Part shown: positions 1 to 64,000 of the stretch, piece after piece
Layout of the letters: each line of letters opens with the position of its first letter
Position numbering within the stretch: position 1 is the stretch's first letter
Source: Subdoligranulum variabile
GTDB taxonomy: Bacteria; Bacillota; Clostridia; Oscillospirales; Ruminococcaceae
DNA length: 64,000 nt
Assembly (NCBI GenBank): GCA_004554775.1
Contig: SFKI01000010.1
Coordinates: 23,184-87,183 of the forward strand
Direction of reading: 5' to 3'
The notes under the pieces: generated by a model
The model's input: the letters and a program-made list of their open reading frames with translations, nothing else
Database searches by the model: none
What the model was told of the DNA's origin: nothing
Made by a program: the position numbers and the translations under genes

Positions 1-358
1 CGGTCTCGTCGGCCAGATCCGCCATGTGCTCGATCTTGTAGTGCTCCTGGCGTTCTTCCATCAGCTTGACGGCTTCGCCGCGGGGCAGGATGAACGGCTT
101 GATGGGAAGATTCTCTTTGCAGATCTTCTTCATCTCTTTCTCGATGGCGGCGAGGTCGTCGTCTGTCAGCTTGGTATCGCCGAGGTCGACGTCATAGTAG
201 AAGCCGTTCTCGGTGGCGGGGCCAAAGGCAAAGTCCGCCTGCGGATACAGGCGCTTGATGGCCTGGGCCATGATGTGGGCAGCGGTGTGGCGCAGGACGT
301 GCAGCTCCTGGTCCTGCGGGCACTCAGCGACCGTACCGTCTTTGTAGATGATCTTCAT
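1..358 (-). CDS. thrS: Threonyl-tRNA synthetase, N-terminal part (gene continues beyond window start)
   Basis: The reverse-strand translation from ATG at 358 reads MKIIYKDGTVAECPQDQELHVLRHTAAHIMAQAIKRLYPQADFAFGPATENGFYYDVDL..., typical of the ThrRS N-terminal/editing region. It is not in the ORF track because it is unterminated at the window edge. A Thr-type T-box leader lies upstream. Confidence 0.85.
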   Translation of the reverse strand, partial: MKIIYKDGTVAECPQDQELHVLRHTAAHIMAQAIKRLYPQADFAFGPATENGFYYDVDLGDTKLTDDDLAAIEKEMKKICKENLPIKPFILPRGEAVKLMEERQEHYKIEHMADLADET

Positions 359-379
359 AATTGTACGCTCCTTTTGTAA

Positions 380-676
380 ATGCACAAAAATGCAAGAAAA
401 AATGCTCCATCCCTCACATACAAAAGGGATGAAGCATGTAAGCTCCACGGTTCCACCCAGATTGCGCTTAGGCTTATATATAAGTAAGGTAAGCGCCGCT
501 CTCACCGGCTGTAACGGGCCGTCCCCGGCGGAGGTTCGCCCCCGCGCTCGGCAGTGGTAAGGACGCAGCTGCGCACAAAACCGCTTGCACCACGCAGTTT
601 TGCCTGCGGCGGTTCTCTCTCATGTGCCAACACCGCACCCCGTTTGTCTGCCTCATGGCTTTGTCAGGATGAAGAT
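380..676 (-). promoter_or_regulatory. T-box riboswitch leader (Thr specifier) with intrinsic terminator, preceded by a sigma70-like promoter
   Basis: Read on the minus strand. Promoter: TTGACT (711-706), 17 nt spacer, TATAAA (688-683). An AGAGAGA box is present. Candidate specifier is ..TT-ACC-A.. (ACC at 558-556). The T-box motif GGGTGGAACCGTGG lies at about 458-445. The terminator hairpin CATCCCT-N10-AGGGATG (431-408) is followed by a T-run (402-396). Confidence 0.75.
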
Positions 677-847
677 AGTTTATTTATAGCACATGCGAAC
701 CGGGAAGTCAAGGGCTTTTGGAATTTGAACAGAAGGAAAAAGAGGGAAGCTGCTAATGCACAAAAAGCGTCACCCGCCAAACTGCACAAAAAAACATCCC
801 CGCCGGTCAGCCCCCGCCTATAAATCGCCAAAATTTGAATTTATACA

Positions 848-876
848 TTGACTTTACATATTTATGCAACTATACT
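848..876 (+). promoter_or_regulatory. Sigma70-like promoter for the amino-acid ABC transporter operon
   Basis: TTGACT (848-853), 17 nt spacer, TATACT (871-876), about 58 nt upstream of the ATG at 935. Confidence 0.45.
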
Positions 877-934
877 GGATGCATACCAAGTGAGGGCTTG
901 GGAATTTATTGAATAAGATTCGAGGGAATATACC

Positions 935-1792
935 ATGAAAAAACTGACTGCTCTTTTGCTGGGCACCGCCATGGTGCTGAGCCTGGCCGCCTGCGGCGGT
1001 TCCGCTTCCACTGCTTCTTCCGAGGCTGCCTCCTCTGAGGCTGCTTCCAGCGAGGAGACCAGCGAGGCCGCTTCTTCCGAAGCCGCTTCCGAGTCCGCCG
1101 ACGCTGCCGAGCTGACCACCGTTACCGCCGGCAAGCTGACCATGTCCACCAACGCCGCCTTCCCCCCGTATGAGATGACCGCCGACGACGGCAGCTTCGA
1201 GGGCATCGACATTGAGGTCGCTGCCGCCATCGCGGACAAGCTGGGTCTTGAGCTCCAGGTCGACGACATGGACTTCGATGCCGCCCTGCTGGCCGCCCAG
1301 AACGGCAAGAGCGACATGGTCATGGCCGGTGTCACCGTCACCGACGAGCGCCAGAAGGTCATGGACTTCTCTGACACCTACGCCGAGGGCATCCAGTCCG
1401 TCATCGTGCCCGAGGATTCCGACATCGCCTCTGTGGACGACCTGGCCGGCAAGACCATCGGCACCCAGCGCGGCACCACCGGTTACATCTACTGCACCGA
1501 CGACTTCGGTGAGGACAGCGTCGTTGCTTACGACAACGGCCTGACCGCCGTCCAGGCCCTGAACAATGGCCAGGTCGACGCCGTCGTTATCGACAACGCC
1601 CCCGCCAAGGAGTTCGTCGCCGCCAACACCGGCCTGAAGATTTTGGATACCGCTTATGCCCAGGAAGATTACGCCATCGGCGTGGCCAAGGGCAACACCG
1701 CCCTGCTGGACGCCATCAACGGCGCGCTGAAAGAGCTGCAGGCTGACGGCACCTTGCAGAGCATCGTTGACAAATACATCAAGGCAGAGTAA
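935..1792 (+). CDS. Polar amino-acid ABC transporter substrate-binding lipoprotein (family 3 SBP)
   Basis: Lipoprotein signal MKKLTALLLGTAMVLSLAAC. A SEAAS-rich low-complexity linker follows. The SBP_bac_3-like core includes GIDIEVAAAIADKLGLEL, DFSDTY and GNTALLDAINGALKEL. The gene sits next to permease and ATPase genes. Confidence 0.9.
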   Translation: MKKLTALLLGTAMVLSLAACGGSASTASSEAASSEAASSEETSEAASSEAASESADAAELTTVTAGKLTMSTNAAFPPYEMTADDGSFEGIDIEVAAAIADKLGLELQVDDMDFDAALLAAQNGKSDMVMAGVTVTDERQKVMDFSDTYAEGIQSVIVPEDSDIASVDDLAGKTIGTQRGTTGYIYCTDDFGEDSVVAYDNGLTAVQALNNGQVDAVVIDNAPAKEFVAANTGLKILDTAYAQEDYAIGVAKGNTALLDAINGALKELQADGTLQSIVDKYIKAE

Positions 1793-1916
1793 AATCTGAC
1801 GTAGGGGCGTTTGAACGCCTACTGTCCGAAGAAGGGCACGCCGGGCATTCCGGCGCGCCTTTTGTTTGTTCAAGCAAGTTAAATTACCGGCCCGCGCCGG
1901 GAAAGGTTGTGGTGCG

Positions 1917-2684
1917 ATGGAAGCACAGTTCGAACTGCTGTCAGAGATGGCCAAAAACGGCGATGCTCTGAACTTTTGGCAGGATTTCTATGTCAAGTTC
2001 TATCAGGCGTTTTTGCACGCCGACCGCTGGCAGCAATATTTTAAAGGTGTTGGCACCACGCTGCTGGTAACGGCCATCGCGCTGGTGCTGGGCGTTGTGC
2101 TGGGCGCCATCGTGGCCATGATCCGCGTGGGCCATGCGCAGCAAAAGCCCCACCATCGCAACCCCGTGCTCGGCGTGCTGAACGCCGTCTGCAAGGTGTA
2201 TGTCACGGTCATCCGCGGCACGCCCATGATGGTGCAGCTGCTGATCATGAGCATGGTCATCTTCGCCAGCAGCCGCAACTTTACGATGGTCGGCGCACTG
2301 GCGCTGGGCATCAACTCGGGCGCGTACGTGTCCGAGATCATCCGCGGCGGCCTGATGGCGGTCGACCCCGGCCAGATGGAAGCGGGCCGCAGCCTGGGGC
2401 TGAACTATATGACCACGATGTTCGAGATCATCATTCCGCAGGCGATCCGCTCGATCCTGCCGTCCCTGGGCAACGAGTTCATCATGCTGCTGAAAGACTC
2501 GTCCCTCATCACGGTCATTGGCGGCAAGGAGCTGCTGTATGCCGCGCAGGGCATTATGAACCGCACCTACGAAGCCATGTTCCCGCTGCTGGGCGTTGCT
2601 GCCATCTATCTGGTGCTGGTCATGCTGTTCAGCGCGCTGCTGGCAAAATTTGAGAGGAGGCTGGCACAAAGTGATCGACGTTAA
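1917..2684 (+). CDS. Amino-acid ABC transporter permease (His/Glu/Gln/Arg/opine family)
   Basis: A multi-TM protein with the EAA-like loop [28 protein letters not shown]. The start was chosen at the MEAQF ATG, which follows a GGGAAAGG RBS. The track ORF begins at 1866. Confidence 0.85.
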
Positions 2685-3387
2685 AGGACTGAAGAAAAAT
2701 TACGGCGGTCTGCAGGTGCTGAAGGGCGTGGATCTGACCATCGACAAGGGCGACTGCGTTGTGCTGGTCGGCCCCTCGGGCTGCGGCAAATCGACGTTTC
2801 TGCGCTGCCTGAACCGGCTGGAAGAGCCGGACGGCGGCAAGGTCATCTTCAACGGCAAGGAAGTGACCAACCACGATATTGACCATGTCCGCCAGAAAAT
2901 GGGCATGGTGTTCCAGCATTTCAACCTGTTCCCGCACCTGACGGTGAGAAAGAACATCACGCTGGCCCCGGTGCGCCTGGGCCTGATGAAGCAGCCCGAG
3001 GCCGACGCCAAGGCGATGGAGCTGCTGGAACGCATCGGCCTGGCCGACAAGGCTGATACCTACCCGAACATGCTTTCCGGCGGCCAGAAGCAGCGCATTG
3101 CCATCGTGCGTGCGCTGGCGATGAACCCCGACGTGCTGCTGTTTGACGAGCCGACCTCGGCCCTTGACCCCGAGATGGTCGGCGAAGTGCTGGAGCTGAT
3201 GAAAGAGCTGGCCCGCAGCGGCATGACGATGGTCTGCGTGACCCACGAGATGGGCTTTGCCCGCGAGGTGGCGAGCCGCGTCATCTTCATTGACGAGGGC
3301 GTCGTGAAGGTGGATAAACCGCCGAAGGAGTTTTTCGCCAACCCCGAAAACGAGCGCCTGAAGGCGTTTTTGTCGAAGGTGCTGTAA
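2671..3387 (+). CDS. Amino-acid ABC transporter ATP-binding protein
   Basis: GTG start after an AGGAGG RBS. Walker A is GPSGCGKST, the signature is LSGGQKQR and Walker B is [11 protein letters not shown]. The gene overlaps the permease stop. Confidence 0.92.
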
Positions 3388-3414
3388 GCTTTATAAGTTT
3401 TATTGGATAAGCAA

Positions 3415-3448
3415 AGAGGAACCGCCGCGGCGGTTCCTCTTTTGTTTT
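3415..3448. terminator. Bidirectional intrinsic terminator between convergent genes
   Basis: Perfect hairpin AGAGGAACCGCCGCGGCGGTTCCTCT (3415-3440) followed by TTTGTTTT. It lies between the ABC ATPase stop (3387) and the minus-strand gene stop (3454). Confidence 0.8.
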
Positions 3449-3453
3449 GGCTT

Positions 3454-3966
3454 TTACCGGGATGCGGCGTGGAGCCGGGCGAGGGCGCGGTATTCCTCGG
3501 CATTGGCGGCGATGGACGCGGTCTGCTCGGGCGTGACGGGGCGCAGAACTTTGCCGGGTACGCCGACGACCAGACTGTTTGGCGGGATGACGGCCCCCTC
3601 GGTCACAAGCGCCCCGGCCGCGATCAGGCTGCCCGCGCCGACGACTGCGCCGTTTAAAATGGTGGCGTGCATCCCGATGAGGCAGCTATCACCCACCGTG
3701 CAGCCATGCACGACGGCGCTGTGCCCGATGGAAACATTGCGGCCTATCGTTACATCCAGCCCCGGGCCGGTGTGCAGCACGGCGTTGTCCTGCACATTGC
3801 TGCCCGCCCCGACGGTAATGCTGCCGGTATCCGCGCGCAGCACCGCGCTATACCAGACGCTGGTATTTTCAGCAAGCGTTACGCCGCCTGTCAGGGTGGC
3901 GGTGTCAGCGATAAACGCTGTGCTTGCCGCTTTCGGGGTATGATCGGCGATGGTATGAATGGGCAT
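3454..3966 (-). CDS. Gamma-class carbonic anhydrase family / left-handed beta-helix (hexapeptide repeat) protein
   Basis: MPIHTIADHTPKAASTAFIADTATLTGGVTLAENTSVWYSAVLRADTGSITVGAGSNVQDNAVLH... shows hexapeptide repeats like YrdA/PaaY. The start was taken at the internal MPIHT. Confidence 0.85.
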   Translation of the reverse strand: MPIHTIADHTPKAASTAFIADTATLTGGVTLAENTSVWYSAVLRADTGSITVGAGSNVQDNAVLHTGPGLDVTIGRNVSIGHSAVVHGCTVGDSCLIGMHATILNGAVVGAGSLIAAGALVTEGAVIPPNSLVVGVPGKVLRPVTPEQTASIAANAEEYRALARLHAASR

Positions 3967-4123
3967 TGGTATCTCTCCTTTGTGCTTCGCTCTGACCGGT
4001 TGTCCCCGCAGGGACGGCGGCAAGCGAAAACCATACCCTTATCATACACCTATCCCCCAAAAATTGCAAAACCAGGCCCCCTATGCTACAATAATAAAAA
4101 ACCAACCAAGGAGCCCCTTTATT

Positions 4124-4894
4124 ATGTCCATCAAAATGATATGCAGCGACATCGACGGCACGCTGCTGCAATACGGCAAAAAGACGCTGGAAGAGGAAAT
4201 TTTCGGCCAAATCAAAGCGCTCTCTGCCCGGGGCATTGTGTTCTGCCCGGCATCGGGGCGGCAGTATACCAGCCTGCGCAAGCTGTTCGCGCCGGTGGCG
4301 GACTGCTGCGCCTTTCTGTGTGAAAACGGCGGTGTGCTGTACAAAAACGAACAGTGCATCGGCAAAACACCGATGCCGCGCGCCCTGGCAGAAGAGATCG
4401 CCTGGGACATGTGGCACCGCAGCGACGGCCAGGGCGAGGTCATGCTCTCGGGCCAGTGCTGCGCCTATTTGATGGAACGCGGCCTTGGCATGCTCGACCG
4501 CATAAAATTCATCGGCAACAAGTACAAAATCATCCGCGACCCCGCCGAGGTGCCTGAGGACATCGTCAAGGTCAGCGTCTATCTGCACGAGGGCGTGGAG
4601 AAGTACACCGACCGCTTTGTCCCGCGCTGGCAGCAGGCCAATGCCGCCGTGGCCGGGCCGTTCTGGATCGACACCACCTTTGCCAACAAGGGCACCGGCG
4701 TGGCGCTGCTTTGCCGGACGCTGGGCATCACGCCCGCCGAGGTGATGGCCTTCGGAGATAACTTCAACGATACCGCCATGCTTGACCTCGTCGGCACGCC
4801 CTACATCATGGACAGCGCCGCAGCGCCCCTGCGCGCACGCTACCCGCTGCACACACCCCGGCCCGAGGACGTGCTGCGCAGCCTCCTGGCCTGA
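4124..4894 (+). CDS. Cof-type HAD-IIB family hydrolase
   Basis: MSIKMICSDIDGTLL carries the DxDGT motif I. Also present are ASGRQY and the C-terminal GDNFNDTAML motif. The ATG at 4124 follows an AAGGAG RBS. Confidence 0.88.
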   Translation: MSIKMICSDIDGTLLQYGKKTLEEEIFGQIKALSARGIVFCPASGRQYTSLRKLFAPVADCCAFLCENGGVLYKNEQCIGKTPMPRALAEEIAWDMWHRSDGQGEVMLSGQCCAYLMERGLGMLDRIKFIGNKYKIIRDPAEVPEDIVKVSVYLHEGVEKYTDRFVPRWQQANAAVAGPFWIDTTFANKGTGVALLCRTLGITPAEVMAFGDNFNDTAMLDLVGTPYIMDSAAAPLRARYPLHTPRPEDVLRSLLA

Positions 4895-5019
4895 CCCGCC
4901 GCCCCGCAGCAGCCGCACCTGTTGCCCATGTTGCACCCGCATGGAGAATCCGCCCGCCCAAACGATATGGATTTGTCATGTTTTACCAAAATGTATGACC
5001 ATATTTGCCCTGTTTTCTG

Positions 5020-5048
5020 TTGACGCTTTGCGCAGAGTGTGTTATTAT
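5020..5048 (+). promoter_or_regulatory. Sigma70-like promoter for ptsH-ptsI
   Basis: TTGACG (5020-5025), 17 nt spacer, TATTAT (5043-5048). The leader contains the hairpin CCCCGCA-AGGC-TGCGGGG (about 5070-5087). Confidence 0.45.
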
Positions 5049-5107
5049 TATAACGACTTAAAAGTATGGCCCCGCAAGGCTGCGGGGGTATCAGGAGGAT
5101 TACTGAA

Positions 5108-5368
5108 ATGAAAGAGTTCACCTATACGATCAAAGAGCCCGTTGGCATCCACGCACGTCCCGCCGGTATGCTGGCCAAAGAGGCCAAGAGCTGCCAGAGC
5201 ACCGTTACCATCGTTGACAAAAACGGCAAGGCCGTTGACGCTACCCGCCTGATGGCCCTGATGGGCATGGGCATCAAGTGCGGCGATACCGTTACCGTCC
5301 GCATCGAGGGCGCCGATGAGGACACCGCTGCCCCCGCTATGGAGAAGTTCTTCGCAGAGCACCTGTAA
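5108..5368 (+). CDS. ptsH: Phosphocarrier protein HPr
   Basis: MKEFTYTIKEPVGIHARPAGMLAKEAK... carries the His15 motif GIHARPA. It is 86 aa and lies directly upstream of Enzyme I. Confidence 0.92.
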   Translation: MKEFTYTIKEPVGIHARPAGMLAKEAKSCQSTVTIVDKNGKAVDATRLMALMGMGIKCGDTVTVRIEGADEDTAAPAMEKFFAEHL

Positions 5369-5453
5369 TTCGTCCAACGCTGAACCGGCCGCGGCCGCCC
5401 CAGACACACGGCGGCCGCGGCTTTTTCGCATCTTACAAGGAGGATTTTGCACG

Positions 5454-7133
5454 ATGATCACCATTCAGGGCAAGGGCGTTTCCGCCGGTGTGGGCGTGGG
5501 CCCGCTGTATTACTACCGCCGCGCTACCACTGAAATCAAACGCTATACCGTAGAAGATACCGGCGCCGAGTGGCACCGCTTCAAGGGCGCGCAGACCGGC
5601 GCGGTCGAGCAGCTTGGCCAGCTGGCTGAGCAGGCCCGCGCTGAGGCCGGCGACGAAGCCGCCATGCTGTTTGAGACCCACCAGATGATGGCCGAGGATC
5701 TCGACTACGAGGAAGCCATCGAGGACCGCATCACCAACCAGAAGATGAACGCCGAAGCCGCCGTGGCCGACACCGCCGAGCAGTTTGCCGAGATGTTCGC
5801 CGCGATGGACGACAGCTACATGCAGGCCCGCGCCGCCGACGTCAAGGACGTCAGCCAGCGCATCCTCAGCATCCTGTGCGGCGTCGTGCAGGGCGGCATT
5901 GCGTCCGACGTGCCGGTGCTGCTGGCCGCCGACGACCTTGCCCCGTCCGAGACCATCCAGCTTGATAAGACCAAGATCCTGGGCTTCATCACGGCGGGCG
6001 GTTCCGGCTCCAGCCACACGGCCATCCTGGCCCGTACCATGGGCATCCCCGCCATTGTCGGCGTGGGCGACGCCCTCAAACCCGAGTATGAGGGCCGCCA
6101 GGCCATCGCAGACGGCAGCACCGGTGCGCTGGTCGTTGACCCCGACGACGACACCCGCGCCCGCCTGCTGAAAAAGCGCGAGGAGCAGCAGCGCCTGCAG
6201 CGCCTGCTGGAAACGCTGAAAGGCCAGACCAACGTGACCAAGGACGGCAAGACCATCCGCATCTACTGCAACATCGGCTCGCCCGAGGATGTACACGCCG
6301 TGCAGGTCAACGACGGCGGCGGCATCGGGCTGTTCCGCAGCGAGTTCTTGTATCTGAACTCCAGCACCTTCCCCACAGAGGACGAGCAGTACGCGGCCTA
6401 CAAGCAGGTCCTGTCCGACATGGACGGCAAGGAGGTCATCATCCGCACGCTGGACATCGGCGCGGACAAGCAGATCGGCTACTTTGACCTGCCCAAAGAG
6501 GACAACCCCGCCATGGGCATGCGCGCGCTGCGCCTCTGCCTGACCCGGCCGGAGATCTTCCGCACCCAGCTGCGCGCGCTGTTCCGTGCGTCCGCCTACG
6601 GCAAGCTGGGCATCATGTTCCCGATGGTGACGAGCGTTTGGGAAGTGCGCGAGGCCAAAAAGCTCTGCGAGGAGGTCAAGCGCGACCTTAAGCACGAGGG
6701 CATCCCCTACAGCGAGGATGTGCAGATCGGCATTATGATCGAGACCCCCGCCGCCGCCGTGAACAGCGACCGCCTGGCGAAGGAGGTCGACTTCTTCAGC
6801 ATCGGCACCAACGACCTGACCCAGTACACCCTGGCCTGCGACCGCCAGAACAACGACCTGGGCCGCTTCTACGACCCGCACCACCCCGCCGTGCTGCGCC
6901 TGATCAAGCTGGTCGTGGACAACGCCCACAAGAACGGCATCTGGGCGGGTATCTGCGGTGAGCTGGGTGCCGACCTGGCCCTGACCGAGACCTTCCTGGC
7001 CATGGGTCTGGACGAGCTCTCCGTCACCCCGCGCGCCGTGCTGCCCCTGCGCAACGCCGTCCGCATGACCGATACCCGCGAAAGCGCCGAACGCCTGCTT
7101 GCCGAGCTGGACGCAGACTACACCGCGCGGTAA
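5454..7133 (+). CDS. ptsI: Phosphoenolpyruvate-protein phosphotransferase (PTS Enzyme I)
   Basis: MITIQGKGVSAGVGVGPLYYY..., then GFITAGGSGSSHTAILARTMGIPAIVG (active-site His), then the C-terminal PEP-utilising domain with IGTNDLTQY. The ATG at 5454 follows an AAGGAGG RBS. Confidence 0.95.
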   Translation: MITIQGKGVSAGVGVGPLYYYRRATTEIKRYTVEDTGAEWHRFKGAQTGAVEQLGQLAEQARAEAGDEAAMLFETHQMMAEDLDYEEAIEDRITNQKMNAEAAVADTAEQFAEMFAAMDDSYMQARAADVKDVSQRILSILCGVVQGGIASDVPVLLAADDLAPSETIQLDKTKILGFITAGGSGSSHTAILARTMGIPAIVGVGDALKPEYEGRQAIADGSTGALVVDPDDDTRARLLKKREEQQRLQRLLETLKGQTNVTKDGKTIRIYCNIGSPEDVHAVQVNDGGGIGLFRSEFLYLNSSTFPTEDEQYAAYKQVLSDMDGKEVIIRTLDIGADKQIGYFDLPKEDNPAMGMRALRLCLTRPEIFRTQLRALFRASAYGKLGIMFPMVTSVWEVREAKKLCEEVKRDLKHEGIPYSEDVQIGIMIETPAAAVNSDRLAKEVDFFSIGTNDLTQYTLACDRQNNDLGRFYDPHHPAVLRLIKLVVDNAHKNGIWAGICGELGADLALTETFLAMGLDELSVTPRAVLPLRNAVRMTDTRESAERLLAELDADYTAR

Positions 7134-7157
7134 AGCTTACATTTTAACAGCACCCCC

Positions 7158-7189
7158 GGCCCTGCCCACCATGCGGCAGGGCCTTTTTT
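7158..7189 (+). terminator. Intrinsic terminator after ptsI (T-type hairpin, loop variant CACCATGC)
   Basis: GGCCCTGCC-CACCATGC-GGCAGGGCC followed by TTTTTT. Confidence 0.8.
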
Positions 7190-7269
7190 GATGGGATACC
7201 GCCGCCAGCCGCACAACCGCAGCCGATCCAAGCGTAACTGTTAAAATCCGACAATTTCCCTAAAATCAC

Positions 7270-7297
7270 TTGCGCGCGGGGCGAAAGCGTGTATAAT
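7270..7297 (+). promoter_or_regulatory. Sigma70-like extended -10 promoter upstream of transketolase genes
   Basis: TTGCGC (7270-7275), 16 nt spacer ending in TG, TATAAT (7292-7297). This leaves a leader of about 150 nt before the ATG at 7454. Confidence 0.4.
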
Positions 7298-7453
7298 ATA
7301 AAGTAGTGAATTATGTTGCGGTATCCTACCCCCGCCAGCGGTACTTTCCCTTGCGCCCATGCGGTGCCCCTTGTTAAAAAGGTACATAATGGAAGTGCGT
7401 GCCCCGGGGCCCTGCCGCCACAAAACCCAGTGAGGGACCGGAGGAACTTGATT

Positions 7454-8323
7454 ATGACAAAAATGGAAACGTTGCAGTTGAAGCTGACTGCGACCCGTGT
7501 GCGGATGGGCGTCATCGAAGGCACCCACGGCGCAGGCTGCGGCCATCCGGGCGGCAGCCTGTCCTGCGCGGACGTGATGACCTACCTGTATTTCCGTGAG
7601 ATGCGTGTCGACCCCGAACAGCCCCAGGACCCCGCGCGTGACCGTTTCGTGCTCAGCAAGGGCCACTGCGCCCCCGCGCTGTACGCGACCCTGGCCGAGC
7701 GCGGCTTCTTCCCCGTGGCTGACCTGCCCACGCTGCGCCACTCCAACAGCTATCTGCAGGGCCACCCCAACATGAACACCGTCCCCGGTGTGGATATGAG
7801 CACCGGCTCTCTGGGCCAGGGTGTCAGCGCTGCGTGCGGCATGGCACTGGGCGCTAAGCAGCAGGGCAGCGATATCAACGTTTACACCCTGCTGGGCGAC
7901 GGCGAGATCGAAGAGGGCGAGTGCTGGGAAGCGTTCATGTTCGCCAACCACTACAAGCTGGATAACCTGTGCATCATGATCGACGTCAACGGCTTGCAGA
8001 TCGACGGCGCTACCCGCAACGTCATGAACTCCGAGCCGCTCGACAAGAAAATGGATGCCTTCGGCTTCAACACCATCGTCTGCAACGGCAACAGCTTTGC
8101 CGAGCTGGAGCAGGCGTTCAAGATGTTCGACCTGAGCCACGGCAGCGGCAAGCCCACCTGCTTCCTGCTGCGCACCACCAAGGGCCTGGGTGTCAGCTAC
8201 ATGCAGAACGCCGTCGAATGGCACGGCAAGGCCCCCAACGACGAAGAGTATGCACAGGCCATGGACGAGCTGCGCGCCGCCCATGAATCGCTGGAAAAGG
8301 AGATCGAGCTGAACAATGGCTGA
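7454..8323 (+). CDS. Transketolase, N-terminal (TPP-binding) subunit
   Basis: GHPGGSLSCADVMTYLYF, SKGHCAPALYA and GSLGQGVSAACGMA match the split-transketolase N subunit. Confidence 0.93.
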   Translation: MTKMETLQLKLTATRVRMGVIEGTHGAGCGHPGGSLSCADVMTYLYFREMRVDPEQPQDPARDRFVLSKGHCAPALYATLAERGFFPVADLPTLRHSNSYLQGHPNMNTVPGVDMSTGSLGQGVSAACGMALGAKQQGSDINVYTLLGDGEIEEGECWEAFMFANHYKLDNLCIMIDVNGLQIDGATRNVMNSEPLDKKMDAFGFNTIVCNGNSFAELEQAFKMFDLSHGSGKPTCFLLRTTKGLGVSYMQNAVEWHGKAPNDEEYAQAMDELRAAHESLEKEIELNNG

Positions 8324-9281
8324 GATGAAAAAAATTGCCACCCGCGTAAGCTACGGCAACACGCTGGTGGAGCTTGCCCGCCAGGGCGCTGATGATCTGG
8401 TCGTGTTCGATGCCGACCTGGCCGCCGCCACCAAGACCGAGATTTTCCGCAAGGAGTACCCGGACCGCCACTTTGACTGCGGCATTGCCGAGCAGAACAT
8501 GGTCGGCGTCGCCGCCGGTATGTCCACGATGGGCTATGTGCCGTTCGTATCCAGCTTTGCGATGTTTGCCGCAGGCCGCGCGTTTGAGCAGATCCGCAAC
8601 TCCATCGGCTACCCGCACCTGAATGTCAAGATCGCCGCCACCCACGCCGGTCTGTCGGTTGGCGAGGACGGCGCGTCCCACCAGTGCTGCGAGGATATCG
8701 CCCTCATGCGGTCCATCCCCGGCATGGTCATCCTGAGCCCGTCCGACGATGTCGAGGCCCGCGGTGCGGTCATTGCTGCATACAACTACAACGGCCCCGT
8801 TTACCTGCGCTTCAGCCGCCTGTCTACGCCGGTTTATCACGATCCTGCGACGTATCAGTTCCAGATCGGCAAGGGCGAGCGCCTGACCGAAGGCTATGAC
8901 ATTGCCGTCATCGCTACCGGCCTGATGGTGCCCGAAGCGCTGCGTGCCGCCGTGCTGGCCAAGCGCCAGGGCATCTCGATCCGCGTGATCAACATGCCGA
9001 CCATCAAGCCCATCGACGAGGAGATCATCCTCACCGCCGCGCGCGAGTGCCGCCGCATCATCACCGTCGAGGAGCACAGCATCATCGGCGGTCTGGGCGA
9101 GGCTGTCTGCTCGGTCGTCAGCGAGAAGATGCCCGTTCCCGTGCGCCGCATCGGTGTCATGGATCAGTTTGGTCACTCCGGCCCTGCGGCCGAAGTTCTG
9201 CGCGACTACGGCCTGACCGCCGAGAACATCGTCGCCGCTGTCCGCGAAATGGTCCGCCCGGATCGGCCCGCGGAAGAATAA
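8316..9281 (+). CDS. Transketolase, C-terminal (pyrimidine-binding) subunit
   Basis: GIAEQNMVGVAAGMS and GEDGASHQCCEDIALMRSIPGM are present. The gene overlaps the N-subunit gene by 8 nt. A hairpin terminator lies at about 9322-9360. Confidence 0.93.
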   Translation: MAEMKKIATRVSYGNTLVELARQGADDLVVFDADLAAATKTEIFRKEYPDRHFDCGIAEQNMVGVAAGMSTMGYVPFVSSFAMFAAGRAFEQIRNSIGYPHLNVKIAATHAGLSVGEDGASHQCCEDIALMRSIPGMVILSPSDDVEARGAVIAAYNYNGPVYLRFSRLSTPVYHDPATYQFQIGKGERLTEGYDIAVIATGLMVPEALRAAVLAKRQGISIRVINMPTIKPIDEEIILTAARECRRIITVEEHSIIGGLGEAVCSVVSEKMPVPVRRIGVMDQFGHSGPAAEVLRDYGLTAENIVAAVREMVRPDRPAEE

Positions 9282-9362
9282 ACCTCTACCTAAGTTCCTC
9301 TATCACAATTGAATCCACCACTGCCGCTGTCGGGTCCCTCCATCGCCCGACGGCGGCTTTTG

Positions 9363-9800
9363 CTGCCTGCAGGGCGAAAGACTCCTCTCGAGGGAAACCA
9401 CAGACTGTCGAAAAAGTGCTCTGTAGGGGCGCACAGTGTGCGCCCGTGCTCATTTCCCGCATGAGTAGCTTTTCCGGGAATGCGCTGCCACGTCAAGCTT
9501 CCGGGCGAACACTGTGCGCCCCTACAGTCTCTACTATAGAGTTTCTTTTGGCCCCGGAGGGGTCAATGTGGAGGGGGACGGAAAAGCGTTAAGAAAAATG
9601 CAGCACTCCTGCATTTTTTAGCTTTTTCGTCGCACGACCACCTCTTTGGGGTTCCTAGGGGCGAGCAGCCCCTAGGCCGGGCCTCCCGCGCGGTCGGAAG
9701 TAGCGGGCACCTTTTCGGTTCCTTTTGGGTGTCCAAAAGGAACAACTAACGGCAGTAGCCCATTAAACACAAGGGAGCCCGCCGCAAGGTGGCGGGCCCC
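9363..9800. repeat. Mosaic intergenic repeat block M1 (REP-like doublet plus C, D and T modules)
   Basis: GTAG-hairpins at 9423-9445 (+) and 9503-9525 (-). The C module GTTAAGAAAAATGCAGCACTCCTGCATTTTTTAGC lies at about 9588-9622. The D hairpin GGTTCCTTTTGGGTGTCCAAAAGGAAC lies at about 9718-9744. A T-type hairpin with loop GCAAGGT lies at about 9776-9797. Confidence 0.85.
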
Positions 9801-9839
9801 GAAAGCCACAACAAAAAAATCAAAGAAGGTACACAACCC

Positions 9840-10223
9840 ATGTCGCTGATTTTTCAATTTCTCCGCATTATCCTTTTCTGTTTTCTTGGCGAACTTTGCC
9901 ATGATTTCCTGCCGCTGCCCATCCCGGCCAGCGTGTACGGGCTGCTGCTTTTGCTGGCAGCGCTCAAACTCGGGTGGGTCAAGCTCGAAAACGTCCGCAC
10001 GGCGGCGCTGTTTTTGATCGGCATTTTCCCGCTGCTGTTCGTGCCTGCGGCGGCGGGCGTCATGGACCTGTGGGCAGAGCTGCACGCCATGCTGCTGCCG
10101 GTGCTGGTGGCGCTGGTGCCCGTTACTTTTTTGGTCATGGCTACGGCGGGCCGCGTTACCCAGCGCTTTGCCAAGGCTGAACCGGAGCTTGAGGAGGAAC
10201 TTGTAAATGACGATGCTGAATGA
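9840..10223 (+). CDS. lrgA: CidA/LrgA family holin-like protein
   Basis: MSLIFQFLRIILFCFLGELCHDFLPLPIPASVYGLLLLL... is a small protein with 4 TM segments, followed by an overlapping LrgB gene. Confidence 0.88.
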   Translation: MSLIFQFLRIILFCFLGELCHDFLPLPIPASVYGLLLLLAALKLGWVKLENVRTAALFLIGIFPLLFVPAAAGVMDLWAELHAMLLPVLVALVPVTFLVMATAGRVTQRFAKAEPELEEELVNDDAE

Positions 10224-10908
10224 TTTCTTGCCCACCTCGGCCACCTGGGGCGTGCTGCTTACGCTGGCGGCGTTTGCCCTGGGCACCTTCATCAACCGCA
10301 AAACGGGGAAAGCAATTTTCAACCCGCTGCTGCTTGGCACGGTGTTCGTCATCGTGTTTTTAAGTGTCTGCAGCATCCCGTACGAGGACTATAAGGCCAG
10401 CGCGTCGCCGGTCAGCTACCTGCTGCTGCCCGCCACGGTCAGCCTGGCTGTGCCGCTGTACGAAAAATGGGACCTGCTGCGCAAAAATGTGCTTGCCATC
10501 GTCATGGGGATTCTGGCGGGCACGCTGGCAAGCCTGGGCAGCGTTCTGGTGCTGGCCCTGCTGCTGAAGCTCGACCACAGCCAGTACATCACGCTGCTGC
10601 CCAAGAGCGTCACCACCGCCATCAGCATGGATGTCAGCCATGAGCTGGGCGGCATTGCGGCCCTGACCGGCGCGATCGTGATCTTAACGGGCATCCTCGG
10701 CGCGCTGATGGCTGAGACTGTCTGCAAGATCTGCCACATCACCCACCCCATCGCGCGCGGCATCGGCATTGGTACCGCCGCCCACGCCGTCGGCACCAGT
10801 AAGGCCCTGCAAATGGGGGAGGTCGAAGGCGCCATGAGCGGCCTCGCCGTCGCCGTCGCCGGTGTCATGACCGCCATCCTCTGCCCGATTTTTTCGTCGT
10901 TTATTTAA
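10207..10908 (+). CDS. lrgB: LrgB family protein (antiholin-like membrane protein)
   Basis: A multi-TM protein with KSVTTAISMDVS and IARGIGIGTAAHAVGT motifs. Confidence 0.9.
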   Translation: MTMLNDFLPTSATWGVLLTLAAFALGTFINRKTGKAIFNPLLLGTVFVIVFLSVCSIPYEDYKASASPVSYLLLPATVSLAVPLYEKWDLLRKNVLAIVMGILAGTLASLGSVLVLALLLKLDHSQYITLLPKSVTTAISMDVSHELGGIAALTGAIVILTGILGALMAETVCKICHITHPIARGIGIGTAAHAVGTSKALQMGEVEGAMSGLAVAVAGVMTAILCPIFSSFI

Positions 10909-10918
10909 ATATTGCCCC

Positions 10919-10995
10919 GGCCCTGCCCATCTTGCGGCAGGGCTTTTTTTCGTGGGGCCGCAATAAAAAGGGGAGCCCCCACAAAGTGGCGGCTC
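10919..10995. terminator. Back-to-back double terminator cassette between convergent lrgB and the AAA+ gene
   Basis: GGCCCTGCC-CATCTTGC-GGCAGGGC plus a T7 run on the plus strand. This is followed by ..GCAATAAAAAGGGGAGCCCCCACAAAGTGGCGGCTCCC, a hairpin preceded by an A-run that acts as a terminator on the minus strand. The cassette is nearly identical in architecture to 18177-18255. Confidence 0.8.
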
Positions 10996-11023
10996 CCTCA
11001 AAGGAATCCGTGTGCGAAAAATC

Positions 11024-13078
11024 TCAATCCAGCTCAAAATCCCCCGGCAACAGCAGGGCGAGATCCGCGTCGGCATCTGCTACCAGGCGGCGGGCTTGGT
11101 TGAGGATCGCTTTTTCCAGCACATTGCGCGCCATGCGGCCGTTGCCGTTGGTTGCGGCGTCGGCGGCCTGCTGCGCATCATACCAATTTATAAGCGGCTC
11201 CTTGCAGCTTTCGTCCAGGATATAGCCCTTGCTCTTGGCAATCGACAGGGTGATGCGGTACAACTCCTCGCCGGTATAGTCCGGGAACTCGATCTGGTTC
11301 GGGAAGCGGCTTGCCAGGCCGGAGTTGGCCGACAAGAACAGCTGCATCTCCTTGGTGTATCCGGCCAGGATCACGACCAGGTCGCCGCGGTTGTCCTCGA
11401 TGCCCTTGACCAGCGTGTCAATGGCCTCCAGGCCAAAGCTGTCCTCGCCGCCGCGGTACAGGCTGTACGCTTCGTCGATAAAAAGCACGCCGCCCAGCGC
11501 ACTCTGGATGACCGTATTCGTCAGCGGGGCGGTGTGGCCGACATAGCGTCCGACGAGGTCGGCACGGGTCACTTCGACCAGTTGCCCGCCGCGCAGCGCA
11601 CCGATGGCCTTGAGATACTTGGCCAGAATGCGCGCGATCGTCGTCTTGCCGGTGCCGGGGTTGCCGGTAAAGATCATGTGCATGTTGACCTCGGCCACCT
11701 TGAGGCCCTGGGCCTTGCGGCGCTGCTGAGCCTGCACGTTTTTGGCGATATCACGCACATAATTCTTGACCTCTGCCAAGCCGACGATGCCATCCAGCTC
11801 TGCCTCGACCGCATCGACATCGCCGCGGTACTGCTGCGGCAGCAGCGCCAGCAGGTCAAACGGCTCGCCGCCCGCCACGCTGAGCAGCAATTTTCCATCC
11901 GCAGCAGTCAGCGCCGCAGGGGTGCCGTCGGCTGGCGGCTCGTCGGCGTCCAGCACGTACTCGGCCAGCGCGCGGTAAGCGGTCTCGCAATAATCGCGCA
12001 TCGCCTGCATGCCGGTCGTTTTGCCGTACTGCGCTGCCAGCAGGTCGCGCACGTCGGCACCCATCGTCAGGGCCAGCCCGCACTGCTTGCGCACCCGCTG
12101 CGCCAGCCAGTTCAGCTCGCGCGCGGCCACGGCGGCCAGCGCTTCGGGCGTGAACGCCTGGGTGCGGCAGATGTCGCCGGACAGCGCATCCACGAACCGC
12201 GCACCGAACTTATCAGCCAGCGCGGTCTCGTCTTTGTTCGAGAAAAACACAAAATATTTACCGCCAGCCGTCAATTCCCCGATGGCCCCGGGCGCGAGCG
12301 CCGTGCCCACGTCCACGAGGATCCCGCGCTGCAGCACGTACCGGCTGCTCAGCGAGAGCGTGCCCTCGATGGCCAGCGTTGACAACATATTTAAATAATT
12401 TGCGGCGCAGCTCTCGTAGTGGTCGAACGCCAAAACCTCCGCATCGGACTGCAGCGCCGCGTACAGATCCTGCAGGAAAAGCTTCTCCTGCGCAGGGCCG
12501 GGGTAGAGCGATAAATCCATCTGTTCAATGGCCGCGCTGCGCAGAACGCCGCGCGTTGCCAGCTCGTCCACCACGCAGGTCAGCGCGTAGTGGCGGCCGG
12601 TGCCGTTGGGGCCGCACAGCAGCAGCAGGTTGCGCGCGCGGGCCGTGTCGCCTGCCGTGCCCATCACAAACGGGCGGCGGAATGCCTTGACCAGCGCCGA
12701 GACAAACGCATCCTGCCCCAGCACCTGGGCCTTGATCTTGTCCGCCACGCCGCCAAAATCGGTGCTGGCCGGCTTGGCCGCTTCGGGCGTCGGCGCGGCA
12801 GTCGTGCCGCCCAGCAGCCCGTCCTGATGCAGCGATTTTGTCAGCTCGCTGCTCATCTTGCGCACACTTTCGGCGGTGGCAGCGCCCGCCTTTTGCACGG
12901 CATCCAGCGCATTGCTGGCGGCGCTCTGCCGCTTTTGGGCGGCGGTCAGCGCATCCAGGGATGCCTGCATCTGCTCTACGGCATTGCTGGCTTCCTCGGC
13001 TTGCTTTGACGTGGCGGCGTACTTTTTGCCGCCCATCAGGCCGCGCACCCAGGCATCATACTGGTCCTCAAGGCTCAT
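11024..13078 (-). CDS. Tandem AAA+ ATPase with a SpoVK/CbbX-like C-terminal module and a degenerate N-terminal P-loop module
   Basis: The C-terminal half has MHMIFTGNPGTGKTTIARILAKYL (Walker A), GGVLFIDEAYSL (Walker B), VILAGY and ASRFPNQIEFPDY, as in the SpoVK/CbbX family. The N-terminal half has LLLLCGPNGTGRHYAL, a Walker A-like motif with Arg in place of Lys. A coiled-coil-like N-terminus is present. The start overlaps the upstream stop (ATGA). Confidence 0.85.
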   Translation of the reverse strand: MSLEDQYDAWVRGLMGGKKYAATSKQAEEASNAVEQMQASLDALTAAQKRQSAASNALDAVQKAGAATAESVRKMSSELTKSLHQDGLLGGTTAAPTPEAAKPASTDFGGVADKIKAQVLGQDAFVSALVKAFRRPFVMGTAGDTARARNLLLLCGPNGTGRHYALTCVVDELATRGVLRSAAIEQMDLSLYPGPAQEKLFLQDLYAALQSDAEVLAFDHYESCAANYLNMLSTLAIEGTLSLSSRYVLQRGILVDVGTALAPGAIGELTAGGKYFVFFSNKDETALADKFGARFVDALSGDICRTQAFTPEALAAVAARELNWLAQRVRKQCGLALTMGADVRDLLAAQYGKTTGMQAMRDYCETAYRALAEYVLDADEPPADGTPAALTAADGKLLLSVAGGEPFDLLALLPQQYRGDVDAVEAELDGIVGLAEVKNYVRDIAKNVQAQQRRKAQGLKVAEVNMHMIFTGNPGTGKTTIARILAKYLKAIGALRGGQLVEVTRADLVGRYVGHTAPLTNTVIQSALGGVLFIDEAYSLYRGGEDSFGLEAIDTLVKGIEDNRGDLVVILAGYTKEMQLFLSANSGLASRFPNQIEFPDYTGEELYRITLSIAKSKGYILDESCKEPLINWYDAQQAADAATNGNGRMARNVLEKAILNQARRLVADADADLALLLPGDFELD

Positions 13079-14262
13079 TGGTCATCCTCCCGGTCGGCTT
13101 TTTGGATTTGGCGGGGCAGCTTGTACGTGTAAAAATCTTTTGCAGTGCATCCGGCACGCCCGCCGCCCGCACAGGCGCAGGCACACGCGCAGCTGGAAGC
13201 ACAGGCGCAGGCGCAGCTGGACGCGCACCCGCTGCTGTGGCGGCCCACGCCGCCCCCGCGCGACGAGCCGCCGCCCGTGTGATAATTTTTGGGCGGGTCG
13301 GTGCGGTAGTAGCCCTTGGGGGGCGGGGCGGTGCGCGCCACGTGGATGGTGTGTACGCCGTTGGTGTACCAGTACCAGTCGTCGGGGTCAAGGCCGCTGC
13401 CGAAGCCGCCGCCCCACTCCGCCGAGCAGGATGCGGAAATAATAATCAGTGCTACGACAAAAATCAGCAGTGACACCACAACCACTGTCAGCCCGAGGAT
13501 CTCATCGGAGGTGAAATCGCCGGTGTTGCCGTTGTCATAATCGGCGGCGGTCAGGGCTGCGTCAGGGTCAAACTCGTTGGCGGTGGTTACGGGCACGGTC
13601 ACATGGATGGTGGCGCTCTGGCCGTGGCCCATCGGGCCAAAGTCCCAGATAAGGTACCCATCTTCCTCGCTGCTGTTGTCGGCCACAAAGCCGTCGCCGC
13701 TGCGCCAGCGCACCTGCATATGCTCAACGACGAGGTCGTCGAACCAGCCGGGCGTGAACTCAAAGGTCGCTGTACCGTCATCTCCAAGGCTGAACAGGTG
13801 GCTTTGATGCACCGAGAACGTGAACCGCACCCGGCTTTCGCCGCCGTTTTTCGCAGCTACCTCGGGCGCGTAGTAGCGCCGCGCAAACACGACCTTGGCG
13901 TAGCTGCCGCCGTCGCCCGAGTATTGCAGGTCGGAGATCGTGTCGGTCAGCGGGGTCAAATCCTCGGCGTAGGCGTTGGGCAGGCCGATCTTGACCCACG
14001 AGAGGTAGTCGGTCTGGTCGCCGCCGATGACCTGCCAGGTAATATCGTAGGTGATGTCCGCCGAGCCGTCTGCCCGCAGGTCCACCGTGACGAGATAGTC
14101 GGGAATATAATCCATATCCCCGTCATCAGCATACGGCGCGATATCGGCTGAATTTGCGGTGGAATCGTCGGCCTTGGCCGCGAAGGGGAACAGGAGCGTG
14201 GCTGCAACAAAAATGAAGAATAAAAAGGTGGTCAGGCGCGGATAAAATGTCTTTTTCTGCAT
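13075..14262 (-). CDS. Signal-peptide / single-TM protein with a Cys-Ala repeat cytoplasmic tail (ectodomain tentatively DUF2207-like)
   Basis: Signal peptide: MQKKTFYPRLTTFLFFIFVAATLLFPFAAKA. The ectodomain is about 250 aa. The TM segment is ILGLTVVVVSLLIFVVALIIISA. The tail is ...GGGSSRGGGVGRHSSGCASSCACACASSCACACACAGGGRAGCTAKDFYTYK. The gene is tightly packed between the rSAM and AAA+ genes. Confidence 0.75.
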   Translation of the reverse strand: MQKKTFYPRLTTFLFFIFVAATLLFPFAAKADDSTANSADIAPYADDGDMDYIPDYLVTVDLRADGSADITYDITWQVIGGDQTDYLSWVKIGLPNAYAEDLTPLTDTISDLQYSGDGGSYAKVVFARRYYAPEVAAKNGGESRVRFTFSVHQSHLFSLGDDGTATFEFTPGWFDDLVVEHMQVRWRSGDGFVADNSSEEDGYLIWDFGPMGHGQSATIHVTVPVTTANEFDPDAALTAADYDNGNTGDFTSDEILGLTVVVVSLLIFVVALIIISASCSAEWGGGFGSGLDPDDWYWYTNGVHTIHVARTAPPPKGYYRTDPPKNYHTGGGSSRGGGVGRHSSGCASSCACACASSCACACACAGGGRAGCTAKDFYTYKLPRQIQKADREDDQ

Positions 14263-14263
14263 A

Positions 14264-15649
14264 TCAGCACCCCTCCTGCATCGGTGTGTCGCCCAGCTGG
14301 CACAGCCGCTTCATGTGGGCGCTCTCGATCCGGATGGCACAGCACTCGGGGCTGCGCCAGATGCGGGGCCACGGGGTGCGCAGCATGTTGCCCAGGCCGT
14401 GGCCGGTCAGCCAGCTTTGGCAGGGCAGTACGGTGCCGTCGGGCGCGACCGCCATGTTGCTAAGGCAGGCACCGCAACTTGGGATCTGCGTAAAGCCAAG
14501 CCCGGTCAGGGTGTCCTCGTCCAGCCAGCCGGGGCTGGTGAAGTTCACTTCCATCCCGTGCGAAAGCGCAAAATCCATCGCAGGGCGCAGCGCGTCGGTA
14601 AGCTCTGCGGGGGTCAGGCGCACGCTGCGGCTGGCATCGGCATTGGCGTTGCCAGCCGGGATCAGCCCGCTGCACGTCAGGTATCGGATGCCCAGCTCAT
14701 GCGCAAATTGCACGGTGCTAAGATAATTTTTATTCAAGCTGCAGAGCGGCGTGTTCAGGCTGACGTTCAGCCCTGCGGCCAGTGCGTTCTTGATGCCGTT
14801 CACGGTGTCGGTGTAACCGTCCACGCCGACCAGCTCATTGTGTACGGCTTCGTAGGCAGAATAGAACGTAATTTGCACTGCGTCAAGGCTGGCGGCGCGC
14901 AGCTCCTTGCACATGGCGCTGGTCAGCATGCGGCCGTTGGTGTTCAGGCGCGTTACAAACCACTGCGCGGCCTGCACCAGCTTTACCAGATCGTGCCGCA
15001 AGGTCGGCTCACCGCCGGTAAAGGTCAGCTGCGGAATGCCGATGCTGCGGCATTTTTCGATGACCGCCAGCCACTGGTCGGTGTCCAGCTCGGGCACGGC
15101 GGAAAGCGGCTGATTGGCGGCGTAGCAGTGCAGGCATTTTTGATTGCAATGCCACGCGTTGTCCTTTATCATGGAGGAGATCATCAGGTCCATGCGGTGC
15201 GGCGCGGCCATGCGGTGTGCGTATTCGGCCAGCGAAAGGGGCTGGATGTGCAGCGGCGGCTCCTGGCCGCGCGCCACGGCGATGAGGCAGTCCAGCATCA
15301 TCTGCAAGTCGGATTCGATCTGCAAAGGCTCGGTCTTACGATAAATTTTACGTGTCGCGGCCACGGCCTGCGCGCGGATGGCCGACCAGTCGGCGTCTTT
15401 CAGCTCGGCACCGGCGTGGGGCTGCAGCGCTTCGATGAGGTTGGTCAGCAGAATGGCCCAGCTGAGATTCAGCGGCAGGATGTCCTGGCCGTTCAAAATG
15501 GCTACAAACGGGGTGGTGCGGTCGGGCTTGGTACACGGGATCAGGTGGATGCGCACGACGCCCGGGCCGTCGGGGTCAAGCGTAACGTGCCGCACGCGGT
15601 TCAAATGGCCGCGCAAAAACGCCCGCTCGCCGTAGGAGAGATGCTTCAT
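14264..15649 (-). CDS. Radical SAM enzyme with C-terminal SPASM domain and an N-terminal extension of about 165 aa
   Basis: CNQKCLHCY is a CX3CX2C cluster motif. TFTGGEPTL is a GGE motif. The C-terminal Cys-rich SPASM-like region is IPSCGACLSNMAVAPDGTVLPCQSW. The stop lies 1 nt from the downstream start. Confidence 0.88.
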   Translation of the reverse strand: MKHLSYGERAFLRGHLNRVRHVTLDPDGPGVVRIHLIPCTKPDRTTPFVAILNGQDILPLNLSWAILLTNLIEALQPHAGAELKDADWSAIRAQAVAATRKIYRKTEPLQIESDLQMMLDCLIAVARGQEPPLHIQPLSLAEYAHRMAAPHRMDLMISSMIKDNAWHCNQKCLHCYAANQPLSAVPELDTDQWLAVIEKCRSIGIPQLTFTGGEPTLRHDLVKLVQAAQWFVTRLNTNGRMLTSAMCKELRAASLDAVQITFYSAYEAVHNELVGVDGYTDTVNGIKNALAAGLNVSLNTPLCSLNKNYLSTVQFAHELGIRYLTCSGLIPAGNANADASRSVRLTPAELTDALRPAMDFALSHGMEVNFTSPGWLDEDTLTGLGFTQIPSCGACLSNMAVAPDGTVLPCQSWLTGHGLGNMLRTPWPRIWRSPECCAIRIESAHMKRLCQLGDTPMQEGC

Positions 15650-15799
15650 AGGGGATTTCCTCCCAAAACAGACTCGTGTCTGTTATAAATTTTGGTACAA
15701 TTTTTAATTTTTATAGGGAAAGTATATCATATTTACGGGGGAATTACAATAAGGGTTTGATTTTGGGGGAGGGGTGCGGCTGCCGGGGGGGGCGGCAGC

Positions 15800-16112
15800 G
15801 TAAGATTCTGCGGGCGAGCAATGCTCGCCCCTACAGTAGCCAAAATAGCAGGTGCAGAGTGTGGCTCCACTTCAAGGGGAGTCCAGACTGTCGAAAAAGT
15901 GCATTGTAGGGGCGAACAGTGTTCGCCCGGGGGATTTGATGGCAGCGCAAAATTGCACGGGCGGATATAGAATCCGCCCCTACGCCAATCAAAAATTTGG
16001 CCCCGAAGGGGTCAATCGGAGAGGGATGGAAAAGCGTTAAGAAAGGAAAGCCTTGCGGCGGCAGCCCATGATAAAAGGCCCAGCCGCAAGGTAGGCAGGG
16101 CTGGCCGCCGCC
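15800..16112. repeat. Mosaic intergenic repeat block M2
   Basis: GTAG-hairpins at 15812-15834 (-), 15906-15928 (+) and 15959-15983 (-). The y module TTTGGCCCCGAAGGGGTCAAT is present. CCTTGCGG/CCGCAAGG hairpins lie at about 16045-16110. Confidence 0.85.
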
Positions 16113-16213
16113 CCATCCACGGCGCAAAACAATCCGTAAATGCCTACAAATTGTATACATACCACCGTAAAAAATCCGACAGAATTTACCGGAATATCTG
16201 TGAATTTCCCCAC

Positions 16214-16242
16214 TTGCCAACAGCCTGAAAATGTGGCATAAT
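16214..16242 (+). promoter_or_regulatory. Sigma70-like promoter upstream of the small ORF and cls
   Basis: TTGCCA (16214-16219), 17 nt spacer, CATAAT (16237-16242). Confidence 0.4.
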
Positions 16243-16301
16243 ACTAAAGGAAGATCCGGGGTGTACACCCCCATTATAAATGTATAAGGAGGGGGAACCG
16301 C

Positions 16302-16463
16302 ATGCCGAATGGGATCTACATCCAGACGGAGTACCACGGCAAGCTGATCCGCAAGATCGTTTGCAACGGGGAAGAACGCTGGTTTATCGGATCTGATTGT
16401 GCCGTCACCTTCATGACCATGGATGATTGCATGGCCGAGATCGACGCACGTCTCCACGCCTGA
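16302..16463 (+). CDS. Small hypothetical protein (53 aa)
   Basis: A strong RBS (TAAGGAGGGGG) lies 6 nt before the ATG. The product is MPNGIYIQTEYHGKLIRKIVCNGEERWFIGSDCAVTFMTMDDCMAEIDARLHA. It falls below the ORF-track length cutoff. Codon usage resembles neighbouring genes. Confidence 0.5.
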   Translation: MPNGIYIQTEYHGKLIRKIVCNGEERWFIGSDCAVTFMTMDDCMAEIDARLHA

Positions 16464-16576
16464 TCCTCGCACGGTTGGCGGCTTTGCCCGCCTGCACCCC
16501 TCGGCTTGCCGCCCCCCTGCGGGGCCATGCCGGGGGCTTTTTCTTTTCAGTAGTTTCTACAAAAAAGGACATATCT

Positions 16577-18151
16577 ATGCGAAAACCACACAAACCGAAG
16601 GATTGGCGCTGGCTGCTGCATCGGGCGCTTTCGCTGGTGTTCAGCCGCACGGTCGTTACCATCGTGCTGGTGCTGGCGCAGGCCTTTTGGCTGTTCAGCC
16701 TGTTTTATTGGCTGGGCGACTACTCGCGCATCCTCTCCCGTATGGGGCTGGGGCTCAGTGCGCTGATGTGCCTGGCCCTTGTGCGCCAGGACTCGACCGC
16801 GCCGGAATTTAAAATCAGCTGGATGATTTTGTTTATGCTCATGCCCGTGCAGGGCGGGCTGCTTTACCTGCTTTGGGGCGACAAACGCCCGGCCATCGGC
16901 CTGCGCCGCCGCATGGAGCGTGCCGAAGCCGAGCTTGCCCCGCTGCGCACCGGGGACGCCGCCGCGCGTGCCGAGCTGCAGCGCCGCGACCCGCGCCTGG
17001 CCGAGACCGCCGATTACCTGCAAAACTACGCTGCTGCGCCGGTTTTTGGCGGAACTGCCGTCCAATATTACCCCGTGGGCGACGTGATGCTGCCCGATAT
17101 GCTGGCCGACCTGCGCGCCGCACAGCACAGCATTTTTGTGGAGAGCTTCATCATTGGCATGGGCGAGATGTGGGGGCAGATCCACGAAATTCTACGGCAA
17201 AAGGCCGCCGCCGGCCTGGACGTTCGTGTCATTTACGACGACGCCGGCTGCCTGAGCCTGCTGCCCCACAACTATGTAGATTTGTTGCGTGCCGATGGCA
17301 TCCGCGCGTTCAGCTTCAACCGCTGTGTGCCGGTGCTGAACCTGGTGCTCAACAACCGTGACCACCGCAAAATCATGGTAGTGGATGGCCGCGTGGCCTA
17401 CACCGGCGGCGTGAACTTGGCCGATGAATACATCAATAAGGTGACTCGTTTCGGCCACTGGAAGGACAGCGGCGTCCGGCTGGAGGGGCCCGCCGCGCGC
17501 AGCTATGCGAATGTGTTTCTCACATTCTGGCGGGCGCATTTTCCCGATGAAGCGTTGGATTATACCGCCCTGCTGCCCGAAATCGCCCCCGTGGCAGACA
17601 CCGGCGGCACGCTGGTGCAGCCCTTTGCCGACAGCCCCGTTGACCGCGAGGTCGTGGCCAAAAATGTGTATCTGGAGTTCATCAACCAGGCGCAGCGCAG
17701 CCTGCGCATCTGCACGCCTTATCTGATTTTGGACAATGACCTGCTTACGTGTTTAAGGTTGGCCGCCAAGCGCGGCGTGGATGTGCGCATCTACACCCCC
17801 GGCGTGCCGGACAAAAAGACGATCTACCAGCTTTCGCGCAGCTATTTCCCGTATCTGCTCAAGGCCGGGGTGAAAATTTACAGCTACACGCCCGGATTTT
17901 TGCACGCTAAAACGTGGCTTGTCGATGACCGCGCCGCCGCAGTCGGTACGGTGAACCTTGATTACCGCAGCCTGTATCTGCATTTTGAAAACAGCACCGT
18001 CCTCTACGGCGGCGAGGTGCTGCACGATATTTTGCGGGATTTCGAGTCCATCGAGTCCGCTTCCCGCCAGATCGGCCTGAAGGATTGCCGAAATGGATTT
18101 TTGGGCAGCATGCTCAGTGCCTGCCTGCGCCTGGTCGCCCCTTTGTGCTGA
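16577..18151 (+). CDS. cls: Cardiolipin synthase (two PLD/HKD domains)
   Basis: N-terminal TM helices are followed by NNRDHRKIMVVDG (HKD 1) and FLHAKTWLVDD (HKD 2). The start was taken at MRKPHKPKDWRW. Confidence 0.92.
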   Translation: MRKPHKPKDWRWLLHRALSLVFSRTVVTIVLVLAQAFWLFSLFYWLGDYSRILSRMGLGLSALMCLALVRQDSTAPEFKISWMILFMLMPVQGGLLYLLWGDKRPAIGLRRRMERAEAELAPLRTGDAAARAELQRRDPRLAETADYLQNYAAAPVFGGTAVQYYPVGDVMLPDMLADLRAAQHSIFVESFIIGMGEMWGQIHEILRQKAAAGLDVRVIYDDAGCLSLLPHNYVDLLRADGIRAFSFNRCVPVLNLVLNNRDHRKIMVVDGRVAYTGGVNLADEYINKVTRFGHWKDSGVRLEGPAARSYANVFLTFWRAHFPDEALDYTALLPEIAPVADTGGTLVQPFADSPVDREVVAKNVYLEFINQAQRSLRICTPYLILDNDLLTCLRLAAKRGVDVRIYTPGVPDKKTIYQLSRSYFPYLLKAGVKIYSYTPGFLHAKTWLVDDRAAAVGTVNLDYRSLYLHFENSTVLYGGEVLHDILRDFESIESASRQIGLKDCRNGFLGSMLSACLRLVAPLC

Positions 18152-18176
18152 TAGCCTTTTGTTGCAAATCCTGTCC

Positions 18177-18255
18177 GGCCCTGCCCATTTTGCGGCAGGG
18201 CTTTTTTTGTGGGATGCCGCAATAAAAAGGGGAGCTGCCGCAAGGCGGCAGCTCC
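18177..18255. terminator. Back-to-back double terminator cassette between convergent cls and the ndpA-like gene
   Basis: GGCCCTGCC-CATTTTGC-GGCAGGGC plus a T7 run on the plus strand. Then GCAATAAAAAGGGGAGCTGCC-GCAAGGC-GGCAGCTCCC, which acts on the minus strand. Confidence 0.8.
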
Positions 18256-18269
18256 CGTAAAGCGGGGCA

Positions 18270-19274
18270 TTATACCAGGACGTCTTTGATGAGCAGGCTG
18301 AGGCCGCCGGTGGCGGAGTGGATGAACTCGACAGCGTCGTCGGAGGAGCAGAGCTCGGCGGGGATCTTGATCTCGATGCCGGACTCCGTCTTGAAGCTGC
18401 GGCTTTCCAGCTTGCGCATGCGGGCGGGGCTGACCGTCATGCGGTCGTCCTCGCGCACGCCGGTCTCGGCGAGGGCCTCCTCAAATTTCGGCGCTGCAAG
18501 GGGAAAATTCTCCCGGATGCGGCTGCGCACGTCCTCGACCGCGATTTGGTTGTCGACGGCCTGGTTGCGCACGAGCAGCTCCACCGCAGTCTCGGTGCCG
18601 CCGTCGAAGGGGGGCACGTCGTCGCGGTCCTCGGTCTCGGGGTAGGCTTCCTTCACGGCGGCAACGGCGGTCTCGCAGACGGCTTTCAGCTTGGCCTTCT
18701 CCTGCATGGCTTCGGTGCAGCCAAAAACGCGCGTAGATAAGTAAAAATCCTTCTTGTCGTCGATCGTGTACTTTCTTTCGATCAACCGTACCACGCCGTT
18801 GGCGCGGTCGATCAGCACGGCTTCGTCGGCCTTGGGGGTGCCGGGCAGCAGCGTGCGCTGCGGCACCATGCTGCTGACCTGCCCGTTGCCCAGCACCTGC
18901 GTGTTGTGGGTGTAGCCGGGGCGGTAGTTCAGCTTCAGCACGCCGTAGTGCGGCACTGCGCCGTAGTTGAAATCCACAACGGCCAGATCGCCCGCCGGGA
19001 TGGTGGGGTATTGCAGCATCTGCTCAAAGATGACGCCTGCGATTCTGCGCGATATATCGACAAAATCATTGTTGTGCGCCATCTCGGCCGCAAAGGCGGA
19101 ATCCGGCAGGAAACGGCAGTTTTTGACCTCGTCGCTGGCAAAGGCTTTTTCCAGCACGGCGGTGAAATATTCAAAAAGGTCGGCATCCATGTCCATCGGA
19201 CGGTCGGACAGCATCGGCTCCGACGCGCCGGGGTCCAGCAGGTGCAGGATGACTTGGTTGATCGTAACTTCCAT
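18270..19274 (-). CDS. Nucleoid-associated protein, NdpA/YejK family
   Basis: MEVTINQVILHLLDPGASEPMLSDRPMDMDADLFEYFTAVLEKAF... resembles the NdpA family N-terminus. The start at MEVT follows an AAGGAG RBS. Confidence 0.7.
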   Translation of the reverse strand: MEVTINQVILHLLDPGASEPMLSDRPMDMDADLFEYFTAVLEKAFASDEVKNCRFLPDSAFAAEMAHNNDFVDISRRIAGVIFEQMLQYPTIPAGDLAVVDFNYGAVPHYGVLKLNYRPGYTHNTQVLGNGQVSSMVPQRTLLPGTPKADEAVLIDRANGVVRLIERKYTIDDKKDFYLSTRVFGCTEAMQEKAKLKAVCETAVAAVKEAYPETEDRDDVPPFDGGTETAVELLVRNQAVDNQIAVEDVRSRIRENFPLAAPKFEEALAETGVREDDRMTVSPARMRKLESRSFKTESGIEIKIPAELCSSDDAVEFIHSATGGLSLLIKDVLV

Positions 19275-19400
19275 TGGGAACGCTCCTTTATTTGGCATAG
19301 GTATTAGTATACCACAATTTGCCGGGGATGGCTACAGCGTTTTGGGGGATGCTTGGCTGTGTGGGCCGATGCGTCGGCCCGCCGAAAGGAGCATGGTTTT

Positions 19401-19616
19401 ATGAAGGATGGATTTGCGAAAAAGGTCCCCGAGGAAACGCTGGCACACACGGTGCCGTGCCGCCAGAAGCAGGCGCGGGAGTATTTGCAGGGCCGCGTCC
19501 CCGGCGTAATGCAGGCGTATGCGCCGGAGGGAAAGGCGGATGCGGAGGATGGGTTTGTGGAAAGCGAGGAGACGGTGAAAAGGTTGGCGAAGTGGAGAGA
19601 GGAGGCGATTTATTGA
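19401..19616 (+). CDS. Hypothetical small protein (71 aa)
   Basis: An AAAGGAG RBS lies before the ATG at 19401. The product is MKDGFAKKVPEETLAHTVPCRQKQAREYLQ... No recognisable family. Confidence 0.3.
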   Translation: MKDGFAKKVPEETLAHTVPCRQKQAREYLQGRVPGVMQAYAPEGKADAEDGFVESEETVKRLAKWREEAIY

Positions 19617-19624
19617 GGGGGTGA

Positions 19625-19958
19625 GCGGTGACGTGAGATTGCGCGGGCGGATATAGAATCCGCCCCTACGCCAACATGATTTTGGCTCCGGAGGGGGCAA
19701 TCGGAGAAGAAGCAAAAAGCGTTAAGAAACGTGCAGCACTCCTGCACGTTTTAGCTTTTTGTTTCTTCGACCACAACTTTGGGGTTCTTAGGGGCGAGCG
19801 CTTGGCGGCGCACAACGAGCGCCGCCAGTTTGCTGCGCAAACCCGCTCGTGCGGTTATTCGCCCCGCTGGGGCGACTTCTCTTTTGGTCACAAAAGAGAA
19901 GGAATAACGGAGGCCGCCCACTAAAAAAGGGAGTCACCGCAAGGTGGTGACTCCCGCC
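19625..19958. repeat. Mosaic intergenic repeat block M3. Its terminal T hairpin serves as terminator for the minus-strand thioesterase gene
   Basis: A class-A GTAG-hairpin lies at 19645-19669 (-). The y, C, F and D modules are present. The T hairpin GGGAGTCACC-GCAAGGT-GGTGACTCCC spans 19929-19955. Confidence 0.85.
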
Positions 19959-19968
19959 GGAGCGCGAT

Positions 19969-20352
19969 TCAGGCTTTGCTTTCGGCTTTTTTGAGGAAGC
20001 GGTCGGCGTCGACGAGGTAGCGTTCGTGCTCGCCATGGGCGATTTCGGTCACGTCGTCGTAGACGCGGAAAGAGAACCGCACGCGGCGGTCGGTGACTTC
20101 GAGCACCTCGCAATCGCACTGGACCACCATGCCGATGGGCGTCGGCGCGGTGTGGGCCAGCTGCAGGCTGGTGCCGACGGTCGTCAGGCCGAGCTCGAGC
20201 TCGGGCGCGATGGTCTGCCAGCAGGTTTTTTCCACGAGGGCGGCCACGGCGGGGGTGGCCAGCACCGGGAGCTCGCCGCTTTCCATGGCTTGGGCGGTAT
20301 TTTCGGTGGTCACGCGCAGGGCGGCGTGGCCTTTGCAGCCGGGGTGTAGCAT
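19969..20352 (-). CDS. Hotdog-fold thioesterase family protein
   Basis: SGELPVLATPAVAALVEKTCW...TTVGTSLQLAHTAPTPIGMVV...GEHERYLVD fits the pattern of the FlK/YiiD-like thioesterase family. Confidence 0.65.
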   Translation of the reverse strand: MLHPGCKGHAALRVTTENTAQAMESGELPVLATPAVAALVEKTCWQTIAPELELGLTTVGTSLQLAHTAPTPIGMVVQCDCEVLEVTDRRVRFSFRVYDDVTEIAHGEHERYLVDADRFLKKAESKA

Positions 20353-20504
20353 GTGGGGGGCCTCCTATTTTATATGGTATATGGATAGAAAAAATGTATT
20401 GTTATTTTTTGTGGCAGCAGCGTGAGATTGTGCGGGCGAGCAATGCCCGCCCCTACGGGTTTCATTTAGTAGTATACCACTTCCTGCAAATGTGCACAAT
20501 GATA

Positions 20505-20533
20505 TTGCAATTTGCGGCAGGAACCGCTATAAT
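20505..20533 (+). promoter_or_regulatory. Sigma70-like promoter for the uracil permease gene
   Basis: TTGCAA (20505-20510), 17 nt spacer, TATAAT (20528-20533). The leader of about 115 nt has an imperfect hairpin plus a T7 run at about 20550-20588. Confidence 0.5.
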
Positions 20534-20652
20534 AATAAGGAAAGCGAGGGGGCAGGTGTTAAATACACAGCTGTTCCCTTTTTTTGCGGCCCATGCGCAC
20601 CGCGCCCGCTTTGCGGCTGGCACGCGGCGCCGCCAACTGACAGGAGGATGTC

Positions 20653-21981
20653 ATGAGCGAAAAAATCGACTATTCCAAAGGCATTTACGATGCCAAAACC
20701 CTGGGCACGCCCAAGCTGCTGATTTTGGGCGCACAGCACATGTTTGCCATGTTCGGCGCAACGGTGCTTGTGCCGCTGCTGACCGGCCTGAGCGTAAGCA
20801 CCACGCTGCTGTGCGCCGGTCTGGGCACGCTGCTGTTCCACTTTTTGTGCAAGGGCAAGGTGCCTGCCTTTTTGGGCTCCAGCTTTGCCTACCTGGGCGG
20901 CTTTGCCATCGTGACCAACGGCGGTGCCAACCCCGAAAACCTGCCCTACGCCTGCGCCGCCGTGGCGCTGTCCGGCCTGGTCTACGTGCTGTTCAGCGCG
21001 CTGATCTCCGCGTTCGGCATCCGTAAAATGATGCGCTTCTTCCCGCCGGTCGTTACCGGCCCCATCATCATTGCCATCGGCCTGATCCTGGCCCCGAGCG
21101 CCATCAACAACTGCCAGTCTAACTGGCTGCTGGCCTTTGTGGCGCTGGCAACCGTCATCATCTGCAACATCTGGGGCAAGGGCATGGTCAAGATTTTGCC
21201 CATCCTCATCGGCGTGCTGGTTTCTTACGCGGTAGCGCTGGTTACGGGCGCGGTCGACTTCCAGGCCATCGGCGCTGCCGCCTGGTTCGGCATCCCGCTG
21301 CACAAGGACAGCATGGGTCTGTTTGCCCTGGACGGCAGCGAGACCTTCATCAGCGCGGTGTTCACCATCGTGCCCATTGCGCTGGCGACCATGATGGAGC
21401 ACATCGGCGACATTGCCGCCATCAGCGCCACCACCGGTAAAAACTACATCCGCGACCCGGGCCTGAACAAGACCCTGCTGGGCGACGGCCTTGCCACCGC
21501 GATGGCCGGCCTGCTGGGCGGCCCCGCCAACACCACCTACGGCGAGAACACCGGCGTGCTGGCCCTGACCAAGATCTACGACCCGCTGGTCATCCGCATT
21601 GCGGCTGTGTTTGCCATGATCCTGAGCTTCTGCCCCAAGTTTGAGGCGGTTATCAACACGATCCCGTCCGGCATTGTGGGCGGCATCAGCTTTGTGCTGT
21701 ACGGCATGATCTCCGCCATCGGCGTGCGCAACGTGGTCGAGAACCGCGTTGACTTCACCAACTCCCGCAACCTGATCATTGCCGCTGTTATCCTGGTCTG
21801 CGCGCTGGGCTTCAACTCGGTGGGCGGCATCACGTTTGCCATCGCGGGCGTGAACATCAACCTGTCCGGCCTGGCCATTGCCGCCATCGCGGGCATTTTG
21901 CTGAACGCCATCCTGCCCGGCAACGACTACGAGTTCGACGAGGGCAGCAACGAGCCCGAGAGCGCGAGCCTGCGCGTTTGA
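20653..21981 (+). CDS. Uracil/xanthine permease (NCS2 family)
   Basis: LLILGAQHMFAMFGATVLVPLLTG and TTYGENTGVLALTKIYDP are NCS2 signature regions. The product is 442 aa. Confidence 0.9.
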   Translation: MSEKIDYSKGIYDAKTLGTPKLLILGAQHMFAMFGATVLVPLLTGLSVSTTLLCAGLGTLLFHFLCKGKVPAFLGSSFAYLGGFAIVTNGGANPENLPYACAAVALSGLVYVLFSALISAFGIRKMMRFFPPVVTGPIIIAIGLILAPSAINNCQSNWLLAFVALATVIICNIWGKGMVKILPILIGVLVSYAVALVTGAVDFQAIGAAAWFGIPLHKDSMGLFALDGSETFISAVFTIVPIALATMMEHIGDIAAISATTGKNYIRDPGLNKTLLGDGLATAMAGLLGGPANTTYGENTGVLALTKIYDPLVIRIAAVFAMILSFCPKFEAVINTIPSGIVGGISFVLYGMISAIGVRNVVENRVDFTNSRNLIIAAVILVCALGFNSVGGITFAIAGVNINLSGLAIAAIAGILLNAILPGNDYEFDEGSNEPESASLRV

Positions 21982-22000
21982 TTTATAAAAGGAGTGCTGC

Positions 22001-22357
22001 ATGACCGCCAGCGATTTTACTAACCTGCATTTGCAATATCTCTCCACCCAGGCGGAGGGCGAGGTCCCGGTGGCCATCGAGCACGACTTCCACAACGGGC
22101 GGATGGTGGACCATTATTTTGTCACGCCATCGCAGAATTTTTGGAACGACGAGGCCATCAAGCCCCTGGAGGGCGTGACCGGCATCCTGTTTTTGCAGCA
22201 GCCGGACGGCGCACCCTGGAAGATTTTGGTCAACGATACAACGATGTTTAAGGAAGTGTACTTCGATTTCCCCGAGGAAGAGTTCCGGCAGATGCTGGCG
22301 AACAGCCATGTGATTTTGCCGGGGGAACCGGGGTTTGTGCCACCTTCGGCTACTTGA
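22001..22357 (+). CDS. Hypothetical protein (118 aa)
   Basis: An AAAGGAG RBS is present and coding-like composition holds throughout. No recognisable motif. Confidence 0.55.
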   Translation: MTASDFTNLHLQYLSTQAEGEVPVAIEHDFHNGRMVDHYFVTPSQNFWNDEAIKPLEGVTGILFLQQPDGAPWKILVNDTTMFKEVYFDFPEEEFRQMLANSHVILPGEPGFVPPSAT

Positions 22358-22382
22358 TATTCTGCTTACTATTCTGCCTTAC

Positions 22383-23092
22383 CGGGCGTTGCCACCTTGC
22401 GGCAACGCCCTTTTTTAGTGGGCAACTACCCGTAAGCCTTCCTTTTTGGACACCCAAAAAGGAAGCGAAAAAGGTGCCCGCGGGGTGGTCGAGAAATCAA
22501 AAAGCTAAAACGTGCAGGAGTGCTGCACGTTTCTTAACGCTTTTTGATTCCTCTCCGATTGACCCCTCCGGGGCCAAAAACATGTTGGCGTAGGGGCGGA
22601 TTCTATATCCGCCCGACATGTACGCGTATTTGCATGGGGCGTCGAGGACGCCGCCCCCTACGAACTACGCGTAAAGCCTCCCTTGTGTAAAGGGAGGTGG
22701 CACGGCGGAGCCGTGACGGAGGGATTGGAGCGTGTATGGGCGTGTTGGGCTATATCCGTAAGGTCACAATCCCCCACCGCCTTCGGCGGAGCCCCCTTTA
22801 CACAAGGGGGCCTTTAACTCTACCCCCATAGAGTTTATTTTGGCCCCGAAGGGGTCAATGTGGGAAGAGCACAAAGCGCCGTTAAGAAAATGCAGTCACT
22901 CCTGCATTTTTAGGCGCTTTGTGCTCTGACCCACCTTTTTGGGGTCCCTAGGGGCGAGTAGCCCCTAGGCCGGGGTTCGCTGCCTCGGAACAGCGAGACT
23001 TTTTTCGTTTCCTTTTTTGGTCACAAAAAAGGAAAGCCTTGCGGGAGAAGCCCATTATAAAAGGGTGTCCCCGCAGGGTGGGGACACCCGGC
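22383..23092. repeat. Mosaic repeat block M5: two elements in inverted orientation, bounded by T hairpins
   Basis: Left T hairpin: GGGCGTTGCC-ACCTTGC-GGCAACGCCC (22384-22410). D, C and y modules follow. A class-A GTAG-hairpin lies at 22590-22614. The second copy is inverted (y at about 22838, C at about 22882, D at about 23008). Right T hairpin: GTGTCCCC-GCAGGGT-GGGGACAC (about 23066-23090). Confidence 0.85.
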
Positions 23093-23120
23093 GCAAGCAC
23101 AAAAATATAGGCAAAACCTA

Positions 23121-23175
23121 TTGACAAGCGGCGGCTATGATGCTAACATATGAACATACAAACATATGAAAGGAT
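23121..23175 (+). promoter_or_regulatory. Promoter and putative ArsR-family operator of the metal-efflux operon
   Basis: TTGACA (23121-23126), 17 nt spacer, TAACAT (23144-23149). Two ACATATGAA repeats (23146-23154 and 23162-23170), each containing a CATATG palindrome, overlap the -10 and the transcription start region. Confidence 0.5.
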
Positions 23176-23185
23176 GAGACACCCA

Positions 23186-23545
23186 ATGGCTGACAGCGCG
23201 CAGGAGAAAATGCAAGACCAACCCTTGGACGAGGCCGACATCGCCAGGCTGCAAAACGATCTGCCGGGGGATGAGATCCTGTATGACCTGGCCGAGCTGT
23301 TCCGGGTGTTTGGGGACTCGACCCGCATCAAAATTTTGTATGCTTTGTTTGAAAGCGAGCTTTGCGTCAACGATATTGCCCAGGTCGTGGGCATCTCGCA
23401 AAGCGCGGTCAGCCACCAGCTGCGGGTGCTGAAAACCAGCAAGCTCGTCAAGTTCCGGCGCGATGGCAAGGCCATCTACTACTCGCTGGACGACGACCAC
23501 GTCCGCAGCATGATCTCCCTCGGCATGGACCACGTCGAGGAATAA
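23186..23545 (+). CDS. ArsR/SmtB family metal-sensing transcriptional repressor
   Basis: LAELFRVFGDSTRIKILYALFESELCVNDIAQVVGISQSAVSHQLRVLKTSKLVKFRRDGKAIYYSL is a winged-HTH region of the ArsR family. The track ORF starts at 23150, but that ATG abuts the -10 box. The MADSA start at 23186 has a GAAAGGA RBS. Confidence 0.85.
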   Translation: MADSAQEKMQDQPLDEADIARLQNDLPGDEILYDLAELFRVFGDSTRIKILYALFESELCVNDIAQVVGISQSAVSHQLRVLKTSKLVKFRRDGKAIYYSLDDDHVRSMISLGMDHVEE

Positions 23546-23593
23546 CGAAGCTTCCCGTAAAATTTATTTTTTGTATAAAAGGAGTGCCCCGCC

Positions 23594-23809
23594 ATGAAAA
23601 AGAAGTTTACTATCGAAGTTGACTGTGCCAACTGCGCCGCCAAGATCGAGAACGCCGTCAAGGAGCTGCCCGGCGTTACCAACGCCAGCATCAGCTTTAT
23701 GGCCCAGAAAATGATGCTGGAAGCCGACGATGACAAGTTCGACGCCGTTTTGCAGGAGGCCGTGAAGGTCGCCAAAAAGGTGGAGCCGGATTTTGAGATC
23801 GAGCTGTAA
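23594..23809 (+). CDS. Stand-alone heavy-metal-associated (HMA-like) domain protein with CANC motif
   Basis: MKKKFTIEVDCANCAAKIENAVKELPGVTNASISF... has a ferredoxin-like HMA pattern of the type normally found at the N-terminus of Cd/Zn P1B-ATPases. Confidence 0.8.
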   Translation: MKKKFTIEVDCANCAAKIENAVKELPGVTNASISFMAQKMMLEADDDKFDAVLQEAVKVAKKVEPDFEIEL

Positions 23810-23829
23810 GGGCAGCGTCTGCCTTTGTG

Positions 23830-24065
23830 GCTGTGTAGGGGCGCACACTGTGCGCCCGCGGGCGGATATAGAATCCGCCCCTACGGCGTAGGGGAGCACT
23901 TGGCGGGCAAAACGATGCCCGCCAGCCAGCAAAGCTGGCCCGCTCGTGCGGTTCAATGCCCCGCCGGGGCATTGATCGTTGCACGACCCCGCAATTCTAT
24001 ATGCTCCCGTGCTGTCTTGCGCCACCGCTAAACTGCACGGGCGCACACTGTGCGCCCCTACATTC
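23830..24065. repeat. Mosaic repeat block M6, inserted between the HMA gene and the P-type ATPase gene
   Basis: GTAG-hairpins at 23835-23857 (+), 23860-23884 (-) and 24039-24061 (-). F-module-like hairpins lie between them. Confidence 0.85.
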
Positions 24066-24154
24066 TGTGCTCTCCAAAACTCCAGCAGGCAACTCGCCCA
24101 GCCGGCCACAACTTCCGGCCGGGTACCTTTTTACCCAAACGGAGGTCCTACAGC

Positions 24155-26038
24155 ATGAACAAGAAACAGAAAAAGACGCTGCAACGTATTATCGTTGCGG
24201 GCGCCCTGAGCGCTGTGCTGGCGCTGCTTTTCCATTTTGCGGCGCTGCCGTGGTTTGTGCAGCTGGTTTTGTGGCTGGTGCCCTACCTGATCATCGGGCA
24301 CGATGTGCTGCGCAAGGCCTTTATGGGCATCAAAAACCGCGAAATTTTTGACGAAAACTTCCTCATGGCGGTCGCCACGGTCGGCGCGGTCGCCTGCGGC
24401 GAGTACAGCGAGGGCGTTGCCGTTATGCTGTTCTACCAGATCGGCGAGCTGTTCCAGTCCTACGCCGTCGGCAAGAGCCGCAGCAGCATCACCGCTTTGA
24501 TGGACATTCGCCCCGAGGTCGCCAACCTTGAAAGCGCCGACGGCAAGGTGGCCGAGGTTGACCCCGACGATGTGCCGGTCGGCTCGGTCATTGTTGTCAA
24601 GCCCGGCGAGAAGATCCCGCTGGACGGCAGGGTCTTGTCCGGTGAGTCCACGCTGAACACCGCCGCCCTGACCGGCGAGAGCCGCCCGCGCAGCGTGCGC
24701 CCCGGCGATGACGTCATCAGCGGCTGCGTCAACCAGGACGGCGTGCTCCGCATCGAGACGACCACCCTGTACGACGATTCCACCGTGGCAAAGATCCTCG
24801 ATCTGGTGGAAAATTCCAGCCTGAAGAAAGCCCCGGTCGAGAATTTTATCACCAAGTTTGCGCGCTACTACACGCCCGCCGTCTGCATCGGCGCGCTGGT
24901 GCTGGCCGTGGTGCCGCCGCTGTTTTTGGGCGGCTGGGTCGACTGGCTCATGCGCGCGCTGACCTTCCTTGTCATCAGCTGCCCCTGCGCGCTGGTCATC
25001 TCGATCCCGCTGACGTTCTTCGGCGGCATCGGCGGCGCGTCCAAGTGCGGCATCCTCGTCAAAGGCGGCAACTACCTCGAGGCACTGTCCAAAACCCGCG
25101 TAGCTGTGTTTGATAAGACCGGTACGCTGACCAAGGGCGTGTTTAAAGTCACCCAGGCGATCCCCGTTACCGGCGAGATCTACGACCTGCGGATGATGGA
25201 ATACGCCTCGCTGGCCGAGACGATCTCCAACCACCCGATCGCCAAAAGCATCGTGAATGTCTGCCCCCACGTGGACCGCAGCCGCCTGACCGACGGCAAG
25301 GAGATCGCGGGGCAGGGCGTTAAGGCGACCATCGACGGGCACACGGTGCTGGTGGGCAACTTTAAGCTGATGAAGGCCGAGCACGTTGACGTGGCCCCCT
25401 ACGCCGAGGGCGACGGCAGGTATGGCACGGCGGCGTACATTGCCTGCGACGGCAAGTTCCTGGGGCACCTGGTCATTTCGGACGAGCTGAAGCCGACGGC
25501 CAAGCATGCCATTTCTGCGCTGCACGCCCAGGATGTGCGCACCGTGATGCTGAGCGGCGACATGCCCGACGTGGCCCAGTATGTGGCCAAGGAGCTGGGT
25601 GTGAAGGAGGTACACGGCGGCCTGATGCCGGCGGACAAGGTGGAATGGGTCGAGAAATTGTTGGCCAACAAGCCGCCCCGCAGCGAGCTGGTGTTTGTGG
25701 GCGACGGCATCAACGATGCGCCGGTTTTGATGCGTGCCGACATTGGCATTGCGATGGGCGCGCTGGGCAGCGATGCCGCCATCGAGGCCGCCGACGTGGT
25801 GCTGATGGACGACGACCCGGCAAAGGTTGACCTTGCTATACGGATCTCCTGCAAGTGCATGCGCATTGCGTACGAGAACATCGTGTTTGCGCTGGCGGTC
25901 AAGGCCATCTGCCTGGTGCTGACCGCGATGGGCATTACCAACATGTGGTGGGGCGTTTTTGCGGACGTCGGCGTCATGGTGCTGGCGGTGCTGAATGCAA
26001 CCAGGATGCTGTATACGAAAAGTTACGAGTGGATGTAA
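24155..26038 (+). CDS. cadA: Heavy-metal (Cd/Zn/Co-type) translocating P1B-type ATPase lacking an N-terminal HMA domain
   Basis: A CPC motif lies in a TM helix (SCPCALVISIPL). Also present are DKTGTLT, GDGINDAP and MLSGD. The start was taken at MNKKQKKTLQ after a GGAGG RBS. Confidence 0.92.
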   Translation: MNKKQKKTLQRIIVAGALSAVLALLFHFAALPWFVQLVLWLVPYLIIGHDVLRKAFMGIKNREIFDENFLMAVATVGAVACGEYSEGVAVMLFYQIGELFQSYAVGKSRSSITALMDIRPEVANLESADGKVAEVDPDDVPVGSVIVVKPGEKIPLDGRVLSGESTLNTAALTGESRPRSVRPGDDVISGCVNQDGVLRIETTTLYDDSTVAKILDLVENSSLKKAPVENFITKFARYYTPAVCIGALVLAVVPPLFLGGWVDWLMRALTFLVISCPCALVISIPLTFFGGIGGASKCGILVKGGNYLEALSKTRVAVFDKTGTLTKGVFKVTQAIPVTGEIYDLRMMEYASLAETISNHPIAKSIVNVCPHVDRSRLTDGKEIAGQGVKATIDGHTVLVGNFKLMKAEHVDVAPYAEGDGRYGTAAYIACDGKFLGHLVISDELKPTAKHAISALHAQDVRTVMLSGDMPDVAQYVAKELGVKEVHGGLMPADKVEWVEKLLANKPPRSELVFVGDGINDAPVLMRADIGIAMGALGSDAAIEAADVVLMDDDPAKVDLAIRISCKCMRIAYENIVFALAVKAICLVLTAMGITNMWWGVFADVGVMVLAVLNATRMLYTKSYEWM

Positions 26039-26048
26039 TGTGCTTATC

Positions 26049-26347
26049 GGGCGTTGCCACCTTGCGGCAACGCCCTTTTTTAGTGGGCAACTACCCGTAA
26101 GCCTTCCTTTTTGGACACCCAAAAAGGAAGCGAAAAAGGTGCCCGCAAAAAATGCAGGAGTGCTGCATTTTTCTTAACGCTTTTCCGCCGCCCGACGGTT
26201 TGACCCCTCCGGGGCCAAATTTTTGGTTGGCGTAGGGGCGGATTCCATATCCGCCCGGGGAGTTTGGCGGTGACGTGGGATTCTTGCGGGCGAACAATGT
26301 TCGCCCCCTACCCGGTTTTAAAGGCTCCCCTCAAAGGGGGGCTTTAG
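26049..26347. repeat. Mosaic repeat block M7 (canonical short-form element: T-D-C-y-REP A-z-REP B-w)
   Basis: T hairpin at 26049-26075 plus a T-run. The D module is TTCCTTTTTGGACACCCAAAAAGGAA. A C module follows. The class-A GTAG-hairpin lies at 26232-26256 (+) and the class-B one at 26288-26311 (-). The w hairpin is AAAGGCTCCCCTCAAAGGGGGGCTTT. Confidence 0.88.
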
Positions 26348-26431
26348 ACGCCCGCGGCAAGCTTGCGTTATTGCGCAACGCCGCAGCCTGTGCTATAATA
26401 CCCCAAACAACCCAAATGCGAGGTGCATCCT

Positions 26432-27406
26432 ATGTCTTTGAAAATTGCCGTATTATCGACGAGCCGGATCGTGGCGGAGGTCATGCGCGAGGTCGGGGCG
26501 TGGCCGGAGGTGGACGTGGCGGCCATCATCTGCCGCCCGCAGAGTGCCGACAAGGGCCGCGCGTGGGCGGAGCAATACAACGTACCTGCGCTGTATACCG
26601 ACGAGGACGCGGCCTATGCGGCGGGCGGGTTCGAGGCCGTTTACATCGGCACGGCCAACCACCTGCACTACGCGGCGGCCAAAAAAGCGCTGCTGGCGGG
26701 GTATCATGTGCTGCTTGAAAAGCCGTTCACCGCCACCGCCGCCGAGGCGCGCGAGCTGTTCGCGCTGGCCGATGCGCGCGGGCTGGTGCTGATGGAGGCC
26801 ATCACGATCCCGTACCTGCCGCAGTACGCGTTTTTGCAGGCCGAGCTGCCCAAGATCGGCCCCGTGCGCGGCGCGATGGCCAGCTTTTGCGCCCGCAGCG
26901 CCCGCTACGACGACTATCTGAACGGCATCTGGAACACCACGTTTGACCCGGCCTGCCTGGGCGGCGCGCTCAACGACATGAACGTCTACAACCTGCACCT
27001 GCTGTGCGGCCTGCTGGGCCTGCCCGACCGCGCCGAGTACCGCCCCAGCTGCGGGCCAAACGGCATAGATACTGCCGGCCTGGCACTGCTGGACTACGGC
27101 GGGTTCACCGCCGCCGCCCTGGCCGCCAAGGACAGCGAGGGCCGCAACGGTCTGGTGCTGCAAGGGCCGGGCGGGTATCTGGTCGTCGAGGGCGGCACCA
27201 ACGCACTGCCCGTGGTTTACAGCGTGCTGGGCGGCGTACGCGGCGGCGGCACCCGCACCGACGGCCCTGCGCCCGCGCGGCACCGCATGGCGTATGAATT
27301 TGCGGAATTTGCACGAATCATCGCACAAAAGGACACCGCCGCCGAAGCCGCCGCGCGGATGCGCACGATGCAGGTGATGAATTTGCTGGATGTGCTGCAT
27401 CAGTAA
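26432..27406 (+). CDS. Gfo/Idh/MocA family oxidoreductase
   Basis: The N-terminal Rossmann region is KIAVLSTSRIVAEV. GTANHLHYAAAKKALLAGYHVLLEKPF is the family signature region. Confidence 0.85.
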   Translation: MSLKIAVLSTSRIVAEVMREVGAWPEVDVAAIICRPQSADKGRAWAEQYNVPALYTDEDAAYAAGGFEAVYIGTANHLHYAAAKKALLAGYHVLLEKPFTATAAEARELFALADARGLVLMEAITIPYLPQYAFLQAELPKIGPVRGAMASFCARSARYDDYLNGIWNTTFDPACLGGALNDMNVYNLHLLCGLLGLPDRAEYRPSCGPNGIDTAGLALLDYGGFTAAALAAKDSEGRNGLVLQGPGGYLVVEGGTNALPVVYSVLGGVRGGGTRTDGPAPARHRMAYEFAEFARIIAQKDTAAEAAARMRTMQVMNLLDVLHQ

Positions 27407-27528
27407 GGCTGCTAAGAAAGGCCCCCCTGGTAGGGGGTCTTTGTGGTATCCGCGCAAAATAAAATGTATAAAACCCCCGCGCCCGGCCCACAATAACGGC
27501 AAATACAATGCCGAAAGGGACGGGGACG

Positions 27529-28236
27529 ATGGAGCATTTCAAGCAATTTTTCAAGCAAAAGGGGCTGTATCTGGCCTGCCTGGCGGTGGTGTTTGCGGCC
27601 ACGGCGGCGGGGGTGCTGGCGCTGCGCAGCATCCTGAACCACGTTGTGGAACTGGCCAACACCGCGCAGGAGGAAGCCCCATGGCAAGACGATACGACCG
27701 TAAACAAGCCCGATACGACCCAGCCCGAGCCTGCGCGTACGCCTGCGCCTGCCTCGTCGGCCTCGCCGTCGCCGGATGCTGCTTCCAGTGCGCCCGCAGC
27801 ATCGCCCGCACCCGCCGCTTCTGCCGCGCCGTCCGGCTCTGCGGGCGGGTCGCCGGGCTTCTGGCGCGGTAAGGTGCTGGCCCCCTACAGCGGCGATGAG
27901 CTTGTCTACAATGCGACCCTTGGCGACTGGCGCACCCACAACGGCGTGGATGTGTCCGCCGCGGCTGGCGAAAAGGTGCCCGCCGTGCGTGCCGGCCGCG
28001 TGACGCTGGTGGATGCGGACGCCCTTTGGGGCGGCGTGGTCGAGGTCTGCGACGCCGAGGGCCGCGTGTGGCGGTACTGCGGCGTGGACGGGAGCTGCGT
28101 TGTGGGGGATGCGGTTGCCGCGGGGGATGTGCTCGGCACAGCCGGTGCGATACCCGCCGAGGCGGATCTTGACGGACATGTGCATTTGGAGTGCCTGGAG
28201 GGGGATGGCTCCTGGGTGGAGCCGGGGATTAAATAA
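27529..28236 (+). CDS. M23 family metallopeptidase with N-terminal membrane anchor and Pro/Ala/Ser-rich linker
   Basis: The TM segment is GLYLACLAVVFAATAAGVLAL. The linker is PAS-rich. HNGVD is the HxxxD motif and HVHLE is the HxH motif. Confidence 0.8.
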   Translation: MEHFKQFFKQKGLYLACLAVVFAATAAGVLALRSILNHVVELANTAQEEAPWQDDTTVNKPDTTQPEPARTPAPASSASPSPDAASSAPAASPAPAASAAPSGSAGGSPGFWRGKVLAPYSGDELVYNATLGDWRTHNGVDVSAAAGEKVPAVRAGRVTLVDADALWGGVVEVCDAEGRVWRYCGVDGSCVVGDAVAAGDVLGTAGAIPAEADLDGHVHLECLEGDGSWVEPGIK

Positions 28237-28245
28237 CTGTTTTAC

Positions 28246-28384
28246 CGGGCGTTGCCACCTTGCGGCAACGCCCTTTTATAATGGGCTGCTTCCATTAGTC
28301 CTTCCTTTTTGGGTGTCCAAAAAGGAAGGACTGGCGGGGGAAGCCCATGACAAGAGGGGGCACCGCAAGGTGGTGCCCCCGCCA
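28246..28384. repeat. Mosaic repeat block M8 (minimal form: T - D - inverted T)
   Basis: T hairpin at 28247-28273 with a stem identical to 22384 and 26049. The D hairpin lies at about 28301-28330. The inverted T is GGGGGCACC-GCAAGGT-GGTGCCCCC at about 28358-28382. Confidence 0.85.
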
Positions 28385-28418
28385 GCCGCGAAACGAAACG
28401 AAAACACGCAAAAAAATA

Positions 28419-28447
28419 TTGCAATTCCCTTGCGCATCGTGTATGAT
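28419..28447 (+). promoter_or_regulatory. Sigma70-like extended -10 promoter for prfC
   Basis: TTGCAA (28419-28424), 17 nt spacer ending in TG, TATGAT (28442-28447). Confidence 0.5.
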
Positions 28448-28482
28448 ATAGGGTGATATTTATAGTAGAGGAGTATGCCCCG

Positions 28483-30096
28483 ATGGCATCATTGCGCGAA
28501 GAAATTGAATCCCGGCGCACGTTTGCGATCATCTCGCACCCGGACGCCGGTAAAACGACCTTGACCGAAAAACTCCTGCTTTACGGTGGGGCCATCCAGA
28601 CGGCTGGCTCCGTCAAGGGCAAGCAGAGCGCCAAGCACGCGGTCTCGGACTGGATGGATATTGAAAAACAGCGCGGAATTAGCGTTACATCGTCTGTTTT
28701 GCAGTTCAACTACCAGGGCAAGTGCATCAACATCCTGGACACCCCCGGCCACCAGGACTTCTCTGAGGATACCTACCGCACCCTGATGGCCGCCGACTGC
28801 GCCGTCATGGTCATCGACGCGGCCAAGGGCGTTGAGGCACAGACCATCAAGCTGTTCAAGGTTTGCACGCTGCGCCACATCCCCATCTTCACCTTCGTCA
28901 ACAAAATGGACCGCGAGGCCCGCGACCCGTTTGAGCTGATGGAGAACATCGAGGAGATCTTGGGCATCAAAACCTACCCCATGAACTGGCCCATCAGCTG
29001 CGGCAAGGATTTTAAGGGCGTGTACGACCGCAATGCCAAGCGCGTACTGGCGTTCGAGAGCGATGGCCGCGCCAACGGCGTCAAGATGGTCGATGAGATC
29101 GAGGCCGAGCTGGGCGACCCCGCGCTGGATACGCTGATCGGCGCGGCGAACCACCAGAAGCTGGCCGATGACATTGAACTTTTGGACGGTGCAGCGGAAG
29201 AATTTGACCTTGCCGCCGTGCAGCACGGCGAATTGAGCCCCGTGTTTTTCGGCTCGGCTTTGACCAACTTCGGCGTGGAGCCGTTTTTGAAGGAATTTTT
29301 GCGCCTGACCCCGACCCCGCTGCCCCGCAAGGACAGCGTGAGCGGCGAGCTGGTTGACCCGTGCAGTGAACAGTTCAGCGGCTTTGTGTTCAAAATTCAG
29401 GCCAACATGAACAAAAACCACCGCGACCGCATCGCGTTTCTGCGCATCTGCTCGGGCAAATTCGAGCGCGGCATGGAGGCCTTCCACGTGCAGGAGGGCA
29501 AAAACATCAAGCTTGCCACCGGCACCAGCCTGATGGCCGACGACCGCGCCATCGTCAGCGAGGCCTACGCGGGCGACATTATCGGCCTGTTTGACCCGGG
29601 CGTGTTCTCCATCGGCGACACGCTGTGCACCGGCAAAAAGCACGTGCAGTTCGCGGGCATCCCGACCTTCGCGCCCGAGCACTTCGCGCGCGTGACCCAG
29701 GTCGACACGATGAAGCGCAAGCAGTTCGTCAAGGGCATGGAGCAGATCGCCCAGGAGGGCGCCATCCAGATCTTCCGCGACCTCGGCGCCGGTATGGAGG
29801 AGGTCGTCGTCGGCGTGGTCGGCGTGCTGCAATTGGAAGTGCTGGAGTACCGCCTGAAAAACGAGTACAATGTCGATATCCGGATGCAGACGCTGCCCTA
29901 CGAGCACCTGCGCTGGGTGCTGAACGACCCCGACGAGATCGACTTGAAGCATCTGGATCTGACCAGCGACACGCGGGCCATCGAGGACATGCGCGGCAAC
30001 CCGCTGCTGCTGTTTGGCAGCCCGTGGAGCATCAACTGGGCCGAGCAGCACAACGAAAAGCTGCGCCTGTCCGAGTTTGGCAACCTGACGTTTTAA
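28483..30096 (+). CDS. prfC: Peptide chain release factor 3 (translational GTPase)
   Basis: RRTFAIISHPDAGKTTLTEKLLLYGGAIQTAG (G1), DTPGHQDF (G3) and NKMD (G4) match RF3-type N- and C-terminal regions. Confidence 0.93.
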   Translation: MASLREEIESRRTFAIISHPDAGKTTLTEKLLLYGGAIQTAGSVKGKQSAKHAVSDWMDIEKQRGISVTSSVLQFNYQGKCINILDTPGHQDFSEDTYRTLMAADCAVMVIDAAKGVEAQTIKLFKVCTLRHIPIFTFVNKMDREARDPFELMENIEEILGIKTYPMNWPISCGKDFKGVYDRNAKRVLAFESDGRANGVKMVDEIEAELGDPALDTLIGAANHQKLADDIELLDGAAEEFDLAAVQHGELSPVFFGSALTNFGVEPFLKEFLRLTPTPLPRKDSVSGELVDPCSEQFSGFVFKIQANMNKNHRDRIAFLRICSGKFERGMEAFHVQEGKNIKLATGTSLMADDRAIVSEAYAGDIIGLFDPGVFSIGDTLCTGKKHVQFAGIPTFAPEHFARVTQVDTMKRKQFVKGMEQIAQEGAIQIFRDLGAGMEEVVVGVVGVLQLEVLEYRLKNEYNVDIRMQTLPYEHLRWVLNDPDEIDLKHLDLTSDTRAIEDMRGNPLLLFGSPWSINWAEQHNEKLRLSEFGNLTF

Positions 30097-30108
30097 GGGG
30101 GCCGCACT

Positions 30109-30993
30109 GTGCTGACAAAACTGAAAAAGCACGTGACACCGAAACAAATATGGGGCGACCTCGTGTTTTTTGCGCTGCTGAACCTGGGGCTGATCGCCAC
30201 GGCGGCGGGCATTGCGCTGTTTAAAACGCCCAACCACTTTGCGTTTGGCGGCACGTCGGGCCTGTCCATCGTGCTGGCGACGCTCTTCCCAAAATTTAAC
30301 GTAGGTTCGTTTATGTGGGTGGTCAACGCCGTGCTGGTGGTGCTGGGGTTTCTCTTTTTGGGCATACGTTCCATGGGGTGGACGATCTACTCGTCGTTCG
30401 CGCTCTCGTTCTACGTCAGCGCGTTTGAGTGGGCGTTCCCGCTGACCCATCCGCTGACCAACGACGTGTTTTTGGAGCTGTGCTACGCGGTCATTTTGTC
30501 GGCGGTGGGCGCGGCGATCGTCTTTAACATTGGCGCGTCTACGGGCGGAACCGACATAGTAGCGATGATTTTGAACAAGTACACCTCGATGCCGGTGGGC
30601 CGCGCCCTGATGGTGAGCGACCTTGGCATCGTGCTGGCGGGCGCGTACCTGTACGGCCCGGCGACCGGCCTGTACTGCATCTTGGGCATGATTTTGAAAA
30701 GCACGGTCGCGGACTCGGCCATCGAGGGCATCAACCTGCGCAAGGTTTGCACGGTGGTCACGAGCCGCCCCGAGCCGGTGCGGGATTTTATCGTCAACGA
30801 GCTGCACCGCTCTGCCACCATGGAGCAGGCCCAGGGCGCGTACACCCACGACGAAAAGTGGGTGCTGATCACGGTCTTGACCCGCGGCCAGGCACAAAAG
30901 CTGCGGCTGTTCGTACATTCTTTGGACGAGCACGCGTTTATTACGATCGTGAATAGCAGTGAGATCGTGGGGAAAGGGTTTCGCTCGATTTGA
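30109..30993 (+). CDS. YitT family membrane protein (DUF2179 C-terminal domain)
   Basis: GTG start. The N-terminal half is multi-TM and contains FAFGGTSGLS. The C-terminal soluble domain is TVVTSRPEPVRDFIVNELHRSATMEQAQGAY. Confidence 0.8.
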   Translation: MLTKLKKHVTPKQIWGDLVFFALLNLGLIATAAGIALFKTPNHFAFGGTSGLSIVLATLFPKFNVGSFMWVVNAVLVVLGFLFLGIRSMGWTIYSSFALSFYVSAFEWAFPLTHPLTNDVFLELCYAVILSAVGAAIVFNIGASTGGTDIVAMILNKYTSMPVGRALMVSDLGIVLAGAYLYGPATGLYCILGMILKSTVADSAIEGINLRKVCTVVTSRPEPVRDFIVNELHRSATMEQAQGAYTHDEKWVLITVLTRGQAQKLRLFVHSLDEHAFITIVNSSEIVGKGFRSI

Positions 30994-31007
30994 AAACCCT
31001 GCCACGC

Positions 31008-31145
31008 CAGAGGGGCCACCTTGCGGCCCCTCTTTTTTTAGAAGGCTTCTTCCGGGAAGCCTTCCTTTTTTGTGACCAAAAAAGGAAAGCCTAGCGGGGG
31101 AATCCCTCTTGATTAAGGGTGTCCCCGCAGGGTGGGGACACCCGC
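31008..31145. repeat. Mosaic repeat block M9 (minimal form T - D - inverted T)
   Basis: AGAGGGGCC-ACCTTGC-GGCCCCTCT (31009-33) plus a T7 run. The D hairpin lies at about 31062-31090. GGGTGTCCCC-GCAGGGT-GGGGACACCC lies at about 31116-31143. Confidence 0.85.
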
Positions 31146-31308
31146 CGGAGTGGTGCTCCCCGCCAGGGGGGTGTTTCCCGCCGGATACATACTTTGAAAC
31201 CAGCAAAACACCCGGGGTGTCTGCAACTGGTTGCAAAGTTTTACAAACAGTTAAAAATAACATATCTATGTAATATATTAAACTGTTTTTCTAGTTGTAG
31301 AGTTTTGT

Positions 31309-32631
31309 CTACGCGCGTGCGGACGCGATGGTCAATTGCTCAACAATGCCGGGGGCCTGCTCGGGCGCGTACCAAATTGCGTAGCTGCCTTTGTGCCCCT
31401 GGCGGATCGTGCTGTTTTCCAGCTGCATCCCGCGTGCCGCGTTGCGCATCGTCCCTTCACTGATGCCCTCTTTTTTGCCTGCGGCGATGGCATCGTTCAC
31501 CCGGACCCACCCCGGGGTCTTGAGCAGTTCGCCCAGCAGGCCCACCGCACGGTCGCGGGTGGTGGGGGCCGGGCCGCGCGGCGCTGACAGCCGCGGGCGG
31601 ATGATCTCGTCGGCGGTAAAGTCACATTTGTCCATAATTTCTACACCGCCGTCGCGGATGGCAAAGCGCATGCTGGGGCCTGCCGGGCCAAGGCTGTTTT
31701 TGTCCTGGGCAAACACGCGGGTGTCCGGGTCCTCGGGGTCGTTGCCTGCAAAAATGATGCTTCGCGCCGCGTTGCGGAAATCGCTGGAGCCTAAAATGCG
31801 GTCGCTGGCCGAGCCTGCCGCCAGGCTGGGCTTGTTGATGTGGCTGATAAGCAGCACCGCGCAGTGATGCCGCGCCGCGAACCGCGCCAGGTAGTCCATC
31901 ATGGGGCGCACGTCGTCGGCCTGGTTCATTTTTACGTGCTTTTCCAGGTAGCTCTGGATCGGGTCGAACACCACCAGCGCCGGGTGGCAGGTGGGGTTCT
32001 GCGCAAGCTGCTCCAAGCGCGGGTCGCACATCGTTACGGTGGGTGCATCGCTGATTTGTGTCGCTACGGCGATGTTTTCCATCCGTGCACCGAGCTTTTC
32101 CAGGCGCGGGGCCAGCACGATGTGCGGGTCGTTTTCCTGGGTGAAGTAGTACACCAGCCCGGGCTGGCCGTCCCTTGCGGCGCGCCCGGCGCTGATGTCG
32201 GCGGCCCATTTCAGCGCCAGCCAGGTCTTGCCCGCGCCCGCCACGCCCGCCAAAATCGTGATGGCATCCAGCGGCAGATACGGCTCGATCAGGTACTCGG
32301 CCTGCCGCGTTTCCACGTACGCCATCGGCGTCAGGCCCACCTCGTGCATCGCTTCGCGCCGCTTGGCCGCCCGCGCGATCGTCAGGCAATAGCCGGGGTC
32401 GGCCTCCCAGTTGGATAGATAAGTGTTGCATCGCTCCTCGTACTCCTGCGGGGGCATCCCCTGCTCTAAGGCGCGCGCACGCAGCAGCTTCATGCGGCGC
32501 AGGCGCTCGGAATCGTCGGGCGTATTGAGAGCATCGAAGAAAGTAAGCGGAGCGGCCAAGAGCGATTTATCCATGCCGTGCAGCTTGGCGTCGAACACTT
32601 GCGGCTCCAGTGTCAATTCATTGGTCAGCAT
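31309..32631 (-). CDS. RecA-like AAA_25 (RepA-type) ATPase with C-terminal winged-helix region. Phage or plasmid replication/helicase-like
   Basis: ITILAGVAGAGKTWLALKWAADIS is Walker A. ALVVFDPIQSYL is Walker B-like. LLISHINK is present. The start at MLTNE follows an AAGGAGG RBS. Confidence 0.75.
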   Translation of the reverse strand: MLTNELTLEPQVFDAKLHGMDKSLLAAPLTFFDALNTPDDSERLRRMKLLRARALEQGMPPQEYEERCNTYLSNWEADPGYCLTIARAAKRREAMHEVGLTPMAYVETRQAEYLIEPYLPLDAITILAGVAGAGKTWLALKWAADISAGRAARDGQPGLVYYFTQENDPHIVLAPRLEKLGARMENIAVATQISDAPTVTMCDPRLEQLAQNPTCHPALVVFDPIQSYLEKHVKMNQADDVRPMMDYLARFAARHHCAVLLISHINKPSLAAGSASDRILGSSDFRNAARSIIFAGNDPEDPDTRVFAQDKNSLGPAGPSMRFAIRDGGVEIMDKCDFTADEIIRPRLSAPRGPAPTTRDRAVGLLGELLKTPGWVRVNDAIAAGKKEGISEGTMRNAARGMQLENSTIRQGHKGSYAIWYAPEQAPGIVEQLTIASARA

Positions 32632-32808
32632 TGGGTCCTCCTTGTCAATTTGCGTTGTATTGCACACTACTTATAGTAGTATTATAACGCGGTCGCACTG
32701 CACTTTACAATGAAATACCGCTGAAAATTTACTGAAACCGCAGTGAAGCGGATTTTTTGGAAAAAGGGCTTGTTATAGGACTGCTAAATAAAACTTTTCG
32801 GAAGTATA

Positions 32809-32837
32809 TTGACAACTATTGGTAGTTGTACTATGAT
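32809..32837 (+). promoter_or_regulatory. Sigma70-like promoter with embedded inverted repeat, upstream of the phage regulator gene
   Basis: TTGACA (32809-14), 17 nt spacer, TATGAT (32832-37). The spacer contains CAACTA-N4-TAGTTG (32813-32828). Confidence 0.5.
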
Positions 32838-32921
32838 GGGGGTACTGACAAGGATGGACGGCAAAAACGTGGCGGTGCAAACCCGCCGCAGCAAAATCAG
32901 ACACTGGAAAGGACAGGACAT

Positions 32922-33362
32922 ATGAACTACAAGGAAAAAATCACGTGGCTGCAACGATATCTGAAGGCGCGGGAGCAGGCGCGCTTTCTGGGGGACTGCG
33001 CGCAGGAGATGGAAGCCGAGGCCGAGGGCATGCGCACGCGGCTGGATGGGATGCCCGGGGCCGGGCGGGACACGGCGCGGTTGGCACGAAGCGTGGAAAA
33101 GGTCGAAGAAACGCGGAAAATGGCGGACGCCGCGCTTGACCGCTGCGCCGAGCTGCGCATTGAACTGGTGGCCGAGCTGGCGAAGGTGCAGCATCCGCTG
33201 GCGCAGGAGGTGCTGCGCCGCCGCTACATCAACGGCGAAAGCTACGCCGAGATCTGCGACGCGCTGGCCCTGGTGGAGCGCCGCGTCTACCAGCTGCACC
33301 GCCTGGGCGTGAACAAGGTGTGCGAGGACGGGCAGCACCGGCCGGAGAAAGAAGTTCAGTAA
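32922..33362 (+). CDS. Phage late-gene regulator with sigma-70 region-4-like HTH (DUF1492/RinA-like, tentative)
   Basis: The C-terminus is LAQEVLRRRYINGESYAEICDALALVERRVYQLHRLGVNKV, a region-4-type HTH. The gene sits directly upstream of the packaging genes. Confidence 0.65.
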   Translation: MNYKEKITWLQRYLKAREQARFLGDCAQEMEAEAEGMRTRLDGMPGAGRDTARLARSVEKVEETRKMADAALDRCAELRIELVAELAKVQHPLAQEVLRRRYINGESYAEICDALALVERRVYQLHRLGVNKVCEDGQHRPEKEVQ

Positions 33363-33380
33363 GATTACAGTTGGATTTCA

Positions 33381-33698
33381 TTGCAAAATACAACTAAAAG
33401 TGGTAATATGGTAGCATCGAAACTCGTGGAAGGGCAGCGGCCTGGCCACGGGTTTTTGTTTTGCAATTTTGCCGGGAGGTGGGCTGAAATCGAACAGGTA
33501 ACAGAGGAAAACGTCATCGCCGAGCTGGCGGGCATCGCGTTTGACGACGGTTGTGGCGATGGTTGTAATTTGGTTGTAAAAACCGCCGACAAGCTGCGCG
33601 CGCTGGAGCTGCTGTACAAGTATCTGGGCCTGGGGGATAAGGGCGGCGGCTTGGATAAGGTGGTGATTGTGGATGATGTTGGAGGGGACGCACGCTGA
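33381..33698 (+). CDS. Terminase small subunit, C-terminal fragment only (probably truncated or non-functional)
   Basis: ...VKTADKLRALELLYKYLGLGDK matches the conserved C-terminal oligomerisation motif of Terminase_2-type TerS (xDKLKALEMLGKHLGxF). The N-terminal DNA-binding HTH is absent. The RBS is weak and the start is unclear. Confidence 0.5.
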   Translation: MQNTTKSGNMVASKLVEGQRPGHGFLFCNFAGRWAEIEQVTEENVIAELAGIAFDDGCGDGCNLVVKTADKLRALELLYKYLGLGDKGGGLDKVVIVDDVGGDAR

Positions 33699-33724
33699 CG
33701 GCCTGGGAAGCACCGGGAGGCCAC

Positions 33725-34150
33725 ATTTTTGTAGGGGCGAGCATCGCTCGCCCGCGGGATTTTGCACTGCCGCTAAACTGCACGGGCGAACAATGCTCGC
33801 CCCTACAGCCCTTGTATGGTTGCCCCCCTACAACCAACCGTGCAATTTCACGTTGAGGTAAATGCCCACGGGCGGATATGGAATCCGCCCCTACGCCAAC
33901 ATGATTTTGGCCCCGGAGGGGTTAATCGGAGAAGAAACAAAAAGCGTTAAGAAACGTGCAGCACTCCTGCACGTTTTAGCTTTTTGTTTTTTCGACCACA
34001 TCTTTGGGGTTCTTAGGGGCGAGCGCTTGGCGGCGCACAACGAGCGCCGCCAGTTTGCTGCGCAAACCCGCTCGTGCGGTTATTCGCCCCGCTGGGGCGT
34101 TGGGTAGCATCCCATTAAAAAGGGTGTCCCCGCAGGGTGGGGACACCCGC
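33725..34150. repeat. Mosaic repeat block M10, between the terS fragment and terL
   Basis: GTAG-hairpins at 33731-33753 (+), 33784-33806 (-) and 33870-33894 (-). The y, C and F modules are present. The T hairpin GGGTGTCCCC-GCAGGGT-GGGGACACCC lies at about 34121-34148. Confidence 0.85.
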
Positions 34151-34179
34151 CGCGCAGCATAATTAAAGGAGTTATAAAA

Positions 34180-35424
34180 ATGGATATTTATCTCACACAA
34201 ACAATTCCGGAAGTCTTTCACCCAGTGCATAGGCAGATCCGGTCCGGCGGCATCAAGGAGGTCGTTGCCAAGGGCGGGCGCGGGTCGGGCAAGTCGAGCT
34301 ACCTGTCGCTGGAGGTGGTGTATCAGCTGCTGCGGCACCCCGATTGCCATGCCGTCGTGCTGCGCAAGGTGGCCGGGACGCTGCGCAACAGCGTGTATAA
34401 CCAGATCGTCTGGGCCATTGATGCACTGGGGTGCACGGCGTATTTCCGCTGCACGGTTTCGCCGATGGAATGTACTTATTTGCCTACCGGGCAGAAGATC
34501 CTCTTCTTCGGCCTGGACGACGCGGGCAAGCTGAAAAGCTTAAAACTTCCGTTCGGCAGCGTCGGCATCTGCTGGTTCGAGGAGCTTGACCAGTTCGACG
34601 GCCCCGAGGAGGTGCGCAACGTTGAACAGAGTATTTTTCGCGGCGGACAGTACAGCCTGACGCTAAAAAGCTTTAACCCGCCCGCCATGGCGCGCAGCTG
34701 GGTCAACCGCTATGCACGCGAACCGCGAGATGGAAAATTGGTGCATCACTCGACCTACCGGGACCTGCCGCCTGCCCTGCTTGGCGAGCGCTTTTGGGCC
34801 GATGCCGAGCATCTGCGCGCGACCAACCCCGAGGCCTACCGCCATGAGTACGGCGGCGAAGTGGTGGGCAGCGGCGCGGCGGTGTTTGGCAACCTGCGGC
34901 TGCGCGCGGTGCCGGATGAAGAAATTTTGACGTACGACCGTATTTATCACGGCGTGGACTGGGGCTGGTGGCCCGACCCTTGGGCCTACAACGCCTGCGC
35001 GTACGACCCGGCGCGGCGTCGGCTGGTGATTTTTGACGAACTGACGCGATTTCGCACCCCCAACGCCGAGACCGCCCGGCTGCTGATCGCCCGCGGCGTG
35101 GGCGGCGACGACGGCGGGTTCCTCATCGCGGACGGCGCCGAGCCGAAATCCTGCGCCGACTACCGCGCTGCCGGGCTGCCCTGCCGCGCCGCCCGCAAAG
35201 GCCCCGGCAGCCTGCGCGAAAGCATGAAATGGCTGCAGGGCCTGGCCGAGATCGTGATCGACCCGGCGCGATGCCCGGACACCGCGCGGGAGTTTTGCGA
35301 GTACGAGTATGCGAAAGATGCACGTACGGGCGAGGTTTTTGGCGGGTTTGTCGATGCGGGGAATCACCATATTGATGCGGTGAGGTATGCGGTGGAGGTG
35401 GTTTGGAGAAGGAGAGGAGCGTGA
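34180..35424 (+). CDS. Terminase large subunit (PBSX/Terminase_3-like)
   Basis: VVAKGGRGSGKSSYLSLEVV is Walker A. CWFEELDQF is Walker B-like. The C-terminal nuclease region contains HIDAVRYA. Confidence 0.9.
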   Translation: MDIYLTQTIPEVFHPVHRQIRSGGIKEVVAKGGRGSGKSSYLSLEVVYQLLRHPDCHAVVLRKVAGTLRNSVYNQIVWAIDALGCTAYFRCTVSPMECTYLPTGQKILFFGLDDAGKLKSLKLPFGSVGICWFEELDQFDGPEEVRNVEQSIFRGGQYSLTLKSFNPPAMARSWVNRYAREPRDGKLVHHSTYRDLPPALLGERFWADAEHLRATNPEAYRHEYGGEVVGSGAAVFGNLRLRAVPDEEILTYDRIYHGVDWGWWPDPWAYNACAYDPARRRLVIFDELTRFRTPNAETARLLIARGVGGDDGGFLIADGAEPKSCADYRAAGLPCRAARKGPGSLRESMKWLQGLAEIVIDPARCPDTAREFCEYEYAKDARTGEVFGGFVDAGNHHIDAVRYAVEVVWRRRGA

Positions 35425-35442
35425 TTTTGCGTTGCGCGCTTG

Positions 35443-35775
35443 ACGATTGTCCCCACCTTGCGGGGACAACCTTTTATAGCGTCATTCTGCCGGTAGTTCT
35501 TCCTTTTTGGACACCCAAAAAGGAAGCGAAAAAGGTGCCCGCTACTTCCGATAGCGCGGGAGGCCCGGCTTAGGGGACTGCGGGGTTGCGAGCAAGGGGC
35601 CACAGTTGAGCGCAGCGAAACTGGGGAGCGAGCAATGTTCGCCCCAGCGGGGCGAATAACCGCACGAGCGGGTTTGCTATCCGCCCGAGGAGTTTTACGG
35701 TGGCGCAGGATTCTTGCGGGCGAGCATTGTTCGCCCCTACAAGGGTTAAAGGCTCCACTTTGAGGGAAGCTTTTA
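35443..35775. repeat. Mosaic repeat block M11, between terL and portal
   Basis: The T hairpin TTGTCCCC-ACCTTGC-GGGGACAA spans 35447-35469. D and F modules follow. The class-A REP is truncated (only ..TATCCGCCC remains, at about 35678-35687). A class-B GTAG-hairpin lies at 35718-35740 (-). A w hairpin is present. Confidence 0.85.
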
Positions 35776-35820
35776 GAAGAACGCAACAAAAATCTATATA
35801 ATTAAACAAAAGGAGGAAAT

Positions 35821-37143
35821 ATGCAAAATTATTTGGAGCAGGCGTTTGGAAAGGGGGATTGCTCGTCGGTAAGGATGCGGGCGGCGGTGCGGGAGTGGAT
35901 GGATTTATATTACGGCACGCCCCGCAGCGGCGAGGATGACAGCGGCCGTCTGGCTGTGCTGATCGTATCGAAACTATGCCGAACGGTTTTTGCCGAGTAC
36001 GAGCTGCATGGCCGCACGCAGAGCGCGTGGCAAGGGCGTATGTATCTGAACGCCCTGAACGATGTGGCAAAAACCGCGATGCAATATGCTTTAATCGGCG
36101 GCGAATGTCTTTTAAAGGTAATGCGTGACAGGATCGTGCCCATCCGGCGCGACTGCTATCTGCCGCTGGGGCGGGACAGCATGGGCAACCTGACCAGCGT
36201 GGGCATGATGCAGACCTTTTTTGCGGACGGTAAAAAATATGTACTTTTGGAGCGCCGGAGCGATCTGGGCGAGAGTACAAAAATCGAAAACCGGCTGTTT
36301 GAGGTGAGCGGGCAGGCGCTGGGACGCCGCGTGCCGCTGGATACGCTGCCCGCCTGCGCGAACCTTTCCGACGAGTGCATTTTGCGCGGCGTGACCGGGC
36401 TGGGGCTGGGCGTTTTGCGGATGCCGACCGTCAATTGCGTGGACGGCAGCGCCGATCCGGTGAGCATCTACGCGCCTGCCGTGGGCCTGATGCACGCGCT
36501 GGCGCGGTGCGAGGACCAGCTCAACCACGAGTTTTTGAACGGCGCTTCGCGGGTGTTTGCGTCCGAAGATCTGCTGCGTCCCGATGCTTCCGGCCAGCGC
36601 GGACTGCGGGACGACCTGTTTGTCGGCTTGCCCGATGACCCCGCCAACGTGGGCGTGACCGTCTACAGCCCGACCCTGCGCGAGGGCAGCTATCTGGCAC
36701 GCAAGCAGGATATTTTACGCAGCTGCGAGAGTTTGCTCGGCCTGCGGCGCGGCATCCTGAGCGAGACCCAGGCTGAAGCGCAGCCGCGCACTGCGACCGA
36801 GATCGCTGCGACGAGCGTTGACTACGACCTGACCATCCGCAGTTTGCAGCGTGCGTGGCAAGATTGCGTTGACTCGACGCTGCTTGTCTGCGCGGATCTG
36901 GACAGCAGCCTGTACGGCGAAAGCTGGATGCCTGACCCGGTGCAGATCGACTGGGGCGACGGTGTGCTCTACGACCGCGCACGCGTCTGGGCCGAGCAGC
37001 GCGAGATGGTCACGGACGGGCTGCTGCGCCCCGAGATCGCGCTGGCGTGGTACTACAATCTGCCCGCCGAGACCGAGGACGACCTGCGCACCGTGCGCGA
37101 AAAGTACATGCCGACCGCGAAGGGAGGTGAGAACAATGAGTGA
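35821..37143 (+). CDS. Phage portal protein (SPP1 Gp6-like, tentative family)
   Basis: 440 aa, located immediately after terL. An AAAGGAGG RBS is present. Size and position are typical of a portal. Confidence 0.75.
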   Translation: MQNYLEQAFGKGDCSSVRMRAAVREWMDLYYGTPRSGEDDSGRLAVLIVSKLCRTVFAEYELHGRTQSAWQGRMYLNALNDVAKTAMQYALIGGECLLKVMRDRIVPIRRDCYLPLGRDSMGNLTSVGMMQTFFADGKKYVLLERRSDLGESTKIENRLFEVSGQALGRRVPLDTLPACANLSDECILRGVTGLGLGVLRMPTVNCVDGSADPVSIYAPAVGLMHALARCEDQLNHEFLNGASRVFASEDLLRPDASGQRGLRDDLFVGLPDDPANVGVTVYSPTLREGSYLARKQDILRSCESLLGLRRGILSETQAEAQPRTATEIAATSVDYDLTIRSLQRAWQDCVDSTLLVCADLDSSLYGESWMPDPVQIDWGDGVLYDRARVWAEQREMVTDGLLRPEIALAWYYNLPAETEDDLRTVREKYMPTAKGGENNE

Positions 37144-37312
37144 AGAAAAACTGGACAGGAAGCCCGAGGCCGCGCCCTATGCGGCCGGGACCGGCAGCGT
37201 GCCCGTGGAGCCTGACCGCGCGGCCTTTGAGCGGATGAGCTACCGTGAGCGGGTGGCGTTCAAGCGCGAGGACCCGCAGGGGTATGCCCTGCTGCGGGCG
37301 GCGCTTGGCTGA
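37136..37312 (+). CDS. Small phage protein (58 aa) between portal and capsid
   Basis: An AGGGAGGTGAG RBS is present and the ATG lies at 37136. The product is MSEEKLDRKPEAAPYAAGTGSVPVEPDRAAFERMSYRERVAFKREDPQGYALLRAALG. It occupies the slot normally taken by a scaffold or protease. Confidence 0.5.
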   Translation: MSEEKLDRKPEAAPYAAGTGSVPVEPDRAAFERMSYRERVAFKREDPQGYALLRAALG

Positions 37313-37387
37313 GCGCGGCGCCCCTGCTGACAACACACAAAACCGAACGAAATCACAAAAAACGCAAACAAGAAAGGACAAACAACC

Positions 37388-38242
37388 ATGGCAGATTTTA
37401 TTACCAAGCTTTCCGCTATGATCGACCCTGAAGTGATGGCAGACATGGTGTCTGCGCGGATTCCGAAAAAATTGCGCGTAGCACCGTTTGCTAAAATCGA
37501 CGACACCCTCGCGGGCGTGCCGGGCGATACCATCACCGTGCCCGCGTACACCTACATCGGCGATGCCGCAGATGTGGCCGAGGGCGGCGAAGTGGCCATT
37601 GAAAAGATGACTACTTCCACCCGCAAGGCCACCATCAAAAAGGCCATGAAGGGCATCGGCCTGACCGACGAAGCCGTGCTGTCCGGCTACGGCAACCCCG
37701 TGGGCGAGGCCAACACCCAGCTGGCGCTGGCCATCGCTGCCAAGATCGACAGCGACTGCATGGACGCCCTGCAGACTGCCAGCCTGATTTACGATGGTAC
37801 GGCAAAAACCATCAGCTACGACGCCATCGTCGATGCCGTTGACTTGTTCGAGGACGAGATGGGGTGCAGCGAAAAGGTCATGTTCATCCACCCCAAACAG
37901 GTCACGCAGCTGCGCAAAAATCCCGATTTCCTGAGCGCTGACAAGTACACGCCCGGCGTTGCGCTGACCGGCGAGATCGGCATGATCGCGGGCTGCCGCC
38001 TGGTGCCTAGCAAAAAAGTGCCGCTGGATGGTGGAATTTACGCCTGCCCGATCGTCAAGCTCGAGGACGACCCCGAGGTCGACGACGAGATCCCGGCACT
38101 GACCATCTACCGCAAGCGCGAGGTCAACATCGAGACCGAACGCAAGCCCAAGACCCGCACCACCGAGATCACCGCCGACGAATTTTACGTGGCGGTGCTG
38201 TCTAACGAGGCAAAGGTGGTGCTGGCCAAGTTCAAGGCATAA
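37388..38242 (+). CDS. Putative major capsid protein (284 aa)
   Basis: Position after the portal, and an abundant-structural-protein composition. The N-terminus MADFITKLSAMIDPEVMADMV...TITVPAYTYIGDAADVAEGGE resembles the N4-gp56/P22-fold-like small capsid family (tentative). Confidence 0.7.
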   Translation: MADFITKLSAMIDPEVMADMVSARIPKKLRVAPFAKIDDTLAGVPGDTITVPAYTYIGDAADVAEGGEVAIEKMTTSTRKATIKKAMKGIGLTDEAVLSGYGNPVGEANTQLALAIAAKIDSDCMDALQTASLIYDGTAKTISYDAIVDAVDLFEDEMGCSEKVMFIHPKQVTQLRKNPDFLSADKYTPGVALTGEIGMIAGCRLVPSKKVPLDGGIYACPIVKLEDDPEVDDEIPALTIYRKREVNIETERKPKTRTTEITADEFYVAVLSNEAKVVLAKFKA

Positions 38243-38255
38243 GGAGGTTGCAACA

Positions 38256-38624
38256 GTGCCGGATTATCGTTACTACGTTGAAAATTATCTGGGCGAGGAC
38301 ATCCCGGAGGGGGACTTTCCGCGATTGATCCGGCGTGCGCAGGCGGAGCTTGCCCGCATGCGGGACGTTTACGCCGTGACGCCCCGCCCCGGCCTGGACC
38401 CTACCGAGGCCAACGCCATGGCGGCGTGCGCCGTCGCCGATGCGATGTACGAGTTTGACCAGGAGGACGCCGCGCGCGGCCTGACCAAAGTGACCGTGGG
38501 CAGCGTGAGCGAGACCTACGCCGCCCCGCCCGAGCTGTGCCCCGCCACGGTGGCCCTGCGCGCCGCGCACTACCGCCACGAGGCGGGCTACTACTTACAG
38601 ATCGGGCGGTGGGTGCATGGTTAA
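38256..38624 (+). CDS. Putative head-tail connector/adaptor protein
   Basis: GTG start 8 nt after an AAGGAGG RBS. The product is 122 aa and sits after the capsid gene. Confidence 0.55.
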   Translation: MPDYRYYVENYLGEDIPEGDFPRLIRRAQAELARMRDVYAVTPRPGLDPTEANAMAACAVADAMYEFDQEDAARGLTKVTVGSVSETYAAPPELCPATVALRAAHYRHEAGYYLQIGRWVHG

Positions 38625-39027
38625 GCGCGGCTTGTACGGCCAGACGGTGACGGTTTACCACCCGGTTGCAGCGAAAAAGCGCGTTGACAGGTTTGTTTTG
38701 CACGAGGTGTTCTGCCAGCTCGGCAGCCGCGAGGTGCCCGACGCAGCCGGTGCCAAGCGCGGCGCGGCGATGCTGCTGGTGGTGCCGGAGACGGAACGGA
38801 CGCGGTTTGGAAACGGGTACAAGCTGGCGGCGGGGGATAGGGTCCTGCTGGGCGACGGCCCCGAGGTGGCCTGGGCCGACTGGGGCGGATTCGTACCGGC
38901 CGAGGTGGACGGCTTGGGCGTAATTACCTACGTGCTGCCGTTATATTTGCGGGGCGGGCTGCATCATGTGGAGGCTGGGGCCTGGTGGAGCGCCGGCGGC
39001 GCGGGAGCGGGGAGATTGGCGAGATGA
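38617..39027 (+). CDS. Putative head closure protein
   Basis: 136 aa. The gene overlaps the upstream gene by 8 nt. Assignment rests on position in the module. Confidence 0.5.
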   Translation: MVKRGLYGQTVTVYHPVAAKKRVDRFVLHEVFCQLGSREVPDAAGAKRGAAMLLVVPETERTRFGNGYKLAAGDRVLLGDGPEVAWADWGGFVPAEVDGLGVITYVLPLYLRGGLHHVEAGAWWSAGGAGAGRLAR

Positions 39028-39039
39028 GTGCGGTGTTGC

Positions 39040-39235
39040 CTTAACGCCTTTGCGCCCTCTTCCACATTGACCCCTCCGGGGCCAAAATTTTTGGTACGTA
39101 GGGGCGGATTCTATATCCGCCCGGGGAGTTTTACGGTAATGCGAGATTGCCCGGGCGAACAATGTTCGCCCCTACACGGGTTTAATGGCTCCCCCTCGAG
39201 GAGAGCCACAGTTTGTCAAAAAACCATTTTCCCCT
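39040..39235. repeat. Mosaic repeat block M12, inside the head-tail joining gene set
   Basis: A y module is followed by a class-A GTAG-hairpin at 39098-39122 (+), a class-B one at 39153-39175 (-) and a w hairpin. Confidence 0.85.
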
Positions 39236-39331
39236 ACGTCCCTTTTGCCGTGAGTGACGCAGGGTGGCGGACCCTGAAAACGCGAACGTAACGCAACCAT
39301 AAAGCAACCACAAAAACGAAAGGACAACCAA

Positions 39332-39760
39332 ATGCTGGAAGAAATGCTGAACTTTTTGGCCCGTGCCCCCACCCTGGGGGACATCCCCCTCGCGTGGTCG
39401 CAGGGCGGGCCGCGGCCGGGCACGGGCGGGCTGTACCTGCGCGGGGTCAAGATCCTGCAAAGCAAAACAGACCTGTTGGGACGTCAAAAACAACGCTGCC
39501 GTGCTGAATTTTTGCTGCGTCTCTGCCTGCCTTTACCGGCGGGCGACGGCGAAACGGCCCTTGCCAACGCGCAGCGGCTGGCGGGCCTGCAAGCGTGGGT
39601 CGCCGCCGAAAGCGCCGCAGGCCGCGCACCCCGGCTGGGCAACTGCGAGCCTGTCACCGAGCAGCTGCGCACCGACGGCGGCCAGCTGGACCGCGCCGAC
39701 CCGGGCGGCACCGCGCTGTACAGCATCCGCGTGCTGGCTGAATACACAATACAATATTGA
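39332..39760 (+). CDS. Putative tail completion / minor capsid-type protein
   Basis: 142 aa. Assignment rests on its position between the connector genes and the major tail gene. Confidence 0.5.
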   Translation: MLEEMLNFLARAPTLGDIPLAWSQGGPRPGTGGLYLRGVKILQSKTDLLGRQKQRCRAEFLLRLCLPLPAGDGETALANAQRLAGLQAWVAAESAAGRAPRLGNCEPVTEQLRTDGGQLDRADPGGTALYSIRVLAEYTIQY

Positions 39761-39778
39761 CACGAAAAGGAGCAAAAC

Positions 39779-40252
39779 ATGAAAATTGAACGTAGATACA
39801 TGGCTCATTACCTCAACGCTGGCTTTGGCGGCGAAGAAAATTACTGCCGACTGGGCGCCGACCTTGAGGAATACAGCCCCGAGCTGACCGCCAACGTTGA
39901 GAAAAAATCCAACATCCTCGGCCAGACGTCCGTCACCATCGACGGCTACCAGAAGCAGGGCGAGGTCAGCCCCTACTACGCCGAGGCCGGCGACCCGCTG
40001 TTTGAAAAATTGCAGGCTATCATCGACGGCGATCTGGTGCTCGACGACCTGAAAACCGACATCGTCGAGGTCAAGCTTTGGGGCGAGACCGCCGACGACA
40101 GCTACCCCGCCGTGCGCGAGGAGTGCTACGTCGAGATCGTCAGCTACGGCGGCGACACCACCGGCTACCAGATCCCGTTCAACGTCCATTACACCGGCGT
40201 GAAGCGTAAGGGAAAATTTGACATTAAGACGAAGAATTTCACCGCTGAATGA
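39779..40252 (+). CDS. Putative major tail protein
   Basis: 157 aa with an AAAGGAG RBS. It lies immediately upstream of the chaperone, Gp15 and tape measure genes. Confidence 0.65.
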   Translation: MKIERRYMAHYLNAGFGGEENYCRLGADLEEYSPELTANVEKKSNILGQTSVTIDGYQKQGEVSPYYAEAGDPLFEKLQAIIDGDLVLDDLKTDIVEVKLWGETADDSYPAVREECYVEIVSYGGDTTGYQIPFNVHYTGVKRKGKFDIKTKNFTAE

Positions 40253-40282
40253 CGCCCGCCGTTTACGAGAAAGGAGCAAAAA

Positions 40283-40741
40283 ATGCAAAACCTGGCCATT
40301 GATACCGGCATGAAGGAATATCTCATCAACAACCGCGCGGTGCTGCGCTTCAACCCCGGCGACCCGAACCTGTACCACCGGTTTTTCGCCGCCGCGCCGC
40401 AGCTGGACACGCTGGATGCCGAGCTGACCGAAAAGCTGAAGGCCCTGCCCGCAGAGCCTGACCCCGCCCGCGCTGAGCAGGGGCTTGCGCTGCTGAACGA
40501 CTACGACCGCCGCATCAAGGCACTGCTGACCGAGATCTTCGGGGCGGAAAACGACTTTGATAAGGTGCTGGAGGGTGTGAACCTGGCGGGCACCGGGGCC
40601 AACGGCAAGCGCGTGGTGCAGAACCTTTTGGACGCGCTGACGCCGATTTTGCAGGACGGCGCCGCGCAGCATCTGCAAAGCACCGCCGCTGCCGCCCGCG
40701 CCGAAGCCGACGCGGCCCGTGCGGCCCGGGGCGAGGTATGA
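40283..40741 (+). CDS. Putative tail assembly chaperone
   Basis: 152 aa with a GAAAGGAG RBS. It occupies the slot before Gp15 and the tape measure gene. Confidence 0.55.
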   Translation: MQNLAIDTGMKEYLINNRAVLRFNPGDPNLYHRFFAAAPQLDTLDAELTEKLKALPAEPDPARAEQGLALLNDYDRRIKALLTEIFGAENDFDKVLEGVNLAGTGANGKRVVQNLLDALTPILQDGAAQHLQSTAAAARAEADAARAARGEV

Positions 40742-41328
40742 CGCCGGACCTTTGGGCGCTGCCCGAGACTGTGCGGTTTGCGGGGCGGGCCTGGCGGGTG
40801 CGGAGTGACTTCCGGGATGTGCTGGCCCTGCTGCGCTGGCTGGACGGCTCGGCTGACCCTGCACTGACCGAGAGCGAGCGCTGGTATGTGGCGCTGGCAT
40901 TGTTCTACCAGGATTTTGGTTGCATACCGCCGGAAAATTACCGCGAAGCCTGTGAGCAGATGGCAACATTTATACAGGCGGGCCGCCCCGATGCCGGGCC
41001 GTTTGCACCCCGCCTGATGGACTGGCAGCAGGACGCGGCGCTGATCGCAGCGGGGGTGGCGCGTGCGGCCGGACAGGACCTGCGCGCGCTGCCGCACCTG
41101 CACTGGTGGAGCTTTTTGGGCTGGTTTGACAGCATCGCCGACGGGCCGTTTGCCACGGTGGTGGCCCTGCGGGACAAGCTGCGGCGCGGCAAAAAGCTGG
41201 AGCCGTGGGAGCGCGACTACTACCGCGCCCACCGCGCCGAGGTGGACCTGCACCGCCCGGCCAGCCCCGAGGTGGACGCAGAAAAACAACGGCTGCTCGC
41301 ACTTTTAAACGACAAGGAGAGGGGATGA
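40738..41328 (+). CDS. Phage Gp15-family protein
   Basis: ...VRSDFRDVLALLRWL...ERWYVALALFY...DWQQDAALIAAGV...LHWWSFLGWFDSI resembles the bacteriophage Gp15 family (PF06854). The ATGA start overlaps the upstream gene. Confidence 0.7.
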   Translation: MTPDLWALPETVRFAGRAWRVRSDFRDVLALLRWLDGSADPALTESERWYVALALFYQDFGCIPPENYREACEQMATFIQAGRPDAGPFAPRLMDWQQDAALIAAGVARAAGQDLRALPHLHWWSFLGWFDSIADGPFATVVALRDKLRRGKKLEPWERDYYRAHRAEVDLHRPASPEVDAEKQRLLALLNDKERG

Positions 41329-41332
41329 GGGG

Positions 41333-43000
41333 ATGGAAACGATTGCGTTTGACGAGCTTTCGACGCTGGAGGTGCCCAGTGCGGCGCTGCGAAGCAGTCT
41401 TGGAAAAATTGCCTCGGCACTGGCAAAGGTGGGCACGGCAGGCACCGACGCCCGCACCGCCGTGGACGAGCTGCGCACGAGCCTGTGCGCGGCTGCGGCC
41501 CAAAGCGTGAAGAGCGCCCGCACGCTGGCAAAATTTGACGAGATCAACCGGCTGGCCGCGCCTGCCGCCGAGAAAGCGACGCCAAAAACAAACGCTGCTG
41601 CGAACAAAACGGGCGGCAGAACGCGCAAGACCGGCAGCAGCCGCAGCAAGGCCAAGGCTGACGGGGAAGTTGGCATCTGGCAGGCGGCGCTGCAAACGCT
41701 GCGCAATGCGTGGGATGGATTTTGGTTGTATCTGCAAAGCTACTACGGCCCGGCCATTGCGGCGTGGCAGGCCGCGTGGGAGCAGATCAAACAAACGGCG
41801 CTGGCCGTGTGGGAGCCGGTGCGCGCGGCGGCGCTGGAGCTTTGGAACGGCGCGCTGCAGCCGCTGGCCGATTTCCTGCTGACGGTGTTTTTGCCCGGGG
41901 TAGCCAACAGTTTTTCGCAGGCTTTTGCCCCGATTTTGGGCGGAACCATCAGCGCAGCCATGACAATTTTGGGCAACCTTTTTGTGTGGCTCTGCGGCCT
42001 GGTGGGGGAGCTGGTCAACACCGTGGTGCAGCCCGCGCTGGCCCTGCTGCTGCAAATCTGGCAGGGCGTGATGGACGGCATCGCGGCGGCGTGGCAGACC
42101 TACGGGCAGCCGATCCTGGATGGGCTGGTGCAGGCGTTTCAGGGCCTGACCGGGCTGCTGACCGCCCTGTGGCAAACGGTGCTGCAGCCCGTTTTAACGG
42201 ACTTGATCTCGCTCATCGGCACGCTGTGGAGCGAGCACCTGCAGCCCCTGTGGCAGCAGGTCACGCTGGCGCTGGGCGCGGTGATGAACCTGGTGCTGAC
42301 CGTCTGGAACACGGTGTTCATGCCGCTGGCGACCTGGCTTGTTACCACACTGGGGCCGGTGGCAGCACAAGTATTTAACGGTGTTGCGTCTGTTGCTGGC
42401 GTGGCGTTTGGTCTGGTGGCCGATGCTGTCAATATCGGGCTGACGATTTTGCAGGGGCTGGCGGACTTTTTGACCGCCGTCTTGCAGGGCCGATGGGCCA
42501 CAGCCTGGAACACAATGGCCGCCACGGTGACAGCCGTTTGGGGCAAAATTACTTCGACGATTCAAAGCGCGGTCAGCGGGATCTTGTCGGTCGTGCGCGG
42601 CATGGTCAGCGGCATCCAGAGCGCCATCAACGGCCTGCTGGCGGGCATCGGTTCGGTGCGCAGCGCGGCGGGCGGGGCGCTTCGCTCGCTGGCAAATCAC
42701 AGCCTGACGCGGGGCCTGCCTATGGTGGCAGGGCTTGAAGATCTGCCTGTTCCGGCCTTGGCGCAGGGCGCGGTCATCCCGCCCAATCGCAAGTTTCTTG
42801 CGCTGCTTGGCGACCAGGGCGCGGGCACCAACGTCGAAGCACCGCTGAGCACCATCCGGCAGGCGATGGCCGAGGTTTTGTCCGGCTGGAACAGCTCTGG
42901 CGACGGCCAGCCCATCAACGTTTACATCGGCGAAGAACTGCTGGACAGCGTCATCGCCAACAGCGAACGGCGGCGCAGCCTGCGCAGCGGCGGGAGGTGA
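41333..43000 (+). CDS. Tail tape measure protein (555 aa)
   Basis: The product is long, Ala/Leu/Gln-rich and helical with W/L periodic repeats (AAWQAAWEQIKQTALAVWEP...). Its position in the module fits. Confidence 0.8.
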   Translation: METIAFDELSTLEVPSAALRSSLGKIASALAKVGTAGTDARTAVDELRTSLCAAAAQSVKSARTLAKFDEINRLAAPAAEKATPKTNAAANKTGGRTRKTGSSRSKAKADGEVGIWQAALQTLRNAWDGFWLYLQSYYGPAIAAWQAAWEQIKQTALAVWEPVRAAALELWNGALQPLADFLLTVFLPGVANSFSQAFAPILGGTISAAMTILGNLFVWLCGLVGELVNTVVQPALALLLQIWQGVMDGIAAAWQTYGQPILDGLVQAFQGLTGLLTALWQTVLQPVLTDLISLIGTLWSEHLQPLWQQVTLALGAVMNLVLTVWNTVFMPLATWLVTTLGPVAAQVFNGVASVAGVAFGLVADAVNIGLTILQGLADFLTAVLQGRWATAWNTMAATVTAVWGKITSTIQSAVSGILSVVRGMVSGIQSAINGLLAGIGSVRSAAGGALRSLANHSLTRGLPMVAGLEDLPVPALAQGAVIPPNRKFLALLGDQGAGTNVEAPLSTIRQAMAEVLSGWNSSGDGQPINVYIGEELLDSVIANSERRRSLRSGGR

Positions 43001-43353
43001 AGAACATGGACATTTTGCTCATTGACGGCGTGGCGCTGCCCGCCCCGAACGAGTACAAGGTGCAGCTTTCCGACCTGGACAGCAGCGACACCGGCCGCAC
43101 CGAGGACGGCGTGATGCTGCGCAACCGCGTGCGGGAGGGCATCGCCAAGATCTCTGCCAGCTGGGCGGCGCTTTCCACCGCCGATTGCGCACGGATTTTG
43201 AACGCTGTAACGCCGGATAGTTTCGAGGTTGCCTACTTTTTCGGCGCCATGCGCACCGCAAGGATGTACGCGGGCGACCGCACCGCCAACCTGAAAGCCG
43301 CCCGTGAGGGGCAGGCCGTATGGGAGGTGGCGGTGGATTTGATTGAGTTTTGA
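42997..43353 (+). CDS. Small distal-tail-position protein (118 aa)
   Basis: The gene overlaps the tape measure stop and occupies the Dit slot. The family is uncertain. Confidence 0.5.
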   Translation: MKNMDILLIDGVALPAPNEYKVQLSDLDSSDTGRTEDGVMLRNRVREGIAKISASWAALSTADCARILNAVTPDSFEVAYFFGAMRTARMYAGDRTANLKAAREGQAVWEVAVDLIEF

Positions 43354-43369
43354 TTTTGTTTATGCCTGG

Positions 43370-44020
43370 CCGGGAGTCACCACCTTGCGGTGACTCCCTT
43401 TTTTAGTGGGTTTCTACCCGCTGTGTGTTCCTTTTGGAACCCCAAAAGGAACCGAAAAGGGTCCCGCTACTTCCGATAGCGCGCGCTTGGCGGCGCACAA
43501 CGAGCGCCGCCATCCCGCAAAGCGGGCCCGCTCGTGTGCTTCAAAGCCCCGCTGGGGCTTTGATCGCTGCGCGACCGCACAGCAGCCCGGCCCAGGGGAT
43601 TGCGGGGTTGCGAGCAAGGGGCCACGGTTGAGCGCAGCGAAACCGGGGAGCGAGCAATGTTCGCCCCAGCGGGGCGAATAACCGCACGAGCGAGTTTGCG
43701 CAGCAAACTGGCGGCGCTCGTTGTGCGCCGCCAAGCGCTCGCCCCTGGGAACCCCAAAGATGTGGTCGAGAAAGCAAAAAGCTAAAACGTGCAGGAGTGC
43801 TGCACGTTTCTTAACGCTTTTTGCTTCCTCTCCGTTTGACCCCTCCGGGGCCAAAAGAAACTCTATGGGGGTAGAGGGTGGCTCCCCTTGAGGGGAGCCT
43901 TTAAAACCGTGTAGGGGCGGGCAATGCTCGCCCGCAAGAATCCCACGTCACTGCCAAACTCTACGGGCGGATATAGAATCCGCCCCTACAGCCCACTTGT
44001 CCCCGCAGGGTGGGGACAAC
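43370..44020. repeat. Mosaic repeat block M13: long-form element of about 650 bp bounded by inverted T hairpins
   Basis: Left T: GGGAGTCACC-ACCTTGC-GGTGACTCCC (43372-43398) plus a T-run. D follows, then two F modules (inverted relative to each other, about 43485-43745), then C, y and w. A class-B GTAG-hairpin lies at 43911-43933 (+) and a class-A one at 43965-43989 (-). Right T: TTGTCCCC-GCAGGGT-GGGGACAA (about 43995-44017). Confidence 0.88.
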
Positions 44021-44071
44021 CGGTTAAGGCGCGAACATTGCCATCAAAAACGAAAGGAGCATCACCCCCAA

Positions 44072-46042
44072 ATGCACAACACACCCAAACAATACCAAAC
44101 CGCCATTCGCGCGCCGACCCGCACCGACGGGCTGGCGGGCAGGCTTACCCTGGCCGACGGCGGCGTGATCCCGCTGGACGACAGCGCGGTCCTTGCCGGG
44201 TCGGTCTGCGTGGACAACCAGTGCGTGTCTGGGCAGGAGCTGGCGTTCGGCGGGGTGTACATGGGGCAGGCGTCGCTGCAGCTGCGTACCGAACTTTCGA
44301 GTGCTGCTTTCTACGATGCAGCGCTGGAAATTGACTACAAACTTCGCCTGCCCGACGGCAGCTGGTACACCCTGCCCGTTGGCCGCTACACCGTCGCCGA
44401 GGCCGAGCGCAGCGCCGCCGTCGTCAGCCTGACCGCCTACGACCACATGCTCAAGCTCGAGCGGCCCCTTGCGGGCAGCGTCATCCAGGGCGACGCCTAC
44501 GCGATGCTGACCCAGATCGCCGAGACCTGCGGCGTCGAGCTGGGCCAGACCGAGGCCGAGATCCGCGCGCTTTCGCCCAACGCCGAACTGCTGCGCCAGC
44601 TGGACGCGGGCTACCATGTGTCCACCTGGCGCGATTGCGCGGGCGCGGTGGCGCAGCTGCTGGCCGGGTTTGCGACGTTCGACCGCCTTGGGCGGCTCGT
44701 CGTGCGGCAGTTTGGCGGGGCACCCTGCGCGACGCTTGGTGAAAACGCACGCACCAACGCGAAAATATCTGACTTCTCCTGCCATTATGCGGCGTTGACG
44801 ATCGAGACAGACGACGACAGCTACACCGCAGGCACCGAGGGCGACAGCGGCCTGGCCATGACCATCGCCGACATGCCGCTGGCCGAGAGCGGCCTGCCGA
44901 GCACGAAGCAGGGCATCTGCGACGCACTGTTTGCCCGGCTGCAAAATATGGATTATACGCCCATGACCGTGACGATGCCCGGCGACCCCGCGCTGGAACT
45001 GGGCGACCGGCTGACCGTGCCAACGAAGGACGGCGCGCCCCAGACGCTGGTGACGCACCTGGTCTGGAAGTTCCGCGGCACCCAGACGCTGAAGGGCGTG
45101 GGCAAGAACCCCTACCTGACCGGCACCACCCGCACCGACACGCGGCTGCGCAGCCTGCAAAAGCAGACCGCAGCCAACAAAGTCATCTACTACAGCTTTT
45201 CTAACGGGTCTGACCTGGTGGTGCGCGGCGACGGCGCGGAGATCAGCGCGGCCAATCTGACCTTTGTCACGACGCAAAACACCTCGGCGATGTTCCTTGC
45301 GCAGCTGCTGCTGACGGCGGAACCCGAGACCAAAACGGTTGACCTGCCCGTGACCAGCACCGACGAAACGCTGCCCACGGACGCTGCCGCCGCCCTGGAA
45401 CGCGATGCCGCGCTGACGCTGACGGTGCGGTATTACATGGACGATTCGCTCATCGGGACGTATGTTCCCACCCAGCGGCTGGTGCGCGGCAGCCACGCGC
45501 TGGTGCTGTTTTACCCGTTCCCGGATCTGCAGGGCGCGGCCAGCCACCGCTGGAGCGTGCGGCTGCTTTGCACCGGCGGCGTGGTCAGGATCGGCAAAGG
45601 CCAGCTGCGCGCGACCATCACCGGCCAGGGCATGGCCGCGGGCGACATCTGGGACGGCACGCTGACGCTGGAGGAGACCCTCGCCCGCGTGACCCGCCCG
45701 GCCAACCTGCGGCAAATCCTTGCAATTTACGGCGATGTTACGACGGAAATGCAAAGGTCCCTCGGCAGCACGGCGGCAGAGCGCCTCGCGCGCATCCCGC
45801 GCACAACGCCGCGCCGCGCCGTCAACGGGCAGGCCCCCAAGCGCAGCACGACCTACGCGTATTACGGCCTGCCGCTTGCCTTTGATGCCGATTTTGTGCA
45901 GCTGGATGCCGACGGCTGGCGGCTGCGCACAAGCTGGCAATACGACGCTGTACCGCAGGAAATCGACACAGGCACACTGCTGTGCGCAGCGGCAGATACG
46001 GGCAATTTGGCCGAAGTAAGCAAAATTGAGGTGAGTATATGA
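44072..46042 (+). CDS. Tail-associated (Tal-like) baseplate/tip protein (656 aa)
   Basis: Large ORF after the Dit slot, with an AAAGGAG RBS. Size and position are typical of siphovirus Tal or minor structural proteins. Confidence 0.65.
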   Translation: MHNTPKQYQTAIRAPTRTDGLAGRLTLADGGVIPLDDSAVLAGSVCVDNQCVSGQELAFGGVYMGQASLQLRTELSSAAFYDAALEIDYKLRLPDGSWYTLPVGRYTVAEAERSAAVVSLTAYDHMLKLERPLAGSVIQGDAYAMLTQIAETCGVELGQTEAEIRALSPNAELLRQLDAGYHVSTWRDCAGAVAQLLAGFATFDRLGRLVVRQFGGAPCATLGENARTNAKISDFSCHYAALTIETDDDSYTAGTEGDSGLAMTIADMPLAESGLPSTKQGICDALFARLQNMDYTPMTVTMPGDPALELGDRLTVPTKDGAPQTLVTHLVWKFRGTQTLKGVGKNPYLTGTTRTDTRLRSLQKQTAANKVIYYSFSNGSDLVVRGDGAEISAANLTFVTTQNTSAMFLAQLLLTAEPETKTVDLPVTSTDETLPTDAAAALERDAALTLTVRYYMDDSLIGTYVPTQRLVRGSHALVLFYPFPDLQGAASHRWSVRLLCTGGVVRIGKGQLRATITGQGMAAGDIWDGTLTLEETLARVTRPANLRQILAIYGDVTTEMQRSLGSTAAERLARIPRTTPRRAVNGQAPKRSTTYAYYGLPLAFDADFVQLDADGWRLRTSWQYDAVPQEIDTGTLLCAAADTGNLAEVSKIEVSI

Positions 46043-47127
46043 ACGTAACAAGCCAATGTGTGCAAACACAGAGCGGCACGAGCCTGACGGCGGAGCTTGC
46101 GGTGCAGGCCGGGCAGTGGGTGCTGGCGACCGTGACCACCCGCAGCGCCACGGCCTACCCCGACGGCTGGACGCTGGTGCATGAGAGTGCCGCGCTGAAC
46201 AGCAGCAACACCAACCAAAGAATGGCGATGCTATGCAAAAAAGCAGACGCCGACGGCACGGCGCGCTGCACCGTCACCCAAAGCAGCGCGGCGCGCATCT
46301 ACCTGAACCTCATCGCGTTTGCGGGCGACGACGTCGCGGGTTTTGCCTACTGCGAGGACAGCGAGATGCTGCAAAACAGCCAGTACAGCAGCTTCACCCG
46401 CCCGCGCCCGGCCGCCGCGCGCCTGGTGTGGGGGTGCTCGGCCCCGACGTGGCTCACCAGCCCGCGCAAAACCTGGACGTGCGGCGACCTGACGGCCATC
46501 AGCCTGCCGTACGCCAATCAGGCGCGCCAGGCGAATTTTATCGACACCGGCGAGGCCGACACCCGCACGTTTGTGCCGGATACCGACGCTACAGCGGCCA
46601 TTATTTTCTGCGTTGAGATTTTAGAGCCGACCGTTGCCTACCGCGAGCGGTGGCTCGTGCGCAGCGGCGGGAAGCTCTACAAGCCCGGGGACGCCGCGCT
46701 GACGCCGCTGGCCGATGCCGCGCTGACCGGCGCGCTGTTTTTGGAGCAGGGCAGCGAGCAGCCGCCCGACCCCGCCGCACTGGCCGCGCTGCCCAGCCCC
46801 GAAGTGCTGTACTGGAAGGAGGGCGGTGCGCCGCCGACGCTGCGCCTGACCGTACACGGCCTGCCCGCGCCGCAGACGCTGACTGCCGAGGTCGATATGC
46901 GCGATGCCGCTGGGCTGGCGGGCGTGCTGGCCGAGTTTGCGGGTGACGTGCAGATCACCTACACCGCCGACGGCACGCCCCACGGGCCGATGCCGCTGGC
47001 CGAGTTTGCCGCGCTTGACCCGGCTGCGCTGTGGGAAAGCATCGCTGCAACGCGAAAAATGCCCATCCGCCTGCAGCTGGCGGGCGGCGCTGTGCTGAAA
47101 AAGCTGAAGTTCACCTACGAAAGCTGA
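46039..47127 (+). CDS. Phage tail-tip hypothetical protein (362 aa)
   Basis: Start overlap (ATGA-type) with the upstream gene. Assignment rests on position in the tail module. Confidence 0.55.
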   Translation: MNVTSQCVQTQSGTSLTAELAVQAGQWVLATVTTRSATAYPDGWTLVHESAALNSSNTNQRMAMLCKKADADGTARCTVTQSSAARIYLNLIAFAGDDVAGFAYCEDSEMLQNSQYSSFTRPRPAAARLVWGCSAPTWLTSPRKTWTCGDLTAISLPYANQARQANFIDTGEADTRTFVPDTDATAAIIFCVEILEPTVAYRERWLVRSGGKLYKPGDAALTPLADAALTGALFLEQGSEQPPDPAALAALPSPEVLYWKEGGAPPTLRLTVHGLPAPQTLTAEVDMRDAAGLAGVLAEFAGDVQITYTADGTPHGPMPLAEFAALDPAALWESIAATRKMPIRLQLAGGAVLKKLKFTYES

Positions 47128-47138
47128 AAGGAGACACT

Positions 47139-48593
47139 ATGCCGATTCATGGCCACACCAAAATTGAACTGACGAACCAGACGACCGGCGAGGTCGAGGT
47201 CGTCGAGAAGGATAACCTTGTAACAAACGCTGTAGCGCAGATTTTCACCTCGTTCAACGGCGGCGCCAACCTGCGCACGGCCAACGCCGGCGGCGAATAC
47301 ACCGGCTGGGAGCTGCCCGAAAGCCTGTACGGCGGCCTGCTGCTGTACGACCGCGCGCTGGGCAGCGACCCCGACACCGTGTTTGCCCCGCCCGAAGCCC
47401 GGCTGGTGGGCACCGGCGTGCCGCGCATGTCCAATACCGGCAACGGCGTGCTGCGCGGCAGCTACAACAAAATTGAAAGCAACATCGACGTAAAAAACGG
47501 CGTTGTGACGTTTGTTTACGACTTTGCCACCAGCCAGGCCAACGGGGTGATCGCCTCGGTCTGCTTAACGCACCGCTACGGCGGCTACTTTGACGAGTCC
47601 GTCGCCGCGCTGGCCGAGGCCGACGGCGCGCGCTCGGGCCAGTACCAGTACAGCGGCCTGTTTGACGGCGCGAAGCCTTTCCCGCGTGCGCCCGGCCAGA
47701 GCGATACGACCTTGTTTGGCCGCCCGCTGTACGCCGACCCCGAGAGCGACGAGATGCTTTTTGCGGCGCTGGATGGCACCAATCTGGTGCTGCGCCACGT
47801 AACGGGTTTGACGACCGAGCTTGACCTGTTCAACCCGGTGGGGACGTCGCGGGTAAAAAACATCGAAACCATGGACATTTCTGACGTGATGTACGCCAAG
47901 GGCGACGGCTACTACACCGCCGTGGGTTACGATGCCGATGCCGACCAGATCTACGTCGTCAGCACCGAGTGCGCGCCGCTGAAGCCCACCGACCACATCC
48001 GCGTGCGCACCTACGACCGAAAAACGCGCGCGGCCAAGACCTACGAGTTTGCCAACCCCACCGGCGCGCAGCTGATGGGCGGTGTGGGCGGCGACACCCC
48101 GCTGCTGCGCAACACGGGCCGTGTGCTGGGCGGGTGCCTGTACGTGGCGGGGTATGTGTCCGATGTATCGTACTCTGCGCCCAAGCTGCAGCCGTTTTAT
48201 AAGATCCCGCTGGCCGACCCGAGCAAGGTGGAAAGCATCGACAACCATGGACTGATGTTGCCGATGATCCACGACGCGCACGACGGAAAGCTCTACTATT
48301 ACGGCAGCCTTTACGCAGGCTACGGCCGCGTGCTGAACACCGTGACGAAGGAAATATTGGCGATGGAGGCGTTCAACGATGCTGACCGCTACCCCTACTG
48401 CTGCGTGCCGGTTTTGGGCTGCCCGGTGGCACCGTTCATGCTGCAATACGCCTACCCCTCGGGCGAAGGGGAGCTGCGGCAGGGCATCCGCCGCAACTAC
48501 CTGGCCACCATCAACGACCTGGCCGCGCCGGTGGAAAAAACCGCTGATAAAACGATGAAAATTACCTATACACTGCGAAAGGCGGCGGAATGA
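47139..48593 (+). CDS. Phage tail-tip / possible receptor-binding hypothetical protein (484 aa)
   Basis: A GAAAGGAG RBS is present. It is the last structural ORF before the lysis genes. Confidence 0.55.
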   Translation: MPIHGHTKIELTNQTTGEVEVVEKDNLVTNAVAQIFTSFNGGANLRTANAGGEYTGWELPESLYGGLLLYDRALGSDPDTVFAPPEARLVGTGVPRMSNTGNGVLRGSYNKIESNIDVKNGVVTFVYDFATSQANGVIASVCLTHRYGGYFDESVAALAEADGARSGQYQYSGLFDGAKPFPRAPGQSDTTLFGRPLYADPESDEMLFAALDGTNLVLRHVTGLTTELDLFNPVGTSRVKNIETMDISDVMYAKGDGYYTAVGYDADADQIYVVSTECAPLKPTDHIRVRTYDRKTRAAKTYEFANPTGAQLMGGVGGDTPLLRNTGRVLGGCLYVAGYVSDVSYSAPKLQPFYKIPLADPSKVESIDNHGLMLPMIHDAHDGKLYYYGSLYAGYGRVLNTVTKEILAMEAFNDADRYPYCCVPVLGCPVAPFMLQYAYPSGEGELRQGIRRNYLATINDLAAPVEKTADKTMKITYTLRKAAE

Positions 48594-49222
48594 TGCCGGG
48601 CATTTTTACGGGCCGCGTGCAGATAAAATACCGCTATGGCCGCTACGGGTACACGCGCGGCGGCGGCAAGATCTGGCACGGCGGCATGGATATAGTCGGG
48701 TTGGATTCGACTGATATACGCATGCCGTATTATAAAGACAAGCGCATTGCCGGCACCGTGACCCGCGCGCGCCGCGTGACCGACCACAGCAGCAAAACGT
48801 GGGAATGGGGCTGGTACGTCTGCGTAAAACTGGACGCAAACCAGACGCCGGACGACGTGAATTTTTTGTACTTTTGTCACTGCCGCGAGCTGAAAGTGCA
48901 GCCGGGCGACCGCGTCGCCAGCGGCGATCTGCTGGCCGTGATGGGCCAAAGCGGCAACGCGGCGGGCGGCTACGACCACTGCCACCTGGAAGCACGCGCC
49001 ACGGCAAACGGCAAGGGGCTGGACCCCAGCCAGTACGCGGGCTGCCCCAATGCGGTGGGCGTGTACGGTGAGCAACCGAAAACAAACGATGAACCGATGA
49101 ATATGCAGCTTATCACGGTAGGCCCGGTGAGCCGCGGTGACGCCGACGCGGTCTACACGCTGTGCCGCAGCCGCGGGCTGGTGGACGCCGGTTTGTACAA
49201 AAGTGAATGGAGTGTTGGATAA
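48590..49222 (+). CDS. M23 family peptidase (phage endolysin candidate)
   Basis: HGGMD is the HxxxD motif and HCHLE is the HxH motif. The gene lies directly before the holin. Confidence 0.75.
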   Translation: MMPGIFTGRVQIKYRYGRYGYTRGGGKIWHGGMDIVGLDSTDIRMPYYKDKRIAGTVTRARRVTDHSSKTWEWGWYVCVKLDANQTPDDVNFLYFCHCRELKVQPGDRVASGDLLAVMGQSGNAAGGYDHCHLEARATANGKGLDPSQYAGCPNAVGVYGEQPKTNDEPMNMQLITVGPVSRGDADAVYTLCRSRGLVDAGLYKSEWSVG

Positions 49223-49665
49223 TGGAAAAGAAAAACGGGTTTTTGTACGCAAAAGCCGCCGTGGCCGCGCTGTGCGGGGCGTTTACGGCGGCGTTCGGCT
49301 GGTTGGGCTGGCTGGTGCTGGCCTGGGCGGTGTGCATGGCGCTGGACTGGCTTAGCGGCAGTGCGGCCGCCGCCAGCAAAGGGGAATGGTCCAGCGCCGC
49401 GGCGCGCGCGGGCATCTGGCACAAGGCGGGCATGGTGGTGGTCGTCTGCGTGGCGGCGCTGACAGACCTTGTTTTGTGCGTGGCTATGCAGAATTTGCCG
49501 GGATTTGATTTGGACGTTGATGGAGTGGTGCTGCCGGTGGTGCTGGTGTGGTACATTTTTACCGAGCTGGGCAGCATTGCCGAGAACGGCGCGGCAATGG
49601 GGGCACCGGTGCCGGGGTGGCTTTTGTCGCTTCTTGCAGAAGGCAAGGAGAAAGTTTCTAAATAG
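49222..49665 (+). CDS. Phage holin (toxin secretion/phage lysis holin family, TIGR01593-like)
   Basis: The product has multiple TM segments. The C-terminal motif IFTELGSIAENGAAMGAPVP is characteristic of this holin family. The start (TAATG) overlaps the lysin stop. Confidence 0.8.
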   Translation: MEKKNGFLYAKAAVAALCGAFTAAFGWLGWLVLAWAVCMALDWLSGSAAAASKGEWSSAAARAGIWHKAGMVVVVCVAALTDLVLCVAMQNLPGFDLDVDGVVLPVVLVWYIFTELGSIAENGAAMGAPVPGWLLSLLAEGKEKVSK

Positions 49666-49675
49666 CGCGTTCGGC

Positions 49676-50200
49676 GGCCCTGCCTACCTTGCGGCAGGGC
49701 CTTTTGTTAGAGGGCTTCTTCCGGGAGGTCTTCCTTTTTTGTGACCAAAAAAGGAAGCGAAAAAAGTCTCGCTGTTCCGAGGCAGCCGCTTGGCGGCGCA
49801 CAACGAGCGCCGCCATCCCGCAAAGCGGGCCCGCTCGTGCGCTACGCGCAATCCCCGGCCCAGGGGGCCCGCCCCCTGGGAACCCCAAAGGGGGGGGGTC
49901 GTTCGGCGGAAAAGCTAAAAAATGCAGGAGTGCTGCATTTTTCTTAACGCTTTTCCGCCGCCCGACAGATTGACCCCTCCGGGGCCAAATTTTGGTTGGC
50001 GTAGGGGCGGATTCTATATCCGCCCGGGGAGTTTGGCGGTGACGGTGATTCTTGCGGGCGAGCAATGCTCGCCCCTACGGTGACTAAAGGCTTTCCTTGA
50101 GGGGAGCCTTTAACTCTACGCCCCTAGGCCGTGCCCCGCGCCTCGGAAGTAGCGGGAGCCGCCCAAATAAAAAAGGGGACACCGCAAGGTGGTGTCCCCT
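49676..50200. repeat. Mosaic repeat block M14, between the phage lysis genes and the pilus cluster
   Basis: T hairpin GGCCCTGCC-TACCTTGC-GGCAGGGCC (49676-49701). D, F, C and y modules follow. A class-A GTAG-hairpin lies at 50001-50025 (+) and a class-B one at 50056-50078 (-). A w module follows. The inverted T is GGGGACACC-GCAAGGT-GGTGTCCCC (about 50175-50199). Confidence 0.88.
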
Positions 50201-50213
50201 GTAAAGCAGAATA

Positions 50214-50771
50214 TCAAAAATACTGTTCCAAATCCCGCTTGTCTGCCGAGCATTTCAGCGCGGCTTCTTTCGTGATCTGGCCGGCATCTACCAGCCGGGC
50301 CAGGTCGCCGTTCAGGCTGTGCATGCCAAGCGCGGCGCCGGATTGCAGCACGCTCGGGATCTGGAAGCACTTGTTCTCGCGGATGAGGTTGCACACCGCG
50401 TCGGTGCCTACCAAAACCTCGGTGGCGGCGCAGCGGCCGCGGCCGGTGGCAAGCGGCAGCAGCTGCTGGGTGATAACACCACGCAGCGTCGCCGAAATTT
50501 TCCCCTGCTGGTAAAACACGTTCACGCGGCTGCGGGTGCCGTCGGGCGCGGCGATGGCAAAATCCGCGTCCAGCCGGTGCAGATCCAGCGCTTCGCGGTG
50601 GGTTTCGTCCAGCGTGCTTTCGATCAGCGCTCAGGTCGCGTCGGCGTCAAACTGCACGGGTGCTTCCACCAGCACGCCGTCGATGCGGAACATCAGCGGC
50701 AGCCCCTGCGAAATGTGGATGTCGCTGGCGTTCCTCTGGCGGGCCAGCGCGGTCAGTTCGTGGATCTGCAT
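50214..50771 (-). pseudogene. pilT: pilT (twitching-motility ATPase) pseudogene: in-frame TGA plus internal deletion of the ATPase core
   Basis: The minus-strand ATG at 50771 gives MQIHELTALARQRNASDIHISQGLPLMFRIDGVLVEAPVQFDADAT, then TGA (50633-50631). The same frame continues ALIESTLDETHREALDLHRLDADFAIAAPDGTRSRVNVFYQQGKISATLR and joins directly to GVITQQLLPLATGRGRCAATEVLVGTDAVCNLIRENK... (the PilT C-terminus). No Walker A, Walker B, Asp box or His box segment is present. Confidence 0.85.
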
Positions 50772-50777
50772 ACGGGA

Positions 50778-52466
50778 TCACTCCTCATAATAGGTGATTT
50801 TCAGCAGCTCTTCGGGGGTGGTCACACCGCGCTGCACCAGCGCAACGGCGCTCTCCCGCAGGCTGCGCATACCCTGACTTTTACGCGCTGCAACGGTCAT
50901 TTCTTCCACGGTGGCTCCGTCCGCGATCATGCGGCGCAGCTCTTTGTTGATGACCACCATCTCATGGATGGCCACGCGGCCCTTGTAGCCGGTGCCGTTG
51001 CACTGCGGGCAGCCGGAGCCGCGCATGACAAACGGGACGCGCGGTCCAAGCAGCTCGGCTTCGGCCTCGGTCACGGGCATCTGCTTGGCGCAGGCCGGGC
51101 AGACGCGGCGCATCAGGCGCTGCGCCACCACACCGGCAAGGGAGTTGGCGATCATGTACCGCTCTACGCCCATGTCCTCCAAGCGGACGATCGACGATAG
51201 GGCGTCGTTTGTATGCAGGGTCGAGAACACCATGTGGCCCGTGATGGCCGCCCGCACAGAGATCGACGCGGTCTCGGCATCGCGCGTCTCGCCGACCATG
51301 ATGACGTCGGGGTCCTGGCGCAGCAGGGCGCGCAGGCCGCTTTCAAAGGTCAGGCCCGCCACGTTGTTTACCTGCGTCTGGTTGATGTGGTCGAGGTTGC
51401 GTTCGACAGGGTCCTCGATGGTCGAGACATTGACCTGCCGCTGCGCGATGGCTTGCAGCACCATGTACAGCGTGGTGGTCTTGCCGCTGCCGGTGGGGCC
51501 GGTCAGGTAGACGATGCCGTTGGGGCGGTCTAGCAGCGGCTTAAAGCGCGCGTAGGTCTCGTCGTCCATGCCGAAATGGTCGGCGTGCTCAATGCGGATG
51601 TTGGTGGCAAGCAGACGCAGCACGGCCTTTTCGCCGAACACGGTTGGTAAAATCGACACACGTACGTTGATATCCGGCCCGGTCTCAAGCCGCGCGCGGA
51701 AGTGCCCGTCCTGCGGGATGCGGTGCTCGGCGATGTCGAGGTTCGACATGATCTTGATGCGCGCGATCAGCGGCTGATGCAAAGCGCGCTGCAGCTGCAC
51801 GTAGTCGATGATGACACCGTCGATGCGCATGCGCACCTTCGTTTCGCCCTCGAACGGCTCGATGTGGATGTCCGAAGCGCCGGTGGTGGCCGCGCGCTGG
51901 ACCAGGCTGTTCAGCAGGCGGATGATGGGTGCGTCGGTATCGCCGCTCTCATCGGTCATGTCGATGGCAAATTCCTCTCTGCGTGCGGCGGCCATGTCGC
52001 TGCTGTTGGCCTTGCTGGCGGCCTTGCGGGCGCGCACCTCGGCGTAGTAATACTGGATGCTGCGGCGCAGGGGTTCCAGCTCGGCCAGCACGATCTCAGG
52101 CTCCAGGCTGGTCAGCTGGCGGATATCCTCGATGGCGTAGTAGTTCAGCGGGTCGTTGGCGGCAATGACCAGGCTGCGGCCGTTGACGGCGATGGGCAGC
52201 ATGTCGTACTTTTGCGCCAGCTCGTACGGGACCTTCTCAACGGCGGAAATATCGACGTTGATCTGTGCAAAATCAATCATCCGCAGCTGCAGGCGCTGGG
52301 CCAGGGCCTCCAGCACCTGGCGCTCGTTGACATAGCCAAGCTCTTGCAGCGCCTGGCCGACGCGCAGGTTTTTGTGCTCCTTCTGGTAGGCCAGGGCGGT
52401 TTGCAGCTGGTCGGGGGTGATGTAGCCGAAGTCGATCAGGACATCGCCAAGACGAATGTTATTCAA
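50778..52466 (-). CDS. pilB: Type IV pilus assembly ATPase PilB (GspE family)
   Basis: The N-terminal T2SSE_N-like region is LGDVLIDFGYITPDQLQTALAYQKE...LGYVNERQVLEALA. GPTGSGKTTTLY is Walker A. A tetracysteine motif (CPACAK...CPQCNGTGYKGR) is present. Confidence 0.93.
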   Translation of the reverse strand: MNNIRLGDVLIDFGYITPDQLQTALAYQKEHKNLRVGQALQELGYVNERQVLEALAQRLQLRMIDFAQINVDISAVEKVPYELAQKYDMLPIAVNGRSLVIAANDPLNYYAIEDIRQLTSLEPEIVLAELEPLRRSIQYYYAEVRARKAASKANSSDMAAARREEFAIDMTDESGDTDAPIIRLLNSLVQRAATTGASDIHIEPFEGETKVRMRIDGVIIDYVQLQRALHQPLIARIKIMSNLDIAEHRIPQDGHFRARLETGPDINVRVSILPTVFGEKAVLRLLATNIRIEHADHFGMDDETYARFKPLLDRPNGIVYLTGPTGSGKTTTLYMVLQAIAQRQVNVSTIEDPVERNLDHINQTQVNNVAGLTFESGLRALLRQDPDVIMVGETRDAETASISVRAAITGHMVFSTLHTNDALSSIVRLEDMGVERYMIANSLAGVVAQRLMRRVCPACAKQMPVTEAEAELLGPRVPFVMRGSGCPQCNGTGYKGRVAIHEMVVINKELRRMIADGATVEEMTVAARKSQGMRSLRESAVALVQRGVTTPEELLKITYYEE

Positions 52467-53188
52467 GATACCACACTCTCCTTATCGCAGAGGATGACGC
52501 TGAGCTGCACGGTAAAGGTGGCCGTGCCGGTGGTGGTGCCGCTTGCATCGGTGTAGGCGGCGTGGTCGATCTGGACGCTGCGCAGCTGCACCGACGGGTA
52601 CTGCCCGGCGAGGTCGTCGAGCATCGCGTAAAAGTCACTGTCGCTGCCCGTGCAGCGGAAGGTGACGGTGCAGGCTTTAAAGTAGTCGGCATTCGCGTAG
52701 ACGCGGGTCAGCGGCGGGGCCAGCTCCATCAGCACCGCGTTGGTGTCGGCGGTGGCAAGCGTCGGGTCTGAGGAGTCGATCTCGCCGGGCGCGGCGGTGT
52801 CCTCGGCCTTATCGCTGGCGGCGTAGCCGGTCAGGCTCTGGGTGTTGATGCTGCTGATCTCCAGCGAGAGCGGCGCAAGGTTGTGCCCGAGCTCCAGGTT
52901 GGAGACCAGCGTGTCAAGGTCGCTGCTGGAAAGCAGGCCGTAGTAGCTGGCGTTGGCCTGCTGCAAGGCGGCCCAGCTCTCGGTTTTGGCGGCGGCGTTG
53001 GTGCCGGACAGCGCGATGGTATCCTGCATGGCGATCTGCGCCTGCTGGGCATCGGCGAGGTCGGCGGCGGCCTGGTCGCTGGCCGACAGCGCGGGCATGA
53101 GCATGAATTGCACAAAAAAGAAGATAAAAGCAAACATACCTACGACATAAAGCAGCAGCTTGTCGCGGGCGGTGATCTCGGTAGTCAT
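52463..53188 (-). CDS. pilO: PilO-like pilus assembly protein
   Basis: An N-terminal TM segment (LLLYVVGMFAFIFFFVQFMLMP) is followed by a coiled region. The gene lies between the pilN-like gene and pilB and overlaps the pilB start. Confidence 0.55.
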   Translation of the reverse strand: MTTEITARDKLLLYVVGMFAFIFFFVQFMLMPALSASDQAAADLADAQQAQIAMQDTIALSGTNAAAKTESWAALQQANASYYGLLSSSDLDTLVSNLELGHNLAPLSLEISSINTQSLTGYAASDKAEDTAAPGEIDSSDPTLATADTNAVLMELAPPLTRVYANADYFKACTVTFRCTGSDSDFYAMLDDLAGQYPSVQLRSVQIDHAAYTDASGTTTGTATFTVQLSVILCDKESVVS

Positions 53189-53203
53189 AAGCGTCCCTCC
53201 CTG

Positions 53204-53794
53204 TTATTCCGGTGCGGCCAGCACGCAGCGCAGGTTCAGCGCATAGCCTGCGGGCTCGCCCTGATTGTTGGTGGACTGATAGCCGGTGTAGTCCACGCCG
53301 GAAAAGACGCCGCAGCTTTGCAGCGCGCGCACGTAGGTGGGGATGTCGATGACGGTGTCCGACGTGGCGTTGAATTGCAGCACGCCGGTGGCGGCATCGT
53401 AGCTGGTGAACTCGACCGTGATGCCGCTGGACGACCCGGCAGCGTCGATGCGGTTGAGCAGGCTGCTGGTCAGATCGGGGTAGCTGTCCAGCAAAGCCGA
53501 GACGCCGTTGGCGTAGTCCGCCAGGCTATGGTAGGTATCAGCGGCCTGCTGATCCTGCAAGGATTGCTGATAGGGCGTCAGATTTTGCTCATCGGCGCAC
53601 CAGGCGCGCAGGTCGCTGGCCTGCCCGCGCATCAGCGCCGTATGCACGACCACGCCGCCCCACGCCAGCAGGCACCCCGCCACGATGATAATGCCCGGCG
53701 CGGCCTTGCGCAAAAACGCATTGCGCGCCGAAGTTTTCCCGGCCTTAGCGGCCTGCTGGTATTGCAGATAAAAGTTGTTTTGTTTTGTTGCCAT
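53204..53794 (-). CDS. pilN: PilN-like pilus assembly protein
   Basis: A short cytoplasmic N-terminus is followed by one TM segment (PGIIIVAGCLLAWGGVVV) and a periplasmic-type domain. The gene lies after the pilM-like gene. Confidence 0.55.
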   Translation of the reverse strand: MATKQNNFYLQYQQAAKAGKTSARNAFLRKAAPGIIIVAGCLLAWGGVVVHTALMRGQASDLRAWCADEQNLTPYQQSLQDQQAADTYHSLADYANGVSALLDSYPDLTSSLLNRIDAAGSSSGITVEFTSYDAATGVLQFNATSDTVIDIPTYVRALQSCGVFSGVDYTGYQSTNNQGEPAGYALNLRCVLAAPE

Positions 53795-53834
53795 TGTGAT
53801 GACCTCGCTGAATCTTTATATGCAGCATTTTCAG

Positions 53835-53980
53835 CCTGCCGCTTGCCGCCACCTTGCGGCGGCGCGCTCGAATATAATGGGCTACTTCCACTAGGCCTAC
53901 CTTTTTTGGTCACAAAAAAGGAAGGTCTTGCGGAAGTATGACGCTAATTCGAGGAACCGGCCGCATGGTGGCCGGTGACG
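53835..53980. repeat. Mosaic repeat block M15 (minimal T-D-T form), inserted between pilM and pilN
   Basis: GCCGCC-ACCTTGC-GGCGGC (53845-53863). The D hairpin CCTTTTTTGGTCACAAAAAAGG lies at about 53901-53928. A minus-oriented hairpin, CCGGCC-GCATGGT-GGCCGG, lies at about 53958-53976. Confidence 0.8.
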
Positions 53981-53995
53981 AAAGCGCGAAACAAA

Positions 53996-54889
53996 TTATC
54001 GCCCAATCAAGTTGCCTGCGGCCAACGCCACATCGGCCAGCTTCACCCCTTCGGGCAGCTTCACATTCACCGTCTCGGGGTACTCTGCGGCATCCAGCCG
54101 CAAAGCCTGGCAGGCGGGTGTGCAGGCAGCCAAATCGGCGGGGGTGCTGCCGCCGAAATAGACCGCCGTGATGGGGTGCTCGCTCTTGGCGGCAGTCTGG
54201 AACTGGATCAGGCCCGAAAGCTTCTGCCCGATCTCGGTGCCGGATGCCTGGGTCCCGCGGGGGTTAAACAACCGGCTGCGGGTCGAGTATTTGTATTGGC
54301 CTTCTTCGTAAAGCCCTGCAATCAACGAATCACCGTCAAATTGCAGCACAACAAAGCTCTGCTTTGCCAGGGCGGGGGTGGCACCCACCAGCTTGATCTG
54401 CCCGGCCAGCGCCAGGTCGATGCTGTGCAGTTTCAGCCCGCAGGCCGTGGCCAGATGGATGTAATTTTCGATGACCGCGCTCTCCACGCGGGTGGCCAGC
54501 ACGGTGTCGGCCTTGGACTTTTTGTCGGTGGAAAGCAGCATATAGTCGTCCAGCGGGGCGGTCACGTCGGCGCCGCCGCTGGAAAGCTCCCGCGTCAGCA
54601 CCGCCGCGCGCTTTTTCTCGTTCATGCGGGGCAGCGTCAGCACGCGATGGTTGAACTGGCTGCCGCCCGCCGCCAGCGCCACACGCTGGGTGGGCAGACT
54701 GTTGGCCGCAAAAAAGCCTTGCAGCGCGGCGGTCAACTCGCCCTCGTTGGTGATGATGCCGTTGATCAGGCAGCCCTCGGGCAGCTCGGTCTGGCACGCC
54801 GCCGTGAGCCTGGCCCCATTGGCCGCCGGCACCCCCACCGCCGCATACACGGTACGGTTGCAAAGATAAAGCGAGGTTAAAACGGGCAT
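53996..54889 (-). CDS. pilM: PilM-like (actin-like ATPase fold) pilus assembly protein
   Basis: 297 aa. Position is upstream of the pilN/O-like genes and downstream of pilC. The N-terminal region has weak PilM-like features. Confidence 0.55.
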   Translation of the reverse strand: MPVLTSLYLCNRTVYAAVGVPAANGARLTAACQTELPEGCLINGIITNEGELTAALQGFFAANSLPTQRVALAAGGSQFNHRVLTLPRMNEKKRAAVLTRELSSGGADVTAPLDDYMLLSTDKKSKADTVLATRVESAVIENYIHLATACGLKLHSIDLALAGQIKLVGATPALAKQSFVVLQFDGDSLIAGLYEEGQYKYSTRSRLFNPRGTQASGTEIGQKLSGLIQFQTAAKSEHPITAVYFGGSTPADLAACTPACQALRLDAAEYPETVNVKLPEGVKLADVALAAGNLIGR

Positions 54890-55012
54890 AGATATTTCTC
54901 CTTAGATAAGGTGGGATACAAGCTGGGTGGTTTCGGGCTTTGGGCCACCCCTTCGTCCGCTGCGCGGCCACCTCCCCTCAAGGGGAGGCTTTTAGAGGGG
55001 GGCGAGGAGCGC

Positions 55013-56224
55013 TCAAATCGCCCCGCTGGCTCCGCCGATGGTGCCGTACGATTGATAGATCGGCAAAATGACCGCTACAACGACAAACGCGACCACAATG
55101 CCCATCAGGATGATCATGGCGGGCTCCAGCAGCGTGACCAGGCGCTTGGTGGCGACTTCAGCTTCAAAATCCAGCGTTTCGCTGATGGTGGCAAGCAGGT
55201 CGTCCAGCTTGCCGGTCTCCTCGCCGACCGCGATCGACGACGCCATCGTCTGCTCAAACCCGTCCACCTGCGCCAAGGATTCCGAAAGGCTGCTGCCCGC
55301 GCGGACATTGTCCAGCACTTCGTCAAACTGGCTGATGATCCACCGGTTGCCCACGGCGTCGCGGCTGGCGATCAGCGTTGCCACGATGGGCACGCCGCTG
55401 GAATACAGGTTCGAGAGGGTCCGCGCGAAGCGGGCCGTGCAAATTTTGCGATTCAGTTTGCCGATGACCGGCGCGTGCAGCTGCAAGCGGTCCCACTGGC
55501 GGCGGATGGCGGGCTGCGCCAGCGCAATGCGCCAGCCGACCACCAAAAACGCGAGGACCAAAAGCAGCGGCACCCAGTTTGCACTGATAAAGTCTGATAC
55601 AGCGAATAAAATTGCCGTTGGCAGCGGCAGCGCTTCCATCTGCTCAAACATCGGCATGAACTGCGGCACCACAAAGCCCATCAAAATGGCAATGACCGCC
55701 ACGATCATTACCGACAAAATGATCGGGTACATCAGGCTGTTGCCGACCTGCTGGTTGACTTTATGTTCGCGGTCGTAGTAGCGGCCCATGCGCAAAAAAC
55801 TTGCGTCGATGCTGCCGGTGCCCTCGGCGCTGCGGGTCGTGGCGATCAGCAGCTCCGGGAATGCGGGCGCACACCTGTGCATTGCGTCGGACAGCGGCAC
55901 GCCCTTGCGCAGCTCTTTTAATAAGGTAGTGTACAGCAGCTTGCTACGGGCGTTCAGGCCGCGCTCGTCCGCCATAATGCGGAATGCACGCACCAGCGGC
56001 ACACCGGCCGAAAGCAGCGTGCCCAGGCTGCGGCAAAACTCGGCCAGCTCGGGCGTTTTCAGCGGGCGGTAAACACTGGCGGCCGGGCCGATCTCCTTGG
56101 CGTCGGTCATGTACAGGTTCTGGTCCCGCAGGGTGGTATACAGCGCTTCGGCACTGGCGGCCTCGCTGACCCCGTGCAGGGTCCTGCCCGACAGCGCCGT
56201 GGCTGTGTAGCGGTAACGCGGCAT
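55013..56224 (-). CDS. pilC: Type IV pilus platform protein PilC (T2SS F family)
   Basis: Two T2SSF repeats are present (...LSAGVPLVRAF... and ...LYSSGVPIVATL...) with 3 TM regions. The start was taken at MPRYRYTATAL. Confidence 0.9.
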   Translation of the reverse strand: MPRYRYTATALSGRTLHGVSEAASAEALYTTLRDQNLYMTDAKEIGPAASVYRPLKTPELAEFCRSLGTLLSAGVPLVRAFRIMADERGLNARSKLLYTTLLKELRKGVPLSDAMHRCAPAFPELLIATTRSAEGTGSIDASFLRMGRYYDREHKVNQQVGNSLMYPIILSVMIVAVIAILMGFVVPQFMPMFEQMEALPLPTAILFAVSDFISANWVPLLLVLAFLVVGWRIALAQPAIRRQWDRLQLHAPVIGKLNRKICTARFARTLSNLYSSGVPIVATLIASRDAVGNRWIISQFDEVLDNVRAGSSLSESLAQVDGFEQTMASSIAVGEETGKLDDLLATISETLDFEAEVATKRLVTLLEPAMIILMGIVVAFVVVAVILPIYQSYGTIGGASGAI

Positions 56225-56252
56225 GAAAAACCTCCGGTAATACGTTGAAACT

Positions 56253-57047
56253 TTATAAAAATCGGCAGTACCACGCAAGCACGGGCTCGCCGAAGAGCAG
56301 CGCCAGCACAATGCCGGCGCAGAGGAACGGTCCAAAAGCAAAGTGGTCTTTTTTGTCGGCTTTGTGTGCGGCCAGCAGGTAAATGCCATAAAAACCGCCG
56401 CCCAAAATGCCGAAAAACATCGCCAGCAGCGTGTGCTGCCAGCCCAAAAAAAGCCCGGCTGCCGCCATCAGTTTGATGTCCCCGCCGCCGAACGCGCCGG
56501 GGATCGCCAGGCAGAGCAGCAGCATCGGCACGCTGACGCACAGTGCGCCGACCACGCACCCGCCCCACCGGGCAGGGGAGAGCAGCAGCTCGACCACTGC
56601 CAGCACGGCCACCGCCGCGTTTAAGCGGTTGGGGATGAGCTGCGTTTCGGCGTCGATGAGCGCGATGCTGAGCAGCACGCCGCAGAGCGCCAGTGCCGCC
56701 AGCCCCTGCCACCGGATGCCGAACAGCCCGTCCGCCAGCGCGTACGCCGCGCCGAACCGCCAGCGGCAGCCCAGCGCCAGCACGCCGCCGAGCAGCTCCA
56801 CGGCCAGGTAGCGCGCCGGAATGCGCGCGCCGCAGTGGCGGCACCGCCCGTGAAGAGCCAGCCAGCTGAACACCGGCACAAGGTCGGCAGCGGTCAACGT
56901 GGCACCGCACTGCGGGCAAAAGCTGCGGCCTGTCAACGGATTTTTGCCGCGCGGCAGCCGCCAGGCGACAACGTTCATAAAGCTGAAAAGCGCCGCACCC
57001 AACAAAAACGCGATGAGCGCCAGCAGGGCCTGCGCGGCCAGCATCAC
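56253..57047 (-). CDS. pilD: Prepilin peptidase / N-methyltransferase (A24 family)
   Basis: The N-terminal Cys motifs are CPQCGATL...CRHCGARI. The protein is multi-TM with GGGDIKLMAAAG (catalytic Asp region). Confidence 0.9.
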   Translation of the reverse strand: MMLAAQALLALIAFLLGAALFSFMNVVAWRLPRGKNPLTGRSFCPQCGATLTAADLVPVFSWLALHGRCRHCGARIPARYLAVELLGGVLALGCRWRFGAAYALADGLFGIRWQGLAALALCGVLLSIALIDAETQLIPNRLNAAVAVLAVVELLLSPARWGGCVVGALCVSVPMLLLCLAIPGAFGGGDIKLMAAAGLFLGWQHTLLAMFFGILGGGFYGIYLLAAHKADKKDHFAFGPFLCAGIVLALLFGEPVLAWYCRFL

Positions 57048-57274
57048 GGGTTCACCCCGCTGTCAAAGCGGAGCCGCGGCTGGTCCTGCAGCCCACGGGC
57101 CTTTGCGCCGATACGATCCGACAGCATCCCGCCGCCCCCCCTTCTCTGGATTTTTACACAAATTAAAGTATACTGTAACCAGCGACATTTTGCAAGGAAA
57201 TTCGACAAGAAAGCACGATGATATTGTAACAGTGCGTGCCCCTGCGGCGGGGGCGCGCAAGCAGTATATTTTCC

Positions 57275-57303
57275 TTGCAACTTCGGAATCGTTATACTAT
57301 AAT
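57275..57303 (+). promoter_or_regulatory. Strong sigma70-like promoter for the giant pilin gene
   Basis: TTGCAA (57275-57280), 17 nt spacer, TATAAT (57298-57303). This leaves a leader of about 115 nt before the ATG at 57423. Confidence 0.55.
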
Positions 57304-57422
57304 AAACCCATCTATGTTGGAGAATTGCGTCGATTTCCGTCGAGAGCGGGGAGCGGCTTTGCATAGCAACGAACGAAGAGGTAACAAATGTGCTGCCTAT
57401 TATAAAGGAAGTTAAACAAAAA

Positions 57423-60400
57423 ATGCGCGCGGCCGGGGGCTTTACGCTGGTGGAGCTGATGGTCGTGCTGGTCATTCTGGCCATTCTGGCGGGGCTCGGC
57501 GGGGCCGGGCTGATCGCCTATACCCGCCTGGCGCGGTTTGAGCATAACGAGGCCAACGCCCGCACCGTTTTCCAGACGGCGCAGATCGCCCTGACCCGCA
57601 AGGACACCGGCGGCGATATGGACGATTTTCTCAAGCAATTGGCCGCAAACGGCACCCAGAACGGCCACTTTACCGCCGAAGGCCTGCAAGCGCAGTACCC
57701 CACCGGCGCCGAGGATAAGGCCAAGGAGCTGAATGGCCGCATCGTGGCGCTGTACTACGACAAGGACGCCCCCGATACCGCCGCCAGCCAGCAGGTACAC
57801 GCCCTGCTCGACCCGTATGTTTACGACGAGTCGCTTTTTAACGCGTCCATCGTGCTGGAGATCGACAGCCTGACCGGACAGGTATACTCTGCTTTTTACG
57901 ACACAGCATCGGCAAAAATGCGCTTTTCTGCCGACGGGGACACCGACGGCGCGACCCTTGTTGACGACCGCAGCTACACCCACCGCCGCGAAGCTTCGCT
58001 GGTGGGCTACTACTCAGCCGAGGATACCGTCAACGTCGTCACCCTGAGCCAGACCCGCCTGAAGGTCAAGAATCCGCAGCTCATCAACAACGAGACCCTC
58101 ACCTTGAACTGGAGCGGCAACAGCCGGTATAACGACCTGGACACCATCTACGACGCCGAATTTTACAGCACCACAAGCGGCGATACCCCACTGCTCAAGC
58201 TGGAAATTGAATGGAGTAAAGTTGCAGGCTACGACCAGAACGCCCGCATCAAGGTCTACAAGCAGTACAATGCGGCCACCCAGACCTGGACGGACAGCGG
58301 CGAGACCTACTGCTTCCCGCTCAGCTACAGCAAGGGCCGTTTTATCCTGACGCTGGACGCCATGTGCGACGCCACGTTACTGCGCGCGGCGGAAAATGAC
58401 CAGACCGCAGCCAAGACGACGCTGTTCAGCATAACGCGGCTGGTCAGCGGCGCGCAGGATATCTATGTCAAGATGAAAGCACGCCCCAACGATGCTTTTG
58501 CAGATGCCTGCACCGAGAGCAAGGAGGCGCAGTCCAACACCGAGAACACCCTGTTTGCCGCGGGCAGCACAGGAACCAACGCTGCACTGAAATATTTCCG
58601 CCACCTGTACAACCTGCGCTGGGTCAACAGCGGCACCTATACATGGAATGACGGCACGTTGCCCCCCAACGCCGCGACCACGCTGGACTGGACCGACGGC
58701 AGCGTGACCGTCTACTGCGCGGGGGAGAAAAAGAACGAATCCGGGCTGACCGAACCCGTCGCCAAGGTGCCCAGCCGCACCGGCGAGGTCGTAGCCTGGC
58801 CGACCATCCCCGCCGTGGGCGAAAACGTCACCCTGACCGGCAGTGTGAACAGCCTAAAAATTGGCGGGGGCCACGTCATCATCAGCAACCTGCAGCTGCG
58901 CGGCACTTCGGTCGCGGCGCAGGAGCGCAGCAGCGGGCTGGACTACCGCAAGCGGGATCACTATGTGGGCCTGATTGGAGAAAACAGCGGTACACTGTCT
59001 AAAATCACCCTGCGCGACCCCGATGTGCAGGTCAATGCCGAGGTCGTGGCAAACGGTCAACAGCTGCCCGATGCCATGCCGATCGACGCGGACGGCACCC
59101 GGTATTTGCAGCCGCTTGCCGAGAAAGACACGGCCTACCGCGCACAAATTTACGCGGTGGGTGCGCTGGCCGGTGTGGATACCGGCAGCGTGACCGACTG
59201 CACGGTCGACCGCAGCCGCCGCCGCGGGGCCGAGGCCAAGGTCACGGCGGCGCTGACGTTTGGCAGCCAAACCACCAGCACCGCCCGCATAAACGGAACC
59301 AACATTACAGACGAGCCGCACGGCATGGGCGGGCTCGTCGGCTTTGCCATGCCTGCCGGCGGGGCGGCGCTCAGCGACCTGACGCTGGACAAAAACGTCA
59401 CCGTCGCGGGCCTGTTTACCGATGCCGATGCTGCCAAAAACAGCGGCGCTACGGCCAAAATCAGCACGGATGCAGCTGAAAAAGCACGCTATAACGCTAT
59501 TACGGATACGACCGCCACAAAAACGCTTTGGCGCGCTGTCGGCGTGGGCGGCGTGGCCGGTGTGCTGGACGTCACCAACCTGACGGGCACGAACGGCGCG
59601 GTGAGCACCCTGACCGGCATCACCAACCAGGCCACCGTGGTGGGCAACGGCTTTGCGGGCGGCATTGCGGGCAACCTGTACGCGACCGGCGACCGACCCG
59701 CCACCCTGACCAAGCTGAACAACGCGGGCACGGTGCGGGCAGGGGCCAACTACCAGGGCGGCACGGCACAAAAAAGCACGGTGCTGGGCCAGTTCTTTGG
59801 CGGCATTGCGGGCTGTGCCAGCAACCTGCAGCTGCAAAGCTGCACCAGCGCTACCCGCAGCGGCCTGAGCACTGCCGCCCTGACCAGCCTGGTGCGGGCG
59901 GGCTACGATGCGGACGGTACGCTGAACGAGGAAAGCCCCCTGAAAGGCGATTTCGTCGGCGGTCTGGTCGGCTTTGGCCGCGATATCGCCCTGACTGACT
60001 GCCGCACCGAGTCCGGCCATGTGCTGGGCCGCAGCTTTGTGGGCGGCTTTGTTGGCGGCTTTGTGGGCAGCGACCTGCAAACGTCCGGCGGCGAGAACAA
60101 CAGCTATGTGTTCGGCAACCGCTATGTGGGCGGCATTGTCTCGGTCAACGGCAAAAACAGCACGATCAAAAACATGACCAACAAGGGCCTTGTGGCGGGC
60201 TTGGGCAAAGGTGCCGCCTACGTGGGCGGCATCGCAGGCGTCAACGATGCGACCTGGGGCTTGCTGGAAAACGACGAACTGACGAGAAAAATTGCCGCGA
60301 CCCTGCAGGACAGCGCCAACAGCATGTCCACCGTCGAAGCGACCGATAAAAACCGCATCGACCTGCTGAACCAGCTCAGCCAGACCGCGGACGGCACGGA

Positions 60401-63400
60401 GTACTATGCCGATTTTGTCGGCGGCGTGGCGGGCTACAACGGCACCAACGCAAAGATCCTTTGGACGGCAGAGTCCGAAAACGGCGCGACGCTGGGCGCG
60501 GTGCTGTACGGCAACAATTTTGTCGGCGGCGTGGCGGGCTGCAACGCCCCCACGGCGTCCATTGTAAACGAACATACCACCACCCCCAACGTGACCGGCA
60601 CCATTGTGGCGACCGGTGACTGCGTGGGCGGCGCCATCGGCCTGAACGGCGCGGCCAGCCTGCCCGCCGTGCAGGTCAGCGCCAACAAAATGGAGGGCGT
60701 CCACTTTGTGGGCGGCGTTATCGGCGCGAACCTGCCGCAAAATCGTTTCGGGTTTGACAACGCGGACGGCACCGCAGCCCCGGCGGCTACCATCGGCACG
60801 GGCAGTCTGGTTGCTGACGGCGTCGCGGGCGGCATCATCGGCTACAACCGCGTGGTGCCGGACAACACCCTGCAAACCGCGCTGGCAGCTGAAAATACGG
60901 CCATCGCCGATGCACTGCGCGCGCTGCTGCCGACGTTTGACGACACCACCCACGCGCTTGCAGAGGACGGGCTGACCTCGGCGGGCACCCCGGTTACGCT
61001 GACGAGGCTGAGCAACCGGCTCAACATCAAGGCAAACGCCTACGTGGGCGGCATCATCGGCTACAACGCGGCGGGAACCAGCCTTACCCTGACCAACGCC
61101 GTCAACGGCAGCCAAAGCAGCGCCCAGTCTTACGGCGGCCTGGCCCGCAGCGACCCGGCGGACGCGGCCAACGGCGGCGCGTACATTTTCTATAACGGCG
61201 TCCCGCTGGGCGCGCTTGACCCGGGCTGCAGCGGCTACTTTGCGGGCGGGATCATCGGCTATGCGACGAAAAATACGACGCTGCAAAACTGCACCAACTA
61301 CGGCAGCGTGCAGCACCCCGTGGCGGCAGGCGGCCTGGCGGGCGTCAACGATGGCACGATCTCCGGCGGCAGCATGCAAAATTCCATGGGCAGCCAGCAG
61401 GAGAACTACCGCTATCTCGGCGGCATCGCGGGTATCAACAACGGCAGCATCACCAATGCGGCCCCGGCGGCGGGCGTTACCATCCGCGGCGGCACGAACA
61501 TCGGCGGTGCGGCGGGGTATAATACCGGCACCATCCGCCTGACCGAAGCCACCGGCAGGGTCGATGGCATCACCGCCGTCGGCGGCGTGGCGGGGTATAA
61601 TGTGGGCACGATTGTTGGCAATGGCGTGGGCAGCAAGGCTGCTGTCCAGGTCAGCGGCACCAGCCAGGTCGGCGGTATAGCGGGCGTGAATGGTACAACG
61701 GGTCGAATCAGTACCAGAAGCATAGACGAAAAAATCACCCTTACCAGCGCGACCAGCGTGACTGCCAACAACGAGGGCGGCGGTGCAGCAGGCCGCAACG
61801 AGGGAACGATCTGCAATGTCACCAACGAGGCGGGCCGCGTCCATGTTGATAACCAGTACATGGGCGGTCTGGCGGGCCGCAACTACGGGACTATTGAGGA
61901 CAGCAACTATTATAATAACAGCACATCCACCGATACGCTGTATGCGGGCGGCGGTTACGCAGGCGGCATTACCGGCTGCAACGAGGCCGGGGCCACGATA
62001 GATTCCGTGGGCATCGGCGGTCATGTGACTGCTGCTAACGGCGAGGCTGGCGGCGTCACGGCTCACAACTATGGACATATCAACCGCGCTGCTTTGCTGC
62101 ACGTTTACGTTCACAGTACGTCCAGCGCCATTGGCGGCGTTGCCGCAGTCAACGAGTACGCCCCCGATGCCACCAGAAATCCGCAGGATGCTGTCATTGA
62201 GGACGTTACCCTGCGCAGTGATGACTACGGCGTGACCCTGTACGGCCCGGCTACCAAGGTGGGCGGCTTGGTCGGCTACAACGCAGGTACGGTCAAAAAC
62301 GGCAAGGTTGAAGCAAAAACCCTCGATTTCTCCCACCTGACCGCCACCGCCAACACCGTAACGGCGGGCGGCGCCGTGGGCGAGAACGTCGGCACTGTCG
62401 GCGCGGTTACGGTCGAAACCGACCTGACCCAAAACATGGACAAATATTGCAGCCTGGGCGGCGTTGTCGGCAGTAACAGCGGTGCTCTGGTTCAGTGTAC
62501 CTATCAGGGCGCCATCGGGGACGGCAGCGGCATCAACGTCGTCGGCAGCACGGTCGGCGGCATCGCGGGCAGCAACAACGGTACCGTGCAGGGCTGCACG
62601 GTCAACCACATTACGCTGCACGTGCAGGGCGCGTCCAACGTGGGCGCCAGCCAGGACGCTGCCACCAAGATGGCAAACGCCGCGCACATCGGCGGCATCG
62701 TGGGCCGCAACAGCGGCAAGTTCGAAAACAGCCTGATCGCCACCGACAGCACCCGCAGCACGATCACCGCGCATGGCGGCTTTGTGGGCGGCGTGGCAGG
62801 CTCCAACAGCGGCAGCATCACCACCAGCGGCGGCAAGGATACGAAGGCCCTCGTGCAGCAAATCAACGACTGGCTGGCCGTGCCCTATAAAAAGGATGCA
62901 GACGGCACCACCACCACCGAGGTGGATACCGCCGCCCGGAACGCCAACCTGAACGCCATGGTCCGCGTGCTGACCAACGCCACCTACACCGGGGATGCCG
63001 GCAGCAAGCCGCAGGCCACCCAGAGCGCCGACGAAGCTGCACTGGTGACGAAGTTCAAGGCCCTGCAGGGCGTGGATGAAGTCTCCAAGAGCAACACCAA
63101 AAACCAGCTGAAAATCACGCTGAAAGGCGGGGATACCCGGGGCAGCTTTGCCAACGGCTACCTGGGCGGCATTACCGGCTTTAACGATGTAACGGGACAA
63201 ATCTCCGACAGCGCCAGCGGCCAGTGGTTTGTCTACGCTGACAATATCAACCAAAGCTGGGGCGCCGTGGGCGGCATCATCGGCCAGAACGAATCCAACG
63301 CCGACTCCACCAGCGGCCTTGTCAACCTTGCTGCCGTGCGCCGGTTTGTGCGCGGTACCCAAAACACCCCCGACGACGACACCAACGCTAGCAACGACCG

Positions 63401-64000
63401 CTATTCCACCACAAACTTCGACCTTTCGGCCAATAACTATGTGGGCGGCGTCATTGGTACGCAGCAGAACCGCACCGGCGATTTGTGGACGCTGAAAAAC
63501 TGTGTCAACCTTGGTACGGTGTTCAACAGCCGTTCCAATAACGTGGGCGGCGTGCTGGCCTACTGGCTGGGCTACGGCGGTACGCTGGATAACTGCTTCA
63601 ACTTTGGCACTATTGCTACCAACTCCAATAACGGTAAAGACTCCGGCACCGTCGGTGGTGTGGCGGGTTATTTCAACAGCCCGGTTGCCGGTACTGCGGT
63701 CAATCTGTACAAATGCCGGAACTACGGCAGCGTGCGCATCGTGACCAATGGTGCCAACGATGTTGGCGGTATCTTTGGCAAGGTGCAGATGCAAAAGAAA
63801 GACGATGCCATGACCATCAACATTGTTGAGTGCGCCACCGGTTCCAATGTGAAACTGCGCGCAAACAGCATGGCCGTCGGTATTTTCTCTTATATTGGCC
63901 CGTATGAGGTCATCCCCAATGTCGAAGTCAATATTGACCGCTGCCGCAACTATTGCTATAACTTGGATTGTGGTAATATCACGGCAGGTATCTTCGGCAA
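57423..64000 (+). CDS. Giant modular type IV pilin-like protein: prepilin N-terminus fused to more than 2000 aa of GLUG-like repeats (3' end beyond window)
   Basis: ATG at 57423. The N-terminus is MRAAGG/FTLVELMVVLVILAILAGLGGAGLIAY (G-1, F+1, E+5). The frame stays open to 64000 (2192 codons). I translated 57960-58920 and 63780-64000 codon by codon and found no stops. The ORF is absent from the track because it has no stop. Repeats are of the form xVGG(I/L/F/V)(A/V)Gxxx-G-x-(I/V). Confidence 0.85.
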   Translation, partial: MRAAGGFTLVELMVVLVILAILAGLGGAGLIAYTRLARFEHNEANARTVFQTAQIALTRKDTGGDMDDFLKQLAANGTQNGHFTAEGLQAQYPTGAEDKAKELNGRIVALYYDKDAPDTAASQQVHALLDPYVYDESLFNASIVLEIDSLTGQVYSAFYDTASAKMRFSADGDTDGATLVDDRSYTHRREASLVGYYSAEDTVNVVTLSQTRLKVKNPQLINNETLTLNWSGNSRYNDLDTIYDAEFYSTTSGDTPLLKLEIEWSKVAGYDQNARIKVYKQYNAATQTWTDSGETYCFPLSYSKGRFILTLDAMCDATLLRAAENDQTAAKTTLFSITRLVSGAQDIYVKMKARPNDAFADACTESKEAQSNTENTLFAAGSTGTNAALKYFRHLYNLRWVNSGTYTWNDGTLPPNAATTLDWTDGSVTVYCAGEKKNESGLTEPVAKVPSRTGEVVAWPTIPAVGENVTLTGSVNSLKIGGGHVIISNLQLRGTSVAAQERSSGLDYRKRDHYVGLIGENSGTLSKITLRDPDVQVNAEVVANGQQLPDAMPIDADGTRYLQPLAEKDTAYRAQIYAVGALAGVDTGSVTDCTVDRSRRRGAEAKVTAALTFGSQTTSTARINGTNITDEPHGMGGLVGFAMPAGGAALSDLTLDKNVTVAGLFTDADAAKNSGATAKISTDAAEKARYNAITDTTATKTLWRAVGVGGVAGVLDVTNLTGTNGAVSTLTGITNQATVVGNGFAGGIAGNLYATGDRPATLTKLNNAGTVRAGANYQGGTAQKSTVLGQFFGGIAGCASNLQLQSCTSATRSGLSTAALTSLVRAGYDADGTLNEESPLKGDFVGGLVGFGRDIALTDCRTESGHVLGRSFVGGFVGGFVGSDLQTSGGENNSYVFGNRYVGGIVSVNGKNSTIKNMTNKGLVAGLGKGAAYVGGIAGVNDATWGLLENDELTRKIAATLQDSANSMSTVEATDKNRIDLLNQLSQTADGTEYYADFVGGVAGYNGTNAKILWTAESENGATLGAVLYGNNFVGGVAGCNAPTASIVNEHTTTPNVTGTIVATGDCVGGAIGLNGAASLPAVQVSANKMEGVHFVGGVIGANLPQNRFGFDNADGTAAPAATIGTGSLVADGVAGGIIGYNRVVPDNTLQTALAAENTAIADALRALLPTFDDTTHALAEDGLTSAGTPVTLTRLSNRLNIKANAYVGGIIGYNAAGTSLTLTNAVNGSQSSAQSYGGLARSDPADAANGGAYIFYNGVPLGALDPGCSGYFAGGIIGYATKNTTLQNCTNYGSVQHPVAAGGLAGVNDGTISGGSMQNSMGSQQENYRYLGGIAGINNGSITNAAPAAGVTIRGGTNIGGAAGYNTGTIRLTEATGRVDGITAVGGVAGYNVGTIVGNGVGSKAAVQVSGTSQVGGIAGVNGTTGRISTRSIDEKITLTSATSVTANNEGGGAAGRNEGTICNVTNEAGRVHVDNQYMGGLAGRNYGTIEDSNYYNNSTSTDTLYAGGGYAGGITGCNEAGATIDSVGIGGHVTAANGEAGGVTAHNYGHINRAALLHVYVHSTSSAIGGVAAVNEYAPDATRNPQDAVIEDVTLRSDDYGVTLYGPATKVGGLVGYNAGTVKNGKVEAKTLDFSHLTATANTVTAGGAVGENVGTVGAVTVETDLTQNMDKYCSLGGVVGSNSGALVQCTYQGAIGDGSGINVVGSTVGGIAGSNNGTVQGCTVNHITLHVQGASNVGASQDAATKMANAAHIGGIVGRNSGKFENSLIATDSTRSTITAHGGFVGGVAGSNSGSITTSGGKDTKALVQQINDWLAVPYKKDADGTTTTEVDTAARNANLNAMVRVLTNATYTGDAGSKPQATQSADEAALVTKFKALQGVDEVSKSNTKNQLKITLKGGDTRGSFANGYLGGITGFNDVTGQISDSASGQWFVYADNINQSWGAVGGIIGQNESNADSTSGLVNLAAVRRFVRGTQNTPDDDTNASNDRYSTTNFDLSANNYVGGVIGTQQNRTGDLWTLKNCVNLGTVFNSRSNNVGGVLAYWLGYGGTLDNCFNFGTIATNSNNGKDSGTVGGVAGYFNSPVAGTAVNLYKCRNYGSVRIVTNGANDVGGIFGKVQMQKKDDAMTINIVECATGSNVKLRANSMAVGIFSYIGPYEVIPNVEVNIDRCRNYCYNLDCGNITAGIFG

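Follow-up and report, generated by a model that had tools for sequence, protein, structure and literature searches.

In E. coli, REP sequences are extragenic and consist of a 5' GTAG tag followed directly by a G+C-rich imperfect palindrome (~35 nt), and in BIMEs two hairpin types, Y and Z, alternate in orientation within mosaics that include other motifs. The associated enzyme, TnpAREP (RayT/YafM; structure 4ER8), is a single-copy Y1/HUH protein with a Y---NP motif, assigned to subclass 2.2 in PMC6006769 and to 'Group 2' in 10.1101/119735. In Pseudomonas, short-spacer inverted doublets (REPINs; Bertels and Rainey) predominate; these can fold into one long hairpin and flank 'Group 3' RAYT genes, which are single-copy and vertically inherited. 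The survey by Di Nocera et al. 2013 (PMC3733652) defines a GTAG-tagged super-family by a short stem-loop in which GTAG is left unpaired on one side; many units are near neighbours in opposite orientation, some families are common to several species, and REPs within genes are on record. Its repeats come from Proteobacteria, Cyanobacteria, Chloroflexi and the PVC group, and its text mentions neither Firmicutes nor Clostridia. 'Group 1' RAYTs are 'also found in the Clostridia', and their flanking 16-mers are moderately repeated (~12 occurrences), with no REP family described (10.1101/119735). The TnpA proteins of IS200/IS605 elements (IS608, ISDra2) have the HUH/Y1 fold in common with RAYTs and recognise sub-terminal hairpins in single-stranded DNA; unlike RAYT systems, these elements exist in multiple copies that move as complete units, have differing left and right ends, and lack a GTAG-tagged REP population.

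Here we describe 24 GTAG-tagged units in the window, by which we mean the whole 64-kb stretch of DNA analysed. Its host is a member of the Clostridia, a Gemmiger sp. (Oscillospiraceae), and the units share the super-family features listed above. We consider it probable that they are REP elements of the GTAG-tagged super-family, arranged in BIME/REPIN-like doublets and mosaics and accompanied by a cognate RAYT that may mobilise them. The REP/REPIN-like nature proposed in the first-pass annotation is supported by the spread of the units beyond the window, by a RAYT gene and by polymorphism among strains.

Units, doublets and mosaics in the window

Nine class A and fourteen class B units, at least 23 copies, had been claimed initially; all 23 are present, and an additional GTAG-tagged unit brings the total to 24 (10 on the plus strand, 14 on the minus strand), against ~0.02-0.2 expected by chance (Table 1). 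A pattern search of the window found class A, GTAGGGGCGGATTCYATATCCGCCC, exactly at all nine positions, with 0.02 chance occurrences expected for its general pattern. Its loop, given earlier as TCTAT throughout, has this sequence in seven copies and is TCCAT in the other two. A search of the window that tolerated as many as 5 mismatches found no degenerate copies of class A. Class B, GTAGGGGCGNNCNNNGNNCGCCC, occurs in 13 copies without mismatch, where 0.21 would be expected by chance even with 2 mismatches allowed; the fourteenth unit is a 24-nt variant with one added G. The proposed covariation of class B stems holds for 9 of the 14 units, in which three stem types, with three copies each, are all perfectly paired, and not for the remaining five, each of which combines two stem types and has one mismatch or G.T pair.

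In all 24 units GTAG directly precedes a stem of 8-9 bp and a G follows the unit. Every unit is intergenic, even though an approximate gene map assigns ~79% of the window to coding sequence. Single units folded as DNA as predicted (-9.6 and -10.5 kcal/mol, z ~ -5.2). We also collected class-A-like 25-mers from all sequences of the analysis with a structure-blind pattern and filtered them to at least 6/8 pairs, which inflates the percentage paired; in these, compensatory double changes occurred at 4 of the 8 stem pairs (33 double-change cells, where shuffled data gave 8.2 +/- 2.2 and 0 of 500 shuffles reached 33), and GTAG and the loop TC-AT were invariant.

Table 1. Hairpin units and X modules, in window coordinates
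Feature	Position	Strand	Arrangement
Class B, stem GCAC/GTGC	9423-9445	+	Left arm, B/B doublet 9423-9525
Class B, hybrid stem GCAC/GTTC	9503-9525	-	Right arm, B/B doublet 9423-9525
Class B, GAGC/GCTC	15812-15834	-	Singlet
Class B, GAAC/GTTC	15906-15928	+	Left arm, B/A doublet
Class A	15959-15983	-	Right arm, B/A doublet with 15906
Class A	19645-19669	-	Singlet; X module adjoins
Class B, hybrid stem GGGC/GCTC	20434-20456	-	Singlet
Class A	22590-22614	+	Left arm, doublet with 22636-22661
Additional GTAG hairpin GTAGGGGGCGGCGTCCTCGACGCCCC	22636-22661	-	Right-hand partner of 22590-22614
Class B, GCAC/GTGC	23835-23857	+	Left arm, B/A doublet, spacer 2 nt
Class A	23860-23884	-	Right arm, doublet with 23835
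Class B, GCAC/GTGC	24039-24061	-	Singlet
Class A, TCCAT loop	26232-26256	+	Left arm, A/B doublet (family D12)
Class B variant, extra G, GTAGGGGGCGAACATTGTTCGCCC	26288-26311	-	Right arm, doublet with 26232
Class B, GAGC/GCTC	33731-33753	+	Left arm, B/B doublet
Class B, hybrid stem GAGC/GTTC	33784-33806	-	Right arm, doublet with 33731
Class A, TCCAT loop	33870-33894	-	X module adjoins
Degenerate class A arm	35661-35685	+	Partner of 35718-35740; D12, 81% identity to doublet 26231-26307
Class B, hybrid stem GAAC/GCTC	35718-35740	-	Partner is degenerate arm 35661-35685
Class A	39098-39122	+	Left arm, A/B doublet
Class B, GAAC/GTTC	39153-39175	-	Right arm, doublet with 39098
Class B, hybrid stem GGGC/GCTC	43911-43933	+	Left arm, B/A doublet
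Class A	43965-43989	-	Right arm, doublet with 43911
Class A	50001-50025	+	Left arm, A/B doublet
Class B, GAGC/GCTC	50056-50078	-	Right arm, doublet with 50001
X module, example	22485-22579	not assigned	A-run/T-run hairpin AAAACGTGCAGGAGTGCTGCACGTTT + GACCCCTCCGGGGCC
X module, further copies	9547-9666, 15996-16044, 19680-19799, 26147-26230		
X module, further copies	33905-34024, 39040-39097, 43762-43856, 49895-49989		

Inverted pairs are frequent, as had been noted from the sequence: 18 of the 24 units form nine doublets with spacers of 2-57 nt, and in every doublet a plus-strand unit is followed by a minus-strand unit, so that the GTAG tags mark the outer ends. This dominance of short-spacer inverted doublets resembles Pseudomonas. 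The likeness to REPINs extends to the folding of the B/B doublets, the only ones that form one long hairpin (-39.8 kcal/mol, z -8.1 for 9423-9525; -28.2 kcal/mol, z -5.9 for 33731/33784). It does not extend to the majority, which unlike REPINs are A/B heterodimers folding into two separate stem-loops and in this respect resemble the alternating Y and Z hairpins of E. coli BIMEs. Modules of ~95-120 nt, termed X (repeat families D3, D7, D16, D18 and D19), usually have a class A unit abutting them, and the intergenic regions are therefore BIME-like mosaics. The units differ from E. coli REPs in their Clostridia host and in their length of 23-25 nt.

Distribution and differences between strains

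The motif is not limited to the window. The closest species representative (CAVKDR01) has it on five other contigs, and it is also present in isolates of Gemmiger formicilis and in about 80 further assemblies. The class A 25-mer was found in exact form in about 80 species representatives, among them Desulfobacterota, Coriobacteriia and Bacteroidota. This G+C-rich 25-mer is exactly conserved in hosts of 36-64% GC. Class A is thus a 25-mer common verbatim to several phyla and not a lineage-specific REP, in contrast to the REPs of enterobacteria.

Nor are the copies strictly syntenic relics, since doublets are present or absent among strains that are 97.7-99.4% identical. The doublet 43911-43989 is missing from strain L025 (97.7% identical), which has an added B/B doublet near 39236, ~60 nt downstream of 39153-39175; the whole cluster 15812-15983 is missing from strain L003 (99.4% identical). 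Comparable differences were seen in G. formicilis-like contigs, and the RAYT locus also differs in this way (L319 versus L310). The strain differences seen are replaced intergenic segments, and none is a clean insertion at a recognisable target site; recombination could therefore yield them without transposition.

A RAYT gene in the Gemmiger lineage

Searches with tblastn detected RAYT-like open reading frames adjoining units. The existence of a Y1/RAYT gene in relatives, which the initial reading implied, is borne out by G. formicilis (WP_333490653.1) and by two MAGs whose proteins include some identical to those of the window. In these MAGs the RAYT is MDD6648406.1 and MDY4772938.1 (P0385), and both accession blocks include window-identical proteins (MDD6649426/28, MDY4772286); this proximity of NCBI accessions suggests that the gene belongs to the window's own species. 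The RAYTs had no tblastn match in the window, and no RAYT was seen on a contig overlapping it. The locus, rfbC-ABC-GT2-RAYT-GT2, is single-copy and syntenic in five clusters over 61-98% protein identity. Cluster P0241 is named 'transposase [Gemmiger formicilis]' and has 2740 members; plain 'transposase' is the NCBI name for the Gemmiger RAYTs.

Against the NCBIfam model REP_Tyr_transpos (cut-off 80 bits), the family members P0168 and P0194 score 83 and 84.6 bits, and the Gemmiger RAYTs P0241 and P0385 lie slightly below the cut-off at 78.2 and 76.8 bits. TnpAREP of E. coli (4ER8) is the best PDB sequence match and also the top fold match (E 5e-8) of the AlphaFold model (pLDDT 87), above the TnpA proteins of IS608 and ISDra2. 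Identity with the E. coli RayT protein is low, at ~20%. In 58 RAYT sequences the HUH pair H80 and H82 and the Y---NP motif (Y151/N155(P156)) are invariant. So are W130, Q131, D136 and R140, with H137 in at least 90%; these five residues correspond to W94, Q95, E100, R104 and H101, respectively, which contact GTAG in the E. coli enzyme (PMC6006769).

The expectation that units flank the RAYT gene was confirmed in one genome and not in Gemmiger. In the former, a relative that carries the same unit (L146), class-A-like doublets lie on both sides of a RAYT gene (73.9 bits) that has no internal units. Unlike in E. coli and Pseudomonas, the Gemmiger gene has no flanking REPs; two units lie in-frame within its coding sequence (VGADSISAR / RADMESAPT), and across hosts ranging from 39 to 64% GC their nucleotide sequence is conserved. 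Class B stems likewise occur in-frame in RAYT genes (VGASIARP/GRAMLAPT, back-translating to GAGC..GCTC). A RAYT with two hairpin copies in its own coding sequence is unusual.

Proposed mechanism and alternatives

We propose that each unit would form, on single-stranded DNA, an 8-bp G+C-rich hairpin with an unpaired 5' GTAG, and that hairpin and tag together would be what a domesticated HUH/Y1 enzyme (RAYT/TnpAREP) recognises, its single-copy gene lying between two glycosyltransferase genes in the Gemmiger lineage; such recognition would resemble that of hairpins by IS200/IS605 TnpA. The enzyme might cut and rejoin single-stranded DNA beside the tag and so, acting in trans, seed units and doublets, excise them and keep them homogeneous, an action that would account for the high identity of the units, their restriction to intergenic regions and their turnover among strains. 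Judged from sequence, the Gemmiger RAYT may thus bind, cleave and mobilise the units.

The hairpins could instead be regulatory or structural elements of the host (terminators, stabilisers of mRNA 3' ends or protein-binding sites), maintained by selection and dispersed through recombination or gene conversion without any role for a transposase. Such elements would fit the intergenic position of every unit, many of them downstream of genes, the mosaics with terminator-like A-run/T-run hairpin modules, the segment replacements between strains, which are compatible with recombination, and the lack of a class A decay series in the window, as purifying selection would predict. However, the units lack a T-run and are found in either orientation, also within the divergent promoter regions 15650-16426 and 20353-20652, and termination explains neither the invariant unpaired GTAG nor a 25-mer that is exact over so wide a range of GC contents. 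The co-occurring RAYT, with its GTAG-contact residues kept and units inside or flanking its gene, points to a specific protein partner. As a full explanation we therefore regard host elements as unlikely. The two readings are not mutually exclusive; E. coli REPs combine both aspects (PMC2817692), and the units may serve the host in termination, mRNA stabilisation or protein binding.

That the units are ends or MITE/PATE-like miniatures of multi-copy IS200/IS605 elements, mobilised by an IS-encoded TnpA and not by a domesticated RAYT, seems very unlikely. The associated protein does have the Y1/HUH fold of IS608 and ISDra2 TnpA, and it weakly matches the model NF033573 transpos_IS200, but these matches (20-31 bits) fall far under the cut-off of 55, against 57-85 bits for REP_Tyr_transpos. 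A single-copy gene in a syntenic position among housekeeping genes shows the RAYT signature of 10.1101/119735 and not the behaviour of an IS; tblastn found no IS200 TnpA or TnpB in the window or adjoining units, and the GTAG tag is REP-type. Least probable of all, to our judgement, is that the units between genes are remnants or gene-conversion tracts derived from the two hairpins in the RAYT gene, a by-product that the enzyme does not recognise. The class A 25-mer and class B stems within RAYT genes would agree with such an origin, but tblastn of the RAYTs against the window found no RAYT-derived sequence in the flanks of the intergenic units, the RAYT of L146 is flanked by doublets and has no internal units, and several units occur per 10 kb against one RAYT gene per genome.

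REP-like units in the window and beyond

The proteins encoded in the window occur verbatim in NCBI metagenome-assembled genomes (MAGs) listed as Gemmiger sp. or as 'Subdoligranulum variabile', and positions 1-19280 are matched by ten public contigs at 99.3-99.7% identity; the first-pass annotation was therefore right to call the host Clostridia-like. By DNA, the nearest GTDB species representative is CAVKDR01 ('Bulleidia sp.'), with 81-88% identity, piecewise, over window 32.9-40.2 kb. Because the CAVKDR01 contigs (L053, L067, L110, L119, L139) have 56-61% GC and share genes and intergenic modules with the Gemmiger window, that label is probably wrong.

A structure scan of the window for hairpins (stem of 7 bp or more) preceded by GTAG recovered all 23 units of the first-pass annotation, which had given "at least" this number, and one unit absent from its list, at 22636-22661. 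The nine class A units (25 nt) were confirmed in place as exact matches to the pattern GTAGGGGCG-N(11-13)-CGCCC (0.02 expected); seven contain ...GATTCTATATC... and two ...GATTCCATATC..., and allowing up to 5 mismatches revealed no degenerate class A copies in the window. Thirteen of the 14 class B units (23 nt) proved equally exact, but the fourteenth, at 26288-26311, has one extra G. Overall the units measure 23-26 nt, with stems of 8-9 bp and loops of 3-5 nt, and single units fold as DNA at -9.6 and -10.5 kcal/mol (z about -5.2); we took a REP to be an imperfect palindrome of 20-40 nt that forms a stem-loop, a description that fits them. The 5' GTAG is unpaired in all 24 units and the next base after the unit is G in every case. 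According to an approximate gene map built on GC3 and gene calls, all 24 lie between genes, although coding sequence makes up ~79% of the window.

The covariation of class B stems described in the first-pass annotation holds for 9 of the 14 units, which use three perfectly paired stems, but the other five mix arms of two stem types. Inverted pairing was borne out, with 18 units forming nine doublets against 6 singlets, at spacers of 2-57 nt; the orientation is uniformly + then -, with GTAG at the outer ends. The proposed likeness to REPINs stands in part: short-spaced inverted doublets outnumber singlets, but a single long hairpin spanning the whole doublet is formed only by the two B/B doublets at 9423-9525 and 33731-33806 (z -8.1 and -5.9), the A/B doublets folding into two separate hairpins.

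The window holds 24 units per 64 kb. At loci of the REP-associated tyrosine transposase (RAYT) that were fetched via the protein, independently of units, the density is 3.5 units per 10 kb (~2.4 without six units internal to RAYT genes); at loci selected for carrying a unit it is 5.0-9.0 per 10 kb. Extrapolated from these local densities, a genome may hold several hundred units; more than 100 copies per genome are expected of a REP.

Among genomes taken one per GTDB species, the exact class A 25-mer gave at least 120 matches, in about 80 assemblies when distinct accession prefixes are counted among the matches listed. Most hosts among these are Oscillospiraceae, Ruminococcus-like or unclassified Clostridia, including three G. 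formicilis isolates and Fumia xinanensis; others are Christensenellaceae, Coriobacteriaceae, Raoultibacter and Lentimicrobiaceae. Three Desulfobacteraceae MAGs also carry the 25-mer, one of them with at least 4 copies on a 5.7-Mb contig of ~41% GC. This G+C-rich sequence is present in hosts of 36-41% GC and in other phyla, and in low-GC hosts its partner is often a stem-compensated variant such as GTAGGGGCAGAATCTATTTCTGCCC. Using a pattern that did not demand pairing, we gathered 60 distinct class-A-like sequences, of which 45 form at least 6 of the 8 stem pairs and 17 form all 8. Within those 45, a selection that inflates the percentage paired, compensatory double changes occur at 4 of the 8 stem pairs (33 cells against 8.2 +/- 2.2 in shuffles, a value reached by 0 of 500), and the signal collapses in slid controls; GTAG and the loop TC-AT are invariant. 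The structure of the stem, and not only its sequence, is kept by compensatory changes.

A RAYT gene and its probable link to the window's species

The first-pass annotation had proposed a search for Y1 transposase/RAYT genes flanked by units. A RAYT gene is present in G. formicilis and in MAGs with window-identical proteins, but the Gemmiger gene lacks flanking units: it abuts or overlaps its GT2 neighbours, and two units lie inside the open reading frame (ORF). In the window itself, tblastn with E. coli RayT, IS200 TnpA and the Fumia RAYT gave no match and no Y1 gene; the RayT query scores 179 bits on the NCBIfam model NF047646 (REP_Tyr_transpos). At loci fetched via the 25-mer, RAYT-like ORFs adjoin or overlap units, and a scan of metagenomes for the gene-internal pair yielded 120 loci, 117 of them with a RAYT ORF. 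Roughly 100 of these loci, on contigs of ~60% GC, encode variants of one 173-aa protein whose cluster (2740 members) is named 'transposase [Gemmiger formicilis]', the G. formicilis protein being WP_333490653.1.

Five RAYT protein clusters of 61-98% identity (P0242, P0249, P0253, P0275, P0385) share the context rfbC - ABC2 - ABC - GT2 - RAYT - GT2, which points to a single copy inherited vertically; judging by this conserved context, the Gemmiger RAYT would be such a gene and not IS-like. RAYTs in general have been described as single-copy, vertically inherited genes (10.1101/119735). A second housekeeping context, hisS-RAYT-aspS, was seen in a lineage of ~46% GC (L159-L166, L308-L309): in L159-L166 RAYT and the end of hisS share 4 nt, and in L308-L309 it begins 13 nt past hisS, with an A/A doublet just downstream of RAYT. 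Elsewhere, locus L146 encodes a RAYT that has no internal units and lies between class-A-like doublets on both sides, the classical REPtron arrangement; a single unit stands just upstream of RAYT in L087, L170 and L306, and a doublet downstream in L308.

The link to the window runs through P0385, which is WP_320903614.1 and MDD6648406.1, lying between the GT2 genes MDD6648405 and MDD6648407 in GCA_029225205.1, and also MDY4772938.1, assigned to GCA_034115585.1, the second NCBI assembly with P0385, by pairing the accession series with assemblies. The same accession blocks hold the window-identical proteins MDD6649426, MDD6649428 and MDY4772286. Likewise, the uracil phosphoribosyltransferase by the RAYT locus recurs as MCI6383475.1, in a block (MCI6383xxx-4xxx) that holds the window-identical proteins MCI6384412-21 and that we assign to GCA_022776885.1, the one NCBI assembly in our searches that carries the window's region. 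Because of these shared blocks, the window's species very likely has a P0385-type RAYT, the link being by accession block and not by the same contig. Six other candidates (P0149, P0168, P0221, P0187, P0194, P0269) were rejected as RAYTs of this species, as they come from other organisms of 39-61% GC that share no intergenic modules with the window.

The RAYT proteins split into two subfamilies, a class-A type (649 database matches) and a class-B type (2644), the latter including 'transposase [Fumia xinanensis]' and proteins that JGI names 'REP element-mobilizing transposase RayT'. Some members of the class-A type exceed the curated NF047646 cut-off of 80 bits. P0168 (83) and P0194 (84.6) score above it; the Gemmiger proteins P0241 (78.2) and P0385 (76.8), the L146 protein (73.9) and class-B-type proteins (57-69) score below. 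The best PDB sequence match of the class-A type is E. coli TnpAREP, 4ER8; P0385 itself has no match among PDB sequences by phmmer at E <= 0.01. For the Gemmiger sp. protein P0253, AF2 gave a model (pLDDT 87.4) whose top PDB fold match is 4ER8_A (E 5.1e-8, TM 0.57/0.61), followed by the IS608 and ISDra2 TnpA structures; P0253 is thus predicted to have a TnpAREP-like fold. Across 58 sequences (P0253 numbering) H80, H82, Y151 and N155 never vary and P156 occurs in at least 90%, giving the HUH motif and the Y---NP signature of class 2 Y1 HUH enzymes (PMC6006769). The E. coli residues that contact the GTAG tag are W94, Q95, E100, H101 and R104 (PMC6006769); the alignment to 4ER8 conserves WQ..F.(D)H.IR, and in the same 58 sequences the counterparts are W130, Q131, D136 and R140, all invariant, and H137, which is nearly so, the E-to-D replacement being also known in REP-associated subclasses (PMC6006769).

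These data bear on several other readings of the units. A CRISPR array was rejected, as the units have no regular spacing, and so were intrinsic terminators, since the units lack a T-run and occur in both orientations; chance palindromes were rejected as well. An IS200/IS605 element, or a MITE or PATE derived from one, would go with a multi-copy TnpA(IS200), with or without TnpB, bordered by distinct left and right sub-terminal hairpins; neither TnpA(IS200) nor TnpB was found in the window or next to a unit. The NCBIfam IS200 model scores the RAYT at 20-31 bits against a cut-off of 55, and the gene is syntenic and probably single-copy. We regard the units of the window as a genuine system of REP/BIME-like type in a Clostridia host that very likely has the cognate RAYT. 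For E. coli the REP/RAYT mechanism is established in outline (PDB 4ER8), and by analogy we infer that a mechanism of this type would operate in Gemmiger.

REP units inside the RAYT gene

All class-A-type RAYT genes contain two class A units in-frame within the ORF, inverted and with GTAG outward, which encode VGADSISA(R) and (R)AD(M/I)ESAPT and bracket the HUH motif. In the AlphaFold model both unit-encoded segments are loops, one between strand 1 and helix A and the other after the HUH strand. At columns with the same amino acid, 11 class-A-type RAYT genes fetched via proteins, from hosts of 39-64% GC, use the same codon in 92% of pairs inside the units and in 46% outside; the six candidates from other organisms supplied independent genes for this test. 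One internal-unit gene has a compensatory synonymous double change (GCC...TCG). In class-B-type proteins VGA-x3-RP and GR-x3-APT back-translate to class B hairpins (for example VGA(R/S)IARP / GRAM(R/L)APT), and the peptides seen most often, VGASIARP and GRAMLAPT, match the GAGC/GCTC variant of the window. Both internal units imply the same stem in 59 of 100 class-B-type proteins, against 19 expected, and V-G-A (GTAGGGGC) and A-P-T (GCCCCTAC) vary little or not at all in either subfamily. The gene-internal A...A' pair had 0 matches in the viral contig set.

In a Lentimicrobiaceae MAG (L134, 2605-2723) the first internal RAYT unit is tandemly expanded to VGADSISAPNTDSISAPNTDSISAPNTDSI, so the hairpin-coding segment can slip with the frame intact. 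The RAYT genes of L174, L176, L297, L301, L305, L306 and L310 have a G+C of 0.49-0.55, 6-10 points under their host contigs of 58-64% GC. The HUH motif of RAYT genes (MPNHFHA) uses A/T-ending codons even in hosts of 60% GC.

It is possible, and in our estimation rather unlikely, that in these Clostridia-type subfamilies the RAYT gene is itself a REPIN, its in-frame pair of recognition hairpins being kept at the nucleotide level against host composition, co-varying with each other, and acting as a functional cis element for self-recognition, for autoregulation or as a master copy that seeds and homogenises genomic REPs. If true, this would explain the exact 25-mer common to Clostridia and Desulfobacterota. 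No REPs inside RAYT genes were encountered in PMC6006769, PMC8266576 or PMC2817692.

The Gemmiger system differs from described REP/RAYT systems in its host range, in the cross-phylum identity of one REP and in the gene-internal REP pair. To our knowledge, such systems have been studied almost solely in Proteobacteria. A literature search for REPs in Firmicutes found none: a broad survey lists no GTAG REPs for this phylum (PMC3733652), and Clostridia are mentioned elsewhere only for RAYT proteins (10.1101/119735). Together, the verbatim cross-phylum hairpin and the in-frame RAYT copies make two questions testable: what keeps a RAYT and its REP matched, and whether the RAYT locus seeds or polices REP populations.

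Strain turnover and intergenic mosaics

Presence/absence polymorphism of copies between close strains, which the first-pass annotation had proposed to look for, was seen in several contigs. The IMG/VR contig L025 (97.7% identity to window 35734-45600) has neither the B/A doublet at 43911-43989 nor the ~250-bp palindromic module at 43488-43740, and carries an additional B/B doublet ~60 nt beyond the doublet at 39098-39175. In strain L003, 99.4% identical up to window 15776, the three-unit cluster at 15812-15983 is replaced by different DNA. Comparable differences were also seen in G. formicilis-like contigs and, in L319 against L310, close to the RAYT locus. All are segment replacements with no clean insertions; they show turnover and do not by themselves show transposition.

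The units occupy unusually long intergenic regions (300-900 bp) that are mosaics of many further repeated modules. Among these is the X module, of ~95-120 nt, with an A-run/T-run hairpin and GACCCCTCCGGGGCC, which a class A unit usually adjoins; composite X-A-spacer-B blocks recur at least 6 times in the window. This mosaic fits the BIME organisation of E. coli better than that of a pure REPIN. At the gathering threshold Rfam gave no match across the whole window, which places the units outside the described RNA families; an ARAGORN scan of the window was likewise empty for tRNA and tmRNA. Gemmiger is among the most abundant human-gut genera, and a dense BIME-like system in it makes it likely that REPs shape its intergenic architecture and strain-level variation. 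The system may also break metagenome assemblies, as contigs with many family members do not exceed 1-2 kb.

Coordinates of gene-internal unit pairs, repeated modules and phage-like genes
Feature	Sequence	Coordinates	Remark
Gene-internal pair in RAYT	L310	10133-10290	
Gene-internal pair in RAYT	L301	10130-10293	
Gene-internal pair in RAYT	L167	246-403	
Gene-internal pair in RAYT	L176	10118-10275	
Gene-internal pair in RAYT	L087	2565-2758	
Palindromic module CGCTTGGCGGCGCACAACGAGCGCCGCC...GGCGGCGCTCGTTGTGCGCCGCCAAGCG	window	43488-43740	~250-bp copy
Palindromic module, further copies	window	19799-19855, 34024-34080, 49787-49843	
Terminator-like hairpin families	window	7154-7195, 10915-10956, 18173-18214, 22380-22481, 26045-26146, 28243-28344, 49672-49773	
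Terminase large subunit	window	34180-35424	
Portal	window	35821-37143	
Major head	window	37388-38242	
Head-tail adaptor	window		in phage-like cluster 32826-50000
Tape measure	window	41333-43000	
Tail protein	window	43997-46042	

Terminator-like hairpins followed by T-runs, together with a second hairpin (CCTTTTTGG..CCAAAAAGG), are repeated 3' of many genes (families D1, D4, D5 and D9), and a small set of reusable modules makes up the gene ends in the window. On the minus strand, positions 58854-63794 hold a 1646-aa ORF with no Pfam match at E <= 1e-5 and with many degenerate Gly-rich repeats (..VGGI(I/A)GYN..). A cluster of phage-like structural genes, interspersed with REP doublets, occupies 32826-50000. 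It resembles a GTA-like cluster or the remnant of a long-resident prophage and is the reason why the IMG/VR 'viral' contigs L014, L015, L025 and L029 match the window.

Follow-up and report, generated by a model that had tools for sequence, protein, structure and literature searches.

Introduction

Radical SAM/SPASM maturases have mostly been studied with small precursor peptides, and genome mining for them seeks adjacent short ORFs. The closest described systems to the locus presented here are SkfB/SkfA, CteB/CteA (SCIFF) and PapB/PapA, whose enzymes are built like ours, with a partial TIM barrel between an additional N-terminal domain and a C-terminal SPASM/twitch cysteine domain; SkfB and CteB are described as RRE-bearing peptide maturases, and SkfB carries a twitch domain (PMC8172795). 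Radical SAM enzymes that modify a whole protein are also described, i.e. QhpD acting on QhpC, and this pair and anSME with its sulfatases are a precedent for a SPASM-type enzyme that works on cysteines of a ribosomally made protein, which is functional after modification (PMC8172795). The QhpD and anSME substrates are soluble enzyme subunits, whereas the candidate substrate considered here is the tail of a membrane protein.

The locus lies in a window of 64,000 nucleotides from Subdoligranulum variabile (the whole stretch of DNA that was analysed). We infer, with somewhat better than even confidence, a two-gene cassette in which a radical SAM enzyme binds, and modifies by radical chemistry, the Cys-Ala tail of a full-length membrane protein. 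In Pfam, NCBIfam and the literature we found the system nowhere described, in line with the first-pass annotation of this DNA, which had not recognised it as a described system.

Locus organization

Three coupled ORFs are encoded on the minus strand, flanked by a promoter-like and a terminator-like signal:

15721..15749, minus strand: promoter-like site TTGTAA-17-TATACT with extended TG (consensus scan, pattern match only)
14264..15649, minus strand: radical SAM (rSAM)/SPASM-like enzyme gene, operon gene 1 (ORF, 461 aa)
13075..14262, minus strand: gene for a single-pass membrane protein with a Cys tail, the tail protein (ORF, 395 aa)
11024..13078, minus strand: AAA+ protein gene, clade-specific accessory (ORF, 684 aa)
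10965..10997, minus strand: intrinsic-terminator-like hairpin GGGAGCC...GGCTCCC, then TTTTT (sequence and scan)

The enzyme gene ends in TGA, followed by one base and the ATG of the tail protein gene (GGAGGGG upstream), and the tail protein and AAA+ genes overlap in ATGA (GGGAGGA upstream); coordinates and junctions agree with the three minus-strand genes with 1-nt and 4-nt junctions reported in the first-pass annotation. A consensus scan placed the promoter-like site some 70 nt ahead of the start codon of the rSAM gene, and the hairpin stands directly past the AAA+ stop codon, within a repeated intergenic module (family D5). No conserved small ORF is present upstream of the rSAM gene, where the absence of a small precursor ORF had been noted before.

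The radical SAM enzyme

The enzyme gene contains the following features:

15170..15649, minus strand: N-terminal domain, residues 1-160, candidate RRE-like peptide-recognition domain (DSSP of the model)
15125..15148, minus strand: CX3CX2C radical SAM cluster motif, C168, C172 and C175 in CNQKCLHCY (read from sequence)
14297..14476, minus strand: SPASM/twitch-like C-terminal Cys region, residues 392-451 (Pfam SPASM and Cys conservation)

The Pfam Radical_SAM profile (PF04055) matches with 65 bits (cut-off 29.5), C168, C172 and C175 are invariant across the enzyme family alignments, and the GGE SAM-binding motif (FTGGEPT, residues 210-216) is invariant or near-invariant in two family alignments, which confirms both motifs of the initial assignment. 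The SPASM-like C-terminal Cys cluster proposed at the same time stood only in part: Pfam SPASM (PF13186) matches residues 392-451 with 32.2 bits (cut-off 21.5) and a CX14C element is present (C395-x9-G405-x4-C410), but the canonical CX2CX5CX3C block is absent and the full seven-Cys pattern (PF13186/TIGR04085) is not attained. The full pattern, CX9-15GX4C, gap, CX2CX5CX3C, gap, C, binds two auxiliary clusters; in this family, seven extra cysteines are kept (C303, C326, C392, C395, C410, C436 and C450), and the incomplete pattern makes the auxiliary cluster set uncertain. Between lineages, the identity of the enzyme is 45-53%. Fusions of VanZ to the rSAM enzyme occur in some members of the family; in these, the enzyme would be tethered to the membrane.

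None of the curated NCBIfam equivalog thresholds is reached by the enzyme. The best match is NirJ2 (89.9 bits, cut-off 500), and MoaA (83, cut-off 325) and AhbC (83, cut-off 650) likewise lie far below their cut-offs, so that the enzyme does not fall into a characterised cofactor clade, an outcome against which the first-pass annotation had wished its reading checked. The models of named peptide maturases (SkfB TIGR04403, StsB NF045574, WgkB NF050035, PqqE TIGR02109, MftC TIGR03962 and others) gave 45-90 bits against cut-offs of 265-725, far too low for StsB, SkfB, WgkB and the other modelled maturases, and the 25 best NCBIfam matches listed include neither the QhpD nor the anSME family.

Along the full-length AF2 model of the enzyme (pLDDT 83.5), the best PDB matches are SkfB, SuiB, CteB and TigE, with SkfB at the top (E 1.6e-14, 414 aligned columns), then SuiB and CteB; anSME, PqqE and MoaA align over the core only. 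In the N-terminal domain of the model, four strands (20-24, 32-37, 48-52, 56-60) come before three helices (62-78, 85-102, 108-126; DSSP), where the winged-helix-like RRE fold has three strands and then three helices, and H21, T23, P26, H35, P38, N53, G54 and an APHRMD motif are conserved family-wide. Pfam PqqD did not match any of seven orthologous N-terminal domains at E up to 10, and a profile of the domain gave no relevant sequence match in the PDB; Foldseek aligned the full-length model, this domain included, to SkfB, SuiB and CteB, with high rmsd. Sequence thus does not confirm an RRE-like nature of residues 1-160, which only agrees with the predicted fold and with these full-length matches.

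These comparisons also bear on an alternative to which we give a low probability, namely that the tail is a metal- or Fe-S-binding module, that the membrane protein docks the enzyme at the membrane or exchanges electrons or clusters with it, and that the enzyme's target is another molecule (e.g. a lipid, a cofactor or a precursor of the envelope). Such a role would suit the similarly low enzyme scores to NirJ2, MoaA and AhbC/D, and also to GDGT-MAS (in sequence and structure), and the VanZ fusions suit any membrane-proximal role equally; the top full-length structural matches, however, belong to peptide maturases whose N-terminus carries a recognition domain.

The membrane protein and its Cys-Ala tail

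The AF2 model of the tail protein has a helix at residues 7-24, strands within 51-224 (pLDDT about 90) and a transmembrane (TM) helix at 252-278, followed by residues 282-395 with pLDDT below 50; the predicted layout is thus a signal/anchor helix, a beta-sandwich ectodomain, one TM helix and a disordered cytoplasmic tail. Since the tail is predicted to be disordered and, from the signal peptide, the single TM helix and the acidic ectodomain, cytoplasmic, an Fe-S enzyme could reach it. The family holds 546 representatives at 50% identity, with ectodomains about 30% identical between distant members. The ectodomain resembles the luminal domain of Ost1/ribophorin I (TM-score about 0.3), and no match was obtained in an NCBIfam search with the protein. 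With DUF2207 (PF09972) it has a common layout, i.e. an N-terminal extracytoplasmic beta-sandwich, membrane span(s) and a Gly-rich C-terminal tail; the match to the N-terminal domain of DUF2207 is weak, however, being below the Pfam cut-off and limited to residues 53-92 (17.9 bits, cut-off 24.4; E 0.004), and the single TM helix, the unique Cys-Ala motif and the obligate radical SAM pairing set the protein apart. No paper that mentions DUF2207 together with radical SAM was found.

The tail contains the candidate modification site:

13129..13227, minus strand: Cys-Ala motif, residues 346-378, CASSCACACASSCACACACAGGGRAGCTAKDFY (alignments)

Cysteines stand at residues 346, 350, 352, 354, 358, 360, 362, 364 and 372, and the count of nine in 27 residues given in the first-pass annotation was correct. 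The motif occurs once only in the window. In the family, CACACACAGGGRAGC[S/T]xK[D/N][F/L]Y is near-invariant although the ectodomain is only about 30% identical, and among 120 relatives with 82-92% overall identity, almost all have the segment without any change. One alignment at about 30% identity has C360, A361, C362, A365, G366, G368, G371, C372 and K375 as invariant columns; in another, the invariant columns are C358, A359, C360, A361, C362, A363, C364 and A365, and G366, G367, G368, R369, A370, G371, C372, K375 and F377. Within the motif TGC and TGT are about equally frequent, and synonymous codons vary freely across loci of 32-64% GC. Beyond this core, the number of tail cysteines differs among family members, from 4 to 14, and a Gly/Ser-rich stretch immediately precedes the motif. 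A few ectodomain homologs (P0204, P0244) have a zinc-ribbon-like CxxC...CxxC tail instead of the motif. The anSME substrate motif C/S-x-P/A-x-R is absent from the conserved tail as read from the sequence, and no described precursor matching (CA)nGGGRAGC was found in the literature searched.

CxCxCxC motifs can bind metals, and the spacing resembles metallothionein-type ligand sets. Together with the zinc-ribbon-like replacement in P0204 and P0244, this metallothionein-like spacing is what speaks for a metal site in the tail; the alanines and glycines between and after the cysteines are nevertheless invariant, and simple metal ligation does not need them. The pattern of constraint, with a motif invariant down to its Ala and Gly residues, a divergent ectodomain and free codons, favours the tail as substrate. 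More speculatively, and with a probability that we put well below one half, the cassette might build a crosslinked, sulfur-rich structure or a cofactor on the tail of a receptor-like membrane protein, turning (Cys-Ala)4-GGGRAGC into a covalent or metal-binding module of a new type, from which the protein would derive its function, e.g. transmembrane redox or metal sensing.

Co-conservation of enzyme and tail protein

The enzyme and the tail protein co-occur in 86/86 loci examined, with the Cys motif in each of them. Searched from the motif, 80/80 species-level loci have a full-length enzyme ortholog directly upstream on the same strand (E 1e-140 to 1e-298), and searched from the enzyme, all six loci have a motif-bearing tail protein directly downstream; in the 80 motif-first loci the presence of the motif follows from how they were found, and the independent association of motif and enzyme rests on the six enzyme-first loci and a motif-blind family search. 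The distance from stop to start is at most 18 nt in all 31 cleanly called loci, 22 of which overlap. A motif-based scan of a genome collection with one genome per species confirmed at least 485 relatives, and protein searches returned thousands of clusters at 90% identity. The carriers are gut and rumen Clostridia, in the hundreds, and include genomes labelled Gemmiger/Subdoligranulum, Allofournierella, Lachnospiraceae, Butyrivibrio and others. Flanking genes vary, and no third gene or small ORF is kept across clades beside the pair. The first-pass annotation had read the genes as a trio and asked whether they are co-conserved; this holds for the enzyme and the tail protein, and not for the AAA+ protein, which is confined to one clade. 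The conserved unit is the pair.

Incidental adjacency of the two genes, with the Cys-Ala run as ordinary low-complexity sequence, would agree with the Gly/Ser-rich stretch before the motif and with the range of 4 to 14 tail cysteines; we consider this next to impossible, given the co-occurrence in every locus, the coupled junctions, the spread over genomes with the several labels named above, and a core motif invariant in length and sequence under free synonymous change. The 80/80 motif-first loci and the synonymous codon variation effectively refute it. As judged from the unchanged segment in relatives, the core invariant at about 30% identity and the near-equal use of TGC and TGT, the Cys-Ala segment is not chance low complexity.

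A classical RiPP with an oversized precursor, in which cleavage of the membrane protein would set the modified tail free as a bioactive peptide, appears improbable to us. The Cys-rich, repeat-like core with its conserved flank resembles ranthipeptide and sactipeptide precursors (PMC8172795), and the enzyme resembles SkfB, SuiB and CteB; as in those systems, the candidate substrate is disordered, rich in cysteine, built of repeated units and encoded beside the enzyme. Their precursors, however, are about 40-60 aa long, whereas here the tail belongs to a membrane protein of 300-440 aa whose gene lies downstream of the enzyme gene, and is accompanied by neither protease nor exporter. The hallmarks of RiPP clusters (a separate short precursor gene, a protease and/or an exporter) are not conserved beside the pair, and the 86 loci share no protease, transporter or immunity gene there. 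The tail is moreover predicted to be cytoplasmic, and the ectodomain and TM helix are conserved with it, which suggests that the whole protein is the functional product. That the pair has no other conserved partner or pathway gene also argues against the alternative of a metal-binding tail and another target of the enzyme.

The tail as likely substrate, the central idea of the first-pass annotation, was itself an inference and withstood the points on which it could have failed: the pair is co-conserved, the enzyme belongs to no characterised cofactor clade, and the Cys tail is missing from none of the 86 loci with the same enzyme. The pairing of enzyme and tail protein in hundreds of Clostridia indicates an undescribed enzyme-substrate pair.

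The AAA+ protein

The third gene codes for two AAA modules, preceded by an extra N-terminal coiled-coil region:

11819..12778, minus strand: N-terminal Clp/Hsp100 D2-like AAA module, degenerate Walker A GPNGTGRH, Walker B LAFDHYE (profile against PDB)
11027..11818, minus strand: C-terminal CbbX/SpoVK/EccA-type AAA+ module, Walker A GNPGTGKT, Walker B LFIDEAY (NCBIfam, PDB)

Only loci L001-L040, L064, L072, L083 and L086 have an ortholog downstream of the pair; the gene is confined to the Gemmiger/Subdoligranulum/Allofournierella group and missing from about half of the loci. In NCBI the protein is named 'AAA family ATPase' of an uncultured Gemmiger sp. A profile of the N-terminal module matches ClpE (E 1e-6) and ClpB/ClpC (E 3e-4) over about 290 residues, and its motifs are kept in 41 orthologs. 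The double AAA+ architecture claimed earlier is correct as to the two modules; the N-terminal one, with its degenerate Walker A, is probably catalytically dead. The C-terminal module has canonical Walker A and B motifs and matches PF00004 (70.9 bits) and AAA_lid_6 (40.6 bits), and in the PDB CbbX (3zuh/3syl, E 6e-57) and EccA1 (E 1e-48). NCBIfam and PDB thereby agree with the SpoVK/CbbX-like C-terminal half seen at first reading; the equivalog cut-offs are not reached (SpoVK 304, cut-off 423; EccA 239, cut-off 467; CbbX 236, cut-off 459), and by its sequence the module is assigned to the shared SpoVK/CbbX/EccA subfamily only. The AAA plus AAA_lid_6 module is common to CbbX, SpoVK and EccA, to which the protein adds the coiled-coil and the degenerate Clp-D2-like module, in one carrier clade only. 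CbbX acts by pulling the C-terminal tail of its client, RbcL; with a CbbX-type module, a similar action is suggested for the AAA+ protein, which by this analogy may engage the C-terminal tail of the tail protein.

Proposed mechanism

In the reading that we prefer, gene 1 would provide a cytoplasmic radical SAM enzyme with an N-terminal domain of the peptide-binding type and a SPASM/twitch-like auxiliary cluster domain, and gene 2, translationally coupled, a type I membrane protein with a tail ending in (C-A)n-GGGRAGC-S/T-x-K-D-F-Y. The enzyme would bind this tail and modify it post-translationally by radical chemistry at or beside the Cys-Ala units; intramolecular thioether crosslinks of the sactionine or ranthionine type appear the most plausible chemistry. 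The cassette would yield a membrane protein with a permanent modification, and no secreted peptide. In Gemmiger, Subdoligranulum and Allofournierella, a CbbX-type AAA+ remodeler is added, which might engage the C-terminal tail as CbbX does that of RbcL.

Implications

The cassette contains no short ORF, and genome-mining tools would therefore miss it, even though abundant Clostridia of gut and rumen are among its carriers, such as Gemmiger, Subdoligranulum, Butyrivibrio and other Lachnospiraceae. The clade-specific AAA+ protein raises the question of whether a CbbX-type motor acts on the modified tail. Should the tail indeed become a crosslinked module, integral membrane proteins would be the target of a class of radical SAM modification without a described counterpart. 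If the tail is the substrate, RiPP-type chemistry would take in a cytoplasmic tail that belongs to an integral membrane protein, direct biochemistry would have an invariant motif of some 20 residues to work with, and two large families now called 'hypothetical protein' and 'radical SAM protein' would gain an annotation handle.

Gene organization

The three genes that the first-pass annotation had described as tightly packed on the minus strand were confirmed as such: three minus-strand ORFs fill positions 11024-15649 of the window, encoding a radical SAM (rSAM) enzyme, a membrane protein with a Cys-Ala motif in its tail (the tail protein) and an AAA+ protein.

Features of the rSAM locus and repeat-module regions in the window
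15749-15721, minus strand: promoter-like site, ~70 nt upstream of the rSAM gene
14264-15649, minus strand: radical SAM gene, 461-aa ORF
13075-14262, minus strand: membrane (tail) protein gene, 395-aa ORF
11024-13078, minus strand: AAA+ protein gene, 684-aa ORF
10997-10965, minus strand: GC-rich hairpin and T-run, after the last stop codon (AAA+ gene)
9380-9670, 10915-10996, 15790-16070, 18170-18260, 19640-19960, 22380-23110: repeat-module regions, first part
26040-26350, 33750-34170, 39040-39180, 43360-44040, 49670-50200: repeat-module regions, second part

The rSAM and tail-protein genes are separated by a single base (TGA, one base, ATG; ribosome-binding site GGAGGGG), and the tail-protein and AAA+ genes overlap at ATGA (GGGAGGA site). 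From these junctions, the promoter-like site and the hairpin with T-run, the three genes look like one operon. No RNA elements or tRNAs were detected within the window. Its intergenic regions, including the two gaps that border the three-gene set, are filled by mosaic REP-like palindromic repeat modules of 3-8 copies each (e.g. GGGCGAGCAATGCTCGCCCCTAC; GGGCGGATATAGAATCCGCCCCTAC; TTTGGCCCCGGAGGGGTCAAT...GCGTTAAGAAA; terminator-like CCGGCCCTGCC...GGCAGGGCTTTTTT).

The three genes form a block with orf53 (16302-16463) and a cardiolipin synthase gene (block at 11024-18151), flanked by lrgAB and an NA37-family gene. The same five-gene block is located between transketolase genes and prfC in the relatives L001-L003 (tail protein ~83% identical), and its differing position looks like a local rearrangement. 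The orf53 and cardiolipin synthase genes adjoin the cassette (rSAM and tail-protein genes, with or without the AAA+ gene) only in the closest relatives, and were therefore rejected as parts of the system. In two of these relatives the cassette is followed, a few kb away and past prfC and a YitT-family gene, by a prophage-like segment (L001:16634-21194, L002:18112-21194; AAA_25 protein, terminase large-subunit domains). At the end of the window, a ~45-nt periodic coding repeat (60121-62823; consensus GGCGGCATCGCGGGC...AACGGC, at least six copies) indicates a large repeat protein.

Conservation of the gene pair

Carrier loci were collected in a motif-first scan (pattern GGGRAGC[ST]xK, one genome per species), of which the best 80 of at least 485 confirmed relatives were kept. 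Their genome labels are Gemmiger, Subdoligranulum, Faecalibacterium (MAGs), Allofournierella, Butyrivibrio, Pseudobutyrivibrio, Acetatifactor, other Lachnospiraceae and uncultured Clostridia, and, for a small number of MAGs, Coriobacteriia or Saccharibacteria. Carriers in culture include Gemmiger formicilis, Gemmiger gallinarum DSM 109015, Butyrivibrio hungatei XBD2006 and Butyrivibrio sp. M55. A full-length rSAM ortholog is encoded directly upstream and on the same strand in 80/80 of these best loci, aligning over query residues ~5-452, N-terminal domain included (E 1e-140 to 1e-298). When the search was started from the enzyme, a tail protein with the motif, and hence the Cys tail expected next to rSAM orthologs, was found directly downstream on 6/6 contigs. 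The stop-to-start distance between the two genes is at most 18 nt in all 31 cleanly called loci, and the enzyme is 45-53% identical across carrier lineages, far above the identity of the tail-protein ectodomain. No other gene family common across clades was found beside the pair in the loci examined, the flanks of which vary.

Co-conservation, proposed at first pass for all three genes, thus held for the pair and not for the trio. Only in L001-L040, L064, L072, L083 and L086, i.e. in Gemmiger/Subdoligranulum/Faecalibacterium-labelled and Allofournierella genomes, is the pair followed by an AAA+ ortholog; the other loci lack the AAA+ gene within 7 kb, and in them contexts vary and no conserved third partner was found; the AAA+ gene is a lineage-specific accessory, outside the core. 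Its product, named only 'AAA family ATPase' by NCBI and assigned by an exact-sequence match to an uncultured Gemmiger species, comprises a Clp/Hsp100 D2-like module (residues 101-420; ClpE E 1e-6, ClpB and ClpC E 3e-4) with a degenerate Walker A motif (GPNGTGRH) conserved in 41 orthologs, and, in the C-terminal half, a canonical AAA+ module of the CbbX/SpoVK/EccA group that scores under all three equivalog cut-offs (CbbX, SpoVK, EccA).

For small ORFs, those of at least 20 aa were listed upstream of the rSAM gene, and all 15-95-aa ORFs surrounding the cassette in L001-L084 were clustered. The initial impression that no small precursor ORF lies upstream of the rSAM gene was borne out, none being conserved there; the sole cross-clade clusters are shadows antisense to the conserved 5' part of the rSAM coding region, and a separate precursor peptide was therefore rejected.

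Five cassette loci (L005, L047, L063, L067, L073) come from MAGs that bear the labels Collinsella, Saccharibacteria, Eggerthellaceae and Atopobiaceae. The label of L005 is probably a binning error, since its tail protein is 83% identical to that of the window; the other four cassettes could represent contamination or horizontal transfer.

The radical SAM enzyme

The enzyme contains a CX3CX2C motif (C168/C172/C175) and a GGE motif, and exceeds the thresholds of both Pfam Radical_SAM and SPASM. Its top NCBIfam matches (NirJ2, archaeal MoaA, AhbC, PqqE, GeoRSP, WgkB) reach 76-90 bits against cut-offs of 325-650, and no NCBIfam equivalog cut-off was reached, which places the enzyme outside every characterised cofactor or peptide-maturase family; membership in a known cofactor-biosynthesis family, the outcome that would have spoken against a new system, was not found among NCBIfam families. 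The canonical SPASM CX2CX5CX3C block is absent, and seven extra Cys are conserved in the family (C303, C326, C392, C395, C410, C436, C450).

The AlphaFold2 model (68-sequence alignment) is confident (pLDDT 83.5, pTM 0.85). Its best PDB matches, SkfB (E 1.6e-14, 414 aligned columns), SuiB, CteB and TigE, align across essentially the full length, whereas anSME, PqqE, MoaA and viperins align over a core of ~320 residues only. The N-terminal extension had been suggested to be an RRE, the PqqD-like peptide-recognition domain of RiPP maturases. A domain is indeed predicted there, with four strands followed by three helices within the N-terminal 130 residues, and sequence searches with this domain alone gave no PqqD/RRE match; its identity as an RRE is plausible but unproven. 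Three homologs (P0341, P0380, and P0388 at L085:5001-6878) carry a VanZ-like membrane domain (PF04892) fused to the N-terminus, and the tail-protein gene is still downstream of the fusion in L085.

The membrane protein and its Cys-Ala tail

The AlphaFold2 model of the tail protein comprises an N-terminal hydrophobic helix consistent with a signal peptide (residues 7-24), a well-predicted beta-sandwich (51-224, pLDDT ~90), a single TM helix (252-278) and a disordered tail (282-395, pLDDT <50). The positively charged N-terminus, acidic ectodomain and net basic tail point to a cytoplasmic location of the tail. The protein has no NCBIfam model match and no sequence relative in PDB; its ectodomain gives a sub-threshold Pfam match to the N-terminal domain of DUF2207 and shows only weak similarity to the luminal domain of Ost1/ribophorin I and the M1 aminopeptidase N-terminal domain (TM-score ~0.3).

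The tail contains Cys at residues 346, 350, 352, 354, 358, 360, 362, 364 and 372, in a Cys-Ala segment that includes SSCACACACAGGGRAGCTAKDFYTYKL; the stretch SGCASSCACACASSCACACACAGGGRAGCTAKDFYTYKL is essentially constant among 120 relatives (82-92% identity). A HMMER search made blind to the motif, against 1.84 billion representatives (E <=0.001), yielded 546 family members, and C-A repeats followed by G-G/S-G-R/H-A/V-G-C are present in 101 of the best 150, many of the other 49 being fragments or frameshifted calls. Further C-A or C-A-H/S-S-S units usually stand ahead of the consensus (C-A)4-G-G-G-R-A-G-C-S/T-x-K-D/N-F/L-Y. Invariant in a 65-sequence alignment are the tail columns C358 A359 C360 A361 C362 A363 C364 A365 G366 G367 G368 R369 A370 G371 C372 K375 F377, and in a 96-sequence alignment (~30% identity to the window protein) C360 A361 C362 A365 G366 G368 G371 C372 K375, plus G93. 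Synonymous codons vary freely in the motif DNA (TGC 232, TGT 203; all four Ala and Gly codons; loci of 32%-64% GC), so that the constraint is on the peptide and not on a DNA repeat. The Cys-Ala motif is the hallmark of this family.

In several motif-less long representatives from high-GC contigs, the gene call seems to be frameshifted or truncated, and genuine absence is apparent in about five of the 20 long motif-less representatives listed. P0204 and P0244 are ectodomain homologs that end in a CxxC...CxxC zinc-ribbon-like sequence in place of the motif; P0175, P0261 and P0269 have neither. The tails of P0127, P0154, P0208, P0229 and similar representatives (e.g. LRVRLRVELRVRL or RVRVHVHAQAEE) resemble an out-of-frame reading of the Cys-Ala motif, suggesting frameshifts in metagenomic assemblies or gene calls.

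Proposed function and novelty

The best-supported reading of the conserved gene order and the predicted structures is that the pair represents an enzyme and its substrate: the two proteins would be co-translated, and the rSAM enzyme would act on the cytoplasmic Cys-Ala tail of its membrane partner. In the main rival reading, the tail would bind a metal or cluster and the enzyme would have a different target; the small spacer residues between the Cys do not vary, however, which would point to recognition in the active site of an enzyme and to more than metal ligation alone. For tail modification by the enzyme, a precedent with a whole-protein radical SAM substrate exists in QhpD/QhpC (PMC8172795). 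By analogy with the structural neighbours of the enzyme, the modification would most likely be thioether crosslinking, itself unproven; other radical reactions on Cys or Ala residues may apply instead, and nothing suggests cleavage and export of the tail. Of the first-pass proposal, the Cys tail as rSAM substrate is thus retained for the pair and the trio is dropped, while the RRE and the chemistry are unproven. A role in anti-phage defence was rejected, as PADLOC yields only generic viperin-core and AAA matches.

The impression that the system had not been described before was upheld: a membrane-protein tail with this motif is absent from Pfam, NCBIfam, PADLOC and the searched literature, and public databases name the pair 'radical SAM protein' and 'hypothetical protein'. 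Literature searches on the motif, DUF2207 with radical SAM, SPASM with SpoVK, and membrane-anchored precursors found nothing relevant, the sole match to 'GGGRAGC' being a lamb colon microbiota paper. We class the pair as a variant form of radical SAM peptide/protein maturation; it is widespread in gut and rumen Clostridia, and its invariant motif is directly testable.

Follow-up and report, generated by a model that had tools for sequence, protein, structure and literature searches.

The window analysed here, a stretch of 64,000 nucleotides, contains the 5' 61% of a gene whose product is probably a giant modular type IV minor pilin that serves as an adhesin in a pilus tip complex; this reading was reached from synteny and sequence only. 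In this reading, the alpha1-N helix would insert the protein in the membrane, the long C-terminal part would be translocated outside, and the leader would be removed by PilD. The pilin module would assemble with three neighbouring minor pilins, one without Glu5 as in cap subunits, into the tip (priming) complex on which the pilus is then built. Since the giant pilin keeps Glu5, it is not the cap subunit itself. Everything after the pilin module would extend outward at the pilus tip to make a long stalk for adhesion, with Ig-like domains, approximately 36 GLUG-like units whose probable form is an elongated beta-rich rod, and a C-terminal region of approximately 1,350 aa. In a monoderm, no outer-membrane secretin would limit the size of such a tip module.

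Reading frame, translation start and full length

The features of the giant gene and its upstream region are as follows.

57390..64000, + strand: giant pilin gene, 5' 61% (open frame; colinear alignment to L003, L004, P0123 and L005; dN/dS 0.34-0.41)
57390..57440, + strand: class III (prepilin) leader peptide MLPIIKEVKQKMRAAGG (PF07963 and TIGR02532 above cut-off; start conserved in relatives)
57441..58022, + strand: pilin module with hydrophobic alpha1-N carrying Glu5, long alpha1, and alpha/beta head (AlphaFold2; family profile; dN/dS)
58065..59042, + strand: two predicted beta-rich domains, an Ig-like beta-sandwich at approximately aa 215-360 and a second beta domain at approximately aa 386-540 (AlphaFold2, Foldseek)
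59322..63734, + strand: approximately 36 degenerate GLUG-like units (h-h-G-G-h-h-G-x-N...), modal period 28 aa (motif positions; Pfam Glug)
57275..57303, + strand: sigma-70-like promoter match TTGCAA-17-TATAAT (10/12 matches; pattern match only)
57167..57195, - strand: divergent promoter-like match TTGCAA-17-TATACT, facing the pil machinery genes (pattern match)

The plus-strand frame from 57423 to 64000 has no stop and contains 2,192 codons, as the first-pass annotation of this DNA had reported. The same frame reaches upstream to a GTG at 57390 (2,203 codons, still open at the window end), and the in-frame stop upstream of the gene is at 57303-57305. The annotation had placed the start at the ATG at 57423; this codon is probably internal and the GTG the true start, because close relatives begin MLPIIKE[VI]KQK, the L003 protein has Leu at the position of the window's internal Met, and an AAGAGG motif lies 8 nt upstream of the GTG. 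The giant-gene frame has a third-position GC of 0.79 vs 0.85 in pilB, and the 1,646-aa antisense ORF is a shadow ORF, as had been proposed, since its GC peaks at position 1. The dN/dS of the window gene against its relatives is 0.34-0.41 overall, and is below 1 by a clear margin in every segment.

The gene is uninterrupted in four independent short-read assemblies, where it encodes proteins of 3,553 aa (L003), 3,589 aa (L004), 3,608 aa (L005), and 3,620 aa (P0123) that are colinear with all 2,192 window residues and 67-88% identical. No frameshift or stop separates a short pilin from a repeat gene in any of the four, and on these alignments the giant gene is not a fusion artefact. The full protein is approximately 3,600 aa, and its mature form is approximately 379 kDa and acidic. 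The earlier remark that its size is far beyond that of modular pilins known at approximately 50 kDa was made from the open frame in the window; it is correct, and the real protein is a larger variant still.

Prepilin signal and predicted pilin module

The class III signal seen at the N-terminus in the first reading is detected by two models above their curated cut-offs: PF07963 (28.4 bits vs 21.2) and TIGR02532 (24.1 bits vs 16.3). The predicted PilD cleavage is after Gly (57438-57440) and before the Phe at 57441, which separates the leader MLPIIKEVKQKMRAAGG from FTLVE. The module that follows is predicted to be a pilin-type alpha1 helix with a small alpha/beta head. An AlphaFold2 model (m8b876a9bde08; 560 residues, 36 diverse sequences, mean pLDDT 84) has alpha1 at residues 9-63, then helices and four beta-strands to approximately residue 200, with block pLDDT of 75-95 across the pilin module. 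When the first 218 profile positions were searched against PDB sequences, all named significant matches were type IV pilins or pseudopilins, with E down to 1.6e-11; these include 9egp (1.6e-11), Streptococcus sanguinis PilE1 8pfb (4e-10 over 78 residues), and 3sok (over 111 residues). A Foldseek search of the whole 560-residue model against the PDB returned Ig-like matches only and no pilin, so the evidence for a pilin fold beyond alpha1 is the secondary structure of the model.

Ig-like domains, repeats and C-terminal region

The best Foldseek match of the two beta-rich domains to the PDB is Ig-like (E = 4e-3). Beyond them, 36 non-overlapping units of the form xxGG[IVLAFT][IVLATS][GAS] are found at aa 634-2104, with a modal spacing of 28 aa. 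Asn occurs at +8 in 25 of the 36 units; the full N-x-G-x-[IVL] motif and Cys, both said earlier to follow "usually", each occur in only 11, or about a third. TRF finds just three tiny arrays in the repeat DNA, and since the repeats are this degenerate at the DNA level, assembly collapse is unlikely. The likeness to GLUG that had been proposed appears weak but real from profile matches: Pfam Glug scores 26.8 bits on aa 1001-1500 (cut-off 20.5) and 17.3 and 13.0 bits on two other pieces of the protein, and is not reported for the whole window protein at E<=0.01. Thirteen of the 36 single units match Glug at E<=0.1, while every other family is matched by at most one unit. The C-terminal region of approximately 1,350 aa has no Pfam domain above cut-off, and there is no sign of another mode of anchoring: LPxTG is present in the last 60 residues of none of 136 long family members.

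Assembly genes and promoters

The first-pass annotation had described a divergent pil cluster behind a near-consensus promoter. Both are found, the promoter as a pattern match; two promoter-like sites are present where 0.3 are expected in shuffles. The genes of the cluster are given below.

57044..57127, - strand: 27-codon remnant MLSDRIGAKARGLQDQPRLRFDSGVNP of an internally deleted gene for a small membrane protein (aligned to the 175-aa L005 protein)
56253..57047, - strand: pilD, prepilin peptidase (A24_N_bact 101.8 bits, Peptidase_A24 62.3 bits)
55013..56224, - strand: pilC, platform protein, 403 aa by homology (T2SSF 179.3 bits; full-length match to L002 PilC); the ORF itself runs on to 56389
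53996..54889, - strand: pilM-like gene (full-length match to the L002 297-aa gene; TIGR01175 pilM only sub-threshold)
53204..53794, - strand: pilN-like gene (match to the L002 189-aa gene; GspL C-terminal match weak, sub-threshold)
52463..53188, - strand: pilO-like gene (T2SSM 24.5 bits, below the 27.8 cut-off; match to the L002 261-aa gene)
50778..52466, - strand: pilB, extension ATPase (T2SSE 422.5 bits, MshEN 53.6 bits)
50217..50771, - strand: pilT pseudogene with an in-frame stop; only PilT residues 1-97 and approximately 245-349 are left

The pilD gene is intact and is 343 nt from the giant gene, on the opposite strand. The small gene that precedes pilD in relatives encodes 159-175 aa and is weakly GspM-like (below cut-off). 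Because this gene is deleted in the window and pilT is a pseudogene, the machinery of this strain may be partly decayed.

Family and gene order

By profile match, the protein is one of a large family found in gut Clostridia. At E<=1e-30, a profile built from the N-terminal 560 aa matches 221 cluster representatives, and most of the complete ones are 2,900-4,045 aa; one 90%-identity cluster has 879 members, and the named members are from Gemmiger and Lachnospiraceae (Faecalicatena). Among the best 150 matches, 82 reach 2,000 aa or more; the pilin segment, with its G|FTLxE prepilin motif, is kept in 70 of the 82. Of the long members without the motif, those checked either are gene calls that lack the true N-terminus or have variants such as A at -1. 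A literature search found no paper on the giant pilin family, for which databases give a generic name only. The most extreme multi-domain case highlighted in a 2021 InterPro survey of modular pilins is a protein of 860 residues (PMC8179133).

Three small pilin-like genes, one without Glu5, come after the giant gene in every locus examined, and pilD, pilC, pilMNO, and pilB lie beside it, with pilT also present in most loci. Lineages that are 24-35% identical have the order giant gene, 183-286-aa pilin-like gene without Glu5, 104-129-aa pilin, and 200-265-aa pilin. L002 and L005 have the same three genes 3' of the giant gene, and L003 and L004 have the first of them, after which the sequence ends. 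The three products resemble GspK, GspI/ComGF, and PilV/GspH, all below curated cut-offs. A PilY1-like non-pilin adhesin gene was not seen.

Comparison with known systems

The S. sanguinis modular pilins PilB (vWA module) and PilC (lectin module) are adhesins located in the tip complex (PMC10191384, PMC8179133). Like the giant pilin, they are found in a monoderm, start with a class III signal (Gly-1, Glu5), and are encoded in a pil locus (PMC8179133, PMC9934059); in all of them, non-pilin modules are grafted on after a small pilin module. However, PilB is approximately 50 kDa with one grafted domain, while the giant pilin of approximately 379 kDa has Ig-like domains, approximately 36 GLUG-like units, and a tail of approximately 1,350 aa. 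No sequence similarity is seen beyond alpha1, and the adhesin role of the giant pilin is predicted.

In other systems, the four HIJK minor pilins form a tip complex that is capped by a subunit without Glu5 and primes assembly (PMC10191384, PMC8179133). The giant-gene loci resemble PilHIJK/GspHIJK (PMC10191384) in having four consecutive pilin-like genes conserved as a set beside the assembly machinery; the 183-286-aa product without Glu5 is like GspK/PilK, and the 104-129-aa product is very small, like the I subunit. They differ in that the matches to the GspK, GspI, and PilV/GspH models are below curated cut-offs and in that one of the four members is enlarged approximately 20-fold. PilC/PilY1 of diderm type IVa pili is also a large modular adhesin shown at the tip through the minor-pilin complex, which is the logic proposed here; however, PilY1 is not a pilin and docks non-covalently, while the giant protein would be carrier pilin and effector in one polypeptide. 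PilY1 is about 1,000-1,500 aa. It has a C-terminal beta-propeller (PMC8179133), and none was detected in the giant pilin.

GLUG proteins (PF07581), including M26 surface proteins of Firmicutes, have the G-G-h-h-G-x-N signature in common with the giant pilin, but the latter does not have the M26 catalytic domain, and it has far more repeats, with greater degeneracy. The combination of pilin and GLUG is already on record as a database architecture: IPR012902-IPR011493 had six InterPro proteins in 2021, listed without lengths and none of them studied there (PMC8179133 supplement). Omnitrophota also have very large putative adhesion proteins encoded beside T2SS/T4P-like machinery, and small genes with class III signal peptides lie close by (bioRxiv 10.1101/2023.11.21.568195). 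These proteins are far larger and belong to another phylum, of diderms with a proposed predatory lifestyle; they are not described there as pilin-led, and their N-terminal regions generally have no identifiable domains, although some have C39/S8 peptidase domains.

Alternative explanations

The first-pass annotation had offered two mechanisms, a tip mega-adhesin and export of a surface protein by the prepilin pathway. They are not fully separable by computation; the tip complex is favoured because the giant gene and the Glu5-less, small, and mid-sized pilins are conserved together in such distant lineages. A possible but rather unlikely alternative is a pilin-anchored surface fibre with no long pilus. 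Its class III signal and alpha1-N helix would then act mainly as a PilD-processed membrane anchor, or the four pilin-like proteins would assemble just a short pseudopilus, as in type II secretion, by which the giant protein would be driven across the cell wall and kept at the surface. In Sulfolobus, sugar-binding proteins that are not filament subunits likewise have class III signals, and a stalk of approximately 3,400 residues could span the cell wall alone. Gemmiger-type loci (the window and L001-L005) have no major pilin gene nearby, with one prepilin motif in the whole 64-kb window and no such pilin called around L001-L005; however, the Gemmiger major pilin may be encoded elsewhere in the genome. 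Retraction appears dispensable, because the window and L003 have lost pilT or keep it only in decayed form, yet the distant L006, L007, and L008 have a 140-151-aa canonical major pilin together with PilD, PilC, PilMN, PilO, PilB, and PilT in the operon of the giant gene. The pilin module is also far more constrained than the rest of the protein (dN/dS 0.04 vs L005), which fits subunit-subunit packing rather than a plain anchor.

That the protein is instead an IgA1-protease (M26)-type or other hydrolase, exported by its prepilin signal and with the GLUG units as an accessory region, is very improbable. GLUG motifs are typical of IgA1-protease-type proteins, and the 2021 survey discussed the possibility that the pilin-IPR011493 architecture is an M26-type peptidase (PMC8179133). 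Against PDB sequences, the repeat profile reaches a single entry, 3n6z, a "putative immunoglobulin A1 protease", but the match is not significant (E 1.2). Neither the window protein nor any of six pieces spanning the full-length L003 ortholog has a Pfam match to a peptidase or other catalytic domain, even at E<=1, and the C-terminal 1,353 residues have no match among PDB sequences. Least probable of all, and already largely refuted by the assemblies compared here, is that a sequencing error joins a short pilin to a repeat gene or that the gene is a decaying pseudogene. The L002 ortholog has one frameshift near residue 735, the L001 ortholog is broken by at least 12 frame changes, and many database entries of the family are fragments of less than 1,000 aa, some with out-of-frame tails. 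However, several of the short entries stop at contig ends or in Nextera adapter sequence, and the window frame is colinear with its relatives across the site of the L002 frameshift. The one-frame genes of the four short-read assemblies are joined by those of dozens of distant members of the family, and selection against amino acid change is evident in every segment of the gene.

Start and leader of the giant gene

The gene considered here extends beyond the end of the window and occupies the following positions:

57390 to 64000, plus strand: giant pilin gene, prepilin signal followed by GLUG-like repeats, open at the window end

Inspection of the plus-strand frame found 2,192 codons without a stop from 57423 to the window end. 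The first-pass annotation had described this open frame correctly, but its choice of the ATG at 57423 as the start does not appear to hold. The frame remains open upstream until an in-frame stop at 57303-57305, and this extension contains a GTG at 57390. The GTG is probably the likelier start, because close relatives have the N-terminus MLPIIKE[VI]KQK, a 70%-identical ortholog from a Gemmiger-type relative (L003) has Leu at the position of the proposed Met, and an AAGAGG motif lies at a suitable distance, 8 nt before the GTG. The mature protein is identical whichever start is used. From GTG 57390 the leader is MLPIIKEVKQKMRAAGG and the next residues are FTLVELMVVLVILAILAGL. The predicted cleavage region reads ...KQKMRAAGG before the cleavage point and FTLVELMVVLVILAILAGLGGAGLIAY after it, giving a short basic leader, Gly at -1, Glu at +5, and a hydrophobic run of about 20 residues; across a family alignment of 23 sequences, neither G6 nor E11 varies.

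The proposed class III prepilin signal was recovered above curated thresholds by both PF07963 (28.4 bits, cut-off 21.2) and TIGR02532 (24.1 bits, cut-off 16.3), and PF07963 scores 28.6 bits on the L003 ortholog. By these models the protein carries the type IV pilin signal (IPR012902), with leader cleavage predicted. Codon-position GC places the coding sequence on the plus frame (third-position GC is 0.79 for the giant gene and 0.85 for pilB), and the GC peak of a 1,646-aa antisense ORF falls on its codon position 1, so the antisense ORF is a shadow, as had been supposed. A c-di-GMP riboswitch is located upstream of Clostridioides difficile pilA1; a search for this or another riboswitch found nothing, Rfam giving no hit at gathering score anywhere in the window, nor any within 57000-57480 at E<=1.

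Integrity, size and selection

A frameshift or split gene, with a short pilin separate from a repeat protein, had been named as a point to check. Single ORFs of 3,553 aa (L003) and 3,589 aa (L004) are present on SPAdes contigs of species-representative genomes, the ORF of a third Gemmiger-type relative (L005, MEGAHIT contig) has 3,608 aa, and the cluster representative P0123 has 3,620 aa. All four are uninterrupted and align with window residues 1-2192 without rearrangement at 67-88% identity, which identifies one gene. Judged from these colinear full-length relatives, the whole gene is about 10.8 kb long, of which the window holds about 61%, and its mature product has a mass of about 379 kDa and a pI of 4.8. 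Since the repeats are degenerate at the DNA level, repeat collapse cannot account for the open frame. A short gene in relatives was considered and rejected: a search with the first 560 aa gave only entries under 1,000 aa, those checked were contig-end fragments, frameshifted calls, or ends in Nextera adapter, and an exhaustive search of cluster representatives recovered full-length family proteins.

The dN/dS of the giant gene against relatives is 0.34-0.41 over the whole alignment, that of the pilin module against the closest relative (L005) is 0.04, and that of the pil machinery genes is 0.10-0.19. These values indicate a gene that is constrained yet faster-evolving than its neighbours, as are exposed surface proteins. 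Between the window and L005, dS is 0.21 in the giant gene (segments up to 0.34) and 0.06-0.08 in the adjacent pilC and pilD; this several-fold higher dS suggests that the giant gene has undergone recombination or is mosaic.

Modular structure and GLUG-like repeats

The N-terminal 560 residues were modelled with AlphaFold2 from 36 diverse family members (mean pLDDT 84). An earlier model from 22 closely related sequences had a pLDDT of 50 and meaningless Foldseek matches, and was discarded. The retained model has an alpha1 helix (9-63), a helix-rich loop, and strands at 107-112, 142-148, 154-160, and 195-198, with pLDDT of 75-95 in this block, followed by an Ig-like beta-sandwich at about 215-360 and a further beta domain at about 386-540. 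As modelled, the stretch up to about residue 200 is pilin-like. When a profile of the first 218 positions was compared with all PDB sequences, every named significant match was a type IV pilin or pseudopilin, mostly over alpha1, including geopilin (1.6e-11), S. sanguinis PilE1 (4e-10 over 78 residues), and Dichelobacter FimA (over 111 residues). Foldseek with the whole 560-residue model retrieved only Ig-like matches (E about 4e-3) and no pilin, so support for the pilin-head fold comes from the model, and no independent fold match backs it. The protein thus has a modular layout, with a pilin module at about aa 1-200, the Ig-like sandwich, GLUG-like repeats, and a long C-terminal region. This layout makes it a modular pilin in the sense of Raynaud et al. 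2021 (PMC8179133), where an N-terminal pilin module is joined to at least one module that is not specific to pilus biology.

The repeats comprise 36 non-overlapping h-h-G-G-h-h-G units between residues 634 and 2104, most commonly spaced 28 residues apart. They are of the kind first described, but the N-x-G-x-I/V and Cys said usually to follow are less frequent than claimed: Asn occurs at +8 in 25 of the 36 units, the full N-x-G-x-[IVL] in 11, and Cys also in 11. The GLUG assignment itself stands. Glug (PF07581; GLUG is, we assume, also IPR011493) reaches 26.8 bits against a cut-off of 20.5 on the piece covering aa 1001-1500, with the same score for the L003 ortholog, and 13 of 36 single units match Glug while no other family is matched by more than one unit. 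The resemblance, judged by profile scores, is weak but specific, weak because Glug is not listed for the whole 2,192-aa protein at E<=0.01 and falls below the cut-off on the other pieces. PDB sequence searches with the repeat region and with a repeat-unit profile gave nothing significant.

Family and distribution

With the N-terminal profile and a threshold of E<=1e-30, 221 representatives of clusters built at 50% identity were retrieved. Among the best 150 representatives, 82 have at least 2,000 aa, most of these 2,900-4,045 aa. The first-pass annotation had asked whether homologs keep the pilin segment; G-[FY]-T-[LM]-x-E is found near the N-terminus in 70 of these 82, and those of the other long members that were inspected are either truncated gene calls or carry a variant motif, for example A at -1. 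Most members have 26-39 GGxxG motifs, one has 51, and a subgroup has 10-16. Named sources are Gemmiger formicilis, Gemmiger sp., Lachnospiraceae MAGs, and Faecalicatena (WP_346907752.1, 2,927 aa). Public assemblies contribute 879 members to a single 90%-identity cluster, and many of these are intact at 3,257-3,265 aa. LPxTG is absent from the last 60 residues of all 136 family members of at least 2,000 aa, so by this motif the family would not belong to the sortase-anchored (LPXTG) surface adhesins.

The pil locus and its pilin-like genes

As had been reported, the giant gene is divergent from pilD, pilC, three PilM/N/O-like genes, and pilB on the opposite strand, and pattern matching found promoter-like sites in both directions within the 343-nt spacer between the pilD side and the giant gene. 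A prepilin peptidase and assembly machinery (ATPase, platform, PilMNO) are co-encoded in the window and in all eight relative loci, five Gemmiger-type (L001-L005) and three distant and Lachnospiraceae-type (L006 from Faecalicatena, L007 from a Hadza gut sample, and L008). Two of the genes on this side of the window are remnants:

50217-50771, minus strand: pilT pseudogene, PilT residues 1-97 and about 245-349 left, in-frame stop
57044-57127, minus strand: remnant of the small membrane protein gene before pilD, 27 codons, internal deletion

The internal deletion in pilT removes about 150 aa covering the ATPase core. The gene is intact in L001, L002, and L004 and absent from L003 (2943-3092); PilT seems to have been lost repeatedly in the Gemmiger-type lineage, and its decay or loss in the window lineage implies that retraction is dispensable there. 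In relatives, the small gene before pilD encodes 159-175 aa and is weakly GspM-like. Between this small gene and the giant gene, L005 carries an additional 1.1 kb or so of GC-rich DNA (4364-5488, corresponding to window 57216-57268) that is absent from the window; it contains no credible ORF, and similar peptide motifs recurring across its mechanical ORF translations hint at internal repetition. Just past the pilT end of the cluster are M23 peptidase and phage-type holin genes (window 48590-49665, plus strand). The holin is Phage_holin_4_1 in relatives, with the same layout in L001 and L002 and ORFs of matching size in L003.

Three further pilin-like genes follow the giant gene in relatives, at a place that lies beyond the window end.

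Pilin-like genes downstream of the giant gene in relatives
First gene: 272-286 aa (183 in L006, 220 in L008), no Glu at +5
Second gene: 104-129 aa, Glu5
Third gene: 200-265 aa, Glu5

Residue +5 of the first product is L, M, V, or I (L002, L003, L005, L006, L007, L008). The order is complete in L002 and L005, and the sequences of L003 and L004 end after the first gene. The same order occurs in the three distant loci, where N-termini are only 24-35% identical. The four-gene pilin set, with one subunit lacking Glu5, resembles the HIJK type in composition; NCBIfam matches to the downstream pilins are sub-threshold only (GspK 15.9 bits, cut-off 130; XpsI 20.6, cut-off 150; PilV 22.1, cut-off 52.2). 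In the distant loci the operon with the giant gene also encodes a major pilin, a small gene of about 150 aa, PilD, PilC, fused PilMN, PilO, PilB, and PilT. The major pilin genes are:

L006, 20527-20949; L007, 21873-22295; L008, 1667-2122: canonical major pilin, 140-151 aa (KKGFTLVELIVV...)

No major pilin gene is found near the giant gene in the Gemmiger-type loci, so in Gemmiger-type genomes it has been lost or is encoded at another site; across the 64 kb of the window, a prepilin motif occurs in the giant gene alone. In L005 the three minor pilin genes are followed by a Trans_reg_C and BTAD regulator (18607-19812) and then a glycosyltransferase cluster, possible candidates for regulating or glycosylating the pilus system.

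Possible roles and comparison with known systems

In characterized systems, four minor pilins including a cap without Glu5 form a tip complex that primes type IV filament assembly (PMC10191384), and the modular adhesive pilins of S. sanguinis sit in such a complex (PMC10191384, PMC8179133). A place for the giant pilin in the tip complex is favoured here, mainly because of the conserved gene order. The same locus also contains features that would fit a system producing only a short stub, or merely anchoring the giant protein: the missing major pilin in Gemmiger-type loci, dispensable retraction, to judge from a pilT that is a pseudogene in the window and absent from L003, and a small gene before pilD reduced to 27 codons in the window. 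This is the main competing explanation, and we consider it rather improbable. An enzyme of the IgA1-protease type is argued against by the want of a catalytic domain, as Pfam scans of the window protein and the full-length L003 ortholog found no M26 catalytic or other peptidase domain and the C-terminal 1,353 aa gave nothing significant against PDB sequences.

Extending the tip-complex reading to the whole family, there is in our judgement an even chance that these proteins form an undescribed 'mega-pilin' class common to gut Clostridia (Oscillospiraceae such as Gemmiger and Lachnospiraceae such as Faecalicatena), in which tip subunits of 2,900-4,000 residues, with a stalk of beta-rod repeats and Ig-like domains, would serve abundant human commensals as a major and rapidly evolving adhesin for colonisation. 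Type IV pilins are typically small, about 15 kDa; if this proposal is true, monoderm type IV pilus machinery can assemble a subunit about 25 times the normal pilin size. Questions are then raised about translocation, membrane extraction, passage through the wall, and how large a cargo the tip complex tolerates without a secretin. As carriers include very abundant human gut commensals and the gene evolves faster than its neighbours, the giant pilin is a candidate for determining attachment to mucosa or particles and niche differences between strains.

The nearest known counterparts are PilB and PilC of S. sanguinis, modular pilins of about 50 kDa compared with about 379 kDa here, while PilY1, a non-pilin tip adhesin, is a functional counterpart. 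PilB is 50.5 kDa, and the giant pilin is far outside the sizes described with it (PMC8179133). The 50-kDa modular pilins were offered in 2021 as an explanation for the versatility of simple filaments, and the accompanying InterPro survey found more than 1,200 modular pilins, with a pilin-IPR011493 architecture in six proteins and 860 residues in the most extreme multi-domain case highlighted (PMC8179133). A conserved pilin-led family of about 380 kDa takes the modular-pilin idea to an extreme. In Omnitrophota too, giant genes adjoin T2SS-like loci, but that work does not present the giant proteins as pilin-led (bioRxiv 10.1101/2023.11.21.568195).

Representation in public databases

The giant pilin is an extreme version of known modular pilins whose family is already in databases, always under a generic annotation, either 'prepilin-type N-terminal cleavage/methylation domain-containing protein' or 'type II secretion system protein'; full-text literature searches found no published description of giant pilins or of the family. 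Because the genes are routinely truncated in short-read metagenome assemblies, frameshifted in some possibly long-read contigs, and generically annotated, they are systematically under-counted. Two ENA contigs (278-301 kb, possibly long-read) have frameshifts in the gene, one near residue 735 in L002 and at least 12 in L001. The L001 copy (10001-20600, 278-kb contig) may be a pseudogene, since about 8 kb of upstream pil genes are intact, or consensus errors may have accumulated in the region. The gene calls P0073, P0082, and P0109 end in translated Nextera adapter (...CLLYTSPSPRD, ...LSLIHI), so untrimmed adapters at contig ends create false C-termini in the family. The one family member with an LPxTG end is the fragment P0042 (620 aa, 3.6-kb ENA contig), whose pilin N-terminal domain, about 590 aa long, runs directly into a classic sortase signal made up of ELPKTG, a hydrophobic stretch, and RMRASK; this is probably a chimera, but may be a real short wall-anchored variant.
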